From: a virus
Taxonomy: Duplodnaviria; Caudoviricetes
Direction: 5' to 3' (one strand)
IMG/VR virus record: IMGVR_UViG_2843291059_000004
Location: 1-64,000 of that record
Length of the DNA stretch: 64,000 nucleotides
In this document: one piece after another, positions 1-64,000 of the stretch
How the letters are laid out: every line of letters begins with the position of its first letter
Position numbering within the stretch: position 1 is the first letter of the stretch
Notes under the pieces: model-generated
What the model was told of the DNA's origin: nothing
Database searches by the model: none
What the model saw: the letters and a program-made list of their open reading frames with translations, nothing else
Program-made: the position numbers and the translations under genes

Positions 1-828
1 TCATTCAATCACCTTCTCCATCTTCTCTTCTCCATACTTTGCCACGCATACATTATAAAGAAGCATCGCCCTGGTCATTAGCCCAACACCGCCGATACGA
101 GGTGTAACCTTGATATCTTCCATCCCATAAACAGCGTCGGCACAGTCACCGTGCTGCTTACCATTCTCGTCATAGTTGATACCAACATCGATGCAGACCT
201 CAACTCGATTAAGGCCAAGAGGTGTAATTAAATCGCGTTTTCCGACTGCAGAGATGATCACATCGACCATTCCAAATTCGAAAGCAGTGGCTTTCATGGC
301 GGAGCCCGTACTATTAACAGAGATCACATTACAGTGCCGTTTAATCAGCATATCGACCAGCGGACGACCTACGATATCAGACTGACCACACACAAGCACA
401 TTTTTGCCATCCAGATCGTAACCGATGGAGTCGAAAATCTTCATAACGCCCAGCGGAGTGCAAGGTTGAAATTGAGATGTAGTATTAAAACCATCAACAT
501 CAACTGCGTCTGGAATGTAGATATTTTTGGGATTGATATGTTTTGGCAGTGGAAGCTGGACGATGATACCGTCCACATCTTCCCAGTTATAATCTTCCAG
601 TATTTTATTGTTTAATTCGTCTTCAGTAATATTTTCTGGCAGCTTGATAAGCTCCGCTTCGATTCCAACCTCTTCGCAATCGCGCAGTTTACCGCGAATA
701 TAAGCGTTGGATGCAGGGTTGTCCCCTACTTGATAAATATATAAAATAGGAGCGTAGTCGGCTTCTGCGATAATATTCTTGATTTTATCCTTGATATCTT
801 GTGCAATAGATTTGCAATCAATAATCAT
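1..828 (-). CDS. folD: Bifunctional methylenetetrahydrofolate dehydrogenase/cyclohydrolase
   Basis: VGDNPASNAY, DGIIVQLPLP, DVDG, PCTP, IVGRP, DVGIN, GGVGLMT motifs. Confidence 0.93.
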   Translation of the reverse strand: MIIDCKSIAQDIKDKIKNIIAEADYAPILYIYQVGDNPASNAYIRGKLRDCEEVGIEAELIKLPENITEDELNNKILEDYNWEDVDGIIVQLPLPKHINPKNIYIPDAVDVDGFNTTSQFQPCTPLGVMKIFDSIGYDLDGKNVLVCGQSDIVGRPLVDMLIKRHCNVISVNSTGSAMKATAFEFGMVDVIISAVGKRDLITPLGLNRVEVCIDVGINYDENGKQHGDCADAVYGMEDIKVTPRIGGVGLMTRAMLLYNVCVAKYGEEKMEKVIE

Positions 829-1031
829 TGTGAACCTCCTTTATACTCACTACTACTATACAGAATATTTCGTAACTGATTGATAAAATCATTCACAACG
901 CATTCACTGCAATCTAAATTAGCCGTACACATGCCACAGCTATCAGTATAATGGCACAGTAGATCTTCGATTGATCTTTTATAATATTCTGTTTGGTCTT
1001 TATAAAGCCCTAATTCTTCCATAAGAATCAC
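825..1031 (-). CDS. Hypothetical Cys-containing protein
   Basis: ORF overlapping neighbours by 4 nt, CxxC pairs. Confidence 0.65.
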   Translation of the reverse strand: MILMEELGLYKDQTEYYKRSIEDLLCHYTDSCGMCTANLDCSECVVNDFINQLRNILYSSSEYKGGSQ

Positions 1032-1453
1032 CTCGTTACTGTACTAACTCCATTATTTTTAATCTGTCCTTTTTGAACATGAATTATTACAGAGTCAGCA
1101 TTGACAGTATTGGTTGACTTATATTCGATATATGGAGCGTTGCTATCATATACAATTTTTACATGTCCTTTGATATTCATATAAGTGCCATTGCAAAGAA
1201 CCGTAAGCATCTCGTAATTTTCTGCTGGAACATTAGATACCATAGTAGATGTATATCCGTAGATGCCCGGTTCCAGTTCCTCAATAGTGGCAGTCCACTC
1301 AATCGGATTATAATGACGATAGATACCGTCGCCAATCGCCCATACAAAATATCCAACAATAAGAGTAATGAGTACACCGACTGTCAAAAACAAGATCTTT
1401 TCTCCAAGAGTTAGTTTTTTGTTATTACCATCCAAGTTCAACACCACTTTCAT
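1028..1453 (-). CDS. Hypothetical membrane-anchored protein
   Basis: N-terminal hydrophobic helix; start uncertain. Confidence 0.7.
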   Translation of the reverse strand: MKVVLNLDGNNKKLTLGEKILFLTVGVLITLIVGYFVWAIGDGIYRHYNPIEWTATIEELEPGIYGYTSTMVSNVPAENYEMLTVLCNGTYMNIKGHVKIVYDSNAPYIEYKSTNTVNADSVIIHVQKGQIKNNGVSTVTR

Positions 1454-1916
1454 TTATAATATAGATGCCATTATCTTTCAAATACTCAATAAACTCTTCA
1501 TGCGGTAATTTATGGGCGAGCTCACAAATAGTGTGGTTACTTTTGCCTTTCACCCATTTTGTTTCTTTACGCAAGTTAGACCATTGATGTACACGAAATT
1601 CCTTGCAACGAAATTTTAAATGAAAGGTGTCCGCACACAAATCGCAAATTGGTATCTCTACATAGAAGTCACCAGGATAGCGTTTTCGTCTCCACCACTC
1701 CATATCATAGAATACAATACCATAGAGTTCAGGATAATCTTCAAATCCATGTTCTCTAAGGTAAGCAAAACCCAATCCGTTGATGGTCCATTCTGGCGAC
1801 CTTGGAACTGTATATCGAAGCTGCGATTCTGTATGCGAGATACAGGCATTGTTATATTTTCCATCAATGCCCATAATATACCAGTCAGATTTATAATAGC
1901 CTATTTGTTTAGTCAC
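1425..1916 (-). CDS. Hypothetical protein
   Basis: ORF with GGAGG RBS, coupled to neighbours. Confidence 0.7.
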   Translation of the reverse strand: MTKQIGYYKSDWYIMGIDGKYNNACISHTESQLRYTVPRSPEWTINGLGFAYLREHGFEDYPELYGIVFYDMEWWRRKRYPGDFYVEIPICDLCADTFHLKFRCKEFRVHQWSNLRKETKWVKGKSNHTICELAHKLPHEEFIEYLKDNGIYIINESGVELGW

Positions 1917-2370
1917 AACTAATCACCTCCCACGTATCATCACCCAACGGCCACGTGCATCCATAAAATGTTCCCAAATTTTCGATTTTAAAATAGTACC
2001 ATTTTTTCGTCACGTAGTCATAAATACTGTAGCAAGTGCAACGGCCATCCGGCCAATGGTTCTTTTTAATGACTTCAATATCAAGTTCTAAAAATCGTTT
2101 GATTTCGGATAATTTATATGAAGCAAAAATATAATCCCATGGGCCACGCCAATGGATAAACCACATGTGCTCTACGAAGTTCGGCCATTCTACAGAAAAT
2201 CGTTCGACTGGTTTACTTCTGCTAAAATTCTTATATTGAAGAAAATAGTTGCTGATACCGTGTACACCAGTCCAATAATGGTCTTTAGTGCAGATGAAAT
2301 GAGAATAGCTTTCCCATTCTGGATTTTGTATTTCCCAGTGATTCTTTTCGATTGAAAATCTATCGTCCAT
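1909..2370 (-). CDS. Hypothetical aromatic-rich protein
   Basis: GAGG RBS just after the junction palindrome at 2384. Confidence 0.7.
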   Translation of the reverse strand: MDDRFSIEKNHWEIQNPEWESYSHFICTKDHYWTGVHGISNYFLQYKNFSRSKPVERFSVEWPNFVEHMWFIHWRGPWDYIFASYKLSEIKRFLELDIEVIKKNHWPDGRCTCYSIYDYVTKKWYYFKIENLGTFYGCTWPLGDDTWEVISCD

Positions 2371-2397
2371 TCAATCTACCTCATAAAAGTCTAGTTC

Positions 2398-2550
2398 TTA
2401 AATGTATTTTTCGTAATCGTAAGGAATGACACCAAATCTATTAAGATATTTTTGCGCCCGATGGTGATTCTTTTTACGAACCTTTTTAGAACGGCCATGC
2501 TCTCGAAGATGGTACATTCTATTCATCTCTTTTAGTGACATCTTTCTCAT
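2398..2550 (-). CDS. Small basic protein (50 aa, MRKMSLKEMNRMYHLREHGRSKKVRKKN...)
   Basis: Hand-translated, below the ORF-track cutoff; stop overlaps junction palindrome. Confidence 0.55.
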   Translation of the reverse strand: MRKMSLKEMNRMYHLREHGRSKKVRKKNHHRAQKYLNRFGVIPYDYEKYI

Positions 2551-2604
2551 CTATTACACCACTCTTCAATCTTTTCGCACGCTTTACAAATCACATCAAA
2601 GAAA

Positions 2605-3117
2605 TCAACTCTCGTCTGCATCAGAAACAGCTTGAAGTACGCTCTCCGCTTCTTTGCGAGCCACCATTGATTGTCCATATAAGTCAAGTCCTTTCAGCCA
2701 GTAAGATGGATATTCAGTAGTCGTTTGTAACGTGTCAATATTAGTAAACCTCTCCTTGTTTTTGAAATTGGTGTAATATCCAACAAACGGAAGTCCGATG
2801 TGATCAAGCATGAATGTATCATCATACACGTTTGGTCGCTCGTCCTGAGTTTTGATCCATCCAAGGAAATCTTCACAAAGATTTGTTCCACTTCGGATTG
2901 TTTTCTTTCGGTAGGCACATATCTCTTTATGTAAGCAATGATTACAAATACTCATAGTGTTCCTCTTTTTACAAAACTTTTCTGCCCAATCACAAAAAAT
3001 ATCCTGCCAATGGGTGATATCATAGATGAATTCTTTGGCTACAAGAATGGCCTCTCTATGAACTGCTTTCCAGTATTCTTTTTTAAATGCTAAATATTCT
3101 CTTATAAGCATCATCAT
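2605..3117 (-). CDS. Hypothetical protein (CxxC...C motif)
   Basis: ORF; alternative start at 2955 (MSICNHC) with GAGG RBS. Confidence 0.6.
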   Translation of the reverse strand: MMMLIREYLAFKKEYWKAVHREAILVAKEFIYDITHWQDIFCDWAEKFCKKRNTMSICNHCLHKEICAYRKKTIRSGTNLCEDFLGWIKTQDERPNVYDDTFMLDHIGLPFVGYYTNFKNKERFTNIDTLQTTTEYPSYWLKGLDLYGQSMVARKEAESVLQAVSDADES

Positions 3118-3134
3118 ACTCTAAAACATACATT

Positions 3135-3353
3135 TTAATCGTCAAAAACTTCTTCTCGCAGAACCGGTTTATCGTGGCTCTCTACACGACTGCCGCATTC
3201 TGGACATTGTGTTTGATAAAATAAAATCACATCCAATGACTTCGCAACCAAAACACCTTCCGAATCAGACCAAAATTCACAACCACAACCACATTTAAAA
3301 TGATATGCAAATTCTTTTGGAGTTTGCTTATGTTGAATAATTTTAATCGCCAT
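3135..3353 (-). CDS. Zn-ribbon small protein (paralog A)
   Basis: FKCGCGCEF...CPECG; GGAGG RBS. Confidence 0.7.
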   Translation of the reverse strand: MAIKIIQHKQTPKEFAYHFKCGCGCEFWSDSEGVLVAKSLDVILFYQTQCPECGSRVESHDKPVLREEVFDD

Positions 3354-3573
3354 CTGGCACCTCCACGGTAAAAATAGTTTTAGTTGCTTCTTTCCAAGAA
3401 ATAAACTCAGATCCAGCAACTTCCGCTCTACATCTATAGCACGCAATCACATTATTCTCAGGAATATCCAAATCAGGATTTTCAAAAGAAGCTACTCGAA
3501 TCTTAGTTGTACAACCGCAGTTCTTACATGGAAATACGATTACCGGATTTTTCAAACTATCAGTCTTATGCAT
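3343..3573 (-). CDS. Zn-ribbon small protein (paralog B)
   Basis: CKNCGC...CYRC. Confidence 0.65.
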   Translation of the reverse strand: MHKTDSLKNPVIVFPCKNCGCTTKIRVASFENPDLDIPENNVIACYRCRAEVAGSEFISWKEATKTIFTVEVPDGD

Positions 3574-3582
3574 ATCTGCGCC

Positions 3583-3831
3583 TCAATCCACAAAAATCTT
3601 TTCTCTTGGAACTGCTGGAAAACAAGAAACGACTTGTTCTCCACATTCTGGACATTTTGCTAGTTTTACGCCTGGTGCGTATTCTCGTATAACGGAATAA
3701 CTCGGAAATTTAATATCTTTGTCATCAGCCCAAAATATACATCCGCATTGGCACGAAAATTTTGCAGCGTATCTCTTTTTCTTTGGAGTTCCTTTGTGTT
3801 GAATAATCATAATCATAGCATTCCACCTCAA
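3583..3831 (-). CDS. Zn-ribbon small protein (paralog C)
   Basis: FSCQCGCIF...CPECG. Confidence 0.7.
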   Translation of the reverse strand: MRWNAMIMIIQHKGTPKKKRYAAKFSCQCGCIFWADDKDIKFPSYSVIREYAPGVKLAKCPECGEQVVSCFPAVPREKIFVD

Positions 3832-4064
3832 TCTGTGAACACAAACGGTGTATTGAACACAAACGGTGTATTAAAAAAGTTCGACCCAATAATCATATTT
3901 TCTTCAGACAAAGCAACCTTGATAACATCATCGTCTATATGCGTCTCATCACATTCTACTGTGTCGCAGACCTTATGATATTCGCTATCCTTCTTTGTGA
4001 ATAGCGTTCCTTCACCAAGGTTTAATGAAGTTGTTTTCTTTTCTTTTCGAATATGCGCTTTCAT
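3828..4064 (-). CDS. Hypothetical protein
   Basis: ORF with RBS; C-terminal NTPFVF x2. Confidence 0.6.
   Translation of the reverse strand: MKAHIRKEKKTTSLNLGEGTLFTKKDSEYHKVCDTVECDETHIDDDVIKVALSEENMIIGSNFFNTPFVFNTPFVFTD
3836..3871. repeat. Perfect 18-bp tandem duplication (tgaacacaaacggtgtat x2)
   Basis: Read directly; in frame within 3828..4064. Confidence 0.9.
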
Positions 4065-4077
4065 ACAATCACCTTAA

Positions 4078-4323
4078 TCAAATATCGTTAAACGTATCTA
4101 TAATCCATCCAATAAGACTATTTAGTTTTTCTACAATTTTATAAAGGAAATCCTTCAAATGAGGTTTTGGCTCAGGCATACTGCATGTAAATTCCGCTGG
4201 GCCTTCTCTTTTCGGAGAACTTGTTTGCATGACATATACTTCATCGTTGCGAATGATTCCAATTTGAGTACAGTTGTCACCATTACAGTTGCAAGTCTGA
4301 TTTATTGTGATGTTTCGTTTCAT
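4078..4323 (-). CDS. Hypothetical protein
   Basis: ORF in co-oriented run. Confidence 0.6.
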   Translation of the reverse strand: MKRNITINQTCNCNGDNCTQIGIIRNDEVYVMQTSSPKREGPAEFTCSMPEPKPHLKDFLYKIVEKLNSLIGWIIDTFNDI

Positions 4324-4358
4324 ATTATTTATTCCACCCACCCACCCATAAAACCTAT

Positions 4359-4562
4359 TTACTCTAATTGTTCAAGTGCAGATATCAAATACAAAATTAA
4401 AGTCTTTGTCTTCTCTTTTGTGAGCGTTGCAGAACTTAATTCCATATCGGGAGCATCACTATAATATGCAAGTTCGACGGCACCGTTTGAGACTATTACG
4501 CCAATATCTACATTGTAAATTCCGTCTGTCGCTTGCAGGAAACCGATTTTATTTTCTTCCAT
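4359..4562 (-). CDS. Hypothetical protein
   Basis: GGAGG RBS. Confidence 0.65.
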   Translation of the reverse strand: MEENKIGFLQATDGIYNVDIGVIVSNGAVELAYYSDAPDMELSSATLTKEKTKTLILYLISALEQLE

Positions 4563-4585
4563 AAATCCTCCGTAAAATTTACCTT

Positions 4586-4918
4586 TTAGAAGTTAATTGA
4601 ATCAAATAGGTTTTTACTTAAATCATCAATCATTGGCTCCATACACATTCTAACAAAATCATTGATTTCCTTATTCGTCATGGTAGTCTTACTAAAAGCG
4701 TTACAAGACTTACTGGGCTCTTTTTGAATGTCATTTTTCACTTTTGCCTTTTCAGTGAATCCCATATTCTCAAGACATTTGCAGTAGCCAACAATCTCAT
4801 TATAGAAGATGTGGTCGTACTCTTCTAAAAGCGTGTGCTCGTTAAACAGCTTTACTTGCCATGCAATTCCAAATGGAGCTTCTTTCTCGTAATGAGATTC
4901 AATAGCGTAATACTTCAT
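4586..4918 (-). CDS. Hypothetical protein
   Basis: AGGAG RBS; stop in junction palindrome. Confidence 0.7.
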   Translation of the reverse strand: MKYYAIESHYEKEAPFGIAWQVKLFNEHTLLEEYDHIFYNEIVGYCKCLENMGFTEKAKVKNDIQKEPSKSCNAFSKTTMTNKEINDFVRMCMEPMIDDLSKNLFDSINF

Positions 4919-4930
4919 TATGTATTCTCC

Positions 4931-5236
4931 TTACAGTCCAAGTTTCTCCTTAACCATCTTCAGTGCATTGTTTGCCTCGTTGTAGGCGTCTTTTGCCAGA
5001 TGATAAGCATTCATCTTTTCGACCAACTCAGCCTTTGCGATAACCTCTTTCATGTCAGCATTTGCGAGTTCATCACTGTGATTAAAATCATTAAGAATCA
5101 ATCCCTCACAGAAACCTTCTGCCTTATCCTTTGACAGCACCTTCTCTATTACAGCACCGTTGTCACCATTGAACATTTTTACGATACATTCGGTAGTCTC
5201 TTCACCATTGTCATACACATAAAAATACTTAGCCAT
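4931..5236 (-). CDS. Hypothetical protein
   Basis: GGAGG RBS. Confidence 0.7.
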   Translation of the reverse strand: MAKYFYVYDNGEETTECIVKMFNGDNGAVIEKVLSKDKAEGFCEGLILNDFNHSDELANADMKEVIAKAELVEKMNAYHLAKDAYNEANNALKMVKEKLGL

Positions 5237-5239
5237 AAT

Positions 5240-5713
5240 TTAGTCCTCCTCAACTTTTTCAAATTTATAGACAGTGTTTTCTGTTTGAATAATCAAATTC
5301 TTTTTGTCATCAGAAATATAATAATCGGCAACATGGGATGTGTGCATTGCGCCCGGATAATCATGTCCCTCGTTGTCTTTGATGTACCGGAATCCAACTG
5401 ATTCTCCGCTCTTCAGACGTACAATCTTCATGGTCATGCCAATCCAAGTGGGATACCAGCCGTCGTTTCGAGTGCGACCCGTTACCAGTGAGATTGCGTC
5501 CGCAAGCTTGTACTGATTTTCCATAATCTCATCATCAATCGGATTTTTATGAGTCAATGCAGCATTCGGCATCTTCTCAATTGTGCGTGTTAGAAGAAGC
5601 ATGAAATGCATAAACGCGTCATGTCCTTCTTTTCCAACATCGATTTCTGCGTACTTGCCCATCCGATATAGAAGCTCGGACGTATCAATTGTCTTTCCCA
5701 TGGTTTCCTCCAT
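5240..5713 (-). CDS. Hypothetical protein
   Basis: Coupled to dut. Confidence 0.7.
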   Translation of the reverse strand: MEETMGKTIDTSELLYRMGKYAEIDVGKEGHDAFMHFMLLLTRTIEKMPNAALTHKNPIDDEIMENQYKLADAISLVTGRTRNDGWYPTWIGMTMKIVRLKSGESVGFRYIKDNEGHDYPGAMHTSHVADYYISDDKKNLIIQTENTVYKFEKVEED

Positions 5714-6246
5714 TACTGTTTTCCGGTACTTCCAAACCCACCGGCTCCGCGCTCAGTTCCGTCCAATTCAGAAACTTCTTCAAAATCAGCCTGCCAGAAC
5801 GGAACAATCGCCATCTGAGCAATGCGATCACCGTGAGTAATCATTTGAGGGATATTAGAATGATTATGTAGTGCTACAATATACTCTCCACGGTAATCCT
5901 GATCGCAAATGCCAGTTTTGTTTGCAGGAGCAAGTCCCAGCTTAGTTGCCAAACCGCTGCGAGCATAGATAGCGACATACCAACCTTCCGGCGGAGCCAT
6001 CCGTAAACCAGTATGTACCTTAACGGTCTCATGCGGCTGAATCATAATGCAGCGATCACCATTCTTGTTTACCATCGTTGCGTCATCAAAACCGATATAG
6101 GCATAAAGGTCTGCGCAAGCAGCATTTTTAGAACCATAAGTCGGCAGATGAGCATCTTCGTGCAGTTTATTGATCTTGATATTTGGATGGTAAATAGTAG
6201 TAAAAGAATCGCAATCCGGGAACTTTTCGTAATTTCCTAAATCCAT
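5713..6246 (-). CDS. dut: dUTP diphosphatase (trimeric)
   Basis: ARSGLA, GICDQDYRGE, GDRIAQ, RGAGGFGSTG; start refined to MDLGNY. Confidence 0.95.
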   Translation of the reverse strand: MDLGNYEKFPDCDSFTTIYHPNIKINKLHEDAHLPTYGSKNAACADLYAYIGFDDATMVNKNGDRCIMIQPHETVKVHTGLRMAPPEGWYVAIYARSGLATKLGLAPANKTGICDQDYRGEYIVALHNHSNIPQMITHGDRIAQMAIVPFWQADFEEVSELDGTERGAGGFGSTGKQ

Positions 6247-6247
6247 A

Positions 6248-6775
6248 TTATTTTCCTTTCTTTTCTGGAGTCCACCAAAGGGTTGGCTCTTTATACCCAA
6301 GACTCCATTTAATATCAATTACTCGTTGGTTCTTGCTTCCCATGTATGGAAGTGAAATATCTTTTTCTGCTTCAATAAAAGGACCATCTACAAGGACGTT
6401 AATGTCAGCAAGAATGTCAGCTATGAGCCCATCCTGATCCCATAATTCTTCCCACTTATATCCAGTCCAGAGCCAGACGTCTTTTTTGCTCAAAAATTCA
6501 GTCCATACACGATGGACGATTTTCTTAACAACCTCTCTATTTTCTGGCAGTAGTGGATCTCCACCAGTGAGCGTAAGCCCTTGAATATAATCAGGTCGAA
6601 GTAAATCTACAATTTTATCAAGCGTTTCATCTGTGAATGGCTGACCACCATTCGGGTCCCATGTAGTAGGGTTCTGACAGCTGGGGCAATGATGCGTACA
6701 ACCCTGCACGAAAAGTGTGACACGCACCCCTTCACCATTCGCTATATCACATGGAACGATTTTAGCGTAGTTCAT
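6248..6775 (-). CDS. nrdG: Anaerobic ribonucleotide reductase activating enzyme
   Basis: NGEGVRVTLFVQGCTHHCPSC (CxxxCxxC), GGDPL, LVDGPF, GSKNQR. Confidence 0.95.
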   Translation of the reverse strand: MNYAKIVPCDIANGEGVRVTLFVQGCTHHCPSCQNPTTWDPNGGQPFTDETLDKIVDLLRPDYIQGLTLTGGDPLLPENREVVKKIVHRVWTEFLSKKDVWLWTGYKWEELWDQDGLIADILADINVLVDGPFIEAEKDISLPYMGSKNQRVIDIKWSLGYKEPTLWWTPEKKGK

Positions 6776-6776
6776 C

Positions 6777-6977
6777 TTAAACAAACCTCATCCACATACT
6801 TGCACATACGATGATAAAAACATTCAGTGCAACACAGCCATACATTCCGTTCTTCCTATCACCTCGGAAAATATATGTAGAGGTGTCATATAGAATCTGC
6901 TCAGAGCGAATTACCGCAGCGGTGAAAATCAAAATGATATAAGCCTTGACCATAAGCCAAACAATCTCAGTCAGCAT
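6777..6977 (-). CDS. Small two-TM membrane protein
   Basis: Two hydrophobic segments. Confidence 0.6.
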   Translation of the reverse strand: MLTEIVWLMVKAYIILIFTAAVIRSEQILYDTSTYIFRGDRKNGMYGCVALNVFIIVCASMWMRFV

Positions 6978-7275
6978 CGATTAACACCTCCTCGATTGGA
7001 ACAACCTGACCATTAACGTAGTAGCACATCTGACCGTGCTCATTATAATAAGGAGACATATAGCCGTAGCCTTGATTGCCTGTACTTCCACAGAATAAGT
7101 AATACATAATGTGTGTATCCTTATCGTATACCATATGGGTATCACTGATACGATAGAACCAGCCATTCTCTACAGCTACATTTCCTACTGAGTCTTTCAC
7201 GCTTGTACTGCATCCAGTCAGTATAATAGCTGCTAGAAGTACGCATACGGCAGTATTTTTGAAAGTTTTAAACAT
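6967..7275 (-). CDS. Putative lipoprotein
   Basis: MFKTFKN...AAIILTGC lipobox; GAAAGG RBS. Confidence 0.7.
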   Translation of the reverse strand: MFKTFKNTAVCVLLAAIILTGCSTSVKDSVGNVAVENGWFYRISDTHMVYDKDTHIMYYLFCGSTGNQGYGYMSPYYNEHGQMCYYVNGQVVPIEEVLIDAD

Positions 7276-7303
7276 ACCTTTCCTTTCTGTTAAAAGCGGA
7301 ATT

Positions 7304-7642
7304 TTATTTGCTACAATCCTTGTTTTTCTTAATCTTGTTGAGCAGTTTTTCGTATTCGTACTTATCGTCCGGCCAGTTAAGACTACTCCAATCCAACGCT
7401 TGCCCGCATTCTGGACAAAAATTATCAAACGGAGGTTTTAGTTTTTCAAGTTTCTTGTATAGATAACTATATCCACAACTTGGACATAAGACCATTTCAC
7501 ATAATGGTGCATTTTTAACCTTTTTAGGCATTCGAATTTTAAGTGCTTCCATTCCCATGTAACGAGCACGGTGGACTGTATATGAATCTTCGTAATAGGG
7601 ATTTTTTGGGTCAAGAATCTCGATTGCTTGCTCAAGAGTCAT
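7304..7642 (-). CDS. Zn-ribbon phage protein
   Basis: CPSCG...FCPECGQALDW. Confidence 0.7.
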   Translation of the reverse strand: MTLEQAIEILDPKNPYYEDSYTVHRARYMGMEALKIRMPKKVKNAPLCEMVLCPSCGYSYLYKKLEKLKPPFDNFCPECGQALDWSSLNWPDDKYEYEKLLNKIKKNKDCSK

Positions 7643-8069
7643 CCCTATCACACTCCTGTTTTGTCTTATAGTCATCGAAGAACGAACCATAATCAAACCA
7701 CTGATCTTTGATGATGTTACCGATGATTTTCACAGACTCTCCTCTTTTGATAGCTGCACGGATATATTTTCCTTTTAGTGATTCAAGTTCAGAACAATCA
7801 ACAACATCTAAAATTCTTACGATAGCTTCAGCTCCGCCTTCGTAACCTTCAAAATTTGCGGCATTCCCATCTTTAATAAGCTCTCCATTGATGTAGAATC
7901 TTCTACCGATAGAAGGGCCTATGTAATTTACTCCCCATCCATCACCTTCTAAAGTGAGTGCAAGAGAAAGAAATCCGTAATCTTTTATTCCAAAAGATAC
8001 ATTTTTAATGTATGCGTTTCTCAGCTCATATCCATTAGCTTCAAGAAAGTCTTTAGTCCACTTTTTCAT
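7632..8069 (-). CDS. Conserved-type phage hypothetical protein
   Basis: GGAGG RBS after junction palindrome 8082. Confidence 0.75.
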   Translation of the reverse strand: MKKWTKDFLEANGYELRNAYIKNVSFGIKDYGFLSLALTLEGDGWGVNYIGPSIGRRFYINGELIKDGNAANFEGYEGGAEAIVRILDVVDCSELESLKGKYIRAAIKRGESVKIIGNIIKDQWFDYGSFFDDYKTKQECDRDDS

Positions 8070-8097
8070 ATTGGCACCTCCTAAAACGGCACTTTTA

Positions 8098-8319
8098 TCA
8101 AGCCTTTAAATAGCTCCAATAGTTAATGTACAAAAGTCGAGCGCTTACATCTGGCTCATAAGGAGCAAATAGATGCTCCCTGTGCCATTGGCCGCGCACA
8201 TATTGGATTGCTTCATACTCACTGTCAGCAGGGATCTCATAATATGAGAAATTGCGTTCTCCGTTAGCCATAATGTATGATAGACTTACACCGTATACAC
8301 AGGTTTGGCCATAATTCAT
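8098..8319 (-). CDS. Hypothetical protein
   Basis: GGAG RBS. Confidence 0.6.
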   Translation of the reverse strand: MNYGQTCVYGVSLSYIMANGERNFSYYEIPADSEYEAIQYVRGQWHREHLFAPYEPDVSARLLYINYWSYLKA

Positions 8320-8597
8320 AACAGTCTCCATTCTTCTCTGGAATACATTTCCATCCAAAGATTCTTCAACGGAATTCCATTTATCTTCTTTGCCTCAAGA
8401 TGTTTTATTTCAAGCCGCTCATTATTGCAGCATTCGTATCTTATTGTGCTCTCCACTTCATAATGAGTATTTTCGTTTACAATCTCACAAGACGCCCAGT
8501 TATCGGTTTCAATAATAAGCACTTCCTTATATGATGGGTTAAATATGGGGTCAATATCGAAGTAACATTTTGATTCAACATTCATAATGTACCCCAC
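8316..8597 (-). CDS. Hypothetical protein
   Basis: Coupled ORF. Confidence 0.6.
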   Translation of the reverse strand: MGYIMNVESKCYFDIDPIFNPSYKEVLIIETDNWASCEIVNENTHYEVESTIRYECCNNERLEIKHLEAKKINGIPLKNLWMEMYSREEWRLL

Positions 8598-8736
8598 TTT
8601 TCTCTACCACATGTATCACATACAAAGTGCCATTTATCATGCCAGCTATGAGTGTTATCGTAAAGCATAACACCGCCACATCTACTGCATTCTGGAAGGA
8701 ACCAACGGAGTAGACGTTTCAAGAACTTAATCATCT

Positions 8737-9078
8737 TTACTCCTTCTTCTCAATAATATCAGCCCTTTCCATAGTCTCGAAGAAATCTTCCATAATGGCA
8801 TCAGCCATCTTACCATGTATTTCAGGAAGACCTAGTCCAAAATCTCTAAAAGCACAGTGTAGGCAGCCCCATGGAGTTAAGGCGAATTTTTCATAAAAAT
8901 CATCATCAGGATTGTTTTCTTTCGAATCCAACATATTCGTCTCGTACTCAAACTGTTTCACTTCATTCTTGGTGAGCCATTTCTGCCACTTACCACAAGC
9001 AGAGCAATACAGACCAATCTGGCTACCTTTACTCTGGATAAAGAAGGATTCACTGCCACACTTACATTTGAAGTCCAT
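8737..9078 (-). CDS. Zn-ribbon phage protein
   Basis: CKCGS...GLYCSACGKWQKWL. Confidence 0.7.
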   Translation of the reverse strand: MDFKCKCGSESFFIQSKGSQIGLYCSACGKWQKWLTKNEVKQFEYETNMLDSKENNPDDDFYEKFALTPWGCLHCAFRDFGLGLPEIHGKMADAIMEDFFETMERADIIEKKE

Positions 9079-9079
9079 C

Positions 9080-9256
9080 TCAGCCACCTGCCTTTTCAAT
9101 GCTCTGAATCATACAGCTCATGTTAGGATGAGCCTTTTCAAAGCGATGATGCGCCTTGTTCATAGCATCATTTTGATCCTGTGCCTTTACCATATATGTA
9201 TTGAATGCCTGATTCCCATCATCGTAGTACATTACTTCAACAGACCAATAATCCAT
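9080..9256 (-). CDS. Hypothetical protein
   Basis: AAAGGAG RBS before MDYWSV. Confidence 0.6.
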   Translation of the reverse strand: MDYWSVEVMYYDDGNQAFNTYMVKAQDQNDAMNKAHHRFEKAHPNMSCMIQSIEKAGG

Positions 9257-9436
9257 AAGACTCCTTTCTTTATCGACCGTTATAAAAATCAAACTCAACA
9301 TCAGAAATAATATCTTCCATTTCATTTTGACTAATATTGTTCGCTTGTTGTATGACTCGAATAATTTCGAGAATCAACTGACGTATACGTTCCACATCCA
9401 TGTTTTCATGCCACCACACCCACCCTGCTTGTTTAT

Positions 9437-9664
9437 TTACTTACCTCGGCTACCCTTAATGAATCGTTCCAGAAAAACTAGAGCCAGCCAGATGCCTGTC
9501 GCCACTTTAACGGTAAAAGTGATATTCAGCAGCTTAAAAATCAGCCAAATAATACCAATCGTGATAATCCACGAGGTAAAATATGTAGCTGCCAGAATCA
9601 GAACGATTCCCAGAAAAGAACCAAGCGCCTTAAAGAAATTCTTCCACGCTTCTATTCCAATCAC
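9437..9664 (-). CDS. Small membrane protein
   Basis: Long hydrophobic stretches. Confidence 0.65.
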   Translation of the reverse strand: MIGIEAWKNFFKALGSFLGIVLILAATYFTSWIITIGIIWLIFKLLNITFTVKVATGIWLALVFLERFIKGSRGK

Positions 9665-9685
9665 CTTCTTTCAAAAATTTTCATT

Positions 9686-10135
9686 TTATAGCTCCTTTTT
9701 GAATACGAACGTAATCTCATCATCGTACTCGTTTTCCTCGATGGACTTCGTATACCCATCCAAATCGAACATGTTTTTGAAATATTCCGAAATTCGATTG
9801 TCGTACTTATAACAATAGTATTTGTCAAAAATGCCACAATACCATTTCCAACTGAACCTCCAAAAGTATTTATCTACTGTAAAATAAAGACTGTTATCGG
9901 ATGTGTTTACGTGAAGAATTTTTGGAAGTGCATGGTTTATAATTTTTTCTGTTCGCGTAAAACTCCATTTGGTTAGTTGATTTCTAACCATTTTATACCA
10001 AGCTACGATATACATCAAAGGAACAAAAATTAGGTGCTTAGTATAATAATCTCGATACCGATATCCTTTCGGCTTCTTCTTTGGCTTGTTCTTTTCCTTC
10101 TTTGCCTTCTGAATCATTTTGTCGAATTTATTCAT
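9686..10135 (-). CDS. Hypothetical protein, paralog of 10132..10611
   Basis: Shared KWS..RT..I...A.PK...V.T.DNS motif. Confidence 0.75.
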   Translation of the reverse strand: MNKFDKMIQKAKKEKNKPKKKPKGYRYRDYYTKHLIFVPLMYIVAWYKMVRNQLTKWSFTRTEKIINHALPKILHVNTSDNSLYFTVDKYFWRFSWKWYCGIFDKYYCYKYDNRISEYFKNMFDLDGYTKSIEENEYDDEITFVFKKEL

Positions 10136-10611
10136 AACAGCTCCCTCTTGAATATAACCGTAATCCAGTTATCTGGATAATCCTCTTCTTCCTTTGTTGT
10201 TTTCACATATCCGGGCATTTCAAAATTCCACGCAAGATAATTTAGAATTTCAAGGTTGTGTAAATCGCAATAATACCAGTCCCATGGTCTACTCCATTCC
10301 GACCAGTGAAGAAGATATGCATTATCACGGCAAGTAAGATAAAAACTATTGTCCAAAGTACATACGCTGCACACTTTTGGAAACGCATATCTTAGGATAC
10401 GGTCAGTTCGTTTATCGCTCCACTTATTCAATTTTTTGCGACGGAACCTCTCGACCTTAGTGCGAAATTTTTCGCCCCAATATATAGCAACAAGAAGCGG
10501 ATATAGAAACCAATAAGGTGTTTTAATGTCCATGTTTTTATAATGATAGTATTTTGTGACCTTGGTTTCTTTCTTCTTTTCTTCTTGCAACTTCTTACTA
10601 AGTCTGTCCAT
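10132..10611 (-). CDS. Hypothetical protein, paralog of 9686..10135
   Basis: Same shared motif. Confidence 0.75.
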   Translation of the reverse strand: MDRLSKKLQEEKKKETKVTKYYHYKNMDIKTPYWFLYPLLVAIYWGEKFRTKVERFRRKKLNKWSDKRTDRILRYAFPKVCSVCTLDNSFYLTCRDNAYLLHWSEWSRPWDWYYCDLHNLEILNYLAWNFEMPGYVKTTKEEEDYPDNWITVIFKRELL

Positions 10612-10649
10612 GTATATTTAATCCCACCGACCCACCACTTATACTTTAT

Positions 10650-12845
10650 TTAGTTGTCACTCAGATGAACTACTCGATCTCGAATTTCCTGAGTGCGCCC
10701 CTGATTCCAAAAATGGCTTCCTACGTACCCACAAGTACGCCGTGCGACATTCATTTTATTCTGATCTCGATTGCCACAATTCGGGCACTCCCACACCAGC
10801 TTGCCGTTGTCCTCCACGATCTTGATCTCGCCGTCATAACCGCACACCTGACAGTAGTCGGACTTGGTGTTTAACTCGGCGTACATGATGTTGTCGTAGA
10901 TGAATTTCATAACGCTAATTACGGCAGGAATATTCTGCTGCATATTAGGAACTTCAACATAGCTAATGGCACCGCCCGGAGAAAGCTTCTGGAACTCACT
11001 CTCAAACTTCAGCTTTGTGAATGCATCAATATGTTCACGAACATTGACATGGTAAGAATTGGTAATATACTCATGATCAGTTACTTCAGGAATAATGCCA
11101 AAGCGCTTCTGCAGGCACTTGGCAAACTTGTAGGTGGTGGATTCCAGCGGAGTGCCGTAGAGGGAGTAATCCATGTTCTCGGCCTTTTTCCACTCTGCGC
11201 ACATATCATTCATGTGCTGCATAATTTCAAGAGCGAACGGTTTTGCTTCAGAATCGGTGTGGCTCTTGCCAGTCATATACTTCACGCACTCATACAGACC
11301 GGCGTAACCCAAGCTGATGGTGGAGTAGCCGCCAAAGAGTAGCTTGTCAATCTTTTCGCCCTTCTTTAGACGAGCTAGTGCTCCATACTGCCAATGAATA
11401 GGACTCATGTCAGAAACAGTTCCGAGTAAACGCTTATGTCGAATCTGAAGTGCTCGATGGCACAATTCAAGACGCTCATCAAAAATCTTCCAGAATTTAT
11501 CTTTGTCTTTTTCAGAGCTACAAGCCACGTCCACCAGATTGATGGTGACCACACCCTGATTGAAGCGACCATAATATTTATGACCCTTTACCCAATTCTT
11601 TGCGTTAGCCACATTCTCAGTGGTCCGGTCAGGCGTTAGGAATGATCTACACCCCATGCTGACCCACACACCGCCTTTAAGTTCCTTCATAACCTTTGCG
11701 GAAATGTAATCGGGAACCATACGCTTTGCAGTACACTTAGCAGCCAGCTCCGTCAGGTAATAGTATTTAGAATCAGGATAAATATTATCCTCATCGAGAA
11801 CGTAAATCAGCTTCGGGAACGCAGGAGTAATCCATGCTCCGGTTTCATTTTTAACGCCCTGAATACGCTGTTTTAGCATTTCTTCAATGATAACAGCCAA
11901 GTCATCACGAGTCTGTCCTTCAGGAACTTCATCCAGATACATGAATACGGTAATGAAAGGAGCCTGACCATTGGTTGTCATCAACGTAATCACCTGATAC
12001 TGGATAGTTTGAACACCACGAGCGATTTCTTTATGTAAACGTTCTTCAACAATGCGATTGATGGTTTCCTTTTCTGGCATCTTATCAATCTCATTGTTTT
12101 GGACCATATCGTAGAACTCCTGATGGACTTCCTTCTCGATTTTCTTACGAGAAACATCTACAAACGGAGCCAGATGAGATAAAGTAATACTCTGTCCACC
12201 GTATTGGTTAGAAGCCACCTGAGCAACGATCTGCGTAGCGATATTACAGGCTGTGGAGAAGCTGTGCGGTCGATCAATTCCAGTCCCGGAGATGACAGTA
12301 CCGTTCTGCAGCATATCCTCAAGGTTCACCAGATCACAATTATGCATGTGCTGAACGAAATAATCAGTGTCATGTACATGAATGATACCAGCCTTATGCG
12401 CATCCAGAATATCTTTCGGAAGCAACAGCCGCTCTGTCAATTCTTTGGATACCTCGCCAGCCATATAATCGCGCTGGACGCTGTTTACAGTAGGGTTCTT
12501 ATTACTATTCTCCTGATTGATTGCATCGTTCCGAATATCGATGATATCCAAAATGCTTGCATTAGTCTTTTCCTTTTCTCGGATTTCTTGACGATATTTA
12601 CGCCACTGACTATACGCTTCTGCTACATCTGCAAAAGGACTATTTTTCAGACTGTCAACCACAATATCCTGAATCTGCTCAACCGATAGGATGTCAGGCA
12701 TATCAGCAATATAGTCAGCGATTGCATTGGATACACGAGCGTCGATACCACCAGGCGTACAGGTCATCGCCTTCTCAATCGCATTTACAATCTTACTCTT
12801 ATCAAAAGGAACTTTCGTTCCATCGCGTTTAATTACACATTCCAT
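10650..12845 (-). CDS. nrdD: Anaerobic ribonucleoside-triphosphate reductase (class III)
   Basis: ATP-cone VIKRDG, SMGCRSF, YTNS-like YITNS, CQVCG/CPNCG, RRTCGY glycyl-radical motif; start refined to MECVIKRDG. Confidence 0.96.
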   Translation of the reverse strand: MECVIKRDGTKVPFDKSKIVNAIEKAMTCTPGGIDARVSNAIADYIADMPDILSVEQIQDIVVDSLKNSPFADVAEAYSQWRKYRQEIREKEKTNASILDIIDIRNDAINQENSNKNPTVNSVQRDYMAGEVSKELTERLLLPKDILDAHKAGIIHVHDTDYFVQHMHNCDLVNLEDMLQNGTVISGTGIDRPHSFSTACNIATQIVAQVASNQYGGQSITLSHLAPFVDVSRKKIEKEVHQEFYDMVQNNEIDKMPEKETINRIVEERLHKEIARGVQTIQYQVITLMTTNGQAPFITVFMYLDEVPEGQTRDDLAVIIEEMLKQRIQGVKNETGAWITPAFPKLIYVLDEDNIYPDSKYYYLTELAAKCTAKRMVPDYISAKVMKELKGGVWVSMGCRSFLTPDRTTENVANAKNWVKGHKYYGRFNQGVVTINLVDVACSSEKDKDKFWKIFDERLELCHRALQIRHKRLLGTVSDMSPIHWQYGALARLKKGEKIDKLLFGGYSTISLGYAGLYECVKYMTGKSHTDSEAKPFALEIMQHMNDMCAEWKKAENMDYSLYGTPLESTTYKFAKCLQKRFGIIPEVTDHEYITNSYHVNVREHIDAFTKLKFESEFQKLSPGGAISYVEVPNMQQNIPAVISVMKFIYDNIMYAELNTKSDYCQVCGYDGEIKIVEDNGKLVWECPNCGNRDQNKMNVARRTCGYVGSHFWNQGRTQEIRDRVVHLSDN

Positions 12846-12856
12846 GCAATCACCTC

Positions 12857-13663
12857 TTAATCTTCCAACCAACGATTTTCGGCCACATAAAAAACTCCTA
12901 CCACAGCTACAATCAATGCGATCCAGAATACATAAAACCAAACCACTCGTGTACTAACTGCAGAAATCATATAATCTCGTGTTTCTTCAATGTTTTTATC
13001 TTTAATGAACCGTGCATTATGTATAGTTTTATCGCTCAAATTCGCGTATAATGTACCATCATAACGAACATCTTTAACATAAAACTCGAATTTCACATGA
13101 GAACTGACTTGTACAGTTGTCAGGTACTTGCTGGATGGCATTTTGATGTCACCATACTTGAATTCTTTGCCCAGAAACGTTATATTTTTGGAGCTGTGTT
13201 CTTCTGAACTGTAATAATCCCAAGTCCAGTACGTTTCGACTCTTGTTTTTGTATGGCCTTTGCTATCCGTAGTAGTGACAGTTCGTGTATGCATCGTGTA
13301 ATGCTTTTCTTCGCAATATATATACATCCACTGACCGTCGATACGTGGATCGCTTACGGTATCTACTGCTTCTAGTGCGCCTTGGCAAAACGCATTACCT
13401 ACGTTGGTTCTCATTCCATAATCGAACATATTTTCGGACTCAATCGAAATTGCTGTATTATATTCTTTTTTCTGCTCAAGTGAATCTCTGGTGATATTTC
13501 CAGCGATAACGCTACCAAGTATCAGCATAATGAACACAATACCAACACTGACGATCAATTCACGATAAGTAATTTCGGCATTACCGATTTTCAAAAAGGT
13601 TACCGACTGCCGGTGCCGCCTCATTCCCCTCATAGGACAGATACTCATAATTCTGAACCTCAT
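12857..13663 (-). CDS. Membrane protein associated with LemA
   Basis: N- and C-terminal TM helices; true start probably near 13595. Confidence 0.75.
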   Translation of the reverse strand: MRFRIMSICPMRGMRRHRQSVTFLKIGNAEITYRELIVSVGIVFIMLILGSVIAGNITRDSLEQKKEYNTAISIESENMFDYGMRTNVGNAFCQGALEAVDTVSDPRIDGQWMYIYCEEKHYTMHTRTVTTTDSKGHTKTRVETYWTWDYYSSEEHSSKNITFLGKEFKYGDIKMPSSKYLTTVQVSSHVKFEFYVKDVRYDGTLYANLSDKTIHNARFIKDKNIEETRDYMISAVSTRVVWFYVFWIALIVAVVGVFYVAENRWLED

Positions 13664-14138
13664 ATCCAGTCAGACCCAGCAGAAAGGAGTTCGGAAACTT
13701 ACGAACGCTCTGCTTATATTCCTTCACGACACGATTGTAATCGCCACGATAGTTTGCAATCAAATTTTCAGTGACGGATAGCTCATTCATAAGCTCCTTG
13801 TAGTTGTCGCTAGACTTCAGTTCAGGATATGCTTCCGCAATAGCTGCAATCTGAGTTGTAATCTCTTGAGCGGTCTGGCCGGAAGTGCCACGAGCATTTA
13901 CAACATCCATCAAAGTCTGATACTCATGTTGGTCATAAGCCTTGACGGTTTCAACCAGATTTGGAATCAGATCAGCTCTGCGCTTCTCTTGATTTCCAAT
14001 GCCAGACTTAGCTTCCTGAATCTGCTCTTCATAAGAGATGGCCGTGTTCTTAGGCCCCTGCACCATAAAGGTCATGCCAAGAATGGAAATCAACACGACA
14101 CAAATAACGATAATAGGTAACTTCCAGTTGTATCTCAT
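13581..14138 (-). CDS. lemA: LemA family protein
   Basis: N-terminal TM, RRADLIPNLVETVK, AEAYPELKS, ENLIA..R..YN..V..Y...VRKFP. Confidence 0.9.
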   Translation of the reverse strand: MRYNWKLPIIVICVVLISILGMTFMVQGPKNTAISYEEQIQEAKSGIGNQEKRRADLIPNLVETVKAYDQHEYQTLMDVVNARGTSGQTAQEITTQIAAIAEAYPELKSSDNYKELMNELSVTENLIANYRGDYNRVVKEYKQSVRKFPNSFLLGLTGYEVQNYEYLSYEGNEAAPAVGNLFENR

Positions 14139-14151
14139 TTATGTAAACCTC

Positions 14152-14706
14152 TTAAAACTTGACATCATCGGCATAGACTTTAGAGTTCAGCATCGAATGG
14201 TCAACCTTATTAACTCCTTTGTTATTTGGAGACATAGTATCATTATGAGCGCTCGGAACCACAGCAGTTTCAATACTGCACGTCGGCTCTGCCAGTTTTT
14301 CTTTAAATGAATCATCAGGACGATAAACCAAATCATGGCAGACACCGCCGAGATTTGGATCATAAAAATAATCGTTAATGTCCTTCTTTGGCATCGTAGT
14401 CAGCTTATCAGCGACCTCACTAGGAACTTTCTTTAGCGTATCTACGACACTTTCAGCAACCTTCTGCTGTTCCTCTAAAAGCCGGATTTTATAGTCCAAA
14501 TACCAACGTGCCTTCGTCAAATCTTGAAGCTGAGAATTGCCATCTTTGTGTCCTGCCCGGCTCAGATATTTACCAACATTCCAAAGATAAGCATCTTTAT
14601 CCAGCTGCCACTCTCGCAGCACTTTGATGGCCTCATAGGGATTGTCTGCACCGCCGTAATGGGACGGGTGCTCGACGTTCTTCTTAATTTCGTCAAGTGT
14701 TTCCAT
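14152..14706 (-). CDS. DUF3310-family protein (T7 gp1.7 nucleotide kinase-like)
   Basis: VEHPSHY, NVGKYLSRAGHK, QDLTKARWYLD. Confidence 0.8.
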   Translation of the reverse strand: METLDEIKKNVEHPSHYGGADNPYEAIKVLREWQLDKDAYLWNVGKYLSRAGHKDGNSQLQDLTKARWYLDYKIRLLEEQQKVAESVVDTLKKVPSEVADKLTTMPKKDINDYFYDPNLGGVCHDLVYRPDDSFKEKLAEPTCSIETAVVPSAHNDTMSPNNKGVNKVDHSMLNSKVYADDVKF

Positions 14707-15409
14707 CAATAACCTCCTTGTTCTTTTCAATAGGCTTATAAACATCTGCCAGCTTCGGGTGACGGCCACAGCAACCACGACCCTCTGGGCAGAACGGATA
14801 CTTCGGATTAGCCTCGCAGGAAGGAACCATCCAATTTGCTACTTCAGGACAAACCTGTGCAACTTCCTTCTTCATTTCTGTAAACATCTCGCGGATTTCT
14901 TTTTGAGCCCTGGAGCAAAGCCGCAGATGACTCATTTCAATTAGGGCACGAGCGTTCATCGTGATGTAGAATTCTGTACAGCAAGCATTTGGCAGAACTG
15001 CACGGGCGTCTTCGTTTTTGGCGTTGTGATACTTCTTGAGAATCTGATAATCGGTGTCAATGTCCGACATCATATTATCGAAAATATCAGCATCTTCACC
15101 GGTAAACGGATTCACATACTTGAATCCATCCTCACTGCAATAACGCTGGCTGCGGCAGCTCATGCTAATATGTCGATGACGACTAATCTGCGCCAGAAGT
15201 GCTCGGCTTACATCTTTGACGTAAAACGTAAAATTGATGTGCTCAAGCACAGAATAGTGACCGCTTGCCTTACATCCCTTGGCAATCTTATAATCGTCAG
15301 TCATTGAAGAATCGTAACAAATACTCGCAGCTTCCTCCACAATATCTAAAGGATTCTTATCACTTGTAGGAACAACTCGCTGTGTGTACGCGATCAAATC
15401 AACAATCAT
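14693..15409 (-). CDS. thyX: FAD-dependent thymidylate synthase
   Basis: GHYSVLEH, RHRHISMSCRSQRY (RHRx7SxR), EDARAVLPN, RAQKEIR. Confidence 0.95.
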   Translation of the reverse strand: MIVDLIAYTQRVVPTSDKNPLDIVEEAASICYDSSMTDDYKIAKGCKASGHYSVLEHINFTFYVKDVSRALLAQISRHRHISMSCRSQRYCSEDGFKYVNPFTGEDADIFDNMMSDIDTDYQILKKYHNAKNEDARAVLPNACCTEFYITMNARALIEMSHLRLCSRAQKEIREMFTEMKKEVAQVCPEVANWMVPSCEANPKYPFCPEGRGCCGRHPKLADVYKPIEKNKEVIDGNT

Positions 15410-15419
15410 TCAACTCTCC

Positions 15420-15644
15420 TTAATACTCGTCCTGCCAGTTTTCAGGAATGTCATTCTCACCAATTACGATACAATTTTTAGGTGCAACATTTAAAGTGTA
15501 CTTTCCATCTTGAACTTTAATCATTACATTCATAATGGCGACAACTTTATGAATACTCCAAAGAACTCCTCGACCTTTTCGAGTTCTAGCTCTAAGAACT
15601 GTGTCGCCAACATGAATTTCTCTGTTAAGAATATCGGTTACCAT
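15420..15644 (-). CDS. Hypothetical protein
   Basis: AGGAGG RBS. Confidence 0.7.
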   Translation of the reverse strand: MVTDILNREIHVGDTVLRARTRKGRGVLWSIHKVVAIMNVMIKVQDGKYTLNVAPKNCIVIGENDIPENWQDEY

Positions 15645-15803
15645 TTAATCCTCCTTTACTTTAGAAGTGCAAACTTAAACCAATCTGGAAAACTGGATAC
15701 TGAAATACCATATTTGATAAGGCAAGACAGCAGCCACAACACAATCATGATTCCGACCGCAATAAGATAATCCTTAAAAATCTTAATGAAAGCGATCCAC
15801 ATC

Positions 15804-16007
15804 TTAATCCTGTCTCTCATTTACCTCACCTCTTTCAATCAACTCATCCACAGTAACCTCTCCACAGAGAACCTGTTTAAGCTGCTCTTCTGACAACTGA
15901 TATGTAATCGGCTCTCCACACTCGACAGGATATCGAGCTAAGGTCCTATAATACTCTGCAAGGGCTCGTTCCTTACGACCCTGCTCACGATGGTCAATAC
16001 CAATCAT
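15804..16007 (-). CDS. Hypothetical protein
   Basis: Coupled ORF. Confidence 0.6.
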   Translation of the reverse strand: MIGIDHREQGRKERALAEYYRTLARYPVECGEPITYQLSEEQLKQVLCGEVTVDELIERGEVNERQD

Positions 16008-16249
16008 ATCACCCCACCCCCTTCCTCAAGTTTTTCGCTCTTACCAGTCACGACATATACATCATCTTCAAGGTCTTCTTTGGGAATCATGACAATGTTT
16101 AACATTTTCCTGAATGATTCATTATCAGTTACGATAAAATAAAAAAATTCAGTTTCTGAAACTACTTCGCATGTAGTTCCTCTTTGAAGCCGAACGACTT
16201 CATCTATGCCAACATCTGCATAATAGTCCGTCCTGAAGTACATTCTCAT
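16004..16249 (-). CDS. Hypothetical protein
   Basis: Coupled ORF. Confidence 0.6.
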   Translation of the reverse strand: MRMYFRTDYYADVGIDEVVRLQRGTTCEVVSETEFFYFIVTDNESFRKMLNIVMIPKEDLEDDVYVVTGKSEKLEEGGGVI

Positions 16250-16596
16250 TAGGACTCCTTGTAGGGTTCCATATCACCCTTCCAAATCTGGAAATAAGGA
16301 TGTGCGTCAATGCCGTAAACCTGACCCTTCATGCCGGTACTGGTAATCTTGTAAGGTTTTCCGTCTTCAAGGCTATTGATAAAGTCCTGATACTGAGGAC
16401 TCATCTTAAAGAAATCCTTCTTGCCCTGAATCCTCTTTACCTTAATGGTGACCTCATCACCAATCTTGGGTTCCCATTCCTCTACTGGCATTCCAGCCAG
16501 AAAGTCAGGGCCACCAGCCTTCTTGATTCTCCGGGCAAGGATTCGTGCCTTACGCTGCTCTCTGCGCCGGTCTTCTCGATTCATCGAATTACTCAT
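16249..16596 (-). CDS. Hypothetical protein
   Basis: Coupled ORF, AAAGGA RBS. Confidence 0.65.
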   Translation of the reverse strand: MSNSMNREDRRREQRKARILARRIKKAGGPDFLAGMPVEEWEPKIGDEVTIKVKRIQGKKDFFKMSPQYQDFINSLEDGKPYKITSTGMKGQVYGIDAHPYFQIWKGDMEPYKES

Positions 16597-16828
16597 ATTC
16601 TGTTCCTTTCAGCTTATCAAAGTAGGGATCGCCGTCTCGCTTCTCTAATAAGTTGAGCTCCCCGGCGGAGCCTACAGAATACAAACGAAAATTTTTAAAA
16701 ATCTCAGCACCTTTAATAGTGGCTAGAGATGTAATTATGTACAATATATTGTGTTCTTCTGTGCCATCGGTAAGTTGAACTTCAAGTCGTTCTTTCTTTT
16801 GGATAGCTAGTTTTCGGAAGTCGTTCAT
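16589..16828 (-). CDS. Hypothetical protein
   Basis: GGAGG RBS. Confidence 0.6.
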   Translation of the reverse strand: MNDFRKLAIQKKERLEVQLTDGTEEHNILYIITSLATIKGAEIFKNFRLYSVGSAGELNLLEKRDGDPYFDKLKGTEYE

Positions 16829-17044
16829 TTATTCCTCCGGCATAGAATACGCCTTGGCATTCATTCGATGGCAGTCAAAAATATTTCCGATAATCTCGTA
16901 GCATCTTGACGCAGTATTATAGCTACCAAGAACAATTCCGCGTTCACCCATACCTTGCCTTGCGTAAACATTAAGGTTTGCGGCATCAATGATTGCCATG
17001 CGGTCAAGATTTATAATTTCTCCGCCTTGCGTTAAAAGTAGCAT
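16829..17044 (-). CDS. Hypothetical protein
   Basis: GAGG RBS before MLLLTQGG. Confidence 0.6.
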   Translation of the reverse strand: MLLLTQGGEIINLDRMAIIDAANLNVYARQGMGERGIVLGSYNTASRCYEIIGNIFDCHRMNAKAYSMPEE

Positions 17045-17054
17045 TTTAAATACC

Positions 17055-17327
17055 TCACAAATCAGCAAGCTGTGCGGGAGACCAGATATCTGGAATATCC
17101 CAATCTTCTTCCGATTTTCCATTATAAATTCCGTAGAAATATCCTTCGGACGGTACATAGATGATTCGTTGCCAGCCATTCATTCCATGTGACTTCTTTG
17201 GCTCAAAATCACGAGTCAAAATTTTACGTCCACCACTACTATAAGCAGATGCCTTTGTAGAAATTTCGACACATTTGTTATCCAGAATCCGAAGAATGTG
17301 TTTAATTGACTTCTTGGAAAGATTCAT
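17055..17327 (-). CDS. Hypothetical protein
   Basis: AAGGAG RBS. Confidence 0.65.
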   Translation of the reverse strand: MNLSKKSIKHILRILDNKCVEISTKASAYSSGGRKILTRDFEPKKSHGMNGWQRIIYVPSEGYFYGIYNGKSEEDWDIPDIWSPAQLADL

Positions 17328-17336
17328 AACTTCTCC

Positions 17337-18650
17337 TTAGCCGTAACTCACTTCATTCTTATCGTTTCGGAATCGCACAAATGTCGGGAATTGCAGAGAC
17401 TCAAGGCCAGTCTTTTTGTCCATCGTGACCTCTTTGTACTTACATTCCACAATCTTGCCGATGTAATCATCAGGATTTGCCCACACAGCAGCTCTCGTGG
17501 AATCATCAAAGCCAGAACCCACTCGAAGTTCGTTACCTTTATAATCAACGACCAGAGCGCCCATCGTACCAGCCAGCCGATTCTGTCCTTCCTCGATTGC
17601 AGTAATGCGAAGGTCAACCGTGTAGAAACGCTTAACTTTTAGGCAACCATTGTGACGTTTACGGCGGTATGGAACATTTCGGTTAATAACAAGCCCTTCC
17701 CAATCATGCTGAACAGCGTAGTCAAGCCACTCATCAATCTTAGAATGGTCAGTTCCTTCGTAAACCATTTCAACGACTTCAATATTGTCGGTTCCGGTTC
17801 TCCAAAGCCTTTCCTTTAAATCTAAGAGACGCTTCTTGCGAACTTCGTATCGTTCAGTGCAGCTATCAGTCAAAAACTGATTTTCTGGAACCATGTCAAA
17901 AACAACGAATTTGATGCAACTCTTATCTGCTGTGTCGCTGTTTAAAATCCCTGTGCCAGTTACAAAATTTTGATTATCCGATAGTCCATCCACATTCTTG
18001 CGAATCAGTTCTCCGTCGAATACATATCCTAGGTACCAAAGATTTTCAAGATCTCTAATGATATGGTCAAGCCCGGTAAACGCTTGCGCCTGTCTGGAAA
18101 TCAATTGACCATTGATGTAGGTGCCACGGCATCCATTGAGTTTGCGAGAGGCAAAAATTTTTTCGTTAGGCTTCAGCTTCACCTTATCAATCGGATATCC
18201 CTGCTGGACTTCCCAGACAGGAATAATTTCCTCGCCGTATACCTTGTTGATGGTAGCTGCCTCAACGCCAAGCGGAAGATTCTTGGTAAACAGCCGCTTT
18301 AGAAACTCTTCGTGCTCGGGATTTTTATGTAAATAGTTCTGGATTGTTGCGATGGATGCGTCAGAACCAGTGTTGTGACCAGCACCCATAATATAAAGGT
18401 ATCCACAACTGAGATACTGGATATCAATCTCAGGTTTGGTATTCACCTGCTTATTGATTTTTGCATCCGAAAGTCCTGTTACGATTGACGGGTCGAGAAG
18501 GAACTTGAAGAATGCCATCAACTCGTCAGCTTCAGTCCTAAAATCCTTTCGTACATCCAGCAAAATGCGGGTCTTGTCTGTCTTTTTCTTCGTGCTCTGC
18601 AATGCCTTTACCATCGCGTCGAGCTTACCTATGAGCTCTTTATCTGTCAT
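17337..18650 (-). CDS. ATP-dependent DNA ligase
   Basis: KLNGCR (motif I), FDGEL, FDM, EGLVI, LKVK, OB-fold VGSG and FPTFVRFRNDK. Confidence 0.92.
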   Translation of the reverse strand: MTDKELIGKLDAMVKALQSTKKKTDKTRILLDVRKDFRTEADELMAFFKFLLDPSIVTGLSDAKINKQVNTKPEIDIQYLSCGYLYIMGAGHNTGSDASIATIQNYLHKNPEHEEFLKRLFTKNLPLGVEAATINKVYGEEIIPVWEVQQGYPIDKVKLKPNEKIFASRKLNGCRGTYINGQLISRQAQAFTGLDHIIRDLENLWYLGYVFDGELIRKNVDGLSDNQNFVTGTGILNSDTADKSCIKFVVFDMVPENQFLTDSCTERYEVRKKRLLDLKERLWRTGTDNIEVVEMVYEGTDHSKIDEWLDYAVQHDWEGLVINRNVPYRRKRHNGCLKVKRFYTVDLRITAIEEGQNRLAGTMGALVVDYKGNELRVGSGFDDSTRAAVWANPDDYIGKIVECKYKEVTMDKKTGLESLQFPTFVRFRNDKNEVSYG

Positions 18651-18691
18651 AAAGCCTCCTTGCGTATCCTGTGTTATATGGTTATAATGAA

Positions 18692-18730
18692 TAAAGAAAG
18701 GCTTGCCATTACGAGCAAGCCATTTCTTTC
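18692..18730. terminator. Terminator-like hairpin in ligase leader
   Basis: aagaaaggcttgc-cattacga-gcaagccatttctt inverted repeat. Confidence 0.55.
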
Positions 18731-18798
18731 TCGTATCCTGTATTATATAGCTAAAGAGAGAATTTTAAGCCTCCGAGATAGAGACTTTTTATAGCTAT

Positions 18799-18827
18799 AT
18801 TATACAGGATACTCATATAATTGTCAA
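18799..18827 (-). promoter_or_regulatory. Consensus sigma-A promoter overlapping 21-bp operator
   Basis: TTGACA-17bp-TATAAT on minus strand. Confidence 0.85.
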
Positions 18828-21154
18828 TGCTTTTCTGAAAATTCTTTCCGTAAAAATTCCTTCAGGAACGTCCGCTTATATGGAACTCTCGAAGTCTTTA
18901 CAGCCCGATCAAGAGCGTGAGTTTCAGCGCAAATCACACAATACTTCTTGGCACGAGTAATGGCCGTATAGAGCCATTCTCTCGTCAACATCAAGTATGC
19001 AGAGTTGTCCATGCCGACAATCACATACGGAGCTTCGCTGCCCTGCAGTTTATGACAACTCAAAGCATAAGCGAGTTCAAGCGTTGCCCAGATGTTGTTC
19101 CCACCAAAATAATGAGGGATGAAGATTGTGCCCCACTGGTCAAAGTCAACCAGAATGAAACTGCCTTCAATCTTTCGAATTATGCCACGGTTGCCGTTAA
19201 ACACCGGACACTTCTCTTCTTTTTTCTTTGTCTTGAGATTGTATGTATGAAGTTCATAGTTATTCTTGTTGATAATGACCTGATCGCCCTCACGCAGAGT
19301 GTACACTCTGTCCTTGCCATCACCATAGATAGAAATCTTCGCTTCGGTCTGACCACGACTCGGATTCACAATTTCCTGAATGGCATTATTGACCTCGTAG
19401 GTGCAGATGCTGCCACGGAGCTTCTGTGGAAGTACGATTTGAATCTTTGCACTATCGTTCCCTACCTTATTATATAAGGTACGATACTGATTGATGATAT
19501 GGCTAAATGACTCGCCTGCATCCTTATAGATATCAAGCTCCAAATCACGCAGCTCGCCACGAATCTCATTACCAGCCCAACCGTAAGGAACCAACTGCGT
19601 GGCATTACGAACCTTGATGCTCTCTGTGATAATCGCTGACTTAGCAGCCTGACGGTGAATCTTCGTCAAGCGAGCAACCGGAACAACCTTGGAGGCAAGC
19701 ATATCCTTGAAGATGTTGCACATACCAATACTCTCAAGCTGGCCGTCATCACCAATCATGATAAATCGCTTACCATTTTCGATTGCTTGAATCAAATCGT
19801 AAAATAATTTAGCGCCAACCATAGAGGTTTCATCCAGAATGATGATATCCTCCTCTAAAGGATTGTTTTTGTTATGGGCAAAACCACCATTCTCAATGTC
19901 GTAACCAAGGAGGCGGTGAATTGTCTTGCCGTCCTGACCAGTAATCTCCTGCATACGAGCAGCAGCACGACCAGAGAGTGCAGTCTGGGCAAACGACTTA
20001 CCACGAAGAACCTTTAGGACACCAGCGACAACGGTACTTTTACCGGTTCCTCCGTAGCCTGTCAAGATACAGACATTACTAGAGCATACCTTTTTAATAG
20101 CATCTCTCTGCTCCTCGGTGTACTCGATGCCAAGAGCATGTTCTGCTTCGTCGATTGCAGCGTCCATGTTTCGACCAATCGGCTCGACAGGTGCATCCGC
20201 CAGACGCTTAATTTCCTTTGCAATCTTATTTTCCAGATTCCACACTCTTGTCAAAGCAAATTCCTGACGATCATCACTCCACCAAAGCGTTTCGCGGACA
20301 TCGTGCAGATGGAAAAGTGCTCTCTTGATAACCTCTTGGTCACCCTCATCCAAACCAAGTTCCTTAATGCAACTATTGATTGTCTGGTTTGCCGGGATGA
20401 TAGAATTGCCTTCTTCGGCACGGTCGGCAAGAAAATGCATGACGTAAGCTTCGATTCGGAACTGAGAGTTTGGCTTCAGTCCCATATTCAAAGCAAGAGC
20501 GTCAGCTTTCTTCCAGCCAATACCATATACATCGTCAATCAAAACATAAGGGTTCTCTTCAATCTTTCTTACCAGAGTGTCTGCGCCATGATATTGATGA
20601 ACAAGTTTTCCGATAGCACTGGGAGTCAAACCATATTCAATCAGCTTCGTGTATGCTTCGCTGTTATCAATATTATTTTCAAAGGCATCGATAATTTTCT
20701 GTGCTCGACCTTCTGTGATGCCACTAACAGTGCAAAGAGACTTGATATCACCGTTCTTGATGATCTCATACGGATTATCAAATGCTTCGTAAAGCATCTC
20801 AAACTGATGTTCTGTCAAGATAAAATTGAGAAAGCTTTTCTGTTCTTCTGGGTCAGTAATCTCTTGGAACTCGTTCATATAGACGATTTTATACTGGTCC
20901 CCAAACTTTTCATGGTGAACATACTCACCACAGAACGAATAAGTCTTATCCATATCAAGGCTAGGAACGTTGCCTTTCAGTCGGAGGTCACCATATCGAC
21001 TCATAATAGGGTTCCCCTGCTTAATTTTTACCACCTCGGCAGAGAAAGTGGCGAAGCCGCCGGGCTCAACCTCCTTCCCATCTTTCGGATAAAAGACTCG
21101 TTTTATCCTGATGTAACAACGGATCATATTTTCATTAAATTTCTTATCTGCCAC
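18824..21154 (-). CDS. recD2: RecD2-like SF1B helicase
   Basis: GYGGTGKS, ILDETSMV, IGDDGQLESIG, IHRQ, FNGNRG, AYALSCHKLQGSE, LYTAITRAK. Confidence 0.93.
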   Translation of the reverse strand: MADKKFNENMIRCYIRIKRVFYPKDGKEVEPGGFATFSAEVVKIKQGNPIMSRYGDLRLKGNVPSLDMDKTYSFCGEYVHHEKFGDQYKIVYMNEFQEITDPEEQKSFLNFILTEHQFEMLYEAFDNPYEIIKNGDIKSLCTVSGITEGRAQKIIDAFENNIDNSEAYTKLIEYGLTPSAIGKLVHQYHGADTLVRKIEENPYVLIDDVYGIGWKKADALALNMGLKPNSQFRIEAYVMHFLADRAEEGNSIIPANQTINSCIKELGLDEGDQEVIKRALFHLHDVRETLWWSDDRQEFALTRVWNLENKIAKEIKRLADAPVEPIGRNMDAAIDEAEHALGIEYTEEQRDAIKKVCSSNVCILTGYGGTGKSTVVAGVLKVLRGKSFAQTALSGRAAARMQEITGQDGKTIHRLLGYDIENGGFAHNKNNPLEEDIIILDETSMVGAKLFYDLIQAIENGKRFIMIGDDGQLESIGMCNIFKDMLASKVVPVARLTKIHRQAAKSAIITESIKVRNATQLVPYGWAGNEIRGELRDLELDIYKDAGESFSHIINQYRTLYNKVGNDSAKIQIVLPQKLRGSICTYEVNNAIQEIVNPSRGQTEAKISIYGDGKDRVYTLREGDQVIINKNNYELHTYNLKTKKKEEKCPVFNGNRGIIRKIEGSFILVDFDQWGTIFIPHYFGGNNIWATLELAYALSCHKLQGSEAPYVIVGMDNSAYLMLTREWLYTAITRAKKYCVICAETHALDRAVKTSRVPYKRTFLKEFLRKEFSEKH

Positions 21155-21166
21155 TTTACAACCCTC

Positions 21167-24100
21167 TTACGCTATCTCTCTATCTCGCAGCCACTGCTTG
21201 TATGGCTTCATCTTCTCAACAATGTACGAATTTTCTTTTCTCTTGCAAAGGATTGCAAGATCGCTACCCTTTGAAATCAGACTTGAATATCGTGCATACT
21301 GAGATGCCCAACAAATCATTTCGACAATACCACCTGTCGTGTAAACATGTAGGTATGCAAACTGGTTGCCACGTTTATCCTTCTTTTTTTGGATATCTAC
21401 GATGACACAAATAACAGTTGCCTTACCGCCATCCTCTACAGTATCAAGACCAGCATCAATATAGGTGCAAGCATCCTTAATGGGATTGCTAGTCAAGAAC
21501 ATTGAAAGGGTTTCAAATTCCCACATGTGCTCGTCTTGCATATACTTTTCAGCAAACGCCTGCATAAAGGCATTCCGCTTTTTGTCTTTTTCTTTCTTCC
21601 GATTCCATGAGTCCGCTTCCCAGCGCTCCCTTCTTACCTTATTATATAAGGCGAGTCTGGTAGGTTTGTCTTTAATAGAATCTGTGTCAATTCCGTATTC
21701 ATCTTTGAGAATAGAGATTTTGGGGAGAGATGCCATTTCGTGGAAACCTTTCTCTTTATACTCGTTCTCAAAAACCATATTTGCAAAAGTGATTAAGATT
21801 TTTCTCTTGTCTTTTGTTGGAATAGCTCCCGCCTTAATCAACTTGACAACGTTTGAAGTGCCAATCTTGCCACCGTTTGCTCTCTGAACAAAGTCTGCCA
21901 ATCCAGAATATGGACGGTCTGCAATCACCCCTGATGCGACACTCTCACCCATTCCTTTAATGGCTTTCAAGCCAAACAGAATTGTGTGCTTTTCTGCATC
22001 GGCCTTAAATTCCATATCAGACTTGTTAACACTTGGAGGAAGGACCCGAATATGTAGACGGTCACATTCATTGATGAACACACCCATTTTGCCAGAATCA
22101 TCTTCTTTAGTAATCATACACGCAGCCATGAAATACTCAGTATAATGAGTCTTCAGGTATGCTGTCAGGTAAGAAAGAAGTCCATAAGCAACTGCGTGGC
22201 CCCGGTTGAAGGAATAAGAAGCCTGTTTCAAGATCAATGCCCACATCTCAGAGATCTGATAATCGTTCCATCCTTTTTTGTGAAGACCATCTCTAAACTG
22301 GACCTCCAAGGATGCCATAACATCTTTCTTTTTCTTACCAATTGCACGACGAGCATTGTCAACCTCAGTTTCAGGGAATCCTGCATAACGAAATACTGCC
22401 AGAGCCTGTTCCTGATAAAGAAGAATGTACTGAGTCTTGGCAAAAAGCTGTTTGATATCAGGATGAAGTAGTTTGATAGTTTCTGGGTAAAGCTTATTGG
22501 AACAATACGTCGGGAAGCTGTCCTTAGTACCAGGGCGGTTTGCTGCATTCACAACAATGATATCCTCGGCGTTGTCACATTTTGCTTCAACACACATCTT
22601 TCGAGCTTCAGCAGACTCCATCTGAAAAATACCAATTGTGTGTCCAGACTTATAAACTGCGTCGTAGACTGCCTTATCGTTTAGGTCGAGATGGTTGATG
22701 TCAACATCCTTCCAAGTTAGACCGGCCATCTTTAATGTGTCATCAATCGTGTCCAAATTTTCAAGACCAAGAAAATCCATCTTGACCAACGATAAGTCGT
22801 CCATTGCATTGTGCATTTCAAGCTGACACATCTGATTACCTTCTCTATCCATACAGAGAGGACAATATTCAATAACAGGCTTAGGCGTAATCAAAGTTCC
22901 TGCAGCATGGCGACCCATACTCTTCGGTAAACCTTCAAGTCGCATAACGTACTTAAACCACAGAGGAAACTTATCATACACATTAGAAAGCTGCTCGCTT
23001 TTTCCAAGAATGTCCTTCAATAGAACTTCCTTCTCAACTTCTTCTCCGAGATCATCCAATGTTTTCACGGTCGGAATCAACTTAGCAACTTCATTTCGCA
23101 ATTCATACGGAATCTGCATATAATATGGGCTTTCTGGATCTTCGTTCAGTACCTTGCCAATATCCTTAATGGCAACCTTTGTAGACAGAGAATTAAAAGT
23201 TGCGATTGGTGCTACACTCTCTTTTCCAAAAAGCTCTTCTGCAATAGAAACAAGTTCTTTGCGACGACGACGGCTAATATCAAAGTCGAAGTCTGCGAGA
23301 CTCTTACGACCTTTATTTGCAAAACGAGAGAAGTCAAGATCCCAACGAACAGAATCAATCTGCGTAACGTTTAACATAAATAGACATAGACAGTTTGCAC
23401 CAGAACCACGAGAATAGCCGCGAGGGATACCTCGTTCATCAGCCACCTTGCAAAGCATATATAGCATAATGAAGTAATCGATGTAGTCAACGTATTCAAG
23501 AACGTCAAGCTCCATCTCAATTCTATCCCGCCGGGTTTGCTGTTCTTCTTTACTCATCCATCCGAATTTTTCATCAAAAGTAGAATAAACGAGGTAACGC
23601 AGGTAATCCAGATGCGAATCAAATTCACCTTCAATTTTCACTTCGGGCATCTGATTCGGCTGACCGAGGCCAATGTCAATATTATCAATCATATCTGCAA
23701 TCTTCACAGACATTGAGCAGCCTTCTCGGATGAAGTCTTCATCAAACTGCTTTGAAAGTGTTCTCAGCACATCGTCTTCGGTCTGAAGATAGCAGTCAAC
23801 ATAACTTTCTCCAACTTCTCGTCCTTCTCCAATTTCTACAAAAACTGAATGTGCATCAACATCTTCCTTGGAAAGCATATGAGCATCAGTTGTAATGGTA
23901 TACGGAATATTGTACTTTTTGATAAAAGCTGCAATTTTGGCATTAGCTTCAGCCTGATCTGGCGTATCATGAGACTGAACTTCCATAAACACGTCATCAA
24001 AGATCCATTTCAGTTTGTTCCATAACTGCCATGCTTCAGTCTCGTTGCCATCAACAAGTAATCTACTCATTCGACCAACTTGACAGGCTGTAAGACAGAT

Positions 24101-24511
24101 GATACCTTTACCCCACTCATTCTGTTCAATAATATTCAAAGAAGTTCGAGGCTTTTTATACATACCATCAACGCAAGCATTTGAAACGATCTTAAATAGA
24201 TTTTTTAAACCGGTCTCGTTCTTTGCTAGTAAAACAAGATGGTAACGAGGTTGTTTATAGTCTTTTGTATCGGCTTTCTCTGCCTGATTATCTACTTCAT
24301 AGACTTCACAGCCGATGATAGGCTTAATACCTTCTGCTTTGCAAGCCTTAACTTGGTCAACGAAAGAGTGCATCTTGCCATGATCCGTAACAGCAATAGC
24401 CTTCTGACCATTCTCTTTGGCAAAGTCTACAAGTTCCTTGACGGTAAGAATAGAGTCAAGTAACGAACCCTGCGCTGTATGTACATGAAGATTTACAAAA
24501 TTATCTGACAT
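21167..24511 (-). CDS. dnaE: DNA polymerase III alpha subunit (DnaE type)
   Basis: PHP LHVHT..SLLD, TDHG, SRGSGA, ADFDFD, GRHAAG, KMDFLGL, IFQMES, YSFNRGHA, C-terminal OB. Confidence 0.96.
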   Translation of the reverse strand: MSDNFVNLHVHTAQGSLLDSILTVKELVDFAKENGQKAIAVTDHGKMHSFVDQVKACKAEGIKPIIGCEVYEVDNQAEKADTKDYKQPRYHLVLLAKNETGLKNLFKIVSNACVDGMYKKPRTSLNIIEQNEWGKGIICLTACQVGRMSRLLVDGNETEAWQLWNKLKWIFDDVFMEVQSHDTPDQAEANAKIAAFIKKYNIPYTITTDAHMLSKEDVDAHSVFVEIGEGREVGESYVDCYLQTEDDVLRTLSKQFDEDFIREGCSMSVKIADMIDNIDIGLGQPNQMPEVKIEGEFDSHLDYLRYLVYSTFDEKFGWMSKEEQQTRRDRIEMELDVLEYVDYIDYFIMLYMLCKVADERGIPRGYSRGSGANCLCLFMLNVTQIDSVRWDLDFSRFANKGRKSLADFDFDISRRRRKELVSIAEELFGKESVAPIATFNSLSTKVAIKDIGKVLNEDPESPYYMQIPYELRNEVAKLIPTVKTLDDLGEEVEKEVLLKDILGKSEQLSNVYDKFPLWFKYVMRLEGLPKSMGRHAAGTLITPKPVIEYCPLCMDREGNQMCQLEMHNAMDDLSLVKMDFLGLENLDTIDDTLKMAGLTWKDVDINHLDLNDKAVYDAVYKSGHTIGIFQMESAEARKMCVEAKCDNAEDIIVVNAANRPGTKDSFPTYCSNKLYPETIKLLHPDIKQLFAKTQYILLYQEQALAVFRYAGFPETEVDNARRAIGKKKKDVMASLEVQFRDGLHKKGWNDYQISEMWALILKQASYSFNRGHAVAYGLLSYLTAYLKTHYTEYFMAACMITKEDDSGKMGVFINECDRLHIRVLPPSVNKSDMEFKADAEKHTILFGLKAIKGMGESVASGVIADRPYSGLADFVQRANGGKIGTSNVVKLIKAGAIPTKDKRKILITFANMVFENEYKEKGFHEMASLPKISILKDEYGIDTDSIKDKPTRLALYNKVRRERWEADSWNRKKEKDKKRNAFMQAFAEKYMQDEHMWEFETLSMFLTSNPIKDACTYIDAGLDTVEDGGKATVICVIVDIQKKKDKRGNQFAYLHVYTTGGIVEMICWASQYARYSSLISKGSDLAILCKRKENSYIVEKMKPYKQWLRDREIA

Positions 24512-24528
24512 CTATTCTCCTTTCACCA

Positions 24529-24852
24529 TTAAAACTGATTGCGTTCCTTCAAGCGCTTAATCCAACGCTTGCGCTTCTCGTTAGCAATCTCATTCGCTTT
24601 CGATGTAAACGCCAAGATGCAATCCTCGTCATCATCATAGTATGCGTAGATACAGTTCAGCACATCACCGAATTCTTCTACGAGGTTTTCATAAGCCTCG
24701 TTAATGCTTACAGGCGTTGGGTTCTTCATATCGATTGCACGATAAAACTTTATTGCAGCTTTCGACAGCTCAGAACCTTCCTCACCCATCTGAATGAGGA
24801 TTTCCTTGCCATCAATATAATCAAGCACTCGTAAATTTTTATCTTTGATCAT
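24529..24852 (-). CDS. MazG-like NTP pyrophosphohydrolase
   Basis: EEGSEL...EEFGDV helical ExxE/ExxD motif. Confidence 0.7.
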   Translation of the reverse strand: MIKDKNLRVLDYIDGKEILIQMGEEGSELSKAAIKFYRAIDMKNPTPVSINEAYENLVEEFGDVLNCIYAYYDDDEDCILAFTSKANEIANEKRKRWIKRLKERNQF

Positions 24853-25094
24853 TCTGTCTGCTCCTTATCTTCGATGGACACTCTCAAAGTTACAGTCTTA
24901 CCGTCCTTTGTTGTCCATGTGTATCCACCAAAAGTTCTATTGTTGAACTGAGCTTCAGAAAGAAGCCAATCACGAACTGCCTCGATAGCTTCATCTGTGA
25001 CACGAGTTTTATCTTTCCACTCAGTTCCATTCTTTTTAATAGTTCCTGCGTAAATACCAAACATACCACAGCTCACATGATATTCACTCATCAC
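24849..25094 (-). CDS. Conserved-type phage hypothetical protein
   Basis: Coupled ORF. Confidence 0.7.
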   Translation of the reverse strand: MMSEYHVSCGMFGIYAGTIKKNGTEWKDKTRVTDEAIEAVRDWLLSEAQFNNRTFGGYTWTTKDGKTVTLRVSIEDKEQTE

Positions 25095-25845
25095 TCTTCA
25101 CCTTATCTCCAAATTTAATAACGTCATCAAAAAGCATCACATAGTCATTAGTGTATTTATTACCATGAAAATGGCCGAAGTACCAGAATGGTTTACAATC
25201 GTTAGGATAGCATTCGTATATATTATCAAAGAATATTTCAGTTGACTGGTCTACTGTGCTTTGATCAATACCACCGATAAACAATTCAGTTGGAATGAAC
25301 CGGAATGGACAGGTATGCGTGAGCATAACATCAATATCATCGATTTGAGGGTCATGTGTAATATTCCAAATCTTTTTCTTAGTCTTCTCATTAGGCTGTT
25401 CATCCGGCCACCAGTTCCATCCACGTTCCAACCGATAATATTTATCTACAGAATAGGCTCCGCCGCAAACAAGACAGTTTAATACTTCCCTATCAGCAAG
25501 AATTTGATAGACTTCGCCATCAATAGCAAAATACTGATTTGGATAATGTGGGTCATACCACACATTACCACAAATATCTCCACTGATTTCCTTTGTCCTA
25601 TAACCATCCTTACGAGACGGGCGGCGCTCGTGGTTGCCATGAATACAAAACAGATTTGCAGGAATATCTGCGGCGATAGTTTTTATACTCCATTCGCGAG
25701 GGTCGTCCTTGCCGTAATAGTTCAAACCGACATCGCCAAGGCAGACAATCCAGTCATTCTTTCCAAGATTGTGTTCATGGCAAAACTTTTCCAATTCTAA
25801 AAACCGATTAAAGTCACCATGAATATCGCCTGTAATGTAAACCAT
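25084..25845 (-). CDS. Calcineurin-like metallophosphoesterase
   Basis: GDIHG, GD, GNHE, TH, GHFH. Confidence 0.9.
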   Translation of the reverse strand: MVYITGDIHGDFNRFLELEKFCHEHNLGKNDWIVCLGDVGLNYYGKDDPREWSIKTIAADIPANLFCIHGNHERRPSRKDGYRTKEISGDICGNVWYDPHYPNQYFAIDGEVYQILADREVLNCLVCGGAYSVDKYYRLERGWNWWPDEQPNEKTKKKIWNITHDPQIDDIDVMLTHTCPFRFIPTELFIGGIDQSTVDQSTEIFFDNIYECYPNDCKPFWYFGHFHGNKYTNDYVMLFDDVIKFGDKVKSDE

Positions 25846-25854
25846 ATACTCACC

Positions 25855-26103
25855 TCACTCAAAATCTTCTTTATCAATCACATAAGTTCGTGGATAAAAC
25901 CTATCGTTTCTATCACCGAAAATATCAACAAAGTAGACTTTAACAATCTCAAACTCACGATTACACTCTTTGCTTTTTAGCATTTTAACTGCATCTCTTG
26001 CATTTTCAGCGTAGATTTCTCTGTGTAAGTTGTGATATTTCTTGAGCGTATAATTATATGTACGGTAATCAATTTTGTAATATCTATATCGTCGTTTTTC
26101 CAT
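25855..26103 (-). CDS. Hypothetical protein
   Basis: Co-oriented ORF. Confidence 0.6.
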   Translation of the reverse strand: MEKRRYRYYKIDYRTYNYTLKKYHNLHREIYAENARDAVKMLKSKECNREFEIVKVYFVDIFGDRNDRFYPRTYVIDKEDFE

Positions 26104-26106
26104 TTT

Positions 26107-26418
26107 TCATTCAAAATCAAGAACAATCATATCTCCCATACCTTCATAGAAAACATGATCCATCTTAAATTTCTCACTAACCGATCCGTGGTCAGTTTCG
26201 ATACAAATCTCCCAATCTGGATGCTGCTCTGCAAATTTATCAAGAATATGAGTCAATTCATCCGGTTCAATAATATGAGCACCATCATTTAAAATCTGAT
26301 TAAATGCTGTGCCTTCCCGAAGTAGTTCTAAATCTGCAATAGTATGTGCAAGTGATTGATGTGCTTTGTCAAGCAAATTTAATGGCAAATCGTAATTATC
26401 CACTTTATTCATTATCAA
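26107..26418 (-). CDS. Hypothetical protein
   Basis: Co-oriented ORF. Confidence 0.65.
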   Translation of the reverse strand: MIMNKVDNYDLPLNLLDKAHQSLAHTIADLELLREGTAFNQILNDGAHIIEPDELTHILDKFAEQHPDWEICIETDHGSVSEKFKMDHVFYEGMGDMIVLDFE

Positions 26419-26746
26419 TCAACTCTCCATTCTTTACAACTTTAGCTTTATCGTCCCAATATTCATCAGCTCCAACCTTTCTAGGAGCAGTGTCAAAATG
26501 CTCTTTCCACTCAGGAAGACTCTCATTGATTGCATCAAACTGAATACCCCAATCAAAGCAAGCCTCCATTGCATCATACAAAAGCTTTCCTTCACGGCAA
26601 GTCCAGAGAATCAGACCAGCACCGTGCTTCTGTTCCTGAATTGCTTGATAAATGACATTCCAGTTTGGCTCACCAATATCGGGATAATTATTCTCACAGA
26701 GAGTGCCATCAAAGTCGATGGCAATAGCACGCTTCAGATTTCCCAT
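26405..26746 (-). CDS. Small HAD-superfamily hydrolase
   Basis: IAIDFDGTL, LWTCR, RK..AD.YWDD. Confidence 0.85.
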   Translation of the reverse strand: MGNLKRAIAIDFDGTLCENNYPDIGEPNWNVIYQAIQEQKHGAGLILWTCREGKLLYDAMEACFDWGIQFDAINESLPEWKEHFDTAPRKVGADEYWDDKAKVVKNGELIDNE

Positions 26747-26747
26747 A

Positions 26748-28472
26748 TCAAATCACCTCAAAATCAACAATCTGTGCCTGCGGAGTCACCTTGTTTCCAT
26801 ACTGATTCAAAGACAACCGGCATACAGCATTGATGTATTTTTCTTCTTGACCACCATAGAAGTCATTGTTAATCCAGCCAATCATCCGGCCATTGTCATT
26901 AAAACACACAAAATCAATGCCTTTTTCTTCGTCAGAATACTTCCACATATTGCCGTTCTTGCCCATCGGAGCACATCCACTATGAATCAGCGGAATATTT
27001 TTAATGTAGAAATACGGCTCGGAAATTCCTTGTGCCCAGATTTTGTGCATCTCATACATCGTTTTCGGCAATGCAACGTTCAATTTATTGTAATCAAAAT
27101 CAAAGTCAACCACGATTGCCTTACTCATAGTGACATCTTTAAGCAGTTCATCACAGTCTGCAATAGCCTTTGGCACGTTTTCTTTCTTGATTTTCACACC
27201 AGCAGCATTGTCGTGACCAAGAACCGATTCAAAATCTCCGGTGCTCATCAAGAATTCCTTTAGGCTTTCAATCGGAGAACCGTCAGGATTTCTCATTGAA
27301 CCACCATAATAGTCCGGTTCATCAGTAAAAGTACGAAGCAACACACACGGTTTTGCGTACATTTCAGCCAGCTTGATTGCTACAACACCGGTCAGAGTGT
27401 TATCAAGAATACCTGTAGAGTTACAGAAAAGAATCTTATTCTGGTCTGCACCGTGCTTTTCAATTAACTTCTGAAGCTCTCCAACAGCCTTGTCCTTGAT
27501 TTTATTCTGCTGATACTTGCAAGAGGAACACTCACGAGCCACATGCTGCGCCAGAGTTTCATCAATCGTGACACCAGCATTCTTACCACGAGTCGGAGTA
27601 TACTGGAATGTCTGTTCTTCACCGACCATCGCACGGAACATCCGCTTTTTTTGCTCAGATGCGCCAACACGAATCAATGCGTTCATCATTGGAACAATGT
27701 AGAACTGAACATCATTGATAGTCGGGTCGCCCTTGATATTGAAACTATTTGCCTCAATCAGAGCGCAAATCATCGGATTTACAATTCGTGCAAGACCTTT
27801 CGTGCAAAGACGTTTTGTCTCGTGTGAGTGCATATCCATGACATCACCAATGTTTCCGACAGCAACCAGATCAAGATATCGGTCTGCAACATCAGTCCAA
27901 TTATATTCATCAACAGCCTGAAGAAACTTATACACCACGCCAGCGCCAGATAATTCCTTATTAGGATATGTACCGTTCTGGTTGTTGACAATTACTGCGT
28001 AAGGGTTTTCTCTATCACAGATATGATGGTCAAGAATTAAAATATCAATGCCCTTTTCACGGAGTTCCTTACACTGCTCAACGTCGTTGCTGCCAGCATC
28101 AGGAATAATCAGCAAGGTAGTTTCAGGTGGAACCTCAATTTCTTTAGAGAGTCCATGTTCCTTGCCACTATGATACAGAACATTGATTTTTCCAAAATAA
28201 CCAATCGTCTTCAAATACTGAAACATCATTGCAGCACTTGTGAATCCATCCACATCACAGTCTACAAGGATAGAGATAATAGACTTATTCCAGATATGTT
28301 TGTTCAACAGCCTGACAGCATCTTCCATGTTGTCCAGTTCCCACGGAGAATTCAAGCAAGAATCATCCAGATCCATGTAGGTCTTATAATCCTTGACTCC
28401 TCTATTCTCCATAATCGTTCCAATTGGATCTGATAGGTCGTTCCTACTCCCCTTCCAGAGTTTTACATTCAT
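26748..28472 (-). CDS. recJ: RecJ-like DHH ssDNA exonuclease (SPbeta YorK-like)
   Basis: DCDVDG, PDAG, LDHH, LSGAGV, GSMR, GHDNAAG. Confidence 0.92.
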   Translation of the reverse strand: MNVKLWKGSRNDLSDPIGTIMENRGVKDYKTYMDLDDSCLNSPWELDNMEDAVRLLNKHIWNKSIISILVDCDVDGFTSAAMMFQYLKTIGYFGKINVLYHSGKEHGLSKEIEVPPETTLLIIPDAGSNDVEQCKELREKGIDILILDHHICDRENPYAVIVNNQNGTYPNKELSGAGVVYKFLQAVDEYNWTDVADRYLDLVAVGNIGDVMDMHSHETKRLCTKGLARIVNPMICALIEANSFNIKGDPTINDVQFYIVPMMNALIRVGASEQKKRMFRAMVGEEQTFQYTPTRGKNAGVTIDETLAQHVARECSSCKYQQNKIKDKAVGELQKLIEKHGADQNKILFCNSTGILDNTLTGVVAIKLAEMYAKPCVLLRTFTDEPDYYGGSMRNPDGSPIESLKEFLMSTGDFESVLGHDNAAGVKIKKENVPKAIADCDELLKDVTMSKAIVVDFDFDYNKLNVALPKTMYEMHKIWAQGISEPYFYIKNIPLIHSGCAPMGKNGNMWKYSDEEKGIDFVCFNDNGRMIGWINNDFYGGQEEKYINAVCRLSLNQYGNKVTPQAQIVDFEVI

Positions 28473-29491
28473 TTAATTCTCCTAACACAATTCTCAATCA
28501 ATGCCTTAAATTTTTCAGGATTGTCAGTCGGGGCTTCCTTTTCATCCAGAATCCCCTTATCATCTACTACAGCATACACACTTACGCCATCGACAAATCG
28601 ATTGGCGAGAACCATAAGCTCACTAATCTGAACGTCTTTATCAAAGACAAAACAAATATCAACGCAAAGACGTGTTAAAATTTCAATTTGATTTTGTGAA
28701 ACCTTCTTACCGCCAGTCGCCACACAGTTGAAGACATCCATATTCCACATCTGCATAACAGACTTTTCAGCCTCACCAACATATACCAGACCTTTATTCT
28801 TGATATAAGGCTCTGTTTTGTACAGGCCATACAGAATACGGTTTCTGGCACACGGCTCAAGATACAGATACTTCAATTCACCTTCGGGCGGCTTACCGAA
28901 ATATCTTCCTTTTACACCAACCAGAGTACCAATTTCGTCTCTGATTGGAATCGTGATTCTATTTGTCAGCTCATCAAAGCCAATCTCGAACTCTTGCTGT
29001 GTCTCGTAAGATATCCCATCGTTAGCAAAAATCTGGTTTACATGAGGCTTATAATAACCGAGGATAGCTTCAGAGATGGGGACTATCGGACGGTCGTCCT
29101 CGTGTTCTTCACCTTCATTTTGCATTGCGATGAGTTCTTTTAAGATCAACATACTTTTAGGAAGGTCTTCCTCAAAGTTGTGATAGTAGTCAAGCCCAAC
29201 CCATTCACAGATTTGCTTAATGGCTTTTGGGAAAGACAGTTCCAGAAAAAACTGGACGACAGAAATCAAATCATAGCTGGTCTTTCCATTGGCAATGTCT
29301 CGTGTGTAATCTACCGCAGTAAGATTTTCATTCTCGTAAATACAGAGTGCCGTTCTATTGTCGCCATCTGGATTCGCACACTGGTAATATCCAGCTTTGT
29401 GACTAATATGATGACAACCAAGTTTCTCCAGAATCGGTTCAATCTGCTGTTCTTCAAGAATGTAATTTTTCAGATCTGCGATATTTACCAT
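28469..29491 (-). CDS. DNA primase (TOPRIM; YorJ-like)
   Basis: RITIPIRD..G.LVG..GR, KY, GEAEKS, FDKD; adjacent to helicase. Confidence 0.8.
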   Translation of the reverse strand: MVNIADLKNYILEEQQIEPILEKLGCHHISHKAGYYQCANPDGDNRTALCIYENENLTAVDYTRDIANGKTSYDLISVVQFFLELSFPKAIKQICEWVGLDYYHNFEEDLPKSMLILKELIAMQNEGEEHEDDRPIVPISEAILGYYKPHVNQIFANDGISYETQQEFEIGFDELTNRITIPIRDEIGTLVGVKGRYFGKPPEGELKYLYLEPCARNRILYGLYKTEPYIKNKGLVYVGEAEKSVMQMWNMDVFNCVATGGKKVSQNQIEILTRLCVDICFVFDKDVQISELMVLANRFVDGVSVYAVVDDKGILDEKEAPTDNPEKFKALIENCVRRIK

Positions 29492-29500
29492 TGTAGTTCC

Positions 29501-31024
29501 TTACTTTCTGGTGCAGACACCGACCTCTTTCCAGACATTCTGGTTCAAATTCACTTCAAACATGATTTTCTTCTTTTCGCCAAAACGGTTCTTGTCGATG
29601 TTTCCAATGTAATACCGCTTATCTGGATTCAGCCGATGGGCACAGTCACCGCCCCACTCAGGGTCATGAGAAATGTATTGATACTTCACAAACTTATCTT
29701 TTGGAATCTCCTTGAATAGAACCATCGTCCAAGCAACATGCTTAATCATTTTTGACTCAGCAATGTTGTTTGAATTCAGCTCATCAGGAAGATACTCATG
29801 GGCATTTTCAGCCAACTGGATGCTACCGTAGATAAAGATCTTCAGATTTTTCGCAATCTCTTCAAGCTCGGTGGCCGTGACCTTGAACGCTGCCCATTCA
29901 CCAATAGATGCAATGTCGTTCTTTAGAGTATCGTAGAACACATACTTAACTCCCTGAGTGAGAGCTGCTTTCTGAATTTCAAATCGCAGGGACTTATCAC
30001 TGTAATCGGCAGAGACATCCTTTGCGATAATCAAACCCTGTGATTCATTCTCGATCCACTGGCAAACATCGAGAACATTGCGATACTCTTCGCTCTCCTC
30101 GTAGACACGAGCAGTGAACTCATCAATGCTTTCTATGTACTCTCCATCCTCATTTTGTTTTCGGAAGATGAAGTTCCCGTTTACATCACGGTACATTCCA
30201 AGTGTGATTTCTCGTTCATCCTTATGAAAACGATGGCCATGCAGCTCTTGAAACTCAGGATTATTGATAGCAGTGACCAGTAAGCAGTACCGGACGGATT
30301 CAAGATCCATCTCGTTTAGCAGCAGAAGTGCCTTTTGCTTCTGAACCAATGTGACGTATGCAACAATCGCCATCATGTATCTAGTCTTGCCAGCGTTAGA
30401 TGGCATACCATTGAACATCACAGTGCCCAGCTTCAATCCTCGGAACAAATCATTCATGATAGGATACTGGAACGGCAAGCCCATATCAGGAACACTCAGA
30501 CGTTCATTAACCATTGGCAGCAGACCATTATTTAAGATCTCAGCATCATCGTTTGTGATGATAACCGTATTGATCTTGTCGGCCTTGCCACGAATCAATT
30601 TGTAAATGTCCTGAGCACCAAACATTTCAAACTGTCGATGCTTCAAAATTCCTTCAATGTTAAATCCGTTTCTCTGATATTCACGAAGTAGCGAATATTT
30701 TTTCAGGATATTGAAGTATCCCTTGATGTCATCGTCATTTGCAAGGCTCATGTAGTATTCAATGGTTGACCAGCCCTTCAGCCGCTTGTATTGGGACAAT
30801 CTGGACTCATCTTCAGCCATAAACGTTAAAACAGATGTTTTATTGAATTCTTGAGTCCGAGTTTCGTAAATAATTAACGCTGCATCGTAGAAAAATTTTG
30901 TTGCTTCATCGGCAAAATCGTACTTGCTCTTGACATAATGCCCATACTCGACCAAATAGTCAGGATGCTTGTAAATTGCGCCGACAAATAGAATTTCGTT
31001 CGGGATATTTGAAATGAGTTCCAC
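29501..31024 (-). CDS. DnaB-like replicative helicase (YorI-like)
   Basis: GMPSNAGKT Walker A, NEM, YVFYD, IQL, DKNRFG. Confidence 0.88.
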   Translation of the reverse strand: MELISNIPNEILFVGAIYKHPDYLVEYGHYVKSKYDFADEATKFFYDAALIIYETRTQEFNKTSVLTFMAEDESRLSQYKRLKGWSTIEYYMSLANDDDIKGYFNILKKYSLLREYQRNGFNIEGILKHRQFEMFGAQDIYKLIRGKADKINTVIITNDDAEILNNGLLPMVNERLSVPDMGLPFQYPIMNDLFRGLKLGTVMFNGMPSNAGKTRYMMAIVAYVTLVQKQKALLLLNEMDLESVRYCLLVTAINNPEFQELHGHRFHKDEREITLGMYRDVNGNFIFRKQNEDGEYIESIDEFTARVYEESEEYRNVLDVCQWIENESQGLIIAKDVSADYSDKSLRFEIQKAALTQGVKYVFYDTLKNDIASIGEWAAFKVTATELEEIAKNLKIFIYGSIQLAENAHEYLPDELNSNNIAESKMIKHVAWTMVLFKEIPKDKFVKYQYISHDPEWGGDCAHRLNPDKRYYIGNIDKNRFGEKKKIMFEVNLNQNVWKEVGVCTRK

Positions 31025-31045
31025 TCATCCACCTCCCTCGTGCTT

Positions 31046-31738
31046 TTATATCTCATCGAGAATTGCATTTATATCAATTTCATTCTCGTTTTTGCTCTGT
31101 TTTGGTACTGTTTTCATCCGTTTCAGTACCGTTTCCGTCAGGTTTTCCTTCGTTTTACTTTCGCATTCACTACGAATCGAAGCTTGTCTCTCTTTTTGTT
31201 CGAGATAACTCGGATATTGTGCCAGCAAAACAGCCAAGTCATAATTCCATCGTTGACTCATATCAAAACCTTTTGCTTCTTTCTCGGCAATTATTTTATC
31301 TAGTCGGGGTTTCGCTAGAACCCACATATCGTAAAGTTCTAGCGGAGGAATCGAACCTCTATATTTGTAATAATTCCCGGAAATCAACTGCGTAAGTTTC
31401 GAGTAGAAGCTACCCGGAACAACCGCCGGGGCGTATGTATCTCGAATATGGTCGAAAAGAATCTTTTTTTCTTCCTGTTTGATATGTGCAAGCTCACGAT
31501 TGTGGTCTTGTTCTCTCTTTTTGGAAAGAAGATCATCGACCTTTTTATCCGTAGCGGGTTTTGCTTTGTCAAAAAATGCCCTTAGCAGGTCATCTGTCCA
31601 AGGGCGTTTTTGATTTTTCTTTTTTTCTACAAAACAATCTTTATGGCAAAAGCCCGTCTTGTCGTAGAAAAACGTGCTACGGTCTCGCTCGATGAAAATA
31701 TTCTTCCCGCAAATCTTGCATTTACGGGTTAGTTCCAT
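31046..31738 (-). CDS. Zn-finger replication protein (YorH-like)
   Basis: CKICG...HKDC; position between ATPase and helicase. Confidence 0.65.
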   Translation of the reverse strand: MELTRKCKICGKNIFIERDRSTFFYDKTGFCHKDCFVEKKKNQKRPWTDDLLRAFFDKAKPATDKKVDDLLSKKREQDHNRELAHIKQEEKKILFDHIRDTYAPAVVPGSFYSKLTQLISGNYYKYRGSIPPLELYDMWVLAKPRLDKIIAEKEAKGFDMSQRWNYDLAVLLAQYPSYLEQKERQASIRSECESKTKENLTETVLKRMKTVPKQSKNENEIDINAILDEI

Positions 31739-32886
31739 TAAGCCAGTTCCTTCTCCATGACTGCGGCAACCTTCTTCAGTTCCTCAATATCAGTCATAGA
31801 ACGGAATGCGGTAGACAGGCCAGCCGCCTTAACAGCCTTCTGTGCGGCACTCTTCTTCATAGGAGAAGCGGAAGCAATCAGGTCATTCAGCTTTGCCTTG
31901 ATGTCATCCATAGAAGGCTCTTTACTATCGGAACTCTTATCTGCCGGAACATCATCCGGCTCATCGTTTTCGATACCAAGGTCACGCATACTCAGCTTAA
32001 CCTCAGTCTTAACAGCATCGTTTAAGCCGTTTTTGATGACGTTCTCCCGATTCTTTGCGCTACTAGAAATAATATCCTGATACTCAAGCAGGGTCAGATC
32101 CTCAACGACCTCACCGCCCTTATGCATACCGGTACGATCCTTATCGAAGAAAGCGAGCTGCTGACCATCCTGAAAATACAGGCGGAACTCAGTATCAACG
32201 TTGTACTCCTGACCAGCAAACCCATCAGGAATCTTACGACCAGTAGGCTCACTTACGATAGAACCATTCACAACCTTAGTATGCTTCTCGTCCTTCTCTC
32301 GGCAAACAACGATGTAGTTCACACCAGATGCATTCAGATCCAAAATCAGAGACTGACCCTTGAAGTTCAGAGTATTGAAATCCTTGAGCTCCATGCCAGC
32401 ACCCTCAATCTTAACTGCCTTTTCATCACCGGTCAGACCCTGAGATGCAGCCTTAACCTTGGCACGCTTCTGCGAGAAGGCGGTGAGGCCCTGGGTAGCA
32501 GTCATCTTGAGGATGGAAGCGGAGTCAACAACCAGAGCGTCTGCACGGAACGGCTTGCCATCTGCATCCAGATAAACATCTCCATTCTCATCCTCAATAT
32601 CCTCATCGTTGGTAACCATCTTGATATAATCCTGAACCTCTGCTAGAGACTGTGTGTAAACAATCAGCAGATTATCAGGATTCACACCATTGGCTTCCAG
32701 CTCCTCGGTGTAATTATCAATAGAACCATTCTCGGTATCCAAATACAGAACACGGAACGGCTTACCGTCTGCATTTTTCAAATAGCACAGCTGCATAGCA
32801 GTACGAGACTTACCAGTTCCCTGTTCGCCATAAATCAGCATATGAAGCTTCTTACGAACAGCAGATGCCTTACGAATCATAGCCAT
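31738..32886 (-). CDS. AAA_24/Sak4-like P-loop ATPase (YorG-like)
   Basis: IYGEQGTGKS, LYLDTENG, LVVDS, KDRTG. Confidence 0.82.
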   Translation of the reverse strand: MAMIRKASAVRKKLHMLIYGEQGTGKSRTAMQLCYLKNADGKPFRVLYLDTENGSIDNYTEELEANGVNPDNLLIVYTQSLAEVQDYIKMVTNDEDIEDENGDVYLDADGKPFRADALVVDSASILKMTATQGLTAFSQKRAKVKAASQGLTGDEKAVKIEGAGMELKDFNTLNFKGQSLILDLNASGVNYIVVCREKDEKHTKVVNGSIVSEPTGRKIPDGFAGQEYNVDTEFRLYFQDGQQLAFFDKDRTGMHKGGEVVEDLTLLEYQDIISSSAKNRENVIKNGLNDAVKTEVKLSMRDLGIENDEPDDVPADKSSDSKEPSMDDIKAKLNDLIASASPMKKSAAQKAVKAAGLSTAFRSMTDIEELKKVAAVMEKELA

Positions 32887-32953
32887 ATATGTAAATTCCT
32901 CTCCAAATCTTTTCTTTTATTAGTATCCTGCGTTACTTAGCTAAGACTAAAAA

Positions 32954-34057
32954 TTACACTCCCCAGTCATCCTCTTCCTCGTCTACAGGAGTTACAGTAG
33001 ACTTGTTAGAACCACCCCACCAAGAAGTGTCGTTCTCAGCAGCCTTGCCGTCGAAGTCCTTCTTGGCCTGAACGTTGGCAACAATCTTTGCCCGTGCCTC
33101 GGAAATATTGTCCTCAGTGTAAGTGGGCTCCGCATCATTGTCACCAGGATTCGGATCAAAGGAATCAGGATTAACACCCTCAATATACAGCTTGCGAACC
33201 GCCGGGGTGCTCTGGCGCTTCATCTTGTTGGGGCCACCCCAGATATTCTCAGTCTCAACTTCCTCAACCTTCTGCTGATTAACGATGGGACCAAAACACT
33301 CGAAGCTAGTATAAGGCTTCAGACGCTTACGAATAGAATCAGCCAGGACCTTATTCTGAGCGTTTGCCTTATAATCAATGAAGAACTCTGCATCCTCGAT
33401 GGTGTTATAGTTTACGATCTTCGCATCGACAACTACTTCATCACCCTCATCGCTCTTGCGGCAACCAGTGTACACAATGGTCTGAGTGAACAGAGCCAGT
33501 TCCTCAAAACCCTCTGCATCGAAGTCGATTTCCTTAGAACTCAGCGACACCTGAGTAGGAACAAAACGAATCTGGTGCTTACCATTGTAAGTGCTGTACT
33601 CAATGTTACCACGGACATACACATTATCGCCGTCATGCAGGTTCTCAGAAATCTCTTTAGCTGCATCGAAGTCAGTCAGAGTCTTGTTATCGTTGACAAC
33701 CTTGCCGGACTCATTCGTCTTCTTGGTAACACCGACCTTAACGCCAATCATGTCATAGCCTTCCGGTGCAACATAGGTCATGCGATCCTTCCAAGCGACT
33801 TCCTTCTTGTCCTTCTCAATGCCCTTGTCCTTATCGGCACGTCGGAAGAAGTAAACCTTGTCACGAGGCATACCAGCCAGATCAATATAGAAAGTGTTCT
33901 CGTTAGAGGTCTGAACGCCAAAGCTCAAGACACGGCGCATAGCACCACTCTTTGTCTCCTTCTCATTATAGAAGTTGCTACGCTGAGTGCCGGTGACCTT
34001 ACCAGCCATCTCAAAAGAGCCACGGGTCTGAGGAAGATTAAAAATTCTATCTGCCAT
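32954..34057 (-). CDS. Putative ssDNA-binding protein (YorF-like)
   Basis: OB-like GDNVYVRGNIEY, acidic C-tail EEEDDWGV, synteny. Confidence 0.65.
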   Translation of the reverse strand: MADRIFNLPQTRGSFEMAGKVTGTQRSNFYNEKETKSGAMRRVLSFGVQTSNENTFYIDLAGMPRDKVYFFRRADKDKGIEKDKKEVAWKDRMTYVAPEGYDMIGVKVGVTKKTNESGKVVNDNKTLTDFDAAKEISENLHDGDNVYVRGNIEYSTYNGKHQIRFVPTQVSLSSKEIDFDAEGFEELALFTQTIVYTGCRKSDEGDEVVVDAKIVNYNTIEDAEFFIDYKANAQNKVLADSIRKRLKPYTSFECFGPIVNQQKVEEVETENIWGGPNKMKRQSTPAVRKLYIEGVNPDSFDPNPGDNDAEPTYTEDNISEARAKIVANVQAKKDFDGKAAENDTSWWGGSNKSTVTPVDEEEDDWGV

Positions 34058-34202
34058 ATCAAGTCTCCTTTATGTAATTTTGTTTCATTAACAATCACTT
34101 ATGTTTCTTTATGCTGTCTTAAATCAATTCATGCACTATTCATTCTATGTATTATCCTCCGTCTGGCTTATTGATGGCTTATATTTCATACGGCTTTTAC
34201 CG

Positions 34203-34415
34203 TTAGAAATCGTCCTTTAAGGGATTATGTAAAAACATCGCGCCGAGCACTACCGGGAGCCGTTCTGAACATTCAGGACACAGATCAAAACTCAAAAGCG
34301 AACCATCAAGTTGGCTACCGTAAGAGTATTGATGTTCAAAACTGATTCCCTGCTCGCTGCCTATCGGCTTGATTTCACGACCACACCAGTTACATATTTT
34401 CTTACATGTGTTCAT
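34203..34415 (-). CDS. Small Zn-finger protein
   Basis: CNWCG...DLCPEC. Confidence 0.7.
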   Translation of the reverse strand: MNTCKKICNWCGREIKPIGSEQGISFEHQYSYGSQLDGSLLSFDLCPECSERLPVVLGAMFLHNPLKDDF

Positions 34416-34431
34416 ACGGCATCACCCCATT

Positions 34432-34710
34432 TTAATATTCCCTATCACGGAACATCTTAGATTGAGCACGAGTCAATCTGTTGTTCCGACCATGCTTAGG
34501 TCTAAATGCAGACTGCAGTTTGTTATTTGCATATTCGAGATCGCTCTCCAGAATCTTCGCAGCTTCTTCAATATAATCCCGAATTACACAATACTGGTCA
34601 TTGTTGATGCAGTGCGTCTTTAGATAATCAAGCATATCGACGGCCTGATTTTTCAAAAGAAGCGTATCTTCAAGCTGAGTCTTGCGCCGTCGGAAGAAAT
34701 CTATATTCAA
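34432..34710 (-). CDS. Hypothetical protein
   Basis: GGAGG RBS, TTG start. Confidence 0.65.
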   Translation of the reverse strand: MNIDFFRRRKTQLEDTLLLKNQAVDMLDYLKTHCINNDQYCVIRDYIEEAAKILESDLEYANNKLQSAFRPKHGRNNRLTRAQSKMFRDREY

Positions 34711-34913
34711 GTGAACACCTCCTCCTTCTTTTCAGTGAACCTACTCCAATCCATCTTGCGATGACAATCAGAACATTCACGCTCGAACTTCTCCAGCTTC
34801 GTCACACAAAACGGACAAAAATATGTATTCTTTTCCTGTTGGAAGATAGGACTTGCCGGAATACTCAAAGAACCGGGGTCGATGGTTGCATTGATAGAAA
34901 TTTTGCTGTTCAT
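34707..34913 (-). CDS. Small Zn-ribbon protein
   Basis: CPFC...CSDC..KMDW. Confidence 0.65.
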   Translation of the reverse strand: MNSKISINATIDPGSLSIPASPIFQQEKNTYFCPFCVTKLEKFERECSDCHRKMDWSRFTEKKEEVFT

Positions 34914-34941
34914 CGTGTCACCTCTTATTTGAATTAGCCTT

Positions 34942-35487
34942 TTATGAAATTTTCTTATCAAGCTTCCGCAGTTCTAACTTACTTGGAAGAAAATTTCTAC
35001 AGAAGTATGCACTTCCAAACGACACTCCCTCGACAGGACTGTCTGTGTGTTCAGGGTCCATAAATCCGATTCGAGAATCAAAACACAACATCTGTACATC
35101 ATTTTTAAAAATGTCAAATCGTGTTTTCCCCTGAATACTATTTGCAGGAAGCAGTAGAGCAAACGGTTTTTCAAGTTCATATGCTCTACGCAGCACATCA
35201 TCCTTCTTACTAAAAGGAGGATTCGAAATCATAACATCCCAACGTTCTGGTTCATATGTAAAGAAATCTTGCCCATTATCGATATGGCTACACTCTACTT
35301 TGTACCCAGCATTTCTAAACACCTGCACAAAAGCAGACCATTCTTTATCAAACGGACACCAAATCACTGCTTTACTCGATGGGGGGGCAAATTCAAGCAA
35401 TGGAACAACTGCGTAAACCGGAGTGTATCGCTCGTCGCCTGCCGTAGATCGGTCAGATGTAAGATATCCTTTGTTTTCTGGCATCAA
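34942..35487 (-). CDS. Small phage N6-adenine (amino) methyltransferase
   Basis: DERYTP, IWCPFD, GQDFF, ISNPPFS. Confidence 0.82.
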   Translation of the reverse strand: MMPENKGYLTSDRSTAGDERYTPVYAVVPLLEFAPPSSKAVIWCPFDKEWSAFVQVFRNAGYKVECSHIDNGQDFFTYEPERWDVMISNPPFSKKDDVLRRAYELEKPFALLLPANSIQGKTRFDIFKNDVQMLCFDSRIGFMDPEHTDSPVEGVSFGSAYFCRNFLPSKLELRKLDKKIS

Positions 35488-35496
35488 TATCTCCTT

Positions 35497-37041
35497 TTAA
35501 TTTTCTGGGAATCTTTTCTTTGTAACTGCGATGCAAAAACTATCCACTTCGCTCGCCCAGATAGCAGTACCATCACCATACGTACTTTCAAAGACAAGCG
35601 GAAAGCCACCAATTCCATCGAAAAGACTGCCAAGCGTAGCACCGTCACCAAGATATGGTTTCATTTTCTGTGCAATCCAGAACCACTGAGGAAGTGCAAT
35701 CGAATTACCGAGAGCCTTATACCGAGGAGAATCGGCGGGTTTATGCTTCTTCCCATTCTCGTCAGTCCATTCCCCAATATCAGTCCATCCATCAGGAAAA
35801 CCCTGTAGCCGTTCGCATTCAACAGGAGTCAAACGGCGAACAATCCAATTGAGAACACACGCAGTTGTCCATCCTGGTCTTGTGCCATTACAAAGTGTAG
35901 TCGCACATTCATCATAACAACGAGTGTTTTCTGGTCTAAATCCAAGTGGAAATCCAGCACATTTCACCTCTTTCTCTTCAACTACAAGATCAGTTGCATC
36001 TTTATAATCACGAGATTTCATTGTGCTGGCCTGTTCGCTTTCCTTATATTCACCAATACGTTGCATAGCAAAGGCTTTCTTTTCAGCGACAAGCGGCATA
36101 TTATTACCACCAGTACCCCATTGAGCTGTACAAGCTGGGCTTGTATTACCTTGCTGAGTGTATCGAGCATCCTGACTATGGCTTTCAAATACCGCTGTGG
36201 AAATATTTTGTTTTAAATTATGTAATTGGATAACACCGTTTCTTCCTGCTGATGTGCCGCAATTAACTCCAAGAGTCGAAGAAATACATCCCGTCAAACA
36301 AGAATTGTATCCATCAAATCCATTATCTGCCAAGCAAATTAAGGTTTGATCCTGTAGCGTTGATAGCATTGCACTCTTTTCGGTCTGTACCAGAGCACCC
36401 TTTCCGCCACCTTCGCATCCTGAACGGATTTTTAAAGTGTATGCTCTTTCATTCTCCACCACTCGATCATTTCCAGAAGCGCATTCTTCAGGAGGTCGGG
36501 CAATGCCTTTCCACGCCGAGATGCTCTGTTCAGGATTCCCTGGCACGCCCGTGCGCTCAAATAATATTTCTGCGGCACGTTGCCCTCTAAGATCCATGAC
36601 AAGCGCGATTCTCTCTCGACGCTGGGGTAAGCCCCAACCACAAGCATTGAACAATCTCCACGCGATAGACCATCCATTACCGGAAATTGCGCCAGATTTT
36701 GACCATTTTCCGTCTTTCCCAGAAGGTCGAGGAATTGAAACTTCTGGCTCTGAAAGGTGAGCAAATTCTTCCAAGACGCACCGGAAGTCTTCTCCCTTAT
36801 TTGAGCTAAATGCTCCTTTGACATTCTCCCAGATAACAAATTTTGGATATTCTCCATTTGTAGCCTCCATCATTTCTCGAATCACACGAATCATTTCCAT
36901 AAACAGACCAGACCGACCTCCTGCGAGACCGGCTCTTTTACCGGCAATTGAAAGGTCTTGGCAGGGCGAACCTCCAGTGATACAATCAACAGGTTCAATC
37001 TGGTCACCATGGAGTTGTGTGATATCTCCGTAATGTTTCAG
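35497..37041 (-). CDS. Circularly permuted DNA cytosine-C5 methyltransferase (CTG start, 514 aa)
   Basis: Frame extends 47 codons upstream of ORF-track start: KHYGDI, GGSPCQDLS (IV), ENVKG (VI), QRRER (VIII), RRLTPVECERLQGFPD (IX), GNSI (X), then SLFDGIGG (I) and WASEVD (II) at C-terminus; AAGGAGG 8 nt before CTG. Confidence 0.9.
   Translation of the reverse strand: MKHYGDITQLHGDQIEPVDCITGGSPCQDLSIAGKRAGLAGGRSGLFMEMIRVIREMMEATNGEYPKFVIWENVKGAFSSNKGEDFRCVLEEFAHLSEPEVSIPRPSGKDGKWSKSGAISGNGWSIAWRLFNACGWGLPQRRERIALVMDLRGQRAAEILFERTGVPGNPEQSISAWKGIARPPEECASGNDRVVENERAYTLKIRSGCEGGGKGALVQTEKSAMLSTLQDQTLICLADNGFDGYNSCLTGCISSTLGVNCGTSAGRNGVIQLHNLKQNISTAVFESHSQDARYTQQGNTSPACTAQWGTGGNNMPLVAEKKAFAMQRIGEYKESEQASTMKSRDYKDATDLVVEEKEVKCAGFPLGFRPENTRCYDECATTLCNGTRPGWTTACVLNWIVRRLTPVECERLQGFPDGWTDIGEWTDENGKKHKPADSPRYKALGNSIALPQWFWIAQKMKPYLGDGATLGSLFDGIGGFPLVFESTYGDGTAIWASEVDSFCIAVTKKRFPEN
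36432..36857 (-). CDS. Alternative-frame protein nested in the C5-MTase gene (M.EcoHK31I beta-like)
   Basis: GGAGG RBS; YPSVERESRLSWILE..VPQKYYLSARACQGILNRASRRGK.LP. Confidence 0.6.
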   Translation of the reverse strand: MENIQNLLSGRMSKEHLAQIREKTSGASWKNLLTFQSQKFQFLDLLGKTENGQNLAQFPVMDGLSRGDCSMLVVGAYPSVERESRLSWILEGNVPQKYYLSARACQGILNRASRRGKALPDLLKNALLEMIEWWRMKEHTL

Positions 37042-37183
37042 TTCCCATTCCTCCTTTTAGTATCCTGTATTATATAGCTAAAACTTTAAAAATGAGCGAA
37101 AAATAATAGACGTATCAACGCCATATTATTCATTCGCTTATAAAACAAAATTTCTAGCGGATTTTATGTATACCCTATCGGGC

Positions 37184-37260
37184 TGGTGGGACAGGAGAGA
37201 TTTGAACTCCCGACCAAGCGGTTATGAGCCGCCAGCTCTGACCAACTGAGCTACTATCCC
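37184..37260 (-). tRNA. tRNA-Ile2/Met (CAT)
   Basis: Cloverleaf, GGCGG-CTCATAA-CCGCT, encoded CCA; resembles Ile2 rather than fMet. Confidence 0.92.
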
Positions 37261-37299
37261 ATATTACCAGTTAAACAGCTGCAACTATTCAACTGGGCA

Positions 37300-37352
37300 C
37301 CTTCCTTATAAAACACTATTGCATCTATATCATATAGACGAGGAAGGAATAA
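37300..37352 (-). ncRNA. Unrecognised structured RNA motif copy 3
   Basis: TTATT-CCTTCCT-C-hairpin-GCAATAGTGTTTTATA-AGGAAGG. Confidence 0.55.
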
Positions 37353-37390
37353 CAGCGATGCACATTTCCTATATCTCGCCCCTTTTGGGG

Positions 37391-37449
37391 TGGTATTTCG
37401 CACAGGCGCAGCCGGGACTGACCGCTTAAAATCCCTACCCGTACGAAAT
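37391..37449 (-). ncRNA. CCA-tailed tRNA-like hairpin (59 nt)
   Basis: 13-bp terminal stem plus ACCA, abuts tRNA-Gly 3' end. Confidence 0.5.
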
Positions 37450-37524
37450 TGGAGCAGCGAAAGGTAGTCGAAACCTCATCCTCAGCTTGGAAGGCTGATA
37501 TACTAGCCGTTGTACGACCGCTGC
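37450..37524 (-). tRNA. tRNA-Gly (TCC)
   Basis: TCAGC-CTTCCAA-GCTGA, TTCGA T-loop, TCCA end. Confidence 0.92.
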
Positions 37525-37531
37525 ATGAGAA

Positions 37532-37579
37532 CCCAGCTTACAAAGCACTACTGCACCATCACTGGCGAGCTGGGAATAA
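37532..37579 (-). ncRNA. Unrecognised structured RNA motif copy 1
   Basis: TTATT-CCCAGCT-C-hairpin-GCAGTAGTGCTTTGTA-AGCTGGG. Confidence 0.55.
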
Positions 37580-37625
37580 TAGTGGTCAAAGGAGTTCAAC
37601 CATGAACAACAACGATTCATGACCG

Positions 37626-37707
37626 TGGTGCGGATAGTGGGCATCGAACCCACACGCCGAAGCACCAGATCCTAAATCTGGCGTGTCTGCCATTCCACCA
37701 TATCCGC
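37626..37707 (-). tRNA. tRNA-Leu (TAG)
   Basis: CCAGA-TTTAGGA-TCTGG, long variable arm, ACCA. Confidence 0.93.
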
Positions 37708-37712
37708 ATAAA

Positions 37713-37783
37713 TTGCGCCAACAGGGGTCGAACCTGTGATGGAGGAGTCAAAGTCCTCTGCCTTACCGCTTGGCGATGGCGCA
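37713..37783 (-). tRNA. tRNA-Gln (TTG)
   Basis: GAGGA-CTTTGAC-TCCTC; CCA not encoded. Confidence 0.9.
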
Positions 37784-37790
37784 TCATCTA

Positions 37791-37838
37791 CCCAGCTTGC
37801 TACACCACACTGCTCTGTTTCCAGAGAGCCGGGAATAA
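37791..37838 (-). ncRNA. Unrecognised structured RNA motif copy 2
   Basis: TTATT-CCCGGCT-C-hairpin-GCAGTGTGGTGTAGCA-AGCTGGG. Confidence 0.55.
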
Positions 37839-37871
37839 TGTGAATGAAAAATTCTACATGCCCTTTCGGGC

Positions 37872-37947
37872 TGGTCCGAGTGACAGGTCATGATCCTGCG
37901 GCCTCATGCTCCCAAAGCACGCGCTCTTCCAACTGAGCTACACCCGG
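37872..37947 (-). tRNA. tRNA-Pro (TGG)
   Basis: CGTGC-TTTGGGA-GCATG, ACCA; atypical T-loop ATCATGA. Confidence 0.85.
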
Positions 37948-37954
37948 ATATAAA

Positions 37955-38038
37955 TGCCACCGACGGGATTTGAACCCGTACTCTGTTGCCAGAAAGGGAT
38001 TTTAAGTCCCTCGTGCCTGCCAATTTCACCACGGTGGC
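37955..38038 (-). tRNA. tRNA-Leu (TAA)
   Basis: AGGGA-CTTAAAA-TCCCT, long variable arm; no CCA. Confidence 0.92.
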
Positions 38039-38043
38039 TTATA

Positions 38044-38125
38044 TGCCCAAAATGGGATTCGAACCCATACGCTTTCGCAGAGTTGTTTGAGAACTCCATG
38101 TCTGCCTACATTCCATCATTTGGGC
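38044..38125 (-). tRNA. tRNA-Leu (CAA)
   Basis: GAGTT-CTCAAAC-AACTC, variable arm; no CCA. Confidence 0.88.
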
Positions 38126-38193
38126 TTATATCGCCGGTCTTTCCCGGCTGTCAGCCACACACAGGGCATTTTCGGAGGAAGAAAATATCTTAG

Positions 38194-40404
38194 TTATTCG
38201 TGCCGATTCTCATAGAATTCATTCCGTAACTGAATAATACCCTTCTTGCAAAAAGATTCCTGGTCTTTCTCTCGTTGCTCACGCATCCAACCATAGAACA
38301 GGTTATCCTCAGCAGTAAACAACTTTGCGGTATTTTCATAATAGCCACGCTTCTGAACGCTCTGCATAACACCACGCAAGAACTTCCAGTGCTTATAATA
38401 AGGAAGCTTCAGCTTAAACATAAAATTGTTGTTATCTCTCAAAACAAAGCCTTCAATATGCTCGATGCCATTGTACAGATAATTCTCATTCATGACTTCT
38501 TCATACCAAGGATAGAATTCACTCCAGCTCTCAAAGATTTTAACCTTCTCCTTAATCTGCAAATGACACTTTTCAGCAACACGCTTCAGATCATCGTAAT
38601 CCATCACACTGAAGTTCATATCATTCGCAATAATATCCAGCAAAACAATATGTGGTGTCTTGTATTCGATGATATGCGGGTCATTTACAGGATCAATCAC
38701 CTCAAAAATGATGGAACCATTCTCTTTTGCAACTTCCTTCAGATTCTTACGGTCTTCATCAGAAGTCGTATCCATGAGAATTTTTCGGAACATATCTGCA
38801 AAAGGCCCTTCAGGAGTGGATTTACTTGCAATGAACAGACCATCCTGTTCTGCATCATACGAGACAATTCCAAGAAATCCGTTTTCCTTCAGATATGCAG
38901 TCACTGGGAACTTCAAAGTGTTCTGTAGGTTTCCAATTCTCGTTTCATTCCGCTCATCGACCGCAAAGAACTTATCATAGCTTCGAGCTACAATCTTATT
39001 CGTCTTTGTGTTAATGAACAATCCCCTTGCTTTGGTAGAAACCTCATCCCAGTGCTTCTTATAAAATGCTTCACGAGAGAAGTTGAAAGAAGAAATATCT
39101 CCGAATCGCTTCTCAAACACATATTTGCTTTGACGCATCTTACTGACAAGTTCTGCGTTATCGAACTCAGTTTTCATTTCAACGGCAGTTTCAGTCTTTG
39201 GCTCCTCTTTTCGGAACACATCATTCTTTGTTTCTACACATTTGATTGACTGACCATGTTCAAGTTCCACGCAACGGAGATATCCACCAAACTCGATTTT
39301 TCCTTCGAGGTTGTAGCACCGATGCCCCATATCAATAGGAACATCCTGCACATTTCGATGACCGAAGATCTGAATGTAGCTATCCGGCATCGATTTTTCC
39401 CAAGACTCAGCCACGGTTAGCATATCAGGATAGCGACCTACACCTTTAATCATCTGATCAGCAGATATAAAAGGAAGAAAATAAGGCAGATAACTCAAAC
39501 CACCGTGGCTCACGAAATACCGCTTCCCATCATACTCAAAGTAAGCACATTGGCCAACTCTGGAATAGATCTTACGAGCAGTGTTCTTGTCAATACCGGC
39601 TTTAAAGAGCTGCGGACGAGTGTAGTTTGCAAACTCTTCACTCTGAACCGGTTCATCATGCCCCCACTTGTTCAGCCAACGTTCGTGATTCCCCTCCAAA
39701 AGGATCACATTCTTGCGGTTGTTATTTACAACATCACACAAGAACTTGAATACCTCAACGTTCTCGATGCCACGATCGAGATAATCACCAACGAAGATAT
39801 AAAGTTCGTCGTCCTTCATCTCACCAAGGTATTCACTTAAACAAGTATAACAGCCATGAATGTCACCGATGACATGGATCTTCTTCCACTGGTTGAAGTC
39901 ATTCGGACAGTAGTTCAAATCGGACATCACATCTGTAGTAGAAGGAAGGACATTCACGCCAGAAGGAACTTTTTGAGTAGCAAACCGAGCGTACATCTTA
40001 TCAATGGCCGCTTCAGGAACTCGCTTCAGCCATTCTCTCTGAGCGTTTCTTCGTTTGCATTCCTCGATCGGAAGGTCCGTCATGTCAATAACATACATTC
40101 GATAACGATACTGTTTTGCAAGATTCTTATAACGATTCATTTCGACCGTCTTGGAATTCGTTGCATCAATCACGGTAAACTCGCCATGACTCATGCGCAC
40201 CTCAAGCAGTTTAAAAAGCATCTCCCATACAACATCATCATTCTGCGGAGAAATCTCCATCTTCCCGGCAGGTGTTTCCTGTGCGCTCTGGCACATAAGG
40301 CGAAGTGTATCAGCACTCAATACGTACTGCTCAAGATTATGCTCTTTAATATAGGTGGACTTCCCACAACCTGGTGCTCCACGGAACAGCAAAAGCGTTC
40401 TCAT
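38194..40404 (-). CDS. Pnkp-like RNA repair enzyme: polynucleotide kinase + metallophosphoesterase + RNA ligase
   Basis: GAPGCGKST/VIDATN kinase; GDIHG, GDYLDRG, GNHE phosphoesterase; KARGLF, KENGFLG, FEVI, EGFVL, KLK ligase motifs. Confidence 0.88.
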   Translation of the reverse strand: MRTLLLFRGAPGCGKSTYIKEHNLEQYVLSADTLRLMCQSAQETPAGKMEISPQNDDVVWEMLFKLLEVRMSHGEFTVIDATNSKTVEMNRYKNLAKQYRYRMYVIDMTDLPIEECKRRNAQREWLKRVPEAAIDKMYARFATQKVPSGVNVLPSTTDVMSDLNYCPNDFNQWKKIHVIGDIHGCYTCLSEYLGEMKDDELYIFVGDYLDRGIENVEVFKFLCDVVNNNRKNVILLEGNHERWLNKWGHDEPVQSEEFANYTRPQLFKAGIDKNTARKIYSRVGQCAYFEYDGKRYFVSHGGLSYLPYFLPFISADQMIKGVGRYPDMLTVAESWEKSMPDSYIQIFGHRNVQDVPIDMGHRCYNLEGKIEFGGYLRCVELEHGQSIKCVETKNDVFRKEEPKTETAVEMKTEFDNAELVSKMRQSKYVFEKRFGDISSFNFSREAFYKKHWDEVSTKARGLFINTKTNKIVARSYDKFFAVDERNETRIGNLQNTLKFPVTAYLKENGFLGIVSYDAEQDGLFIASKSTPEGPFADMFRKILMDTTSDEDRKNLKEVAKENGSIIFEVIDPVNDPHIIEYKTPHIVLLDIIANDMNFSVMDYDDLKRVAEKCHLQIKEKVKIFESWSEFYPWYEEVMNENYLYNGIEHIEGFVLRDNNNFMFKLKLPYYKHWKFLRGVMQSVQKRGYYENTAKLFTAEDNLFYGWMREQREKDQESFCKKGIIQLRNEFYENRHE

Positions 40405-40459
40405 CTACATTTCCCTTTCTAATAAGTATCCTGTGTTATATAGTTACAATGTTAAAATC

Positions 40460-40480
40460 AAGGGGCCGAAGCCCCCTGTT
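40460..40480 (-). terminator. Intrinsic terminator after repressor-like gene
   Basis: GGGGC-TTCG-GCCCC hairpin followed by TTGATTTT on minus strand. Confidence 0.7.
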
Positions 40481-40481
40481 T

Positions 40482-41408
40482 TTAATTTTTGTGGAAGTAT
40501 TCGATCCAGCCCTTGTATCCTTGCCGGAAACTAATGTATGCAACCTTGCTGCACTTTCTTCCGATAATGTCCGCAAGAGGATCTTTACCATTTCCGAAAC
40601 TAAGTTCTGTAAGATTAAATTCTGGATGAGTTTTGCAGTAGTTATAAACCTTTACATACTCGCCGTTTCTGGTCAGATGTCTTCGGTCTAAAGCCTTTGA
40701 ATGATATCTTCTTTCGAGAATATCATTCAAGCGCGTGAAATAACTATGAATCGTATTCGTAGACATTCTTGAATCACTGTCTGCACCAGTTCTATCCTCT
40801 GTTTTGCGAAGAATGTAATCACCATTTATGACATAAAACGTTCTGTATCCTCCCATATTGGGGGCATCATATTGTTTCATTTCATAACACTGCTTGATGA
40901 TATTCATCAGTCTCGCGTCAACACTGGTCTTATTCAAAACAGTACATGATTCAAAGTCAACATCGTTAATCGTCAGATTGGAAACTTCTTCAGAAGTAAG
41001 GCCAATCCAGTACAGCACGGCAATCACATTCATACGAATCTGATATGGCTCTTCATACTTGTCCAAGAAATCAACAAACTCATCAACTGACGCAAAATAC
41101 TTGTCCTCGTACATATTGTCTGAACTCACATCGCTCTCCGAGAATTCAGCTAAGTCATACATACTCGCTCGATCCTCACTTTTGATGTACCCTGTAATTA
41201 TCGACTTTACATTTCTGAACGACCGACTTGAGTTCACCCAATTGTATTTAGCAAACATCTTTACAAAATCATCTTTTGTGAAGTCAAACAACTCATACCC
41301 ACGCTCGGCCTCGTAATCCATAACATGGTTAAGCGTCGATATAACAAACTCACCGCTTCTATCAGAATACTTTTCGGCAAAAGCTTTGATTTTTTCTTCA
41401 GTAAGCAT
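40482..41408 (-). CDS. Tyrosine-recombinase-fold protein, probably inactive; MrpR/YopR-like master repressor
   Basis: Box I VLYWIGLTSEEVSNLTINDVDF with Thr at the catalytic Arg position; helical N-terminal domain; SPbeta-like context. Confidence 0.7.
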   Translation of the reverse strand: MLTEEKIKAFAEKYSDRSGEFVISTLNHVMDYEAERGYELFDFTKDDFVKMFAKYNWVNSSRSFRNVKSIITGYIKSEDRASMYDLAEFSESDVSSDNMYEDKYFASVDEFVDFLDKYEEPYQIRMNVIAVLYWIGLTSEEVSNLTINDVDFESCTVLNKTSVDARLMNIIKQCYEMKQYDAPNMGGYRTFYVINGDYILRKTEDRTGADSDSRMSTNTIHSYFTRLNDILERRYHSKALDRRHLTRNGEYVKVYNYCKTHPEFNLTELSFGNGKDPLADIIGRKCSKVAYISFRQGYKGWIEYFHKN

Positions 41409-41459
41409 AGTGGCACACTCCTTCTTATTATGTAGTGTACCATTAAACCTGAGAACAAA

Positions 41460-41885
41460 TCAAGCAAATGCGGCAAAATTCTGAAATTCCATAGTATGTT
41501 GTACGCCGCTCAGAAATGCTGCGAGCAAAAATGGTTCATCTTTGCATCTTGCCATTGCAATCATATTCATCTGACGCTCCGACAAAACACCAAGTTTCTT
41601 GATGAACTGTCCTTTGTTAAGTGTATCAGTCTCTTCGCAGAGAACGATACTATCAACCTCTAGGAACTCACAGTCTTCCTTTGAAAGTAGAACATGAACC
41701 GGAGAACGCTTGCATGTTCTTGAAGATAACGGATTCCCCTTGATTGTTGGGCTGAAGAGGTTACGCTTGTTGTTACTTGTCACAACGAACGGTCGAATGC
41801 CGCGCTGCTGATGACCTGTCGCATTAGATAGATCAACCAACCAAACCTCTCCGACCTTTGGGTCAATATTGTTATCCATAGTCAT
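41460..41885 (-). CDS. mazF: MazF/PemK-family endoribonuclease (orphan)
   Basis: GEVWLVDL...GHQQRGIRPFVVTSN, PLSS, HV.L, DSIVLCE, KKLG.L. Confidence 0.85.
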   Translation of the reverse strand: MTMDNNIDPKVGEVWLVDLSNATGHQQRGIRPFVVTSNNKRNLFSPTIKGNPLSSRTCKRSPVHVLLSKEDCEFLEVDSIVLCEETDTLNKGQFIKKLGVLSERQMNMIAMARCKDEPFLLAAFLSGVQHTMEFQNFAAFA

Positions 41886-41922
41886 TCTCCTCTACAATGA
41901 TGTAGCTCCGTTCCATAGCTAC

Positions 41923-41951
41923 ATTATACAGGATACAATCACAGAAGTCAA
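41923..41951 (-). promoter_or_regulatory. Sigma-A promoter of mazF overlapping 21-bp operator
   Basis: TTGACT-17bp-TATAAT. Confidence 0.8.
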
Positions 41952-41970
41952 GAGGTTTTTGAAAATATTT

Positions 41971-42300
41971 TTAGTGCCCGTACAACTCAGGATTCTCTGA
42001 TACGAACACACTGATATTATTATCGAAGATCATCTCATACGCTTTCTCTGCACAGCCAGACCTAAGTTCAATTCTCCTTACTTCATGGCATTTTTGTCGC
42101 AACTCGATGTGACTCTCATTTCCGAAGAACCCCACGCCATTAACAATCCCCCCCGTCTCTACGCCAATGTCGTCAATCTTTTTGCAGATCATGTGAATAT
42201 CCACACCATTACAAACAAAGCAGACCCACACTCGCTTTTTTCTTATGTACTTTAAAAAATCATCAACCCGTATAACTTTCAAAACCTTTCTATCGCTCAT
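41971..42300 (-). CDS. Hypothetical protein
   Basis: GAAGG RBS, own promoter. Confidence 0.65.
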   Translation of the reverse strand: MSDRKVLKVIRVDDFLKYIRKKRVWVCFVCNGVDIHMICKKIDDIGVETGGIVNGVGFFGNESHIELRQKCHEVRRIELRSGCAEKAYEMIFDNNISVFVSENPELYGH

Positions 42301-42344
42301 CAAGAATAACCGCCTTCCGCTCACACAAACAACTTTCAAGATAT

Positions 42345-42372
42345 ATTATACACAGCCTTTTGTTTTAGTCAA
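42345..42372 (-). promoter_or_regulatory. Sigma-A-like promoter
   Basis: TTGACT-16bp-TATAAT. Confidence 0.55.
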
Positions 42373-42425
42373 TATATTATACATCTTTTTGTTGTATTAT
42401 TTATCAAAATTTTAGATGACGCCAT

Positions 42426-43040
42426 TTACTCAGCATCATCCACAACCAACTTCGAATCATAATAGAACCTATGTGCGCCAAATTGTCCAGCAAAGGTTGC
42501 TCCACGCTCGTGCCAACTGCCGGGAGCTGCAGTCGGGGTTACAAACCATTGAATAGGTTTGTCTGAAATTTTAGCACCATAGTCAAACACCATAGAGACA
42601 GCCAGCTCATTCTCTGCCGTAACCTTTCTATTATATAAGGAACTATAACCATACTTCTTAAAGACCTGCTGGATGGTTAGACCATCAAGTACAGCGGAAT
42701 CATAAAGACATTGAGCAACGGCCATCTGGCCTTCCAAACTGTCAGCACCTGCTTCACAAGCAACAATCTGCTCTGCAAGGGCACGCTCATCATCAGTGAG
42801 TTCATGTTTACCCTGGCTAAAGTTCACCACCTTCGTCTCAACGATTTCCTTTACAAAAATTGTAAGTTCATCGTTTTCATCCTCTTTTGTTGCTTGTGCA
42901 ACATTTGAAGTAAATTGACCATTATAATATGTATACGTGCTTTCAGCTCCAACATTTGGTAACGTTTTCGCTACTAGATTCCCTGCCAGCAAGCACATTA
43001 TACATACAATAGCAACGCTTTGCTCACGATTTATTAACAA
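42426..43040 (-). CDS. SleB/Hydrolase_2-like cell wall hydrolase with N-terminal signal
   Basis: LAEQIVACEAG...GQMAVAQC, GAHRFY; hydrophobic N-terminus. Confidence 0.78.
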   Translation of the reverse strand: MLINREQSVAIVCIMCLLAGNLVAKTLPNVGAESTYTYYNGQFTSNVAQATKEDENDELTIFVKEIVETKVVNFSQGKHELTDDERALAEQIVACEAGADSLEGQMAVAQCLYDSAVLDGLTIQQVFKKYGYSSLYNRKVTAENELAVSMVFDYGAKISDKPIQWFVTPTAAPGSWHERGATFAGQFGAHRFYYDSKLVVDDAE

Positions 43041-43067
43041 TTTATTAGTGATAAATAAAACCTCCTC

Positions 43068-43247
43068 TCAACTTTCAATCTCCCAATCGCCTGCATTAAA
43101 CTCAGTTGATGGATATACACAATAATCCGACATGAAGCACATGATCTTCTGCCCCGTTCCATAAAAATCATAATCAATAACTTTCATTGTGTCCCCGTCT
43201 TCGGCCACAATAGTCTGTCCAGCTTTTAAAACATCAAAAGTTTTCAT
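43068..43247 (-). CDS. Small hypothetical protein (59 aa, MKTFDVLKAGQTIV...)
   Basis: Hand-translated; AGGAG RBS fused to junction palindrome. Confidence 0.65.
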   Translation of the reverse strand: MKTFDVLKAGQTIVAEDGDTMKVIDYDFYGTGQKIMCFMSDYCVYPSTEFNAGDWEIES

Positions 43248-43271
43248 AATATTACTCCTAAAATATTGGTT

Positions 43272-43583
43272 TTATAAATCATGCTCTGCAATGTATGGCC
43301 CATACAGACATCTTTTTACATCGTTGTTGAATAGCATACAAGCCACTTTCCCAAATGTTTGATATGCTGCATCTACGACTTCAAATTGAAGTGCCTCTGG
43401 AACATCTTGCAACTGCAGCAAGTTAAGCGTTCTGCTGTACACTCCGTCGTTTTTATCTTTCTTGAGACATATAACATCAAACATATCATCACAAAGCGCA
43501 AGAAGTTCAGTAGGGCCGAGATTGTTGTTAATGTATCGTCGAGCAGATTCTCGTTTGGAATCTGGAATCACTATAAATTTCAT
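43272..43583 (-). CDS. Hypothetical cassette-like gene
   Basis: Bounded by palindromes 43259 and 43598. Confidence 0.7.
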   Translation of the reverse strand: MKFIVIPDSKRESARRYINNNLGPTELLALCDDMFDVICLKKDKNDGVYSRTLNLLQLQDVPEALQFEVVDAAYQTFGKVACMLFNNDVKRCLYGPYIAEHDL

Positions 43584-43616
43584 AAGACTGCCTCCTATAA
43601 AAGATTAGTTTTATCG

Positions 43617-43814
43617 TTATTTTACATACACGATAAAATATGCCTTGTCCATTGGGTGCTCAATCCGCAGAACTTCGTACTTGTCAGCATCTTCCATCGA
43701 AATCTTTGAAACACTATTGTAAATCAAATGCTGTCCATAAACGCCATGACCTTCATTTGCGACAAGTACCGCTTCATCTTTACTCATAACAGATAACAGC
43801 TCGGCCAACTTCAT
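43617..43814 (-). CDS. Hypothetical cassette-like gene
   Basis: Bounded by palindromes 43598 and 43828. Confidence 0.7.
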   Translation of the reverse strand: MKLAELLSVMSKDEAVLVANEGHGVYGQHLIYNSVSKISMEDADKYEVLRIEHPMDKAYFIVYVK

Positions 43815-43826
43815 ATTAAATCCTCC

Positions 43827-43997
43827 TTAAATCTTAGCTTTTTTATCAGACTCAGCTAACTGAAGCTCTTCCAACGAAAACGAAAGTCTTCCGCCTCCGC
43901 AAAAAGTAGTGAACTCAACAATGGCAGTATCTCCGTCGATTTCATCGATAATGCCTTCGCACCAATCTTCAGCGTAAACTTTGTCTCCAACTTTCAT
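43827..43997 (-). CDS. Small SH3/KOW-like protein (MKVGDKVYAEDWCEGIIDEID...)
   Basis: Hand-translated; bounded by palindromes 43828 and 44012. Confidence 0.65.
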   Translation of the reverse strand: MKVGDKVYAEDWCEGIIDEIDGDTAIVEFTTFCGGGRLSFSLEELQLAESDKKAKI

Positions 43998-44027
43998 AAC
44001 TACTCTCTCCTTAAATCTCAGCTTCTA

Positions 44028-44276
44028 TCAAAAATCAGAATGCAGCACTACCGGGGAGCGACTGTCTACATCGCAGAACACACACTCCCATTTTGGAGAT
44101 TCCTCGTAATATTTATAGTTTCCTTGCGGTTTCCATGTTAAAACCAAAACATTTTTTTGACTGCTATAATAAGCAGCATTTACCTCTGTTGCATCACATT
44201 CCCAGCCGCTATCCGTTTCGATAAAAACATCACTTGGTAGCTTTTCCAAAATCTTAATTAACTCTGTAGCAATCAT
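44028..44276 (-). CDS. Hypothetical cassette-like gene
   Basis: Bounded by palindromes 44012 and 44289. Confidence 0.7.
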   Translation of the reverse strand: MIATELIKILEKLPSDVFIETDSGWECDATEVNAAYYSSQKNVLVLTWKPQGNYKYYEESPKWECVFCDVDSRSPVVLHSDF

Positions 44277-44309
44277 ATGAAACTCTCCTAGAACTTAACT
44301 TTCATCACA

Positions 44310-44609
44310 TCAACTACGTTCTTTAATCAAACCATTAGCCGATGCCTCTGCTCTTAATTTTATGAGTTCTTTCTTTGTTTCAAAATTTTTCTCATATCTT
44401 TCCATAAAAGCCCGAACGTTCATGTTCTTCTGGTTATTCGGAAAGATAAATTCATCTAAAATACCATCTTTTGTTACCGTATAAATATCCTTTGATGTAT
44501 ACTGTTTTTTCAATTTCACCTCAAAGCCATGTTTTAATAGCCAAGAGATAGCTAGTTTCTCTTGTTTATTAAAGTCCCATTTTTTATTTTCAAGTCCTTG
44601 TAAATTCAT
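44310..44609 (-). CDS. Hypothetical protein
   Basis: GAGGTGG RBS. Confidence 0.7.
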   Translation of the reverse strand: MNLQGLENKKWDFNKQEKLAISWLLKHGFEVKLKKQYTSKDIYTVTKDGILDEFIFPNNQKNMNVRAFMERYEKNFETKKELIKLRAEASANGLIKERS

Positions 44610-44714
44610 AAGTCCACCTCATTCCATGCTTGCGCATTCTGTGGTTATGCAAAGTTTAACAGCACAACCAATCATAGTCAAGTAATTTCCAACATTTTCA
44701 TAAGAACCCGGATT

Positions 44715-44891
44715 TTATGACTGTCTACCACGAAGCACATATGCCATTGTGTCTAGTAGATCTGCCACCGAGCACGGATGCGACATAACTTCATTTTCAA
44801 TCAGAAAAGTGTCGTTCATTCTCATCCAAACCGCAATATCTTCAGCTTTGTCGGCAACTACCATTTGTTCATATTCCTTCAAGTCAATCAT
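44715..44891 (-). CDS. Hypothetical protein
   Basis: GGGAG RBS; stop in palindrome 44702. Confidence 0.6.
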   Translation of the reverse strand: MIDLKEYEQMVVADKAEDIAVWMRMNDTFLIENEVMSHPCSVADLLDTMAYVLRGRQS

Positions 44892-44932
44892 TACTCTTCT
44901 CCCTTTTTCCGATACTACAGACAAATATTTTA

Positions 44933-45145
44933 TTAACCCTTGTTCATTACTTCCTCAATCTTGCAATTGATAGAATCAATCTCACGCATCAGCTTACAGC
45001 GATAATTTCCGTTCCTGTTAAGTCTGAAACATAAATCCTCATCGTCACTCTTATAACCCATATAGCATCCAGACCTGCACAGGCTTGTCGCATCAAGAGC
45101 GTCTTGGATTACTCGTGCCTCATTAAGAGTCAAATCAATTTTCAT
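44933..45145 (-). CDS. Hypothetical protein
   Basis: AGGTGG RBS. Confidence 0.65.
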   Translation of the reverse strand: MKIDLTLNEARVIQDALDATSLCRSGCYMGYKSDDEDLCFRLNRNGNYRCKLMREIDSINCKIEEVMNKG

Positions 45146-45160
45146 CGTTGTTCACCACCT

Positions 45161-45403
45161 TTACTCTTCTGCCTTTTCTCCGATACCACAGATAAATACC
45201 TTATGTTTTCCATTCTCGTCACGCTGCCAATCACCACCAAGCATCTCAATCGTATGGCACACTGAATAATAAGCTACGGTTGAATTGACGGCCTCTTTGT
45301 CTCTTTCAAAATCATTCGTTTTTATAAAATGCCAGTTGTTATCAAGCCAATTGACTACCCTTATAACCCCTGCACGAAGCTCTTTTTCTTTCTTGTTTGC
45401 CAT
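45161..45403 (-). CDS. Hypothetical protein
   Basis: Co-oriented ORF. Confidence 0.65.
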   Translation of the reverse strand: MANKKEKELRAGVIRVVNWLDNNWHFIKTNDFERDKEAVNSTVAYYSVCHTIEMLGGDWQRDENGKHKVFICGIGEKAEE

Positions 45404-45422
45404 TTTATTTTACTCATTTGTA

Positions 45423-45932
45423 TTACATATCCTGATTTACAGAGTTCCATGTCTCTGTCGAAATGCTGTCATTCTCATCAGACAGGCAATCAATCCAAGC
45501 ATTGAGCACTTCACGGTACACTGTCATATTTGGACAAAAATGACTGTTGGTGAATACCGGCATATCGTCATTACACAGAATTCTCATAATAGCAGCACAC
45601 ACGGCTGCAGATCTCGATACGCCAGCAGCACAATTTACGCAGAACCAATCGGTCTTATCTGCTTCGTGGTTATCCAAGACAAATTTCACAATATTCCTAG
45701 CTTGAATATCCGTAATACATGTACCTTCTAAATCAGTAGTGCAATCATCAAACTTTAACGGCAGAAAAGTAATATTACCCTCACACTTATGGAAATCAAT
45801 ATGATGACCATTAGCTTCAGTGATTGAGATAAACCGAATCCGTTCAAAATGTGGCTGTCGGATAAAGTCTTCTGCATCTTCTGCACTCATCACTGAAAAT
45901 TTCCACTTTCTCCGATACATCGTAATAATCAT
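45423..45932 (-). CDS. Cys-based (PTP/DSP-like) phosphatase
   Basis: FDD general-acid loop, VNCAAGVSRS (CX5R), PN. Confidence 0.85.
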   Translation of the reverse strand: MIITMYRRKWKFSVMSAEDAEDFIRQPHFERIRFISITEANGHHIDFHKCEGNITFLPLKFDDCTTDLEGTCITDIQARNIVKFVLDNHEADKTDWFCVNCAAGVSRSAAVCAAIMRILCNDDMPVFTNSHFCPNMTVYREVLNAWIDCLSDENDSISTETWNSVNQDM

Positions 45933-45953
45933 TTCGTTTTCCCTCCAAAGAAT

Positions 45954-46163
45954 TTAGGTTTTATCAATAAATGATAAATCAAGATCTTCAAACTCAACCA
46001 CCTCATAATCTTCTGTTGGGTGGTTTGCATATATTTTTATTGCTTCATTTACTGACGGATGTTTCAGTAAATATAACAATCGTTTCATCCCTTCTTTTGA
46101 GATGTTATACTCTTCCCGAATCATCTCGACTGCTCCTTCAAAGCGCAAACGGATCATTGCCAA
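45954..46163 (-). CDS. Hypothetical protein
   Basis: Co-oriented ORF; start uncertain. Confidence 0.55.
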   Translation of the reverse strand: MAMIRLRFEGAVEMIREEYNISKEGMKRLLYLLKHPSVNEAIKIYANHPTEDYEVVEFEDLDLSFIDKT

Positions 46164-46223
46164 TTGTTATTATGAGTGCAACATTCAAAGCAAATATCAT
46201 AAACGCGGTCATTCTTTATCACC

Positions 46224-46412
46224 TCAATCTCTAAATTCAATATCGACAACAATATTTTCTGGCTCTGTCATGTACCTTCGTGCCAGCAGTTCTACCATGC
46301 GTTCCTTGTCCCCAAGATTGCTATTACGCAAAAGATACGAACAAACTTGCTTGCCCCTGTACAAGAACACAGCCCATGCACTTCTCTTTAATGGGTTTGT
46401 GGTCTTAATCAT
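46224..46412 (-). CDS. Hypothetical protein
   Basis: GGAGG RBS. Confidence 0.65.
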   Translation of the reverse strand: MIKTTNPLKRSAWAVFLYRGKQVCSYLLRNSNLGDKERMVELLARRYMTEPENIVVDIEFRD

Positions 46413-46714
46413 TCCATTGCTTCCTCCAGATATGTAGTCACATCACCAAAATCAAAATCCAGAGCACCAATCATATCATCCAGAGCATCCACAGCATCAG
46501 ACAAATTCGTGCAAGCATTATCCGCTTTATCATATCGTTCACTGCCCTGCAGGTTCTCAGGCATATTGTCACGATACTCTTCTTCTTCCCACTGGATATC
46601 CTCGACATCGGACTTTATGCTTTCGACATCCGCCACAAGTTCTTCCAGCTTCTTACGGATGGAATCAAAACGGTCAATGGTTTGCTTAATAGCTTTTCTA
46701 CGAGTGTTATTCAT
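46409..46714 (-). CDS. Coiled-coil phage protein
   Basis: EEEEYRDNMPENLQGSERY; AAAGGAG RBS. Confidence 0.75.
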   Translation of the reverse strand: MNNTRRKAIKQTIDRFDSIRKKLEELVADVESIKSDVEDIQWEEEEYRDNMPENLQGSERYDKADNACTNLSDAVDALDDMIGALDFDFGDVTTYLEEAME

Positions 46715-46728
46715 TTTCAAATCTCCTT

Positions 46729-47130
46729 TCAATCTACGATACCAAGCTTGCAAATATTTTTCGGATCAGTGATATAACCAAACGTCAATGTGTTTCGCAG
46801 ATATCCTTTGTATTCAAAACCACGGTCACGAGCTGCTAGACGACACACATCTCGAATCGCGGATTCTCTCGGCCAAGAAATACCAGCCACCTGGTATTTC
46901 CACTGAAGATCCCTCAGCTTCTGCCACTCAATCACAGGCTTTTTTTCATTCTCGAAGCACAAACCGTTCTGTACGGCATATTTCAGAGCATCACATCGCT
47001 TACTCTCTTCCGATGTACAAGTTCCCCACTCATTTTCCAGATGACGATACGCTCTATCAAACGGTGCTTGCTTTGCTGCATCAATGCCAAATGCCGCTCC
47101 AAGCAAACCCAAGCCAAGTAACAGTCCCAT
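46729..47130 (-). CDS. Hypothetical protein with hydrophobic N-terminus
   Basis: GGAGG RBS. Confidence 0.7.
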   Translation of the reverse strand: MGLLLGLGLLGAAFGIDAAKQAPFDRAYRHLENEWGTCTSEESKRCDALKYAVQNGLCFENEKKPVIEWQKLRDLQWKYQVAGISWPRESAIRDVCRLAARDRGFEYKGYLRNTLTFGYITDPKNICKLGIVD

Positions 47131-47133
47131 AAT

Positions 47134-47319
47134 TTAAACCTCCAATTTACTTTTATCAATGTCAAACGTAAAACCATCATCTGTTTCCTGATAGTTCACT
47201 TCATCAAGTGCCTTATCCCGTCGTCTATTCTCTTCCACTATTTTAGCAACATTGGGATGATGCAGATTATACACAAACTGCTTTGCTTCATCGTCTCGCA
47301 AAACGATATCTTCATTCAC
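47134..47319 (-). CDS. Hypothetical protein
   Basis: AGGAG RBS at palindrome 47333. Confidence 0.6.
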   Translation of the reverse strand: MNEDIVLRDDEAKQFVYNLHHPNVAKIVEENRRRDKALDEVNYQETDDGFTFDIDKSKLEV

Positions 47320-47348
47320 ATAATCACGCTCCTAAAATCACTCTTTTA

Positions 47349-47549
47349 TCAATCATTATACCAATCAAGAAACTTTTCCCATCTCGAAAGTTCATCATCT
47401 GTCATACTCTTCAACCTCATTTCTAAAGATTCTTCAAGTAATTGAATATTTGTGAACTCTTCGTCTGTTGGTGTATATCCTAAAAATAGCGATATAACTT
47501 CAATACTTTCAGGTATAATACCTCTTAAAACTCGTTCAATCTGTGTCAT
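47349..47549 (-). CDS. Hypothetical protein
   Basis: Stop abuts palindrome. Confidence 0.6.
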   Translation of the reverse strand: MTQIERVLRGIIPESIEVISLFLGYTPTDEEFTNIQLLEESLEMRLKSMTDDELSRWEKFLDWYND

Positions 47550-47741
47550 TTATCCTACAACCTCAACACCCATAACGTTTTTTACAACAAAATTATCGTA
47601 TTCACTGAAGCTTTTAACAGCCAAAGATTTTGCTTCAGATTTATTTTCCGAAAACAAAGTCACTGCCGTCTCATATAAAACAGAGAATCCTTCAAGTTGA
47701 TTGTCCTGTACTTTAACAAACACTTTATACCAATTACCCAT
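47550..47741 (-). CDS. Hypothetical protein
   Basis: AGGAGG RBS at palindrome 47752. Confidence 0.6.
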   Translation of the reverse strand: MGNWYKVFVKVQDNQLEGFSVLYETAVTLFSENKSEAKSLAVKSFSEYDNFVVKNVMGVEVVG

Positions 47742-47764
47742 AACAACCTCCTAAAATATTACTT

Positions 47765-48439
47765 TTAAGCATCTTTCTTTATTAGCGGACGTCTATGCGT
47801 CGCATTTTTCAGCCAATCACCATCGCTGGGCATCTCCCTACTCACTCTAAGATTACGACCGCCACCTATCGGACACACTCGACGGTAATCATCAACAGTC
47901 TTGCAGCCAAGAGATTCGGCTTCATCCAGTGCCTTTCGCACATAAGCCCATGTGCTACCGCCTAGATCAGAGCACTTTCCAATCACAGCAAGTACAAGTT
48001 CGTCACCCATGCGCTCAACATATTCTGCCAAAGCTTTCTGCCCAGTAGCACCGAGCTTCCCGATATTCTCTCGAAATACATCCTCGATCGGTTTCGTCGT
48101 TGTCGTCTCATCACAAGACGAAGACGATATCTTATCTTTTTCTTTCTCTTTTTCTTTTTCTAGCTTTGTTTTGCTTGCGTTTGCTTCGTTTTGCTTACGC
48201 TTGCTTTCACCGCCAGCTTTTCCAGAAATGCGCTTACCTTCGATGTATTCGGCATCTTTAATCAAATCTCTCTTGATAGCAGGCCACACGTACCGCTCAT
48301 TTCCGATGAGTTCAGGTTCCGTTCCAGACGATTTATATTTCATCATCGCCAGTACCAGACGCCCCACCTCAGCAGCACTAAGGGGTTCAAAGTAGCTCTC
48401 GTAAGTATCCCAGATTTTAATATAAGTATCAGCCATCAT
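47765..48439 (-). CDS. DUF6291 + DnaD-domain replication initiator-like protein
   Basis: EPLSAAEVGRLVLAMMKY N-domain, GKAGG, EKEKEKEK linker, FRENIG...WAYVRKAL DnaD-like domain. Confidence 0.78.
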   Translation of the reverse strand: MMADTYIKIWDTYESYFEPLSAAEVGRLVLAMMKYKSSGTEPELIGNERYVWPAIKRDLIKDAEYIEGKRISGKAGGESKRKQNEANASKTKLEKEKEKEKDKISSSSCDETTTTKPIEDVFRENIGKLGATGQKALAEYVERMGDELVLAVIGKCSDLGGSTWAYVRKALDEAESLGCKTVDDYRRVCPIGGGRNLRVSREMPSDGDWLKNATHRRPLIKKDA

Positions 48440-48444
48440 ACACC

Positions 48445-49323
48445 TCACATTGCTACAATTGAACAATGACAATCAACGCCATAGTCGATGTTAGAATAAT
48501 ATTCTCTATCAACGTCTGCATTTAATCCAATGTAGTGAAGCGTAATAGCCTGATTACTGTGATTCAGGCTATGTTGCAACCACGCAAGTGCCATCTGGTC
48601 ATCTTTATGATTCATCATGAATTGATAACCAAAAGTCTTTCGACAACTATGCGTCCCAAGTTTATAAGAAAGCCCTAAGTCTTTTTGAGCTTTTCTCATA
48701 ATCTGTCCAAACGTATCAACATCAATCGGGTCACCTTTCTTCTTTGGATCAGCTTCATATTTTACAACTTTCACTGCATTTGATTTTCCCCCTCCAACTT
48801 TCCAAGAAGAAATACCCCCATTCGTTCTTAATGAATTTTTGCTACTTCCTTTCTGAGATGGGAAAAGCCACGAATGATACGACGGCCTCGTTAGCCGAAT
48901 ATATTCAGCTATAATCTGCATTGTGTTCTGCCCAATTACAACATCGCGATATTTTCCTGTCTTTTTCTCCTTAAAGCGAACATTGACTGTTTCATTAACA
49001 ACAAGTTTTCCATCAACCAGGTGCGATACATCTTCAACTCTAAATCGAAGAAGGTCACTCGCACGAAATCCTGTGGCAATACCAAGATTAAACAAGCACC
49101 AATCTCTATACTTCTTTTTATTATAGAAATATTCAGAAATAGCCTGAATATCTTTTACGTCACGAATCGGTTCAACTTCACCATTTCGTGCCACAGAATA
49201 TCGAGTGATGTTGTAATTTTTTCCTTTAGAATATTGAGTTGTTTCTTGATTAACATCTTCATCTAAATATTCGTCAATACTTATAAAATCCGATTCATAC
49301 TCTTCCTGTGCTAATGCTCCCAT
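48445..49323 (-). CDS. Tyrosine recombinase (catalytic-domain type, intact)
   Basis: VEPIRD, GIATGFRASDLL (R), EKKTGK (K), LFPS, THSCRKTFG (HxxR), LNHS...TLHYIG (H,Y). Confidence 0.92.
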   Translation of the reverse strand: MGALAQEEYESDFISIDEYLDEDVNQETTQYSKGKNYNITRYSVARNGEVEPIRDVKDIQAISEYFYNKKKYRDWCLFNLGIATGFRASDLLRFRVEDVSHLVDGKLVVNETVNVRFKEKKTGKYRDVVIGQNTMQIIAEYIRLTRPSYHSWLFPSQKGSSKNSLRTNGGISSWKVGGGKSNAVKVVKYEADPKKKGDPIDVDTFGQIMRKAQKDLGLSYKLGTHSCRKTFGYQFMMNHKDDQMALAWLQHSLNHSNQAITLHYIGLNADVDREYYSNIDYGVDCHCSIVAM

Positions 49324-49338
49324 ATACTATATCTCCTT

Positions 49339-49563
49339 TTAGATTCCGTATTTCAAACAATATTTCCCATATGACAATCCTTCTGCATCAGCTAATCTTG
49401 TGATCTCAACAAATGTTGGCTTATGCTTCTTTTTATTTTTACACCTAATAGATGCCTCGTTTCTAATAATTTTACGACATTTATCACAATAAAGTCTGCC
49501 ACATTTTGGTCCATACCATGTAATACCACAGCGATTACACGTTATATCTCCATACACCATCAT
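49339..49563 (-). CDS. Zn-finger phage protein
   Basis: CNRCG...YCDKC, GLSYGKY. Confidence 0.7.
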   Translation of the reverse strand: MMVYGDITCNRCGITWYGPKCGRLYCDKCRKIIRNEASIRCKNKKKHKPTFVEITRLADAEGLSYGKYCLKYGI

Positions 49564-49566
49564 ACC

Positions 49567-49815
49567 TTATACCTCAAATTCATCAATCATCCACTGATGC
49601 TTGTAATAATAGCCTTCACTCTCTTCTGTTACCAGAGCGCTAAAACTATCAATATAGGACTCTTCACTTGCATCTGGATGGCTCTCTTTGCATTCCATAT
49701 AAGCCAGCTTCATCAATTCATATAGCTTCTTTTCGTCAGAAGAAACCTCAATTACATTTGCCTCTGCATAGAATTCCGTTTCTTCATAACAGTCATGTAA
49801 AACATAAATTCTCAT
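49567..49815 (-). CDS. Acidic hypothetical protein
   Basis: GAGG RBS. Confidence 0.65.
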   Translation of the reverse strand: MRIYVLHDCYEETEFYAEANVIEVSSDEKKLYELMKLAYMECKESHPDASEESYIDSFSALVTEESEGYYYKHQWMIDEFEV

Positions 49816-49825
49816 AATATGTACC

Positions 49826-50446
49826 TCAGTTCTTTTCAAACAAATCGTTACGAATCTTCGGAGTAAACTTACGATTGCCAAGTTGTTCAATAGCAGTTTC
49901 CAACCTACCATCTACCCAGCCCTTATCTTCTTCATTCATAATGATTTCAAGCAAAAACTTTGCGTCCTTAGCTTCCCTACGCTTCCGCCGAGCCCTTTTA
50001 AGTTCTGCCATAAGCTGATAACCTTGCGCTGCGTTTACAGTCTTGAACTCAATAGCGTGTTCCAGATCATCAATCTCGTCGCCTGCAGCAGTCAGGTCAC
50101 CATACACTTTTGAATACATTTCATTCAGATTGCACATAGTCCTATCCGTAATAACCAAATCCTTTTTAAGTTTTGCAAGCCATTCAGAATCTTCCATCTG
50201 AAATGCGTATGTATTCGGCTTATCAGCCGGAGCTGCTATATTTGGACTCTTACCAACAATGGTGGCCTCGTCCATAGACTTTGGCGTGTAGTGTCCATTC
50301 TTATACCCGGCGGGAAGCTTATTGATTTCACAAATCGCCAGTCCCTTAGATTCAAACTGTAATGCCAGATTGATATCACAAGTAGCACAGATTCGACCTC
50401 CTTTCCGTTTCATAATATAGTTATGACCATTCGATATCACATACAT
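49826..50446 (-). CDS. Coiled-coil phage protein
   Basis: EIDDLEHAIEF...RRKRREAKD. Confidence 0.75.
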   Translation of the reverse strand: MYVISNGHNYIMKRKGGRICATCDINLALQFESKGLAICEINKLPAGYKNGHYTPKSMDEATIVGKSPNIAAPADKPNTYAFQMEDSEWLAKLKKDLVITDRTMCNLNEMYSKVYGDLTAAGDEIDDLEHAIEFKTVNAAQGYQLMAELKRARRKRREAKDAKFLLEIIMNEEDKGWVDGRLETAIEQLGNRKFTPKIRNDLFEKN

Positions 50447-51751
50447 TTACTTCTTCTCCTGTTCTTTCATCAACTGCTTCACAGCCTTCTTAAACATCCG
50501 CATAGCATTATCACTTTCCAGGAAAACCTTAGTCTTCGGTTTGGGCATACAGCCATGAGCACGTTTGTATGCCTTCAACATACTTTCCATCTTTGTATAA
50601 CCAATCTGGTCATAAATCATACGGTAAGTCTTATGATAATGAATTGTATTGTCTCCAATTTTCTTTGCCAAAGGTTCAACAACTGGAACCAGTTTTAATG
50701 CTGTCTCACTCTGCTTCTTAGGCTTCTCATTAACAACTTCCTTGGCTTCCACCTCAACCACGGGAGCATCGTTCGCATTTACTTCAGGAATTACTTCAAT
50801 GGTCTTCAAAGCAGGACGAAGTTCATTCTGATTCTGGTGCAGACGCTCAATAGATGCTGCATACATATCTGCAACAACTGACCCCATAACGGATTTCCAA
50901 GTGGAGTCCTCTTCAATAATGTCAATCGTAGAGATTTTCCCACTACGATTCGTTCTCTTAATATACTTTGCACGAGCATCTTCCAAAACGAAACCATAAT
51001 TACGATTTAAATATTCATAGATCTTGTGAAGCGTTTCTTTATTCGTGTAACCTTTGGTATTTGCAATTACACCAATCTTGCTATACAAATCTTTACGCCA
51101 GTTACTCATTTCATCCTGAAACACATTGCGAGGAGTGTAGCTCTTAGCACGAATCGCGTTATCCATCTGCTTATCCTTAATCTGATGAACGCACTGAGAT
51201 ACGCTGCTGATTACATTCAGTGCCTCATTACTGGTAGCACGAGCCTCCTCAATCTGTTCACTGAGATCCTTACGGGTGGAATCAAGTTCACTCTGAAGGT
51301 TCTTCACACTATCAAACAAAGCATGAAGTCTAACATCAATGAACTCCTTACTCAGTGCAGCATCCATCTGAGGCGTAGCCAGAACGGTATCACCACGCAT
51401 CAAGGATTCCATGATGTCCCAGCAGAAATCCATGAACGCATCTGCCTTTGGCTGACGACTAAAGCGGCAAATCTCCATTACGCCACGCAGATTATACATA
51501 TAAGTTTGACGCATCTGCGTATGATTTCCGACCTCAGTGGTCAAATTGACCACCGAGCTCAATGGATTAAGACGATCTGCGTTACGGTCATGAATCTTAG
51601 AAATATTGCGAACAGGGTCTGTATATTCCAGCGCCGCACCAATCTGTTCACGGGTCATGTAATACTGGTGCTTATTATCCTCGTACACATCCACATTCAG
51701 TGCACCAAAAGGCTTAGATGTTATTACGGTCATAGAATTGTTAGTAGTCAT
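50447..51751 (-). CDS. Bro-N domain antirepressor-like protein
   Basis: YYMTREQIGAALEY, YNLRGVMEICRFSRQPKADAFMDF; coiled coil. Confidence 0.8.
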   Translation of the reverse strand: MTTNNSMTVITSKPFGALNVDVYEDNKHQYYMTREQIGAALEYTDPVRNISKIHDRNADRLNPLSSVVNLTTEVGNHTQMRQTYMYNLRGVMEICRFSRQPKADAFMDFCWDIMESLMRGDTVLATPQMDAALSKEFIDVRLHALFDSVKNLQSELDSTRKDLSEQIEEARATSNEALNVISSVSQCVHQIKDKQMDNAIRAKSYTPRNVFQDEMSNWRKDLYSKIGVIANTKGYTNKETLHKIYEYLNRNYGFVLEDARAKYIKRTNRSGKISTIDIIEEDSTWKSVMGSVVADMYAASIERLHQNQNELRPALKTIEVIPEVNANDAPVVEVEAKEVVNEKPKKQSETALKLVPVVEPLAKKIGDNTIHYHKTYRMIYDQIGYTKMESMLKAYKRAHGCMPKPKTKVFLESDNAMRMFKKAVKQLMKEQEKK

Positions 51752-51774
51752 TTTGTTTTACTCCTTTTCGTTCA

Positions 51775-52020
51775 TTAAGAAAAATCTGCGGTCAAATCTT
51801 CAGACGTCCAGCTCTTATAGTCTGTGTACTCGTCACTGAGCACATCCATCCAAAGATAATTTTCAATATCACCACTACTATCATAATTGATACTAGACAG
51901 GTTGATTGTTTCGCCATCATTTCTTTTAAGGTAAATCACGATCTCAGGATATGGCTCTACAAAACCCTCTGCAACGATCTTTCCGATGGATGTATCGATT
52001 TCAAATCGCTTTTCATTCAT
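51775..52020 (-). CDS. Hypothetical protein
   Basis: AGGAGG RBS at palindrome 52035. Confidence 0.7.
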   Translation of the reverse strand: MNEKRFEIDTSIGKIVAEGFVEPYPEIVIYLKRNDGETINLSSINYDSSGDIENYLWMDVLSDEYTDYKSWTSEDLTADFS

Positions 52021-52050
52021 ATTGATTTGCCTCCTAGAAGAACTGTTTTA

Positions 52051-52305
52051 TCAAACTTCAATAATCGTCCACCATTCGCTTTCTTTAGGCGAAGAGATAT
52101 ATATGCTATCACTAAGCTCTGTGATTTCCGGTTCATTTCCAGGTCCACCATACATTACTTGATAATAATGCTGGAACTCTGCTTCAGCTTGATTTATTGC
52201 ATCATTTTTCGCTTCTTCAAAAGTATCAAACGTTTGCTTGTTAATGACACTAGGAATATCTTTTTTCTGCATAAAAATATCCAAAAGCATATACATAATC
52301 GTCAC
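52051..52305 (-). CDS. Hypothetical protein
   Basis: Stop abuts palindrome. Confidence 0.65.
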   Translation of the reverse strand: MTIMYMLLDIFMQKKDIPSVINKQTFDTFEEAKNDAINQAEAEFQHYYQVMYGGPGNEPEITELSDSIYISSPKESEWWTIIEV

Positions 52306-52306
52306 C

Positions 52307-52519
52307 TCAAAACTGATACTTCCAAAAGATTCGTGCGTTGCCGGTAATATCTTGCAAGCAAGAAATGTACTCCCGGAACGAAATCAGCCCTTGTATCTTC
52401 ATAACCCATGCTCGCTTTGCACGAACTGCAATCGCTGGATCGTACTTCACAGCATCGTTAAATGCGCTGTCGGTCATTTTGCGTTCAAAGTAACGAATCT
52501 CATTGATGTTCATAATCAT
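52307..52519 (-). CDS. Hypothetical protein
   Basis: Coupled ORF. Confidence 0.65.
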   Translation of the reverse strand: MIMNINEIRYFERKMTDSAFNDAVKYDPAIAVRAKRAWVMKIQGLISFREYISCLQDITGNARIFWKYQF

Positions 52520-52719
52520 TTCTCCTCTGTCTCACTCAGTTTCTTTTCAAAATCTTCGAGTTCTTTATAATCTTCATCTGTGAGATAATCGTCGATTTCA
52601 ATATCCAAAAGGATATAACACTGCGCCTGCAAAGCAACATACGCATCATCTGCACTCATTCCATTTTCAATAAGAACTTGTGCCGCTTCCATAAGTTTAT
52701 CATTCATAGTTCGTTCCAT
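52516..52719 (-). CDS. Hypothetical protein
   Basis: GAGG RBS. Confidence 0.65.
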   Translation of the reverse strand: MERTMNDKLMEAAQVLIENGMSADDAYVALQAQCYILLDIEIDDYLTDEDYKELEDFEKKLSETEEK

Positions 52720-52730
52720 TTTCTAAAACC

Positions 52731-52976
52731 TCAACAACAATCAGCTACAATTTTCTCAAGCATATCCATAAGTTCTTTGAACGTTTTACATTTCATTTTT
52801 ACATTAAAAATCAAGCAATAAATAACCTTTGCGTTATCACTAGGACATTCACTCTCGCCGTTATTGTACATTCTTATTAAGTCATATGCACTTGTTGTGA
52901 TTGCACTCTTTTCTCCGTCCTCATCAACAAGCAAAATACAACTTTCCCGAAGATAAAACCTAGTAAAAGTCCACAT
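52731..52976 (-). CDS. Hypothetical protein, paralog of 56552..56818
   Basis: Shared F.V..KCKTF.E...M..KI...C. Confidence 0.7.
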   Translation of the reverse strand: MWTFTRFYLRESCILLVDEDGEKSAITTSAYDLIRMYNNGESECPSDNAKVIYCLIFNVKMKCKTFKELMDMLEKIVADCC

Positions 52977-52995
52977 TTTTAAAACCTCGATTCTA

Positions 52996-53352
52996 TTAAA
53001 TGTAACGTTCATTGTTTTTGTTCAAAAAATCCCTAATATAATTCTTCAGGCTATATTCAATACCACTTACAGAGGATAAAGTTCTTGTCCATAATCCGCC
53101 TAGATGGTCACTAGACGCCTTATCAACCCCTTCAATCACAGTAAACCATTCATAATTATTATCTTCTTCCAATCCATCAAAATCATCTTCTTCAAAATGT
53201 AAGTCCATTTCAACGCCAGGATACCCATCAACATCGTATGTAACAATTCTGGTATCAAAATCATTCGGTTTATTGCCAGTGCCATCCCAGCCAGACGGAT
53301 TCATACGCTTGATAAAATCTTCTGCAACTTCACGAATAGTCATAACATTCAC
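52996..53352 (-). CDS. Acidic hypothetical protein
   Basis: Coupled ORF. Confidence 0.7.
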   Translation of the reverse strand: MNVMTIREVAEDFIKRMNPSGWDGTGNKPNDFDTRIVTYDVDGYPGVEMDLHFEEDDFDGLEEDNNYEWFTVIEGVDKASSDHLGGLWTRTLSSVSGIEYSLKNYIRDFLNKNNERYI

Positions 53353-53609
53353 TCCCTCAATTCTCCATTTTCGTAATCAAAAACATAGCAACAATTCTCA
53401 TAATCTTTCTTGTACAGGTCAGTCTGAATCTTATCATTTTCTGCGTCCTGTTCAATAATTGTAATCAAATCGTCCCATGAAAATGTTTCCCCGTCTTTAG
53501 AGTAAAAAATTCCCATCCCTGGAAAGCTTTCTTTATCTGCCGATTCCGTAGCAATCAGCCAGCCATCATGAATTTTGACTTTGAAATCATGTTCATCAAC
53601 ATTATACAT
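53349..53609 (-). CDS. Acidic hypothetical protein
   Basis: AAGGAG RBS. Confidence 0.7.
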   Translation of the reverse strand: MYNVDEHDFKVKIHDGWLIATESADKESFPGMGIFYSKDGETFSWDDLITIIEQDAENDKIQTDLYKKDYENCCYVFDYENGELRE

Positions 53610-53622
53610 ATATCTTTCTCCT

Positions 53623-53817
53623 TTATATTATTATCTTATCTTCACCAAGCGTTTCAGTTTCATATGTTGTATAGACAAGTTCTGTCGGCTTACTGTAACA
53701 CGTTTTCATCCAGTCAAGCTCCGCATCACGCAGCTCTTTTGTGGGATAGATTTCATGCCCTCTATATGTATCGCCGTACATAAAGTGTCTGACAGAGTAT
53801 TCAAGATGGTAATACAT
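53623..53817 (-). CDS. Hypothetical protein
   Basis: Coupled ORF. Confidence 0.65.
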   Translation of the reverse strand: MYYHLEYSVRHFMYGDTYRGHEIYPTKELRDAELDWMKTCYSKPTELVYTTYETETLGEDKIII

Positions 53818-54002
53818 TATCGTTTTTCCAACTCCTCACACACTTTTACAATGATAGCCAAACCTGTACGCCGAAAATCTGCATTGTAAGGATTTTGTGC
53901 TTGAACATCTAAATGGCATAGCAATTTTTCCAAATCAGAGCTATACTCAACGCCTGCTGTTTTACAAAGGACCTCAGCCATCGCTTGAGTGTCATATTTC
54001 AT
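53817..54002 (-). CDS. Hypothetical protein
   Basis: RBS inside palindrome 54005. Confidence 0.65.
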   Translation of the reverse strand: MKYDTQAMAEVLCKTAGVEYSSDLEKLLCHLDVQAQNPYNADFRRTGLAIIVKVCEELEKR

Positions 54003-54017
54003 AATAAAACTCTCCTT

Positions 54018-54254
54018 TTACATTAACTTACCAGAAACATCAAATGCTTTCCATTTGAAACTGAATTTATCTGTCCAAACTTGTGCCTCAAATTCATTGT
54101 CATCATAATCAGTTTGGACGTCAGGAAAATCAGAATACATTGCATAACATTCTTCTGAATCATCCATAATGTATTTTATTGCTTCCGTTTTGGTTTTGAA
54201 AAATTCAGGCTCAAAAATCTCACCTTCGGAACCACATTCAATAACACACCACAT
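54018..54254 (-). CDS. Acidic hypothetical protein
   Basis: AAAGGA RBS. Confidence 0.65.
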   Translation of the reverse strand: MWCVIECGSEGEIFEPEFFKTKTEAIKYIMDDSEECYAMYSDFPDVQTDYDDNEFEAQVWTDKFSFKWKAFDVSGKLM

Positions 54255-54267
54255 AGTATTCTTCCTT

Positions 54268-54603
54268 TTACACACTCACATTCTTGTAAACCCAGTCAAC
54301 GCCTTTACTATGGAACTCATCCACCCAACGAAACCAATCATCTTGTGTGAAACTGCCAACTGGAAAGCCTCTCCAATTCTGATCAAGAACTAATTCTCCA
54401 TGTTCGTTTCCAACCCATGTAAAATCCGTGTTCTCTTTCCAAAGACGTTCAACAAATTTATCGCAATCATCTTTATTCCAACTTAGCTTCTGCATCCACT
54501 GTGCATCTAAATATGTATTTTCATATGCTTCCGCAACAGCACATGGACAGTTTTTACAGGTTTTTTCTATACAAGACCAACAAGGGCCATTATAATAACT
54601 CAT
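54268..54603 (-). CDS. Hypothetical protein
   Basis: CxxC motifs, GAGG RBS. Confidence 0.7.
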   Translation of the reverse strand: MSYYNGPCWSCIEKTCKNCPCAVAEAYENTYLDAQWMQKLSWNKDDCDKFVERLWKENTDFTWVGNEHGELVLDQNWRGFPVGSFTQDDWFRWVDEFHSKGVDWVYKNVSV

Positions 54604-54606
54604 AAT

Positions 54607-55143
54607 TTATGCCTCACTAAAATCCGCATTGGCAAGAACTTCATTGCCATATTCAACAAGAACATTTCTGAACCAATTTTCATTCTTTTTCCACCACTGT
54701 TCTGCTTGCTGCGGAGTCATTTCAATTCCATTGTCTTTTGCAACACCGATAATATCATCGGTGCACCAACGTGTTTCAGCAAACCACTTTTCTTTAATAT
54801 CATCTTCTTGATTTTCTCGCTCCATCTCGTCCAAAACAGTCCATGGATTTGCCCAGTCACATAGGTCGAATAACTCCAATGCTTTATCTTCGGTTTTACA
54901 CAAATCCAAAAAGTCTTTCCATGTATAAAAGTAAGCCGAGCATTCGGCAAGATCGTCTTTCGACATCATATAATCAGTTGGAATATCATTCAATGAAACA
55001 TCAGGAATATAAATTACTTCATTAAGATCAAAACACTTTCCTTTTGCCTTATAGATAAGACAGTTCTGACCTTGGGTTAAATCCAATAACGACTCAAGAG
55101 TTTTACCAGCTCTTAATTCAGCAACCAATTCTTCATATTTCAT
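54607..55143 (-). CDS. Hypothetical protein
   Basis: AGGAGG RBS at palindrome 55156. Confidence 0.75.
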   Translation of the reverse strand: MKYEELVAELRAGKTLESLLDLTQGQNCLIYKAKGKCFDLNEVIYIPDVSLNDIPTDYMMSKDDLAECSAYFYTWKDFLDLCKTEDKALELFDLCDWANPWTVLDEMERENQEDDIKEKWFAETRWCTDDIIGVAKDNGIEMTPQQAEQWWKKNENWFRNVLVEYGNEVLANADFSEA

Positions 55144-55171
55144 AATATTTCCTCCTAAAATTCAACATTTA

Positions 55172-56071
55172 TCAAAAGCGCCAGCTAGTTGTAACAACCT
55201 TTTTTGCTTCGCCTTGTTCGTATTTGTTGTTTTTAATAGCTTCTTCTAAACCATTGCCCGCATTGTAGGCTATACCATTTTGAACAGGGTCATCTCCAAG
55301 AAAACCACCACAAGAATCGATTTCAGTCCAATTAGGTTCGGCGCTTTCTTCGACATCATCTTCTACAAAACCATCCTGTTCATAAAGCGTATACCCATAC
55401 ACTTCACCAGTCAGATAGTTGTTATACGCCTCAACTTCAAGTTCCATATTTTTTTCAGCAATTGCTTTATTCTTTTCGTTAAAGTCAGAAAGAATAGTAA
55501 CAATCCATCCTACATAACTCGAATCAAACATATCGTTATAAGGATATTTGCGTACCCCGCAACTCATTGTGATTCCGCTATGTTCGTAAGTCCAAAGAGG
55601 AAGCCAAACTGCTCTTTTTTCAAGCAACATCATACAGTCACGAATAGAAAACTCTTCTCTGGAGTACTGAACAAGATCATCATAAAACAGATTTATCCAT
55701 CGGTATTCATCTTTGTTAGGAATCCAATCATTTGACTCAGAATCGTTAGTACAAATCGCCCAATAATCATTATCATCATCGCTGTCATGATATTGGATTG
55801 CACATGTATCGAAAAGTTTTTTATTCACTAGTGCATCAAGAACCTCTTCGTCACTGCAATACTTCCAAACAAGATCATTCCAAAAATATTTAGGGTCACT
55901 AAAACCAATATCATCACCAAGAGAGTATCTTTTATGAAAACAAGCCATAATAGAATCATGCCCATAATCACGAGGATTGCACTCTCCATCATTATCTGCC
56001 CAAATATGCAAGCAGTAATTTACACCATCATTCTCCCACTTTATAGTTTCATTGTCGTAGCAATATAACAT
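55172..56071 (-). CDS. Acidic conserved-type phage protein
   Basis: LPLWTYEHSGITMS, YLTGEVYGY; bounded by palindromes 55156 and 56075. Confidence 0.8.
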   Translation of the reverse strand: MLYCYDNETIKWENDGVNYCLHIWADNDGECNPRDYGHDSIMACFHKRYSLGDDIGFSDPKYFWNDLVWKYCSDEEVLDALVNKKLFDTCAIQYHDSDDDNDYWAICTNDSESNDWIPNKDEYRWINLFYDDLVQYSREEFSIRDCMMLLEKRAVWLPLWTYEHSGITMSCGVRKYPYNDMFDSSYVGWIVTILSDFNEKNKAIAEKNMELEVEAYNNYLTGEVYGYTLYEQDGFVEDDVEESAEPNWTEIDSCGGFLGDDPVQNGIAYNAGNGLEEAIKNNKYEQGEAKKVVTTSWRF

Positions 56072-56090
56072 ATCTAAAATCTCCCTTTTA

Positions 56091-56276
56091 TTAAATTTTA
56101 TTTTTATATTTTCTTACAATCTCAATATCAGAAGATAAACAAAGAAGCATCGCTTCAAGACGTTCACACATAATATGGCGATCAGGGTTTGATATATATA
56201 ACGCCATCATCGCGTCGTATTTATCAAGAAGCTCTTTCTCGATACAATCAATTGCATTCATATCCAATACCTCCAT
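56091..56276 (-). CDS. Hypothetical protein
   Basis: Coupled ORF. Confidence 0.55.
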   Translation of the reverse strand: MEVLDMNAIDCIEKELLDKYDAMMALYISNPDRHIMCERLEAMLLCLSSDIEIVRKYKNKI

Positions 56277-56548
56277 TATGCACTTGCCTTTTCTTCGAAA
56301 GCGTACCAATCAGACCAAATCTTATCGACCTCGCCATTCTTAAAGCCTTTCTTATAATCGGTAAACTCAACATAATAGTTGCTTGTCCACTCATTCAGAG
56401 CGTGTTCGTAAATGGCTGCAACACCACGCTTTGTTTCAACAACAAAGCTATCGACCAAAACACCTTCAACATAAGCACCAGTATATTGTGCTTTATTCTG
56501 GTGCATCCAACGGCCAAGAGCACCCGCATTAAGATAAAACCGTGTCAT
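56276..56548 (-). CDS. Hypothetical protein
   Basis: GAGGAG RBS. Confidence 0.7.
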   Translation of the reverse strand: MTRFYLNAGALGRWMHQNKAQYTGAYVEGVLVDSFVVETKRGVAAIYEHALNEWTSNYYVEFTDYKKGFKNGEVDKIWSDWYAFEEKASA

Positions 56549-56551
56549 GAT

Positions 56552-56818
56552 TCATTCTCCTCTTTTCATTCCGTCGCAACTTCCAGCAATTTTATCAATC
56601 ATTTCTATATACTCTCCGAATGTTTTGCATTTCACTTCCACTCCAAAACAAGCTGCATAAACAACCAAAGAGTCATTACTTGCCACATAATTACATTCGT
56701 GCCACCAGTCATAAAGCATGGAATCAACACTGCCAGAAATAACTCTACTGTTGCCATTATCATCCTTAACAATTACTGCACAGTCGTCCAGAACGTCATT
56801 AAAAAGCAACATATTCAT
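56552..56818 (-). CDS. Hypothetical protein, paralog of 52731..52976
   Basis: Same shared motif. Confidence 0.7.
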   Translation of the reverse strand: MNMLLFNDVLDDCAVIVKDDNGNSRVISGSVDSMLYDWWHECNYVASNDSLVVYAACFGVEVKCKTFGEYIEMIDKIAGSCDGMKRGE

Positions 56819-56830
56819 TCTCCTTTACTC

Positions 56831-57079
56831 TTACTCTGCAATCATCATAGCGAGAACTGGTTCACCGGAATCTTTCAGCTGAAGTTCCAGAATGTCGCCG
56901 TCATCCACGACCTCACATTTGTTCAGATAATCCTGAAGGAAGAACATCTGACATTCTTGCCAGAAGATTTCTTTCGGATCTTCATTCTCTCCTACGAACA
57001 CATTCTTGTGATGGAAAGATTCATTCCAAACCCAGCCATCACCATCGTGCAGTGCATGAACTTCTCTTAAATCCCACAT
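56831..57079 (-). CDS. Hypothetical protein (MWDL start)
   Basis: GGAGG RBS. Confidence 0.7.
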   Translation of the reverse strand: MWDLREVHALHDGDGWVWNESFHHKNVFVGENEDPKEIFWQECQMFFLQDYLNKCEVVDDGDILELQLKDSGEPVLAMMIAE

Positions 57080-57081
57080 AA

Positions 57082-57318
57082 TCAGTCCTCCCCAAAGATA
57101 TGACGCTTGTTAAGGTCATCACGGATAATATCCTCAATTTTATTTTTGGTACTATCATCAAGTTTTCCGTAAGGAGCATTGTCAAGATAATAGAAGTAAA
57201 TTTCATCTCCAAGATCCTTGTACATGACACTCACATAAAACCCAGCTGAAATTCCATTCAGTAAAGCATATCCAATACCGTATACTTCTGAATAATTGTT
57301 ACCCATTAAATCCCACAT
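57082..57318 (-). CDS. Hypothetical protein (MWDL start), paralog of 57321..57542
   Basis: MWDL..N.YS..Y.IG.A. Confidence 0.7.
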   Translation of the reverse strand: MWDLMGNNYSEVYGIGYALLNGISAGFYVSVMYKDLGDEIYFYYLDNAPYGKLDDSTKNKIEDIIRDDLNKRHIFGED

Positions 57319-57320
57319 AG

Positions 57321-57542
57321 TTAATCCTTCCAAAAGTTGAGTTTCTTTTTGATTGTCATCTCAATTTCGTCTTTATCACCGTCAGATAGAATCTTATTAT
57401 CGTACTCGGAATAGCAAAACATAATGCTACGGCCATTATATTTATACATAACCATTGCTGTTTTTAATTGTTTGTCACGAAAAAAGGTTGCGCACCCAAT
57501 TCTATATTTTTTAGAATATTCATTTTCAACTAAATCCCACAT
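57321..57542 (-). CDS. Hypothetical protein (MWDL start)
   Basis: GGAG RBS. Confidence 0.7.
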   Translation of the reverse strand: MWDLVENEYSKKYRIGCATFFRDKQLKTAMVMYKYNGRSIMFCYSEYDNKILSDGDKDEIEMTIKKKLNFWKD

Positions 57543-57546
57543 TTTA

Positions 57547-57825
57547 TCACACTCCATAAAATTCAATCGGTTTGTCATCAATCCAAACGAAACCGCAATA
57601 TCCCTCCTGATGCAGTTGGGAAATGAATTTATCGACAGCACGTTTTTCTGCCATAGTAAGCAAGACAGTGCTTTCACACGTATCTTCAGCGCATAAACCA
57701 GCGTCCCACTTATATTCTTTGTCGTTTTCAATGTACTGAGGACAACGATTTATATCCATTCCTCTATCGCCATTAAAATGGCATCCAGTATTTGCACAAG
57801 AAATACAATATTTCACATTAAACAC
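57547..57825 (-). CDS. Cys-containing hypothetical protein
   Basis: Coupled ORF. Confidence 0.65.
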   Translation of the reverse strand: MFNVKYCISCANTGCHFNGDRGMDINRCPQYIENDKEYKWDAGLCAEDTCESTVLLTMAEKRAVDKFISQLHQEGYCGFVWIDDKPIEFYGV

Positions 57826-58051
57826 CCATTCCTTTATAGCCCATCATATGTAAACCTTTATGCTTCTTACGACGCATATCATAATAGATTGCTACCGTAT
57901 TTTTCGGCATATTGTTTCTGAAATACTTTTCTTTGTATTCACACAGCTTCTTATACTCGTCACTTTCACGATGAGCCTTCAGCTTTTCACAATGGTCATG
58001 ACAACCAGGATAACGCTCCGGTGCCACACAGTAACGGCAAGGATCGGTCAT
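57818..58051 (-). CDS. Cys/His small phage protein
   Basis: PCRYC...R.PGCHDHCE. Confidence 0.7.
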   Translation of the reverse strand: MTDPCRYCVAPERYPGCHDHCEKLKAHRESDEYKKLCEYKEKYFRNNMPKNTVAIYYDMRRKKHKGLHMMGYKGMGV

Positions 58052-58233
58052 ATTGCAAACTCCTTTTCTCTTGTAAACTTAATCACCAACGCATTCACGT
58101 TGGCCGCTTCCATCGTTGACTGCTTTGCATCCTCGTGATTACCAGCTCTAAGGAACGAAACACTCTGATCCATCAGCTTACGCCGATAGAAAGAAAGAGC
58201 TGCGAGAACGATATTCTTTTCAGTGTTGGTCAT
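58048..58233 (-). CDS. Hypothetical protein
   Basis: Coupled ORF. Confidence 0.6.
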   Translation of the reverse strand: MTNTEKNIVLAALSFYRRKLMDQSVSFLRAGNHEDAKQSTMEAANVNALVIKFTREKEFAI

Positions 58234-58450
58234 GTTCTGTCACGTCCTTTCCGTCATAGACAATCCAACCTTTTTTATCATCCCAAGAATAAATCACGCC
58301 ACTTATATAAACATCAGGGTGCTCATCCGAAATAATCCTCTCTCTGAGAATCACCCGTTCATAGAAACCATCTTCAATCAACCGCTTCATCATACGAAAT
58401 GCGCCGTTTTTTTGTTTTGTATCCAGTTTTCCTAAACGTGGGCCAACCAT
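58220..58450 (-). CDS. Hypothetical protein
   Basis: Co-oriented ORF; start uncertain. Confidence 0.5.
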   Translation of the reverse strand: MVGPRLGKLDTKQKNGAFRMMKRLIEDGFYERVILRERIISDEHPDVYISGVIYSWDDKKGWIVYDGKDVTEHDQH

Positions 58451-58506
58451 GTTTATCTAACCATCCACAAACGCTATAAGTAACCATAGATTCCATTTTT
58501 ATCACC

Positions 58507-58815
58507 TCAATCTTCATCGCTCAGGTTCTGACAAAAACTCAAATAAAAATCAATATCGAAACATTCCACATCACCATCAGGGGACCACCCATAAGTCACA
58601 TCTGCAACTGCATTGTGCTTATAAAGAGCATCAATAATTTCATCACGGTATGCTGTGATCCAGTTTTTTGTTACATTGAATTTTCTAGTGATTTCATAAA
58701 CATGAATAATCCAATTACCTTCTGTGGTGCTTCTTGTTCCACTTTTGACCATCCAATCGGAAATACTGTTAATCATCCAATCGTTAACCTGTTTTACAGT
58801 TTCGCTAGTATACAT
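58507..58815 (-). CDS. Hypothetical protein
   Basis: GAGGTG RBS. Confidence 0.7.
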   Translation of the reverse strand: MYTSETVKQVNDWMINSISDWMVKSGTRSTTEGNWIIHVYEITRKFNVTKNWITAYRDEIIDALYKHNAVADVTYGWSPDGDVECFDIDFYLSFCQNLSDED

Positions 58816-58829
58816 TTTTATCACCTCAA

Positions 58830-59063
58830 TCAAAACTGAACCACTTCATGTTTGGCTTTCTCCAGCATCTCTTTCTCTTGTTCTTCAAGACGTTCAACTT
58901 CACACAAAACATTACGAATACCAATGATAATAAAATCCCTATCACGCTCACGTTCTGCCCTATGTGCGGGATTGTTTTTGCAAAATCCTTCGCACAAGTT
59001 GTTTTCTCTTGCAATCAAATTATCAATCGCGCACTTCAAAACACGCTTATCTTTTTCAGTCAT
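58830..59063 (-). CDS. Hypothetical protein
   Basis: GAGGTG RBS. Confidence 0.65.
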   Translation of the reverse strand: MTEKDKRVLKCAIDNLIARENNLCEGFCKNNPAHRAERERDRDFIIIGIRNVLCEVERLEEQEKEMLEKAKHEVVQF

Positions 59064-59099
59064 ATTTGTCACCTCAATCATTGTAAAATATCTGATTTA

Positions 59100-59435
59100 T
59101 CAAAACCATGCACTAGCATCAAATACAAAATAGAAATGTTCGCCATAATCTTCAATCAAATCTTCCGTTCGGTTAAGACCACATTCTTTCGCTGATTTAA
59201 TAACAGCTCTTTTGAAGTCTCTTCTAAGAATCCAATAATCTGTTGCACCTACTGGAATATCATATCCGACAAGAACGCAAAGTTGCTTTCCTTCAAGCGG
59301 AGCTGCATCGAAATCAACTTCGGTCACATATGGAATGTTCAAAATTTTCTGCTCAAGATATTCCAATTTTTGAATTGAAACACCAAACATTTTTGCATAG
59401 CCAACAACAAATTCATTTTTTGTTCCGCGTTTCAT
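59100..59435 (-). CDS. Hypothetical cassette-like gene
   Basis: Bounded by palindromes 59084 and 59449. Confidence 0.7.
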   Translation of the reverse strand: MKRGTKNEFVVGYAKMFGVSIQKLEYLEQKILNIPYVTEVDFDAAPLEGKQLCVLVGYDIPVGATDYWILRRDFKRAVIKSAKECGLNRTEDLIEDYGEHFYFVFDASAWF

Positions 59436-59461
59436 TTTTATCACCTCATAAAAGCATGATT

Positions 59462-59677
59462 TTAGATATCAAAAGCATCATAAAGATCTTCGGGCTTATC
59501 ATTCGGCATCCATACTTTTGCATTATCATTAAGGAAGTAACCGCAACCAAAAAATCCAGCAGGAGAATCACAAAGATTCTGTTCACCATCTTTAACACCA
59601 GCTTGATAAACAACATAGATAAACTCAGCAAGCTCATGCTTATCCATTCGCTTAATGCGGTCGTACAATGTTTCCAT
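59462..59677 (-). CDS. Hypothetical protein
   Basis: AAGGAG RBS. Confidence 0.65.
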   Translation of the reverse strand: METLYDRIKRMDKHELAEFIYVVYQAGVKDGEQNLCDSPAGFFGCGYFLNDNAKVWMPNDKPEDLYDAFDI

Positions 59678-59691
59678 ATCAATCGCTCCTT

Positions 59692-60072
59692 TTAGATATC
59701 ACTCTCTTCGTTTTTAAGACGACACTGTTCTTGACACTTGTCATAATAATCAATAACTTCGTTAATCTTCTCAGGAGATTCTTCTCTATATTTCTTATAC
59801 ATCTCCACTGCCTCTTTTGCTTTACAATCGTATGCCCACCGATAAGCCTTTACAAATCTCTGCTGGCGGCGACCATAATTCTTATCCTTTTCTCTAGCTT
59901 CATATATCTTTTTAACAGTTCTTTCAGTGACCTTATCGTTATTTATCGAAACTCTATGCATTACATCAGAAAACTCAAGAAACATACTTTCAGGGACATA
60001 TCCATTGTGATCTCGCATCTGTGTCCACATCTTTCCAAGCATCTGAAAGTCCTTTTTACCGATATAAGCCAT
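59692..60072 (-). CDS. Hypothetical protein
   Basis: AAGGAG RBS. Confidence 0.7.
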   Translation of the reverse strand: MAYIGKKDFQMLGKMWTQMRDHNGYVPESMFLEFSDVMHRVSINNDKVTERTVKKIYEAREKDKNYGRRQQRFVKAYRWAYDCKAKEAVEMYKKYREESPEKINEVIDYYDKCQEQCRLKNEESDI

Positions 60073-60162
60073 ACCTAACACTCCTTTTAATATTATTGTG
60101 TTTTCACATTCTGGTAGCGGTTATGTCTGCCCTAGTACCGCTAATCACCTAGCATCTGCTAT

Positions 60163-60411
60163 TTATACTACCCAGACTTGACTTCTTATGTAGTCCTCAA
60201 TATCTGCTGGATAACCATTGCGCTGGACATACTGACACAGCATACGCTGCACATCACGGTTGTCACCATAGTCCATTGCCAACGAGATATCTTCACCGTG
60301 AGTTCCAACACCCAGGCGTTCATACTTTCTGACTTCAAGATAGAAGTCGTATGCACTGTAGTGCCTTCCGTCCCGGCGGTCGAGAATGGAATCAATAATC
60401 AAAGTTTTCAC
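60163..60411 (-). CDS. Hypothetical protein
   Basis: IIDSILDRRDG..Y; GTG start. Confidence 0.7.
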   Translation of the reverse strand: MKTLIIDSILDRRDGRHYSAYDFYLEVRKYERLGVGTHGEDISLAMDYGDNRDVQRMLCQYVQRNGYPADIEDYIRSQVWVV

Positions 60412-60414
60412 CTC

Positions 60415-60651
60415 TTAACCAAAAATATAAATTGCTGACGTTCTGGAAGTCACGGCATAATATGTTCCGGTTTTGTATCCTTTGAGTAACATTCCATCGC
60501 AACCATAAACACCAGAGGAATATCCGACCTGAGAAAGATAATCTTCTCTTTTGATAATCTTTTCATAATCCTCATTGTTTGCACGAGTAACATCTTCTGC
60601 CATTCCAAGGGCAACCATATTCTTCAGTTCTTTCCGAGTGTACTTACGCAT
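60415..60651 (-). CDS. Hypothetical protein
   Basis: VGYSSGVYGCDG; AAGGAG RBS. Confidence 0.7.
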   Translation of the reverse strand: MRKYTRKELKNMVALGMAEDVTRANNEDYEKIIKREDYLSQVGYSSGVYGCDGMLLKGYKTGTYYAVTSRTSAIYIFG

Positions 60652-61201
60652 TTTCTTTCATCTCCTTTACAGTCTCATCGTCCCAATGAAATCCACGCTT
60701 TTCATAAAGCGGAATCCAATGAGCTTCAAAAAAGTCGTAGCCACAACCATCAATGCCGAAAATGTAACCGTAATCTTCTTGCTCATAGATACGAAAACCA
60801 CAGTCTGCCATTTCCTGAAGATGATTCTCAAGCCACCAATTGTCACAGCCGTCACTGAACTGCCACATCGTGCCCCACATCGGAAGACCATCATAACGAA
60901 TGACTTCAAATTCGTCCGTACTCAGATGAATCTTCACGCTGGTGTCCTCATCTGGAACGATGGTATAAATCATTTCTCCATCGTCATTCTTGCTATAGCC
61001 AACAACCTCACCTTCGCCGTTATAATCACCACCCAAAATCGAAACGCGATCATTGATAGTTGGCGGGGTGATCTCCGTCATCTCTTCGCCGTTCTCATAC
61101 ATATTCAGCTTATTGAGCTTTTCAATAACGCTCTGAGGAATCGCATTAAATTCCTGAACCCATGCGTATGCTGCGTCTTTCTTAGTTTTATACATAGCCA
61201 T
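60644..61201 (-). CDS. Acidic conserved-type phage protein
   Basis: PMWGTMW, FGIDGCGYDFFEAHWIPLY; first gene after operator-promoter. Confidence 0.8.
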   Translation of the reverse strand: MAMYKTKKDAAYAWVQEFNAIPQSVIEKLNKLNMYENGEEMTEITPPTINDRVSILGGDYNGEGEVVGYSKNDDGEMIYTIVPDEDTSVKIHLSTDEFEVIRYDGLPMWGTMWQFSDGCDNWWLENHLQEMADCGFRIYEQEDYGYIFGIDGCGYDFFEAHWIPLYEKRGFHWDDETVKEMKENA

Positions 61202-61289
61202 AGTTGGATCTCCTTTTCTTGCGTATCCTGTATTATATAGCTGAACGGTAAAAATAAAAGTCCTCTAACGGACTGCCTTTCTTAGCTAC

Positions 61290-61318
61290 ATAATACAGGA
61301 TACTGATAGAAATGTCAA
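61290..61318 (-). promoter_or_regulatory. Sigma-A promoter overlapping 21-bp operator
   Basis: TTGACA-17bp-TATTAT. Confidence 0.8.
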
Positions 61319-61395
61319 GCACTAAAATGTAGATTTTATTAACGTCGCATTTTAGTGCGTTGATACGTTGTTTATTTGTGACTGTTTTGTGAATG

Positions 61396-61755
61396 TCAAT
61401 CAACATCCACTTCATCAGACCGTACCCACAGAACGTCTTCGATGGTATCGTCATAGATGGTTTCTGTTCCATTGCTGTTCATAACCATGGTAACTTTCTG
61501 ACCATCTGACGGGGTTTCTTCCATGCTTGCGTAAGAATACAGCCATTCTTCGCCGTTCTCATCAACCACATGGATTGTCTTGATTCCGTTACGGAATACT
61601 TCGATTTCATCCACGCTACCGGCCAGGACATAACGATTCTCCAGGCGAGTTTTCATAGGCTCTGCTGCATTTGCAGTCATACAGTTCGCCAGAATGGAAA
61701 CACCAGCCACAACGGTAGCCAGGATGACGGACAGCTTATTCTGAGTAAGTTTCAT
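61396..61755 (-). CDS. Secreted/exported small protein
   Basis: Signal peptide ending ANA-A. Confidence 0.7.
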   Translation of the reverse strand: MKLTQNKLSVILATVVAGVSILANCMTANAAEPMKTRLENRYVLAGSVDEIEVFRNGIKTIHVVDENGEEWLYSYASMEETPSDGQKVTMVMNSNGTETIYDDTIEDVLWVRSDEVDVD

Positions 61756-61771
61756 TTTATGTATCTCCTTT

Positions 61772-62095
61772 TCAATCTTTCAAACCAAATAATTTCATAC
61801 CAGCAGATCCCATGTCTGCCGGGTACAATTTTATAACACGATCGCTGTAAAATTCTGCAATCAAATTACAACTCTCAAGCGAAGTATATTCTTCGTCGAG
61901 AGTTCTTCCGTTATGTTCTGCGGAATTATACTCATCCGCATCATAAAATCCATACATAGCGGTATCATAGAATTCTGACGTAGACATTCCGCCGTACTCA
62001 AAACCTGAGAGAACATTTTTCAGTCCTTCTTGACCAAAGACTGCCGCATAAATGCCGCCTGCATTATCCTCATACACTTCAACACTTACTCTCAT
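61772..62095 (-). CDS. Hypothetical protein
   Basis: VYEDNAGG; AAAGGAG RBS. Confidence 0.7.
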   Translation of the reverse strand: MRVSVEVYEDNAGGIYAAVFGQEGLKNVLSGFEYGGMSTSEFYDTAMYGFYDADEYNSAEHNGRTLDEEYTSLESCNLIAEFYSDRVIKLYPADMGSAGMKLFGLKD

Positions 62096-62266
62096 TTTCG
62101 TTTTCTCCTTTCTTAGTGACCCCAACGGCACACGATAACGCCGTTAATCCAGATAGAAATGTTTGCGCCCTGCCGATACCACTCGACAGCTTCACGGTGA
62201 ATATTAGTGATAATACCGGTATCATCGTTCATAAAATACTGACCTTTTTTCATCTTGTGTTCTCCT

Positions 62267-62524
62267 TTACACTCTCATGCACTCATCAAGATAGATTCGT
62301 TTACCGAAACACTTGACGTATGCTCTGCCAGACGGTGCATAGATGATCTTCAAATGATGATAGTGAAAATACTTCTCATCATCACACAACACACCAGACA
62401 TACCATAGAGATAATCGTCAATGCCGTATTCGATATCGCCATGAATCTGGAAACCACCACATCTGCCGTAGCTGCTATCATAAGCAGTTACAGGATGGCT
62501 CTTACAATATTCTCTTGCGGTCAT
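62267..62524 (-). CDS. Hypothetical protein
   Basis: GKRIYLDECMR; AGGAG RBS. Confidence 0.7.
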   Translation of the reverse strand: MTAREYCKSHPVTAYDSSYGRCGGFQIHGDIEYGIDDYLYGMSGVLCDDEKYFHYHHLKIIYAPSGRAYVKCFGKRIYLDECMRV

Positions 62525-62536
62525 ATCAAACTCTCC

Positions 62537-62731
62537 TTAAAACATATCTTTTACGATGATTTCAGCATCAGGATAGTACATTTTTACACACTCCACAGCT
62601 TCTTTTGCATCTGCCACAATGAGGTTGCAGCACTTGCGCTCATCCATGATGTATGCGCTGTAATTCTCGTAAGTGGTCATTTTCCATCTACCAAAGTGGT
62701 TGAAAACAACGATCTTCTTCATGCTTTTCAT
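62537..62731 (-). CDS. Hypothetical protein
   Basis: AAAGGAG RBS. Confidence 0.6.
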   Translation of the reverse strand: MKSMKKIVVFNHFGRWKMTTYENYSAYIMDERKCCNLIVADAKEAVECVKMYYPDAEIIVKDMF

Positions 62732-63100
62732 TCTCCTTTACTCAAAATTCTTATCAGGTTATACCTCCGAAAACATAGAGTAAATCATGTATGCCGTACC
62801 AAGCGCACAAAGCACAATCACAATGAGCGGAACCCACTTAACCATCCAGAAATACCAAGCCATTTTACATTCTCCTCTCTTATTCCATCCAGCATTTTGC
62901 GGTGCTGACATATTCAACACCGGCTTCTGCCAGGGCTTCCTGATAGATTTTCACAAGCTCTGTGTCACCAAACGTTATGGCAACATCAAGAGCCGATTCA
63001 ATAGCCAAAATTGCCATGGTAGAACTCCTCTTTTATTGTGTTTCTGACTTGCATATTTTGCATATCATTTGCATAAATATTCATTTTAGGGCATAAAAAT

Positions 63101-63132
63101 AACACCCTATGAGTTTTAGGTCATAAGGTGTT
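63101..63132. terminator. Inverted repeat / terminator-like hairpin
   Basis: aacaccctatga...tcataaggtgtt, T-rich tail on minus strand. Confidence 0.5.
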
Positions 63133-63134
63133 TG

Positions 63135-63163
63135 TTGACGTGAGTATTCGGTTCTGCTAGAAT
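63135..63163 (+). promoter_or_regulatory. Sigma-A promoter for the lone plus-strand gene
   Basis: TTGACG-17bp-TAGAAT with TGn extended -10. Confidence 0.7.
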
Positions 63164-63196
63164 AAAGACATCATAATTTGAAAGGAAGTCCTTGCT

Positions 63197-63610
63197 ATGG
63201 GAAGCAAATGTATAGCCATTCACTATCTTGAATCAGAAAAAATTCAATTTATGACGAGTGTTTTCGCAAAGGTTGAAGAAGCAAAGTTGAATATTTTTCA
63301 TGCTTCTCAAAACAACAATATGGATAATGACTTCAAGATCTGTTTAGATTGCCTCTATGGTTATTTAGCATTAGGTCGTACTAAAAAGTATTCACAGGTT
63401 TTTCTAAATGCTAATTCTTATGATCTGTCTGACGCATATCATTACATAACAACAGGCTTTCATTTTGATGGGACAAAAGGAACTGTGCCAGACGATATAC
63501 GAGAGCTTGCCGCTTTTGTTTTAGAATATGGAGATTACTTTGATTTAATTTTAGAAAAAATCAAAAAAGATAACAAAGATTTCTACAACAAAATCATTTC
63601 AGAATCTTAG
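63197..63610 (+). CDS. Hypothetical protein (only credible plus-strand gene)
   Basis: Own promoter, AAAGGA RBS, no overlapping minus gene. Confidence 0.7.
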   Translation: MGSKCIAIHYLESEKIQFMTSVFAKVEEAKLNIFHASQNNNMDNDFKICLDCLYGYLALGRTKKYSQVFLNANSYDLSDAYHYITTGFHFDGTKGTVPDDIRELAAFVLEYGDYFDLILEKIKKDNKDFYNKIISES

Positions 63611-63809
63611 GCTTTCCATTCTCATCAATAATGAGATTGCCATAAGTGTATGCTTCCGCACAGGCTTTCAAAACGGCGTTTTTCGTCGTTCCATTTAGCT
63701 CTGTTTTCGCCGTGAACGCTTCAAAGAGAGTGGGCTCAACCTTCAGGCCGATATGCTTCGATTGATCCTTTTCTCTGGCGTACTCTTTTTTATAATCACG
63801 ATTTGCCAT
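63594..63809 (-). CDS. Ribbon-helix-helix-like DNA-binding protein
   Basis: KHIGLKVEPTLFEAF...NGTTKNAVLKACAEAY. Confidence 0.65.
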   Translation of the reverse strand: MANRDYKKEYAREKDQSKHIGLKVEPTLFEAFTAKTELNGTTKNAVLKACAEAYTYGNLIIDENGKPKILK

Positions 63810-63837
63810 AATTGCACCGCCTTTTCTTGATGATGCA

Positions 63838-63866
63838 ATTATATCATTCTGACGAATTGCTGTCAA
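63838..63866 (-). promoter_or_regulatory. Consensus sigma-A promoter
   Basis: TTGACA-17bp-TATAAT with TGn. Confidence 0.8.
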
Positions 63867-64000
63867 ACTCAAAATTATCACCTTGCTTTCTTGCCAGATT
63901 TCACAGGAAACACGTCATTCAAAGGGCGCATATCTCTGTTATCGAAATCACGGGCACAGCATCCAGTTCCGTCCATGTAGTACGACATTCTTTCATCCAT

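What the first reader, a model, noticed from the sequence alone, without database searches (positions are those of the whole stretch)
2384..61338. Candidate phage gene-cassette system: about 25 TAAAA-N6-TTTTA sites at accessory-gene junctions
Seen: a 16-bp palindrome with 5-bp arms and a variable 6-bp spacer (CATACA, TTTACC, GCGGAA, CGGCAC, TATTGG, GATTAG, TCACTC, TATTAC, CTCTCC, TCTCCC, GCATGA, TGTAGA and others). I found 12 exact and about 13 near copies. All are intergenic or at gene ends, and most are wedged between a stop codon and the next RBS, giving a coding-strand consensus (TG)ATAAAA-N6-TTTTAGGAGG. The upstream stop is often the TAA of the arm. A rough expectation for exact matches at about 31% A and 31% T is about 0.5 per 64 kb. 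I found none in the core replication block (18.8-34.2 kb). Known: inverted arms around a 6-bp spacer is the core-site geometry of tyrosine recombinases (dif/pdif, Tn916-type coupling sequences). Inference: these are recombination sites delimiting promoterless RBS-ORF-stop cassettes, an integron- or pdif-like way to swap accessory genes. The alternative is a binding site for a phage regulator.
Basis: partly seen in the sequence, partly recalled or inferred. Interest (0 to 1): 0.88.

Follow-up and report, generated by a model that had tools for sequence, protein, structure and literature searches.

The report
Conserved palindromic site between phage genes
A 16-bp palindrome (TAAAA-N6-TTTTA) really is wedged between dozens of early genes of this 134-kb gut phage and, unexpectedly, of the model Bacillus phage SPβ, but it behaves like a fixed protein-binding landmark on DNA rather than an integron-like site for swapping gene cassettes.

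Summary
The window has 17 exact TAAAA-N6-TTTTA sites (0.18 expected) and the whole 134-kb phage has 23. Spacing is strictly N6, and the sites are almost all intergenic (P~1e-14).

The integron/pdif-like cassette reading fails its own tests:
- In five near-identical relatives and in independent metagenome contigs, mosaic breakpoints are as common at junctions without the motif as at junctions with it.
- Each site keeps its own spacer and its place in a fixed order in all six genomes.
- No gene is ever found beside a different site.
- The 48445..49323 recombinase-like gene does not co-occur with the motif.

Mirror-symmetric mutation tolerance, no covariation and no stable fold all point to a two-fold symmetric protein-binding site on duplex DNA.

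New here: SPβ carries the same element (34 copies vs ~2.4 expected, N6 only). It is distinct from SPBRE, the MrpR operator. A 217-kb relative also has it. Host chromosomes and several other relatives do not.

Best reading (~50%): a dispersed operator-like site for an unidentified phage-encoded dimer, which also serves as a conserved anchor in a hyper-mosaic early region. The binder and the function remain unknown. The same motif was noted in another window of this genome.

The parts
3122..3137 (.). exact site, spacer (coding strand) TGTATG, at a gene junction
   Evidence: same spacer in G008 and G010 with different flanks
4573..4588 (.). exact site, spacer GGTAAA; upstream stop is the arm's TAA; SD 1 nt downstream
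7291..7306 (.). exact site, spacer TTCCGC; stop is the arm's TAA
   Evidence: homology blocks end here in several relatives
8082..8097 (.). exact site, spacer GTGCCG; TGA flush upstream, GGAGG flush downstream
9673..9688 (.). 1-mismatch site (spacer TGAAAA), exact in G008 and G010
14476..14491 (.). exact site inside an ORF; arms conserved in all 5 relatives, with one spacer substitution in G006
17033..17048 (.). exact site, spacer TGCTAC, 6 nt after a stop; the upstream gene differs among relatives
18752..18767 (.). 1-mismatch site directly abutting a copy of the promoter-like 20-mer
21090..21105 (.). exact site 61 nt after the DnaE stop, in the called 5' end of the RecD2-like ORF; identical in all relatives
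30827..30842 (.). exact site inside the helicase-like ORF; the spacer differs by 1 nt from relatives while the arms are intact
37141..37156 (.). 1-mismatch site just downstream of a tRNA gene
43259..43274 (.). exact site, spacer CCAATA; stop is the arm's TAA; SD flush downstream
43598..43613 (.). exact site, spacer CTAATC
47333..47348 (.). exact site, spacer GAGTGA; TGA flush upstream, GGAGC downstream
47752..47767 (.). exact site, spacer GTAATA; stop is the arm's TAA; GGAGG flush downstream
52035..52050 (.). 1-mismatch site (T14>C) at a junction, conserved in relatives
52980..52995 (.). 1-mismatch site (A3>G), spacer TCGAGG; exact in G006, G007, G009 and G010
54005..54020 (.). exact site whose spacer GGAGAG is the SD of the next gene
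55156..55171 (.). 1-mismatch site at a junction; bounds a block that is 95% conserved in G006 and in metagenome contigs
56075..56090 (.). exact site whose spacer GGGAGA is the SD; present in all 6 genomes with varying flanks
57531..57546 (.). 1-mismatch site that contains the next gene's ATG
59084..59099 (.). 1-mismatch site (spacer CAGATA), exact in G007 and G008
59449..59464 (.). exact site, spacer TCATGC; identical in all 6 genomes while the upstream flank is unalignable in all pairs and the downstream flank in all but one
61323..61338 (.). exact site ending 4 nt upstream of the -35 of the strongest sigma-70-type promoter (TTGACA-N17-TATTAT)
62538..62553 (.). exact site, spacer GATATG; in all 6 genomes, travelling mostly with the downstream gene
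63020..63035 (.). 1-mismatch site whose spacer GAGGAG is the SD

Best explanation
TAAAA-N6-TTTTA is the core of a two-fold symmetric binding site on double-stranded DNA for a homodimeric, most likely phage-encoded, DNA-binding protein that has not been identified. It is a lineage trait of some SPβ-like phages: SPβ itself, this ~130-kb Lachnospiraceae-phage clade, and a ~170-217-kb clade. About 25-40 copies are dispersed along the genome, mostly inside the long early operons. In these tightly packed genomes they are squeezed between the upstream stop codon and the downstream ribosome-binding site. Inferred function: a distributed operator or architectural network acting on early-arm DNA, for example roadblock silencing or timing of transcription along 20-60-kb operons. 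As a by-product, the sites are conserved landmarks around which allelic genes are replaced in a hyper-mosaic region. Shown: the enrichment, the strict geometry, the intergenic bias, purifying selection on the arms, mirror-symmetric variant tolerance, the absence of hairpin signals, the fixed order, and the presence in SPβ. Inferred: that a protein binds, that it is phage-encoded, and what binding does.
For: Enrichment and strict N6 spacing hold in three phage lineages: window genome 23 vs <1, SPβ 34 vs 2.4, G003 28 vs 2-7. Intergenic bias has P~1e-14. In alignments that span sites, arms are 99.3% conserved, spacers 96.7% and flanks ~91%, and spacer substitutions occur with intact arms. Variant tolerance is mirror-symmetric: A3>G 8 vs T14>C 11, A5>T 5 vs T12>A 16, and wobble-keeping vs wobble-breaking transitions 23:20. 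This is as expected for duplex recognition and not for an RNA stem. There is no within-site covariation in flanks or spacer, and RNA folds are no better than shuffles. Sites also occur between tRNA genes, just upstream of a promoter's -35, and inside ORFs, so the function is not tied to translation. SPβ copies show consensus-level symmetric flanks, giving a ~28-bp imperfect palindrome. Host Lachnospiraceae chromosomes are not enriched: 23-55 copies per 1.6-6 Mb, below the control. The same 5-N6-5 geometry serves as an operator for a winged-helix regulator (PMC5397151).
Against: No binding protein was identified. Profiling across three motif-positive and two motif-negative genomes leaves only a C5-methyltransferase as exclusively shared. 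Most sites are not near recognisable promoters, so the classical operator role is not obvious. Sites sit flush against stop codons and RBSs, which could hint at an RNA or translation role; compaction is my explanation for this and it is not proven. Individual sites decay in some genomes, so each single site is dispensable.
Confidence: 0.5

Rival explanations
1. Dedicated site-specific recombination: the sites are core sites of a tyrosine recombinase. Because each site has its own 6-bp spacer, only allelic sites in co-infecting relatives can recombine, so gene alleles are exchanged while gene order is kept (a natural form of recombinase-mediated cassette exchange). This is a modified form of the first reader's idea.
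For: The sites have inverted arms around a 6-bp centre, and in SPβ the consensus extends to ~11-6-11 as in dif. Identical 16-mers, spacer included, persist at the same position in 6/6 genomes while one or both flanking genes differ, and homology ends at the site edges. Spacers are unique within a genome and their order is fixed, as heterospecific sites would require. The phage encodes a recombinase-fold protein with an apparently complete catalytic set, and SPβ encodes three such proteins.
Against: Breakpoints are no more frequent at motif junctions than at other junctions. Of 371 breakpoints, 239 lie at junctions without the motif, that is, inside the supposed cassettes. The 292-aa recombinase-like protein has no detectable homologue in complete, motif-positive G003, and a homologue is present in motif-free Javan310. 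It is only 51-61% identical among relatives whose arms are invariant. PF00589 genes occur in both motif-positive and motif-negative relatives. Only 5 bp per arm are strongly conserved. Spacers are co-opted as SD sequences. Sites occur inside essential ORFs.
Confidence: 0.13
2. RNA-level intercistronic punctuation: on the polycistronic early mRNA, UAAAA-N6-UUUUA is a binding or cleavage site (for a translational repressor, RNase or ribosome-related signal) that controls the downstream cistron.
For: Most copies lie between a stop codon and an SD. The stop is often the arm's UAA in both this phage and SPβ. Sites tend to travel with the downstream gene (uD 30 vs Ud 10; profile).
Against: The predicted stem of five A-U pairs is not stable, with z-scores from -1.4 to +0.8. 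There is no covariation. T14>C, which would give an A.C mismatch, is tolerated as often as A3>G. Two different single-strand half-sites cannot be read by one symmetric protein. Copies occur between tRNAs and upstream of a promoter's -35.
Confidence: 0.12
3. Target of a phage nuclease or nickase: the palindromes are cut or nicked to create recombinogenic ends at gene boundaries, feeding recombination-dependent replication and mosaicism.
For: A bipartite 5-N6-5 symmetric site is typical of dimeric endonuclease and Type I/IIB recognition (my own knowledge). The region is hyper-mosaic. The phage encodes RecJ-, RecD2-, Sak4-like (AAA_24) and ligase functions.
Against: There is no excess of breakpoints at the sites. 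No candidate nuclease co-varies with the motif. Contigs pass through the sites intact.
Confidence: 0.07
4. Passive linker only: the motif has no protein partner and persists because short identical junction sequences are where homologous recombination joins divergent modules (Botstein-type linkers, like T4 PeSLs).
For: Microhomology-mediated events do occur here; a 12-nt overlap underlies one deletion. The sites are islands of identity between divergent alleles.
Against: This does not explain the invariant arms with a free spacer, the strict N6 spacing, the mirror-symmetric tolerance, or conservation between SPβ and gut phages that share no flanking DNA. Non-motif junctions recombine equally well.
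Confidence: 0.06

Closest known systems
SPBRE / MrpR (YopR) operator system of Bacillus phage SPβ (PMC10516654)
   Same: It is a repeated element dispersed in intergenic regions of an SPβ-type phage. It was predicted in silico as a regulator site and later shown to bind a recombinase-fold repressor. This phage is a distant SPβ relative, sharing DnaE/YorL, RecJ/YorK, YorJ, YorI, YonO, terminase, portal and tape measure.
   Different: The sequence is unrelated: SPBRE derived here from the published MrpR targets is ...ACAAAAAATATGTATATAA.... SPBRE has ~10 promoter-associated copies. TAAAA-N6-TTTTA has 34 other positions in SPβ itself, and these are not among the reported MrpR ChAP-seq peaks.
XerC/D dif sites and pdif modules; other tyrosine-recombinase core sites
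   Same: Both have inverted arms around a 6-bp central region. In SPβ the consensus extends to about 11-6-11.
   Different: Only 5 bp per arm are strongly conserved. There is no excess of rearrangement breakpoints. Order is fixed and there is no module inversion or relocation. Host chromosomes are not enriched. No recombinase co-occurs with the motif.
Integron attC / IntI cassette platform
   Same: Short promoterless ORFs lie in one orientation, with a repeated palindromic element after each stop codon.
   Different: attC sites are 57-141-bp imperfect palindromes recombined as folded single strands next to an intI-attI-Pc platform (my own knowledge). Here there is a 16-bp site, no hairpin signal, no platform, and no cassette found at more than one address.
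PeSL promoter/stem-loop motifs of T4-type phages (PMC2839356, PMC4122927)
   Same: Both are repeated regulatory motifs at the boundaries of small early genes in hyperplastic regions. They are conserved between otherwise different neighbours and are proposed to mediate modular shuffling.
   Different: PeSLs are composite early-promoter plus terminator stem-loop units. This motif has neither a promoter nor a stable stem, and it shows no excess of breakpoints.
Dimeric transcription-factor operators with 5-N6-5 symmetry (CRP TGTGA-N6-TCACA; ComK AAAA-N5-TTTT; archaeal RbkR TAAAA-N6-TTTTA, PMC5397151) and dispersed operator networks on mobile elements (P1 C1, RK2 KorB)
   Same: The geometry is identical, with half-sites one helical turn apart. 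The sites have conserved arms, a free spacer and symmetric mutation tolerance, and many copies are scattered over one mobile genome.
   Different: No cognate protein is known. Most copies lie inside operons rather than over promoters. The CRP, ComK, P1 and RK2 comparisons rest on my own knowledge and were not tested here.

Membership tests
Tyrosine-recombinase core site (dif/pdif type) | Inverted recombinase-binding arms around a 6-8 bp central (overlap) region | tested here: met
   5-bp arms with strictly N6 spacing; the SPβ consensus extends to ~11-6-11. This feature is not diagnostic, because dimeric transcription-factor operators share it.
Tyrosine-recombinase core site (dif/pdif type) | A cognate recombinase that co-occurs with the sites | tested here: not met
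   The 292-aa protein is not detected in motif-positive G003. A homologue is present in motif-free Javan310. PF00589 genes occur in both motif-positive and motif-negative genomes. Host chromosomes are not enriched for the site.
Tyrosine-recombinase core site (dif/pdif type) | Rearrangement (gain, loss, reorder) breakpoints concentrated at the sites | tested here: not met
   18/23 motif junctions vs 79/111 non-motif junctions have breakpoints, p=0.61; 7/8 vs 16/25 in metagenome contigs.
Tyrosine-recombinase core site (dif/pdif type) | Strand exchange within the spacer, catalysed in vitro or in vivo | not testable with these tools
   This needs biochemistry or crosses. Reads from public runs were contigs only.
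Integron (IntI + attI + attC cassettes) | attC: a 57-141 bp imperfect palindrome that folds as a single strand | tested here: not met
   The site is 16 bp, shows no covariation or pairing beyond the arms, and has no stable fold.
Integron (IntI + attI + attC cassettes) | The same cassette found at different positions or orders in different arrays | tested here: not met
   Spacer order is conserved in 6 genomes. About 400 homologous-flank pairs all have the same spacer.
SPBRE / MrpR operator system | Sequence matches the SPBRE consensus found at MrpR ChAP-seq targets | tested here: not met
   The SPBRE core derived from 7 target upstream regions is unrelated.
SPBRE / MrpR operator system | Located in early promoter regions | tested here: not met
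   Only a few copies adjoin promoters (61323, 18752, genome 71037); most lie inside operons.
Two-fold symmetric operator of a dimeric DNA-binding protein | Conserved half-sites about one helical turn apart, with a sequence-free spacer | tested here: met
   Arms 99.3% vs spacer 96.7% vs flanks 91% conserved. Spacers differ at every locus. Only positions 6 and 11 are constrained, avoiding extension of the A/T tract.
Two-fold symmetric operator of a dimeric DNA-binding protein | Mirror-symmetric tolerance to substitutions and no strand-specific (RNA) signature | tested here: met
Two-fold symmetric operator of a dimeric DNA-binding protein | An identified protein that binds the site | tested here: inconclusive
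   Phylogenetic profiling found no plausible candidate. Direct binding cannot be tested here.
T4-type PeSL | Composite early promoter plus stem-loop terminator | tested here: not met
   No promoter or terminator is associated with most sites, and no stable stem forms.

The most novel reading that the evidence does not exclude
The sites are core sites of a dedicated recombination system in which the variable 6-bp spacer is a positional address. Only allelic sites in co-infecting relatives recombine, giving a natural recombinase-mediated cassette exchange that swaps gene alleles while preserving gene order in SPβ-like phages. Even if this is wrong, the element would define a previously unrecognised regulatory layer, 25-40 operator-like sites inside the early operons, in the model phage SPβ.
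Probability: 0.12. Interest if true: 0.9.

Novelty: new variant of a known kind. Interest (0 to 1): 0.55.

Why it matters
SPβ is a 50-year-old model temperate phage whose lysis-lysogeny circuitry (arbitrium, MrpR/SPBRE, YonO) is under active study. A 34-copy, strictly spaced palindrome that is distinct from SPBRE does not appear in the searchable literature or in the GenBank annotation. The same element in uncultivated 130-217-kb phages of gut Lachnospiraceae suggests an unrecognised DNA-level control or architectural layer shared across very distant SPβ-like phages. Because SPβ and B. subtilis are genetically tractable, the binder and the function are directly testable by pull-down, ChIP-seq, site mutagenesis and crosses. 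The work also gives a cautionary result: in a region where almost every gene boundary is a recombination breakpoint, a conserved junction motif will look like a cassette boundary without being one.

Tried and rejected
- SPBRE/MrpR identity: rejected, because the SPBRE sequence derived from the MrpR targets is unrelated.
- Motif as promoter: rejected. The SD abuts the site. A different 20-mer (AGCTATATAATACAGGATAC, ~12 copies) marks the promoters. The scan found no sigma-70 association.
- YonO link (promoter or terminator): rejected. The estimated position of the published YonO start site (~60 kb in SPβc2 coordinates, my rough mapping from PMC5467207) has no site within ~3 kb. YonO homologues are present in motif-negative genomes.
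- Host transcription-factor site: disfavoured, because host chromosomes are not enriched.
- RNA hairpin or cruciform: rejected.
- Spacer sharing between clades as evidence for 'addresses': not significant (3 shared, P=0.06).
- Phylogenetic profiling for the binder (tblastn, phmmer): only a C5-methyltransferase is shared exclusively, which is judged implausible.
- Megablast of the replication block against cultured phages: no match.
- PDB sequence search with the recombinase-like protein: no hit.
- Extended-pattern scan of IMG/VR: 22 stretches, about half from this clade and the 170-200-kb clade; uninformative on breadth.
- Public runs: no RNA holder listed, and only partial DNA holders kept as contigs. 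No read-level test for excised circles was therefore possible.
- Lazarevic 1999 (the SPβ genome paper) is not held, so I cannot exclude that it mentions the palindrome.
- Clostridium phage Amboise (first 50 kb) and Streptococcus phage Javan310: motif-negative.
- No structure prediction was run for either recombinase-fold protein. Catalytic residues of the 292-aa protein were read by eye.

Full report
WHAT THE WINDOW IS. The window is the first 64 kb of a single 134,478-bp phage contig with 42% GC. A codon-usage gene call gives one long minus-strand arm that wraps from ~131 kb through the origin of the contig to ~67 kb. It holds ~140 mostly small genes plus a replication block. A plus-strand arm with the virion genes runs from 67 to 131 kb. 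Pfam finds a DnaE-type polymerase, RecD2, RecJ, NrdD, an ATP-dependent ligase, a Pnkp-RNA ligase fusion, a Bro-N protein and a Phage_integrase-family protein at 48445..49323. tblastn against SPβ shows a distant SPβ-like gene set: YorL, YorK, YorJ, YorI, dUTPase, terminase, portal, tape measure and a YonO-type single-chain RNA polymerase at genome 71115-73898. About 50 near-identical relatives (DnaE 95-99%) of 110-137 kb exist in IMG/VR, together with a more distant tier. Relatives with 60-74% DnaE identity lie in Lachnospiraceae genomes such as Roseburia and Acetatifactor. Partial matches occur in animal-gut and manure metagenomes.

THE OBSERVATION. TAAAA-N6-TTTTA occurs 17 times in the window against 0.18 expected and 23 times in the genome. 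It occurs only at N6; every other spacing from N0 to N14 and every other arm arrangement gives 0-2 copies. Only 3-4 of the 23 copies lie fully within coding sequence, against 85-88% expected (P~1e-14). On the coding strand the usual layout is a stop codon (TGA flush against the arm, or the arm's own TAA), the 16-mer, GGAGG, ~7 nt and ATG. The replication block does contain copies (21090, 30827). Some copies lie between tRNA genes or just upstream of a promoter's -35. In several copies the spacer is itself the Shine-Dalgarno sequence.

TEST OF THE CASSETTE HYPOTHESIS. I fetched the early arms of five complete relatives. Each has 19-25 exact sites against 0-2 for the control.
- The arm is extremely mosaic. 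Many homology blocks end exactly at sites, which at first looked supportive.
- With a control the effect disappears. Of 371 breakpoints, 63 fall at motif junctions, 239 at other gene junctions and 69 inside genes. 18/23 motif junctions and 79/111 non-motif junctions have at least one breakpoint (p=0.61).
- Contigs from four independent metagenomes give the same picture in 52-62 kb: 7/8 vs 16/25. One clean deletion there uses a 12-nt repeat at the 5' ends of two paralogues, not the motif.
- Each site has its own spacer, and the order of spacers along the arm is the same in all six genomes.
- In ~400 cross-genome pairs with a homologous flank, the spacer is the same. The only exceptions are one orthologous site that drifted by 2 nt.

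Nothing therefore moves between sites, and the sites are not privileged crossover points. What is striking is that some 16-mers, spacer included, are identical in all six genomes while the flanking genes are unalignable. They behave as small conserved modules in a region where almost every boundary is a breakpoint. They travel somewhat more often with the downstream gene.

THE RECOMBINASE. The 292-aa protein has an apparently complete catalytic set, read by eye, and no normal core-binding domain. It is present in the five close relatives at only 51-61% identity, while DnaE is 96-99% and the arms are invariant. It is not detected in the complete, motif-positive 217-kb relative G003. A homologue sits in Streptococcus phage Javan310, which has no sites. 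Phage_integrase-family genes occur in motif-positive and motif-negative relatives alike. It is not supported as the reader of the sites.

DNA OR RNA.
- In alignments that span sites, the arms are 99.3% conserved, spacers 96.7% and flanks ~91%. Spacer substitutions occur with intact arms.
- Tolerated variants are mirror-symmetric: A3>G 8 vs T14>C 11, and A5>T 5 vs T12>A 16. Transitions that would keep a G.U wobble are no commoner than those that would create A.C (23 vs 20).
- There is no within-site covariation in the flanks or the spacer in any of three phages.
- Predicted RNA folding is no better than for shuffled sequence.
- The spacer's outer positions avoid lengthening the A or T tract.

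This is the signature of a dimeric protein reading two half-sites one helical turn apart on duplex DNA.

THE SPβ SURPRISE. I followed the lead that SPβ has a repeated element, SPBRE, bound by the recombinase-fold repressor MrpR (PMC10516654). I derived SPBRE from the upstream regions of the published targets, and it is unrelated to this motif. However, SPβ itself carries 34 exact TAAAA-N6-TTTTA copies against 2.4 expected, again only at N6. About 28 are intergenic. In 10 the upstream stop is the arm's TAA, and the next start lies 19-35 nt downstream. In SPβ the flanks are symmetric at consensus level, giving an imperfect ~28-bp palindrome, TYTRRA-TAAAA-N6-TTTTA-TYYARA. G003 also has the element, with 28 copies at N6 against 2-7 at other spacings and the same junction layout. 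Four other relatives, phage Amboise, Javan310 and four Lachnospiraceae chromosomes do not have it. The searchable literature does not mention the motif in phages. The SPβ GenBank record annotates other palindromes but not these. The 1999 genome paper could not be read.

WHO BINDS. This remains unknown. YonO is present in motif-negative genomes. Profiling by tblastn and phmmer leaves only a C5-methyltransferase as exclusively shared. MrpR's published peaks are at SPBRE only.

VERDICT. The element is real, strongly selected, and shared with a model phage. The integron/pdif-like mechanism is not supported. The best reading is a dispersed, operator-like binding site for an unidentified phage dimer acting on early-arm DNA (confidence ~0.5 for protein-on-DNA, and much lower for any specific downstream function such as roadblock silencing or timing). 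The sites also act incidentally as conserved anchors in a hyper-mosaic region. Dedicated allelic recombination (~0.13), an RNA-level role (~0.12), nuclease targets (~0.07) and purely passive linkers (~0.06) remain as rivals.

Noticed in passing
window ~18664, 18733, 18798(+), 37060, 40426, 41922(+), 61223, 61289(+); genome 67656(-), 67721(+), 71070(+): A second repeated element, AGCTA-TATAAT-ACAGGATAC, has ~12 copies. They sit before SDs, in divergent pairs, and at the switch between the two genome arms, often with a GC hairpin between copies. It is probably the phage's promoter or operator and possibly the functional analogue of SPBRE.
   Followed up: partly
window 40482-41408 (-) and 41460-41879 (-): A second recombinase-fold protein (PHROG integrase family) has a weak, sub-threshold hit to the MrpR N-terminal core-binding domain, a non-significant collinear 19% alignment to MrpR, and no obvious catalytic motif. 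It lies next to a MazF-like gene. It is a candidate MrpR-like master repressor.
   Followed up: partly
genome 71115-73898 (L113:7115-9898, +): A YonO-type single-chain RNA polymerase (tblastn hit to SPβ yonO; Pfam RdRP hit) lies directly downstream of site 71037 and a promoter-like 20-mer.
   Followed up: partly
SPβ NC_001884 (L099-L101): SPβ carries 34 exact TAAAA-N6-TTTTA copies, strictly N6 and mostly intergenic. They are not annotated in the record and are distinct from SPBRE. Several lie beside SPBRE-containing promoters (aimR, yosX, yorE).
   Followed up: yes
window 1-67000 vs G006-G010: The early arm shows extreme gene-level mosaicism. Among six genomes with 96-99% identical DnaE, ~75% of all gene junctions carry a homology breakpoint, and single small genes (e.g. 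58048-58233) are conserved between entirely different neighbours.
   Followed up: yes
L043-L048 (relatives), DnaE gene: In six relatives the DnaE match spans ~4.54 kb instead of 3.34 kb, implying a ~1.2-kb insertion (intron, intein or homing-endonuclease gene) in the polymerase gene.
   Followed up: no
window 38194-40404 (-); tRNA genes near 37.2-37.8 kb and genome 77.9-78.6 kb: A kinase-phosphatase-RNA ligase fusion (Pnkp/Rnl-type RNA repair) sits next to a tRNA cluster, which suggests a counter-measure to host anticodon nucleases. TAAAA-N6-TTTTA sites lie between the tRNA genes.
   Followed up: no
window 57055-57067 and 57531-57546: Two paralogous genes both start ATGTGGGATTTA. A metagenome contig carries a clean 463-nt deletion between them through this 12-nt repeat.
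   Followed up: yes

Follow-up and report, generated by a model that had tools for sequence, protein, structure and literature searches.

On the minus strand of a large gut prophage, seven tRNA genes are interleaved with short repeats of a structured RNA, and the question raised by this locus is what these repeats are, how they fold and what they may do for the tRNAs beside them. The window, that is, the whole stretch of DNA analyzed, comprises 64,000 nucleotides (positions 1 to 64,000 of the IMG/VR record IMGVR_UViG_2843291059_000004); the source record has 134,478 bp and is classed by IMG/VR as a complete provirus, and the same prophage is found in the isolate assembly GCA_003478405.1. A first-pass annotation had described three minus-strand copies (its copies 1, 2 and 3, here A, B and C), each with TTATT, a 7-bp stem, a C, a small hairpin and 16 nt starting with GCART, and all of these parts proved correct. 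A structural pattern derived from the element has exactly 3 matches in the window against 0 in 100 shuffles and, over the whole 134-kb record, finds only those 3, all inside the tRNA array.

Results

The element folds as a pseudoknot

While the repeats themselves were rightly placed, the 5' boundary was not: the element begins 5 nt further 5', which moves the upper bound of the region from 37838 to 37843. Moreover, the 16-nt segment, previously taken for a loop, is not open, its nucleotides 5-9 pairing with the 5 nt immediately upstream of UUAUU (CACUA/UAGUG in copy A, UCACA/UGUGG in copy B and CGCUG/UAGUG in copy C). The element is therefore an H-type pseudoknot of 5 bp plus 7 bp, whose junction carries an inserted hairpin. 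Its parts follow one another in the order 5' pseudoknot strand (PK5', 5 nt), UUAUU (L1), 5' strand of the 7-bp helix (S2 5', 7 nt), C, P2 hairpin, GCAR, 3' pseudoknot strand (PK3', 5 nt), a YNYWRYA linker (L3, 7 nt) and S2 3' (7 nt), and its length is 53-58 nt in the window and up to ~80 nt in relatives. The three copies are laid out as follows.

37532..37584, minus strand: copy A, 74.4 bits with the covariance model; PK5' 37580-37584 (CACUA), L1 37575-37579 (UUAUU), S2 5' 37568-37574, C 37567, P2 37555-37566 with a GUGA loop, GCAG 37551-37554, PK3' 37546-37550 (UAGUG), L3 37539-37545 (CUUUGUA), S2 3' 37532-37538
37791..37843, minus strand: copy B, 64.7 bits; PK5' 37839-37843 (UCACA), L1 37834-37838, S2 5' 37827-37833, C 37826, P2 37814-37825 with a GAAA loop, GCAG 37810-37813, PK3' 37805-37809 (UGUGG), L3 37798-37804, S2 3' 37791-37797
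37300..37357, minus strand: copy C, 59.9 bits; PK5' 37353-37357 (CGCUG), L1 37348-37352, S2 5' 37341-37347, C 37340, P2 37323-37339 with a 7-bp stem, GCAA 37319-37322, PK3' 37314-37318 (UAGUG), L3 37307-37313 (UUUUAUA), S2 3' 37300-37306

Extra tertiary pairs between the 3' linker and UUAUU or GCAR, or of the P1.1 kind, were sought by eye among the variants and none was supported; the same check supported neither an 11-nt GNRA receptor nor a T-loop within the element.

Every helix has turned over around a constant junction

Covariation of both stems had been claimed from the three copies. It holds over ~90 distinct variants from well over 100 related gut-phage contigs, and a third helix, the pseudoknot, covaries with them; a covariance model and a homologue search, proposed earlier as checks, thus found relatives and covariation in all helices. 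Among 49 unique variants, chosen by a filter that itself demanded pairing, 99.5% of the cells are paired, against 30-47% when partners are slid by 1-3 columns, and changes on both sides are seen in 5 of 5 pseudoknot pairs, 4 of 7 S2 pairs and 3 of the 3 counted P2 pairs. Because of this filter, a covariance model lacking the pseudoknot pairs was built and used to gather sister-clade hits into a second, unfiltered alignment, in which 99.4% of the cells are paired against 24-55% in the slid controls; hits missed by the regular expression and recovered later keep the pseudoknot as well. The two pseudoknot strands change together from one sequence type to another (CACUA/UAGUG, UCACA/UGUGA, CGCUG/UAGCG, UCCUA/UAGGA, GUCAA/UUGAC, GUACG/CGUGC), and distant relatives add CCUUG/UAAGG, CCUUA/UAAGG, UCUUG/CAAGG and GUCAA/UUGGC. 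The suggestion that the copies are guides with a variable 16-nt loop is thereby refuted, since the variable bases are paired within the molecule and covary with their partner.

G-U pairs account for 71 of 735 cells and would be A-C mismatches on the opposite strand; the fold is therefore specific to the RNA of tRNA sense, and a repeat acting at the DNA level is ruled out, many G-U pairs becoming A-C on the other strand.

All helices have turned over, whereas ~14 letters of the loops and the junction have remained constant. Near-invariant among the ~90 genuine unique variants are UUAUU, the two final S2 pairs, the lone C, GCA and the last A. The P2 hairpin, on the other hand, varies from 12 to 36 nt and is capped by GNRA, UNCG or other loops, and the 3' linker measures 6, 7 or 13 nt.

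The lengths of the two pseudoknot helices, 7 and 5 bp, are the same in every sequence type, with the side arm at their junction, and this constancy invites comparison with tRNA. If the two helices were stacked as a 12-bp rod they would resemble a permuted acceptor/T-arm stack, and the element might serve as a pseudo-substrate for RNase P, cutting after UUAUU, for RNase Z, cutting behind the U next to the 3' strand, or for some other enzyme that binds tRNA. UUAUU indeed resembles the AU-rich leaders of the tRNAs in the array, and a U directly follows S2 3' in 424 of 451 instances. Yet the element has no T-loop, elbow or CCA, neither ARAGORN nor the Rfam tRNA model calls it, and, from the topology, its RNA ends would exit at opposite ends of the stack, unlike those of a tRNA, so that we regard this reading as highly doubtful.

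A conserved distance separates the element from the next tRNA

The surroundings of the three copies, all on the minus strand, comprise the following features.

37184-38125, minus strand: array of seven tRNA genes (ARAGORN and Rfam tRNA model), in the order Leu(caa), Leu(taa), Pro, copy B, Gln, Leu(tag), copy A, Gly, minihelix, copy C, Met
37860..37871, minus strand: GCCC-GAAA-GGGC hairpin directly 3' of the encoded CCA of tRNA-Pro, the upstream end of the slot-1 module
37844-37859, minus strand: AU-rich spacer of 16 nt between that hairpin and copy B
37784..37790, minus strand: 7-nt linker from copy B to tRNA-Gln(ttg), UAGAUGA
37713-37783, minus strand: tRNA-Gln(ttg) (ARAGORN)
37597..37625, minus strand: hairpin 3' of tRNA-Leu(tag), directly after its encoded CCA, the upstream end of the slot-2 module
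37525..37531, minus strand: 7-nt linker from copy A to tRNA-Gly(tcc), UUCUCAU
37450-37524, minus strand: tRNA-Gly(tcc) (ARAGORN)
37267..37296, minus strand: 12-bp hairpin in the interval between copy C and tRNA-Met, 3 nt past copy C and 6 nt short of the tRNA
37184-37260, minus strand: tRNA-Met, 39 nt from copy C

ARAGORN coordinates bear out the earlier observation that copies A and B end exactly 7 nt before tRNA-Gly and tRNA-Gln. This distance is a general feature, for in most of ~440 instances the 3' end of the element lies 7 nt (range 6-9) from the next tRNA or tRNA-like gene, and the genes found at ~7 nt are tRNA-Gln, Gly(tcc), Gly(ccc), His or a tRNA-like gene. The sister clade has a spacing of 7-8 nt, before Gly-tcc, Gly-ccc and a tRNA-like gene not called by ARAGORN. 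A comparison of 61 orthologous slot-2 regions shows an element that hardly varies and a linker conserved in length but free in sequence. The distance to the upstream tRNA, usually 27-47 nt, is variable, and in three contigs the element starts 2 nt past the CCA of tRNA-Pro.

Typical arrays hold two or three elements each. Slot 1 reads Pro, a module of hairpin, spacer and element, 7 nt and Gln; slot 2 reads Leu-tag, the same kind of module, 7 nt and Gly or His; and slot 3 reads Gly, a CCA-tailed minihelix, a hairpin, the element, 3 nt, a hairpin, 6 nt and Met, Ile or Gly. With a hairpin lying between, the distance from element to tRNA in the third slot of the main clade is 39-41 nt. In front of other tRNAs of the array, the position of the elements, 6-7 nt upstream, is taken by plain hairpins, one of which lies between the upstream ligase ORF and the first tRNA. 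Where a module comes next, a tRNA has an encoded CCA, at once a hairpin and then an AU-rich single strand, and those with the next tRNA within 5-7 nt have no encoded CCA; the hairpin after tRNA-Pro is kept in relatives with a changed sequence.

The module is optional, being cleanly absent or decayed in some phages. The gap between tRNA-Pro and tRNA-Gln is only 3-5 nt in four contigs (L135, L140, L141 and L149), of which L149 retains the last five bases of the linker and a tRNA-Gln allele identical to that of the module-bearing L121, and L135 is left with one decayed copy, none being intact.

Simpler identities for the repeats were discarded. That each element marks a transcript start is ruled out, no sigma-70-like promoter being found on the array strand inside the tRNA array. 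The elements also fail as intrinsic terminators, which require a GC-rich hairpin and a U-run, and the sole terminator-like site (37122-37109) lies beyond the last tRNA of the array. Nor are they tRNAs or tRNA-like structures, as ARAGORN and RF00005 call only the seven tRNAs and no CCA follows the element. The array is, apart from this, rich in other odd tRNA-like RNAs. When three RNA runs were compared as contigs with the array, the matches were mostly tRNA cross-matches from other organisms.

A genuine RNA family with a narrow distribution

The repeats had been presented as an unrecognised family, and this assessment stands: no family of Rfam 15 matches the elements at its gathering score or at E<=10, a cmscan of 37100-38250 at E<=10 returned only tRNA matches and noise, and no description of a pseudoknot on the 5' side of tRNAs in phage tRNA arrays was found in the literature. 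A pattern scan of IMG/VR, in turn, recovered many related contigs, 110-140 kb long, among which the element occurs in several sequence types. More distant carriers are the Mexican human-faecal scaffold MT835676.1 and a sister clade of 140-150-kb contigs, and, MT835676.1 excepted, blastn of the array against GenBank phages gave tRNA cross-matches only. Outside the lineage, patterns with S2 sequences unused by the clade found 23 loci among viral contigs, all at 19 bits or less, and a pattern scan of 185,579 species genomes found 30 loci, all at 20.5 bits or less, which is chance level. Since the junction letters are fixed in these patterns, they could miss very divergent relatives; as far as such patterns reach, the element is a genuine RNA family of narrow distribution.

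Another possibility is that the element is an aptamer for a small molecule, on which maturation of the downstream tRNA would depend. Its compact knot, its invariant junction and a length within the size range of pseudoknot riboswitches would suit such a function; however, there is no expression platform, no riboswitch model matches, several copies are present per operon and the distribution is narrow, all of which makes an aptamer very improbable.

The gene upstream of the array (38194-40404) encodes a fusion of polynucleotide kinase, metallophosphoesterase and T4 Rnl1-type RNA ligase. Its nearest named relatives, at ~45% identity, belong to SPbeta-like Bacillus prophages of 124-134 kb, and in the SPbeta-like Goe11 no tRNAs lie beside the ligase-fusion gene. 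At least 80 relatives with 88-99% identity are found in IMG/VR, all with a tRNA array, and the 90%-identity cluster of the fusion has 2,003 members. A PemK/MazF gene lies at 41460-41885, 3.6 kb from the elements, which had earlier been proposed as decoys or antitoxins for this toxin. MazF is encoded in all 80 main-clade loci, including L135, where it is 96% identical and no intact element is present, and the sister-clade phages carry elements with neither MazF nor the ligase gene in their flanks (up to ~12 kb). Since MazF occurs without an intact element and elements occur without MazF, a link between the two is unsupported. A likelier antitoxin than the RNA element is an ORF of 109-122 aa that lies just upstream of MazF, where protein antitoxins are usually encoded.

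A decoy for some other protein deserves separate consideration. In such a case RNase P would free the knot together with its 7 nt, and this fragment would act in trans, titrating through its invariant junction a nuclease of host defence, an enzyme of RNA repair or processing, or a regulator of the phage. Conserved loops beside diverging helices, the presence of 2-3 copies per array and a presence/absence variation like that of anti-defence genes are compatible with a sponge of this kind, and the other odd tRNA-like RNAs of the array might be decoys too. Nevertheless, the strict spacing of ~7 nt, together with the confinement of the element to the tRNA array, speaks for a role in cis, and neither MazF nor the kinase-phosphatase-ligase gene co-varies with the element. 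We therefore consider a trans-acting decoy unlikely.

Discussion

In order to account for the position of the element, we tentatively propose that it is a cis-acting structured module of the 5' leader in the tRNA precursor, released by RNase P, with tRNA precursor processing or stability as its most likely job. Among the roles put forward at first, that of a tRNA-processing element would fit best. The proposal rests on the fixed spacing, the free sequence of the linker, the restriction to the array and the recurring arrangement of a structure, ~7 nt and a tRNA. The element would be transcribed within a polycistronic tRNA precursor, where the knot would form the structured portion of the leader of the next tRNA and leave a single-stranded, AU-rich linker of ~7 nt. 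Given this spacing, release by RNase P is plausible: cleavage at the 5' end of the tRNA would free a leader fragment made of the knot and 7 nt. The knot may also stop the long spacer from disturbing the folding of the tRNA. A cut may fall in the AU-rich spacer between the hairpin that follows the CCA and the knot, which would then bar decay in the 5'-to-3' direction. The only ground for expecting RNase J or RNase Y in the host is the SPbeta-like affinity of the phage. A specific protein or nuclease may, in addition, recognize the element through its invariant junction letters.

Several observations count against a leader module in cis. The knot and hairpin left 3' of a CCA-ended tRNA should hinder the exonucleolytic trimming of its 3' end, the module is dispensable, and the elements of the third slot lie 39-41 nt from their tRNA. 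Furthermore, a role as insulator or roadblock alone fails to explain ~14 constant letters amid helices that have turned over, a combination that fits a specific binding or catalytic site better. Beside the leader module and the four other readings weighed in this text, the remaining probability falls to something else.

Whichever reading holds, an RNA family absent from Rfam is carried by a common family of large human-gut phages, the motif occurring 2-3 times per genome in a very prevalent lineage. Phage tRNA arrays are emerging as hiding places of small functional RNAs, theta ribozymes having been found only in 2024, and the present family combines unusually clean covariation in three helices with a fixed junction and a precise rule of spacing to the 5' end of the tRNA. 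It thereby offers a small, ready-made system in which to test how polycistronic tRNA precursors are punctuated and protected by phages. Should the element be catalytic or block nucleases, RNA engineering would gain a compact new part; should it be merely a structured spacer, an Rfam entry would still be needed to end its being overlooked.

Comparison with known systems

Short repeated RNAs that form pseudoknots in phage-related contexts are also known from type III toxin-antitoxin systems (ToxI, CptI, AntiQ), in which tandem identical repeats lie immediately upstream of the toxin gene and are cut by the toxin, and MazF-fold toxins are distant structural kin of ToxN. In contrast, the copies described here have diverged, are separated by tRNAs, lie 3.6 kb from PemK/MazF and occur independently of it. 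Closer in setting are the stable RNAs species 1 and 2 of phage T4 (rnaC and rnaD), which are single-copy RNAs of ~120-140 nt with tRNA-like CCA ends. Like the element, they are structured non-tRNA RNAs within a phage tRNA operon, presumably excised by the tRNA-processing machinery; unlike them, the element is a repeated knot of ~55 nt with no CCA. In the eukaryotic MALAT1/mascRNA pair, a triple helix precedes a tRNA-like unit and cleavage by RNase P yields a structured 3' end. A stable structure just upstream of a tRNA or tRNA-like unit is common to both cases, but here the structure is a pseudoknot rather than a triple helix, and the upstream product would be a spacer or tRNA trailer instead of a long RNA.

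The exonuclease-resistant RNAs (xrRNA) of flaviviruses and the coremin/xrRNA-C type share with the element the pairing of the 5'-most nucleotides with a junction strand inside the closing helix, a topology that resists unfolding from the 5' side, and a placement at the boundaries of functional units. The likeness is one of topology: no sequence relationship was found, a second pseudoknot or ring is lacking, and the element is specific to tRNA arrays. The defining property of such RNAs is that they stall a 5'-3' exonuclease unaided by protein.

The theta ribozymes, found at the 3' ends of tRNAs in gut phages, are HDV-like ribozymes that lack P4 (Kienbeck et al. 2024, PMC10879173). They consist of a P1 of 6-7 nt starting with G, a J1/2 of 1-3 nt, a P2 of 7 nt, a 3-bp P3 with a U-CC-NCGY loop, P1' followed by GG, L4, a J4/2 starting with C, and P2' (PMC10879173). 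Both they and the element are pseudoknotted RNAs of ~50-60 nt interleaved with the tRNAs of human-gut Caudoviricetes, and the element shares with theta and minimal HDV-like ribozymes the strand order P1, J1/2, P2, P3 hairpin, P1', linker and P2' without a P4, the outer 7-bp helix, and a 3' linker ending in purine-pyrimidine-A. The differences lie in the core. The element does not begin with G1 (its first base is C, U or G), its 5' helix has 5 bp instead of 6-7, its 5' linker is the 5-nt UUAUU, and the place of the 3-bp P3 is taken by a hairpin of 4-12 bp with variable loops (GUGA, GAAA, UGA, A-runs, UACG and others). PK3' is followed by CU, CG or UU instead of GG, so that P1.1 is absent, and the 3' linker has no obligatory C (UUUUAUA in copy C), so that the catalytic C is missing. 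It stands, moreover, 7 nt before the 5' end of a tRNA, whereas theta ribozymes sit at the 3' end and cleave within 5 nt on either side of it, a distance reached by the element in only the three contigs where it lies 2 nt past the CCA. Since the defining core of G1, P1.1 and catalytic C is missing, the element is topologically like HDV-like and theta ribozymes but not a member of them, and catalysis by the HDV mechanism appears unlikely. In agreement with this, the HDV, hammerhead, twister, pistol and hatchet models give no match to the elements at E<=10, and the element sequences are absent among the theta supplement entries listed.

The element might nonetheless be a self-cleaving ribozyme, either of a new class or HDV-like but very aberrant, that would cut at or near its own 5' edge or within UUAUU and so separate the tRNA units, whose ends the kinase, phosphatase and ligase of the phage would heal. 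The strand order and outer 7-bp helix of the minimal P4-less ribozymes (PMC10879173), a junction whose letters are invariant while the helices vary, the theta-like placement in the three contigs and a gene for kinase, 2',3'-phosphoesterase and Rnl1-type ligase directly preceding the array are all in keeping with this idea. Against it stand the missing G at +1, a P3 of 4-12 bp with which a CC/GG P1.1 cannot form, the lack of an obligatory C in the linker and of any match to the models named above, the variable distance of 27-47 nt that usually separates the element from the upstream tRNA, and the sister-clade arrays with no ligase gene nearby. A ribozyme is consequently quite improbable in our view, and to the same degree so is a new class of catalytic or enzyme-guiding RNA that would keep the HDV-like strand order and build a different active site from the UUAUU, C and GCAR junction. 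If the latter were true, a new class of RNA would cut or mark tRNA precursors on the 5' side of tRNAs, as the counterpart of the theta ribozymes that act on the 3' side.

Hairpins and a minihelix within the tRNA array

Each tRNA or minihelix that encodes its own CCA is followed immediately on the 3' side by a short hairpin, in many cases of 4 bp with a GNRA-type loop, which is maintained across the related gut phages while differing in sequence. Neither CCA nor hairpin is found in tRNAs that have another tRNA close behind.

37860-37871, 37597-37625, 37379-37390 and 37172-37183, minus strand: short post-CCA hairpins
37391-37449, minus strand: CCA-tailed minihelix, a 59-nt RNA
38133-38148, minus strand: GCCGG-GAAAGA-CCGGC hairpin

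The minihelix, the first base of which lies directly after the CCA of tRNA-Gly, folds as a long stem terminating in ACCA, precedes a CCCC-AAAA-GGGG hairpin and is conserved in relatives. At the upstream end of the array, 7 nt separate the GCCGG-GAAAGA-CCGGC hairpin from Leu(caa), the first tRNA. If RNase P cut there, the ligase mRNA upstream would carry a hairpin close to its 3' end.

tRNA arrays of related phages

The arrays of three related contigs contain tRNA-like genes for which ARAGORN returned no call, in which the acceptor, D and T arms are normal but the anticodon arm is shortened or aberrant.

L116, Gly to Met spacer (227 nt): tRNA-like gene, followed by a hairpin ending 7 nt upstream of tRNA-Met
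L258:2535-2605: tRNA-like gene
L256:725-795: tRNA-like gene

Unusual anticodons, namely His(atg), Ile(tat) and Tyr(ata), were also called by ARAGORN in L115, L139, L190 and others, and Ile(tat) takes the place of Met(cat) in the same array slot. In seven relatives (L121, L131, L140, L141, L149, L167 and L270) the otherwise compact array is interrupted by insertions of 765-985 nt, either in the Leu-caa/Leu-taa interval or after Leu-tag, which may represent mobile genes, e.g. homing endonucleases.

Pyrimidine-rich tracts, similar to the anti-Shine-Dalgarno sequence (CUCCUUU, ACCUUUCC, ACCUCAU), are often found just before the pseudoknot element, for instance at 37585-37596 of the window and in L121, L256 and L258.

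Genes upstream of the array

41971-42339, minus strand: small ORF, 109-122 aa
41460-41885, minus strand: PemK/MazF-like toxin gene (E 4.6e-19)
40482-41408: tyrosine-recombinase-like gene
38194-40404, minus strand: kinase/phosphoesterase/ligase fusion gene, 736 aa

The small ORF, located just upstream of the PemK/MazF-like gene and showing no Pfam match, probably encodes its protein antitoxin, and the tyrosine-recombinase-like gene lies between the toxin and ligase genes. Directly upstream of the tRNA array, the fusion gene encodes a complete RNA heal-and-seal enzyme, in which residues 4-142 form a P-loop polynucleotide kinase, residues 175-353 a metallophosphoesterase and residues 458-670 a T4 Rnl1-type RNA ligase. 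The protein shares ~45% identity with the products of genes, loosely annotated or not annotated at all, of Firmicute phages, SPbeta-like and Twort-like ones among them.

Follow-up and report, generated by a model that had tools for sequence, protein, structure and literature searches.

SPbeta-like phages place a real motif, the palindrome TAAAA-N6-TTTTA, between their small early genes. As each 16-mer is kept with its own centre while both neighbouring genes are replaced, these elements are most likely fixed crossover joints, and on balance we favour the reading that they are matched by address and that the crossover would fall inside the element itself. The motif is described here for the accessory early-gene region, at 43-48 kb, of an SPbeta-like gut phage; the window is the whole stretch of DNA that was analysed, 64,000 nucleotides of a 134,478-bp contig. 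No published account of the palindrome was found in the literature.

The exact palindrome occurs 23 times in the contig, compared with 0-1 copies at each of the other spacings from N0 to N15 and 0-2 copies of a reversed control. Within the window, 33 matches with at most one mismatch are found against 7.0±2.4 in shuffles. The motif is conserved in three lineages, and the Bacillus phages SPbeta and phi3T are among its carriers: relatives (G001, G002, G005, G006, G018-G021, G022, SPbeta and phi3Ts) hold 14-34 copies each and at most 4 at other spacings or in controls. Copies are spread genome-wide, although the early arm, the first 64 kb, has 17 of the 23, and the usual frame of the element is a stop codon (TGA or TAA), the palindrome, GGAGG and a start codon. 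Across 50 sites with distinct spacers, the invariant part is confined to 5 bp per arm and the edge rule is symmetric, the first spacer base being A in 5 of 50 and the last being T in none. Position -1 is A in 33 of the 50 (66%), tracking gene orientation, and there is no signal further out. The arms are universal, and every genomic slot has a 6-bp centre of its own; between orthologous sites, the arms vary by 3.8% and the flanks by 9.0%.

The array contains ten sites, listed here with the genes around them.

43068-43247, 43272-43583, 43617-43814, 43827-43997, 44028-44276 and 44310-44609, minus strand: six small cargo ORFs with strong SDs
43259-43274, minus strand: exact joint with the spacer ccaata, as read on the minus strand; flanked by the stop of 43272-43583 and the SD of 43068-43247
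43598-43613, minus strand: exact joint, spacer ctaatc; 16-mer identical in 8 genomes
43828-43843, minus strand: degenerate joint with 2 mismatches and a spacer, gctaag, of the RYTRAG family; the upstream ORF runs on into the joint and has its stop in the right arm
44012-44027, minus strand: degenerate joint with 2 mismatches; its spacer, gctgag, is of the RYTRAG family
44289-44304, minus strand: degenerate joint with 2 mismatches and the spacer gttaag; a four-gene block replaced in relative L001 has its left edge here
44702-44717, minus strand: degenerate joint or remnant of one, with the spacer tccggg; a 450-bp insertion relative to L001 has its edge here
44715-44891, 44933-45145, 45161-45403, 45423-45932 and 45954-46124, minus strand: variable ORFs
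45948-45963, minus strand: weak candidate for a joint, with 2 mismatches and the spacer cctaaa, lying upstream of the 169-aa gene
46224-46412, 46409-46714 (phrog_4068) and 46729-47130, minus strand: three-gene core block, kept in 18 of 18 genomes
47134-47319, 47349-47549 and 47550-47741, minus strand: three-gene insert, present or absent among relatives
47144-47158, minus strand: tenth copy, a degenerate joint whose spacer has 5 nt (TGA-TAAAA-gtaaa-TT-GGAGG); core gene 46729-47130 follows downstream
47333-47348, minus strand: exact joint, spacer gagtga
47752-47767, minus strand: exact joint, spacer gtaata; the left arm gives the stop codon of the DnaD-like gene
47765-48472, minus strand: DnaD-like replication initiator or helicase loader (DUF6291 + DnaB_2), between recombinase and array
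48445-49323, minus strand: 292-aa tyrosine recombinase, catalytic R-K-HxxR-H-Y set conserved

Nine of these sites had been named in the original prediction, and they are of unequal quality. Four are exact (43259, 43598, 47333 and 47752) and five carry two mismatches; of the latter, 43828, 44012, 44289 and 44702 are backed by better copies in relatives, and 45948, for which no better copy was seen elsewhere, lacks such backing. Two-mismatch matches at 43.0-47.8 kb number 23 against 9.5±3.2 in shuffles and are not significant taken alone; position and better copies elsewhere serve as support for the four. For instance, the site at 44289 has an ortholog with one mismatch in L001, and the tccggg spacer of 44702 also sits on an exact copy in L127. 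The sites at 43828, 44012 and 44289 share the RYTRAG spacer family, which is found at many junctions in relatives; the kinship noticed earlier among their plus-strand spacers, CTTAGC, CTCAGC and CTTAAC, is genuine and belongs to the most promiscuous junction family. The claim of one ORF per interval likewise holds for the five minus-strand ORFs from 43068-43247 to 44028-44276. The array does lie near the recombinase, whose end is 678 bp from the first site, with the DnaD-like gene filling the gap.

The cargo ORFs are real genes outside known families: the six from 43068 to 44609 have pN/pS values of 0-0.40 where homologs exist, and 15 small ORFs compared with Pfam and PHROG gave zero matches. 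The 169-aa product of 45423-45932 is assigned to phrog_5614, with a weak DSPc match. The core block (46224-47130) has pN/pS values of 0.06-0.24 and zero internal joints. A weak MrpR-like protein is also encoded in the window, at 40482-41408.

Gene content and order in this variable slot differ in 18 of 18 relatives compared; identical order and content, which would speak against the predicted cassette-like array, are therefore not what these genomes present. The junction between genes 3 and 4 exists in six states, all assembled from the same joints, and single genes such as gene 31 are present or absent between joints. Each spacer family occupies one genomic slot and has several different left and right neighbours. 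The ccaata spacer at 43259 is invariant in 18 genomes next to left neighbours 20, 40, 49, 23 or 110 and right neighbours 21 or 7, and the 16-mer at 47333 joins left genes 3, 58 or 74 to right genes 4, 31 or 100 in different genomes. Across the 8 genomes sharing the 16-mer at 43598, both flanks differ at 0.60-0.63 per site. The site at 47752 is the edge of the three-gene insertion, which is missing in L001 and L002, and ends of homology segments (HSPs) fall at 45948 in 10 relatives and coincide with the junction at 47144-47158 in 12. In an island test, the 16-mers show 0-0.13 differences per site in six of seven spacer families, with up to 0.18 in the seventh (tcgagg), and the 12 nt on either side show 0.25-0.63 and are largely unrelated; pS in the core genes neighbouring the joints is ~0.38. 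The spacer addresses are collinear in G000 and G018. The proposal that exchange points coincide with the sites is supported, in that 16-mers including their spacers persist while both neighbours change.

An independent replicate is provided by SPbeta and phi3Ts, which have 21 identical 16-mers in common, in collinear order, against a chance expectation of ~0.25. Four to five of the 21 are islands of 18-23 identical bp amid unrelated DNA, and a further 4-5 lie exactly at a one-sided homology edge. In the one laboratory phi3Ts-SPbeta hybrid examined, the crossover lies inside 18 kb of identical sequence, which makes this hybrid uninformative about the joints.

Several observations count against crossover joints, and some of them would equally suit an operator for a dimeric early-gene regulator, acting in transcription or translation, with the palindrome forming part of each gene's initiation region and the mosaicism arising from ordinary gene-boundary recombination. 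Homology breaks at 16 of 46 site-bearing junctions (35%) and at 120 of 374 site-less gene junctions (32%), a similarity which fits an operator and does not support the idea that site-bearing junctions are more break-prone than others; many mosaic breakpoints of this region, including 46124, 45403, 45145 and 44891, are at site-less junctions. Where homology does break at a site, 6 of 10 downstream-gene-side ends lie 0-1 nt from the palindrome edge, which speaks for the joints; the site remains with the downstream gene in 10 of 15 breaks, as an operator would. Some copies (21090, 14476 and 30827) are located within conserved core genes or between them, and exchange is not observed there. We read 14-16 of the 23 copies as overlapping a translation-initiation region, and three registers occur: at 43259 and 47333 the SD comes after the right arm, at 54005 and 56075 it is part of the spacer, and at 17033 and contig position 94008 the ATG falls in the left arm or spacer. 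This overlap is compatible with a role in expression, as are the early-arm enrichment and the promoter-like setting of some copies (the tagaca family and 61323). Counted against the joints alone are the arms of 5 bp plus the A at -1, far shorter than the 10-13 bp of known tyrosine-recombinase sites, and the replacement of HxxR by HxxK in SPbeta YomM and YopP. An operator with a free spacer, however, should lose that spacer once both neighbours have been swapped, and identical 16-mers persist between unrelated flanks, in the same slot, in many genomes. A candidate regulator is not known. The SPbeta master repressor MrpR/SroF, which has a recombinase fold, reads a different motif, SPBRE (PMC10516654; bioRxiv 10.1101/2025.11.27.690993). 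SPBRE resembles the palindrome as a repeated element dispersed intergenically in SPbeta-like phages and read by a tyrosine-recombinase-fold protein, but it is ACAAATAATATGTATA-like in SPbeta and asymmetric, a monomer binds it over 24 bp, and it has ~10 copies. Recovered from nine of ten MrpR-peak SPbeta promoters, it reads CAAA(T/A)AATATGTATA, which the palindrome does not match; just ~3 of 34 SPbeta copies of the palindrome lie near the ten MrpR peaks, and no repeated SPBRE equivalent was found in this phage genome. An operator is therefore an unlikely account, albeit one that still deserves weight. Much less probable is an element of the polycistronic early mRNA, be it a small hairpin, terminator, processing site or translational-coupling signal. 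Its position between cistrons, A/U-rich and abutting the SD, with an A at -1 that follows gene orientation, would suit such a role, but predicted hairpins are weak (-0.3 to -3.8 kcal/mol; z-scores of -1.2 to +1.5 against shuffles), Rfam gave no match, a conserved stem with a free loop is the opposite of known protein-binding RNA hairpins, and the conserved slot-specific spacers are left unexplained. It is barely credible that the element lacks a dedicated function and that a stop codon, an AT-rich spacer and an SD mimic it by accident: TGA, TAA and TTTTA followed by G (TAG) do supply stops, GGAGG supplies the SD and chance two-mismatch matches are common, but the spacing test already contradicts this (23 exact copies at N6, 0-1 at N5 or N7), the spacing bias recurs in three lineages, copies also occur away from any SD and the arms are conserved above their flanks.

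The remaining alternative is that of integron-like cassettes run by the adjacent 292-aa recombinase, with single-gene circles excised and re-inserted at the sites. The likeness lies in same-orientation, single-gene units bracketed by a repeated site, content that varies among relatives (single genes between joints, and all 18 gene orders) and a nearby tyrosine recombinase, which is catalytically complete in every relative and conserved in 22 related genomes. In integrons, attC sites are imperfect repeats of 57-141 bp recombined as folded single strands, IntI carries a specific extra domain, and attI and the Pc promoter lie next to intI. This phage shows none of these features: the sites are 16 bp long and fold no better than shuffles, the DnaD-like gene intervenes between recombinase and array, and a strong promoter is absent at the junction. 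The 292-aa protein matches no IntI-specific family or dedicated IntI model in NCBIfam; the one model naming integron integrases that came up, NF040815 ('site-specific tyrosine recombinase/integron integrase', XerA type), scored 42.9 bits against a cut-off of 220, and in PHROG the protein falls into a generic integrase family. A core-binding domain is not recognisable at its N-terminus, and the protein diverges fast (49-61% identity among relatives), whereas the sites do not. Moreover, the copies are distributed over the whole genome rather than downstream of the recombinase gene, and SPbeta, phi3Ts and the 79-kb phage G022, none of which has an ortholog, carry the motif in equal abundance. The originally proposed tie to this enzyme is therefore not supported, the protein being a poor candidate because SPbeta and the 79-kb phage carry the motif without the gene, and we regard integron-like cassettes as improbable. 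If the enzyme is a tyrosine recombinase, a YomM-like protein fits the phyletic pattern better: it is encoded at 94,556-95,545 of the contig, outside the window, is catalytically complete in G000 and G022, has a homolog in SPbeta, and co-occurs with the motif in all three lineages.

Among known systems, the promoter-early stem-loops (PeSLs) of T4-type phages offer one parallel (Arbiol et al. 2010, PMC2839356; Comeau et al. 2014, PMC4122927). They too are short repeated intergenic elements that reach from the stop codon of one gene to the SD of the next, are concentrated in hyperplastic regions before ORFans with a few in core modules, and mark points of insertion, deletion and replacement between close relatives, as the sites do here. 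PeSLs, however, are longer, combine a sigma70 promoter with a stable GC-rich terminator hairpin and are exchanged by homologous recombination. The junctions described here are 12-33 nt long and lack both a promoter and a stable hairpin (a promoter scan gave matches no commoner than in shuffles and none at joints), and what is conserved in them is a strict 5-6-5 palindrome, with a centre found in one slot only. Xer systems are similar in a different manner, as exemplified by the pdif (XerC/XerD) sites flanking dif modules on Acinetobacter plasmids (PMC6449649), which are numerous, two-armed, centred on ~6 bp, located in accessory regions and adjacent to adaptive genes. The palindrome shares the plan of two inverted arms around a 6-8 bp centre, with its strict N6 and symmetric edges, and the inner arm of the Xer core sites difH/difSL ends GAAAA/TTTTC, close to TAAAA/TTTTA (PMC5357621). 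Xer sites, in contrast, have arms of 10-11 conserved bp and are substrates of host XerC/D, XerH or XerS; the palindrome has 5 bp per arm (plus the A at -1), and its centres vary among sites, each slot keeping its own.

The crossover-joint reading would work as follows. Related phages present in the same cell would exchange DNA inside a joint common to both, with the same arms and the same centre, and unrelated genes would be joined in register; small genes would therefore be gained, lost and swapped slot by slot, and every junction would retain the stop of the upstream gene and the ribosome-binding site of the downstream gene. The exchange might be carried out by a phage tyrosine recombinase, with the 6-bp centre as its overlap region, or by homologous recombination on 18-24 bp of identity. 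Heterospecific lox and FRT sites, with identical arms and different spacers, pair like with like and swap segments in register, which is the basis of recombinase-mediated cassette exchange. They are laboratory designs with 13-bp arms and a known enzyme, and their likeness to the palindrome is an analogy only. A natural system of cassette exchange, in which a tyrosine recombinase, the YomM-like one being the best candidate, would read the 5-bp arms and the centres at 20-35 slots would serve as overlaps restricting exchange to the same slot, is a tentative possibility. If true, unrelated accessory genes, those for counter-defence included, would be reassorted in register, without sequence homology, between co-infecting relatives.

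A 16-bp palindrome, TAAAA-N6-TTTTA, recurs along a 134,478-bp phage contig whose first 64 kb make up the window. The contig holds 23 exact copies, against 0-1 at any of the other spacings between N0 and N15 and 0-2 per spacing in a reversed-arrangement control, and the window holds 33 palindromes with at most one mismatch, against 7.0 ± 2.4 in shuffles. The motif is real. The same spacing-specific excess marks the related genomes G001 (24 copies), G002 (18), G005 (21), G006 (20) and G018-G021 (14-25), as well as G022, a distantly related 79-kb phage (16 copies vs 0-3 at other spacings), SPbeta (34 vs 0-3) and phi3Ts, a phi3T-type Bacillus phage (30 vs 1-4); it was not seen in other phage contigs having one match to the pattern. 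In G022 (L131-L134; 79,099 bp), with which seven proteins are common at E<1e-5, the 16 palindromes lie mostly at gene starts. In a set of 50 sites whose spacers all differ, A opens the spacer in only 5 and T never closes it, and the base 5' of the left arm is A at 33. A literature search on the motif string returned a single match, an unrelated archaeal regulator paper.

Homologs of SPbeta (AF020713) YorI/J/K/L, the YonO RNA polymerase, terminase and the tape-measure protein, found by local BLAST, show that the window comes from an SPbeta-like phage, sampled in a gut metagenome. IMG/VR contains 22 or more relatives, 67-137 kb in length. The coding strand is the minus strand up to about 56-64 kb and the plus strand from there on. 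The minus-strand arm carries a replication and nucleotide-metabolism set (NrdD, an ATP-dependent ligase, a RecD2-like helicase, Pol III alpha, and RecJ-like, primase-like and C5 methylase proteins), together with a Pnkp/Rnl fusion, a MazF-like protein, a DnaD-like initiator and a tyrosine recombinase. The 736-aa fusion (38194-40404) comprises a polynucleotide kinase, a phosphatase and a T4-type RNA ligase 1; at its position, 7 of 18 relatives carry two different proteins, of clusters 29 and 30, which may be a split form. The YonO-like single-chain RNA polymerase at contig 71,067-73,898 (L155:1068-3899; Pfam RdRP 5e-14; 24% identity to SPbeta YonO) makes it probable that late-gene transcription relies on a phage enzyme.

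A typical copy of the palindrome reads, on the coding (minus) strand, TGA-TAAAA-N6-TTTTA-GGAGG, then 6-8 nt and ATG. The upstream gene may stop at a TGA 5' of the left arm, at the left-arm TAA, at a TAA or TGA in the spacer, or at a TAG or TAA that the right arm forms with the following base; therefore any incoming reading frame, whatever its register, closes within the element. On our reading, 14-16 of the 23 share bases with a translation-initiation region. Register variants place the Shine-Dalgarno sequence within the spacer (54005, 56075) or the start codon within the left arm or spacer (17033 and contig position 94008), and a few palindromes are intragenic (14476, 30827) or, at 61323, in a promoter-like setting. 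This last copy (61323-61338) lies inside a longer inverted repeat (CACTAAAAT ... ATTTTAGTG) with TTGACA 4 nt on, in a 190-nt intergenic region, and may be a regulatory site. At sites with the spacer tagaca (L113:~3385-3400 and equivalents in relatives, downstream of the Pnkp gene; the window has no copy), the spacer is itself a -35-like hexamer, TAGACA, followed after 18 nt by TAGAAT ahead of a tRNA/small-RNA region. An RNA hairpin or terminator is not a credible function of the palindrome, as it folds no better than shuffles and matches no Rfam family.

The original prediction described nine such sites as a cassette array downstream of the recombinase:

Sites and recombinase of the predicted array (minus-strand arm)
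43259: exact palindrome
43598: exact palindrome
43828: degenerate palindrome, two mismatches
44012: degenerate palindrome, two mismatches
44289: degenerate palindrome, two mismatches
44702: degenerate palindrome, two mismatches
45948: degenerate palindrome, two mismatches
47144-47158: extra degenerate copy, 5-nt spacer
47333: exact palindrome
47752: exact palindrome
48445-49323, minus strand: tyrosine recombinase, 292 aa

In a stretch this AT-rich, many two-mismatch matches arise by chance (9.5 ± 3.2 in shuffles; 23 observed), so the five degenerate sites cannot be called from the window sequence alone. Relatives support four of them: the ortholog of 44289 in stretch L001 has one mismatch, 44702 has the same spacer as an exact copy in L127, and the spacers of 43828, 44012 and 44289 fall in one family (gttaag/gctgag/actaag/gctaag) present at many junctions. 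The site at 45948 is weak. The single ORF per interval, the related spacers of neighbouring sites and the distance from the recombinase (about 700 bp predicted, 678 bp found) were all correctly described.

Gene content around these sites turns over rapidly. The comparison took in the 16.7 kb surrounding the recombinase in 15 further relatives, besides two close ones. Clustering of all called proteins gave 11 core proteins common to all 18 genomes, in the blocks 0-1-2(recombinase)-3(DnaD-like), 4-5-6 and 7-8-9(MazF)-10(integrase-like). Between-block content is unlike in every genome, and no two of the 18 genomes agree in gene order in the slot that separates block 4-5-6 from block 7-10; the identical order and content that would have refuted the original prediction is thus not what the relatives show. 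The junction of genes 3 and 4 exists in six states: no site; one site; one site with gene 31; two sites with genes 57-58 and 31; two sites with gene 74; and two sites with genes 74 and 100. Across these states the 16-mer with spacer gagtga has varying left and right partners. Likewise, the spacers cagttc, ccaata, ctaatc, tagaca and tcgagg occupy one slot each with two to seven different neighbours per side, and the order of spacers is identical in the contig and G018.

The 16-mers are islands of conservation within this turnover. Among genomes holding a given spacer, six of the seven families show 0-0.13 differences per site over arms and spacer together, and the tcgagg family, some of whose matches may be spurious, up to 0.18; the spacer itself is invariant for ccaata in 18 genomes, tagaca in 16 and ctaatc in 8. 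The 12-nt flanks differ by 0.30-0.63 (left) and 0.25-0.60 (right), and synonymous divergence of adjacent core genes is about 0.38. The 16-mers and their centres are therefore kept much better than neutral sites. At orthologous sites of the contig and G005/G006, differences amount to 3.8% in arms, 6.0% in spacers and 9.0% in 20-nt flanks.

Two cultured phages replicate this independently: SPbeta and phi3Ts have 21 identical 16-mers in collinear order, where about 0.25 would be expected by chance (34 x 30 pairs, 4,096 possible spacers). Eleven lie within homologous DNA. Four or five sit exactly where homology starts, the identical run stopping 0-6 nt before the left arm and extending up to 1.6 kb on the opposite side, and another four or five form islands, 18-23 identical bases long, whose flanks are as unlike as random 60-mers. 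In MT366946, a laboratory hybrid of phi3Ts and SPbeta, the change from one parent to the other falls within 18 kb identical in both, so this hybrid does not bear on the joints.

From these comparisons, we consider it somewhat more probable than its denial that the palindromes are address-matched, fixed crossover joints. The elements would serve as fixed joints for in-register DNA exchange between related phages, and a slot-specific centre (the address) would allow only equivalent joints to pair. A site-specific reaction is a tentative possibility: the overlap region of tyrosine-recombinase sites must match between partners, a logic that universal arms with address-like centres would follow, and the inner arms resemble those of difH and difSL (PMC5357621). 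Exchange by short homology is judged only slightly less probable; homologous recombination on 18-24 identical bases would leave identical footprints, and it is the mechanism proposed for the PeSLs of T4-type phages (PMC2839356, PMC4122927). That the palindrome is a regulatory operator without a role in exchange appears unlikely, though little less probable than short homology. A promoter scan found no sigma70 promoter at the joints. The remaining probability was assigned to other rivals.

Breakpoint counts do not single out the joints. Between the contig and G005/G006 genome-wide, homology breaks at 16 junctions with a site, spans 22 and lacks a homolog at 8 (n=46), and for site-less gene junctions the numbers are 120, 182 and 72 (n=374), that is, no enrichment of breaks (35% vs 32%). 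Identity steps across spanned sites gave p=0.23 with only 7 usable cases. Homology with relatives also breaks at the site-less junctions 46124, 45403, 45145 and 44891, and an imperfect direct repeat of ~38 nt (44893-44930 and 45163-45200) brackets the gene at 44933-45145, one copy forming the 3' end of the gene at 45161-45403 and the other being intergenic. This repeat marks a separate, palindrome-free route of gene insertion, and the joints are therefore not the sole places of exchange. Approached from the downstream gene, 6 of 10 homology ends stop 0-1 nt from the palindrome edge. The joints stand out by their precision and persistence, the element outliving the replacement of both its neighbours.

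The adjacent 292-aa recombinase does not appear to be tied to the joints. Its catalytic residues (R, K, HxxR, H, Y) are kept in all relatives, and its N-terminus has a variable stretch of ~55 aa and no recognisable core-binding domain. It is only 49-61% identical among genomes with identical joints, its flanking genes being much closer, and no ortholog was found in G022 or SPbeta, both of which carry the motif, so its position next to the array seems incidental. A prophage search with one genome per species returned recombinase relatives at only 27-30% identity, so neither host nor att site was obtained. A second tyrosine recombinase, outside the window (contig 94,556-95,545; L154:1557-2546), combines a SAM-like core-binding domain with a full catalytic set. 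Its identity to the G005/G006 proteins is 99.4-99.7%, and it has homologs in G022 (L131:1143-2102, complete) and SPbeta (YomM, with HxxK). The phyletic pattern of this YomM-like enzyme fits a candidate reader of the arms, but with three lineages that are themselves related this is weak evidence. The enzyme lies in a three-gene block that has a palindrome on either side, at 94008 and 96087. An earlier indication that G022 has the motif without a tyrosine recombinase was discarded: the whole-genome PF00589 search, whose negatives need checking, had missed a 320-aa ORF that a direct Pfam scan identified as a complete recombinase (36.6 bits; cut-off 27.1). Sequence matches of both recombinases to solved structures were weak and generic (Xer/Int) or absent.

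An integrase-fold protein (308 aa, 40482-41408) is a weak relative of MrpR/SroF (Pfam MrpR_N_CB, E=4e-4), the recombinase-fold master repressor of SPbeta, which binds the operator SPBRE (PMC10516654). With the adjoining MazF/PemK-like toxin (41460-41885) and a 122-aa ORF it forms a group (40482-41885) that is core in 18 relatives. SPBRE, recovered from SPbeta promoters as CAAA(T/A)AATATGTATA, is a different, asymmetric motif, which rules out its identity with the palindrome. Three of ten published MrpR ChAP-seq peak regions (aimR, yorE and yosX; AF020713 76171, 99498 and 129297) hold a palindrome beside SPBRE, roughly 25-125 nt ahead of the start of the gene.

The origin of phage mosaics is a long-standing question: special linkers between modules, or illegitimate joins made at random and then sorted by selection. 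Finding a defined 16-bp element at the joints, its centre specific to the slot, bears on this question, and the presence of the element in the genetically tractable Bacillus phages SPbeta (34 copies) and phi3T (30) makes the joint idea directly testable. The genes between joints are small early ORFans with fast turnover. No Pfam or PHROG family was found for 15 small ORFs scanned between 43068 and 47741, while the 169-aa and 101-aa proteins fall in PHROGs whose function is unknown. For ORFs with homologs, pN/pS ranges from 0 to 0.57, so the cargo ORFs are real genes. Comparison of close relatives among Bacillus SPbeta-like phages has yielded anti-defence proteins (bioRxiv 10.1101/2023.05.01.538930). 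If such genes sit between joints, the joints may be their route of spread and would provide a simple rule for spotting swappable cargo in metagenomic phages.
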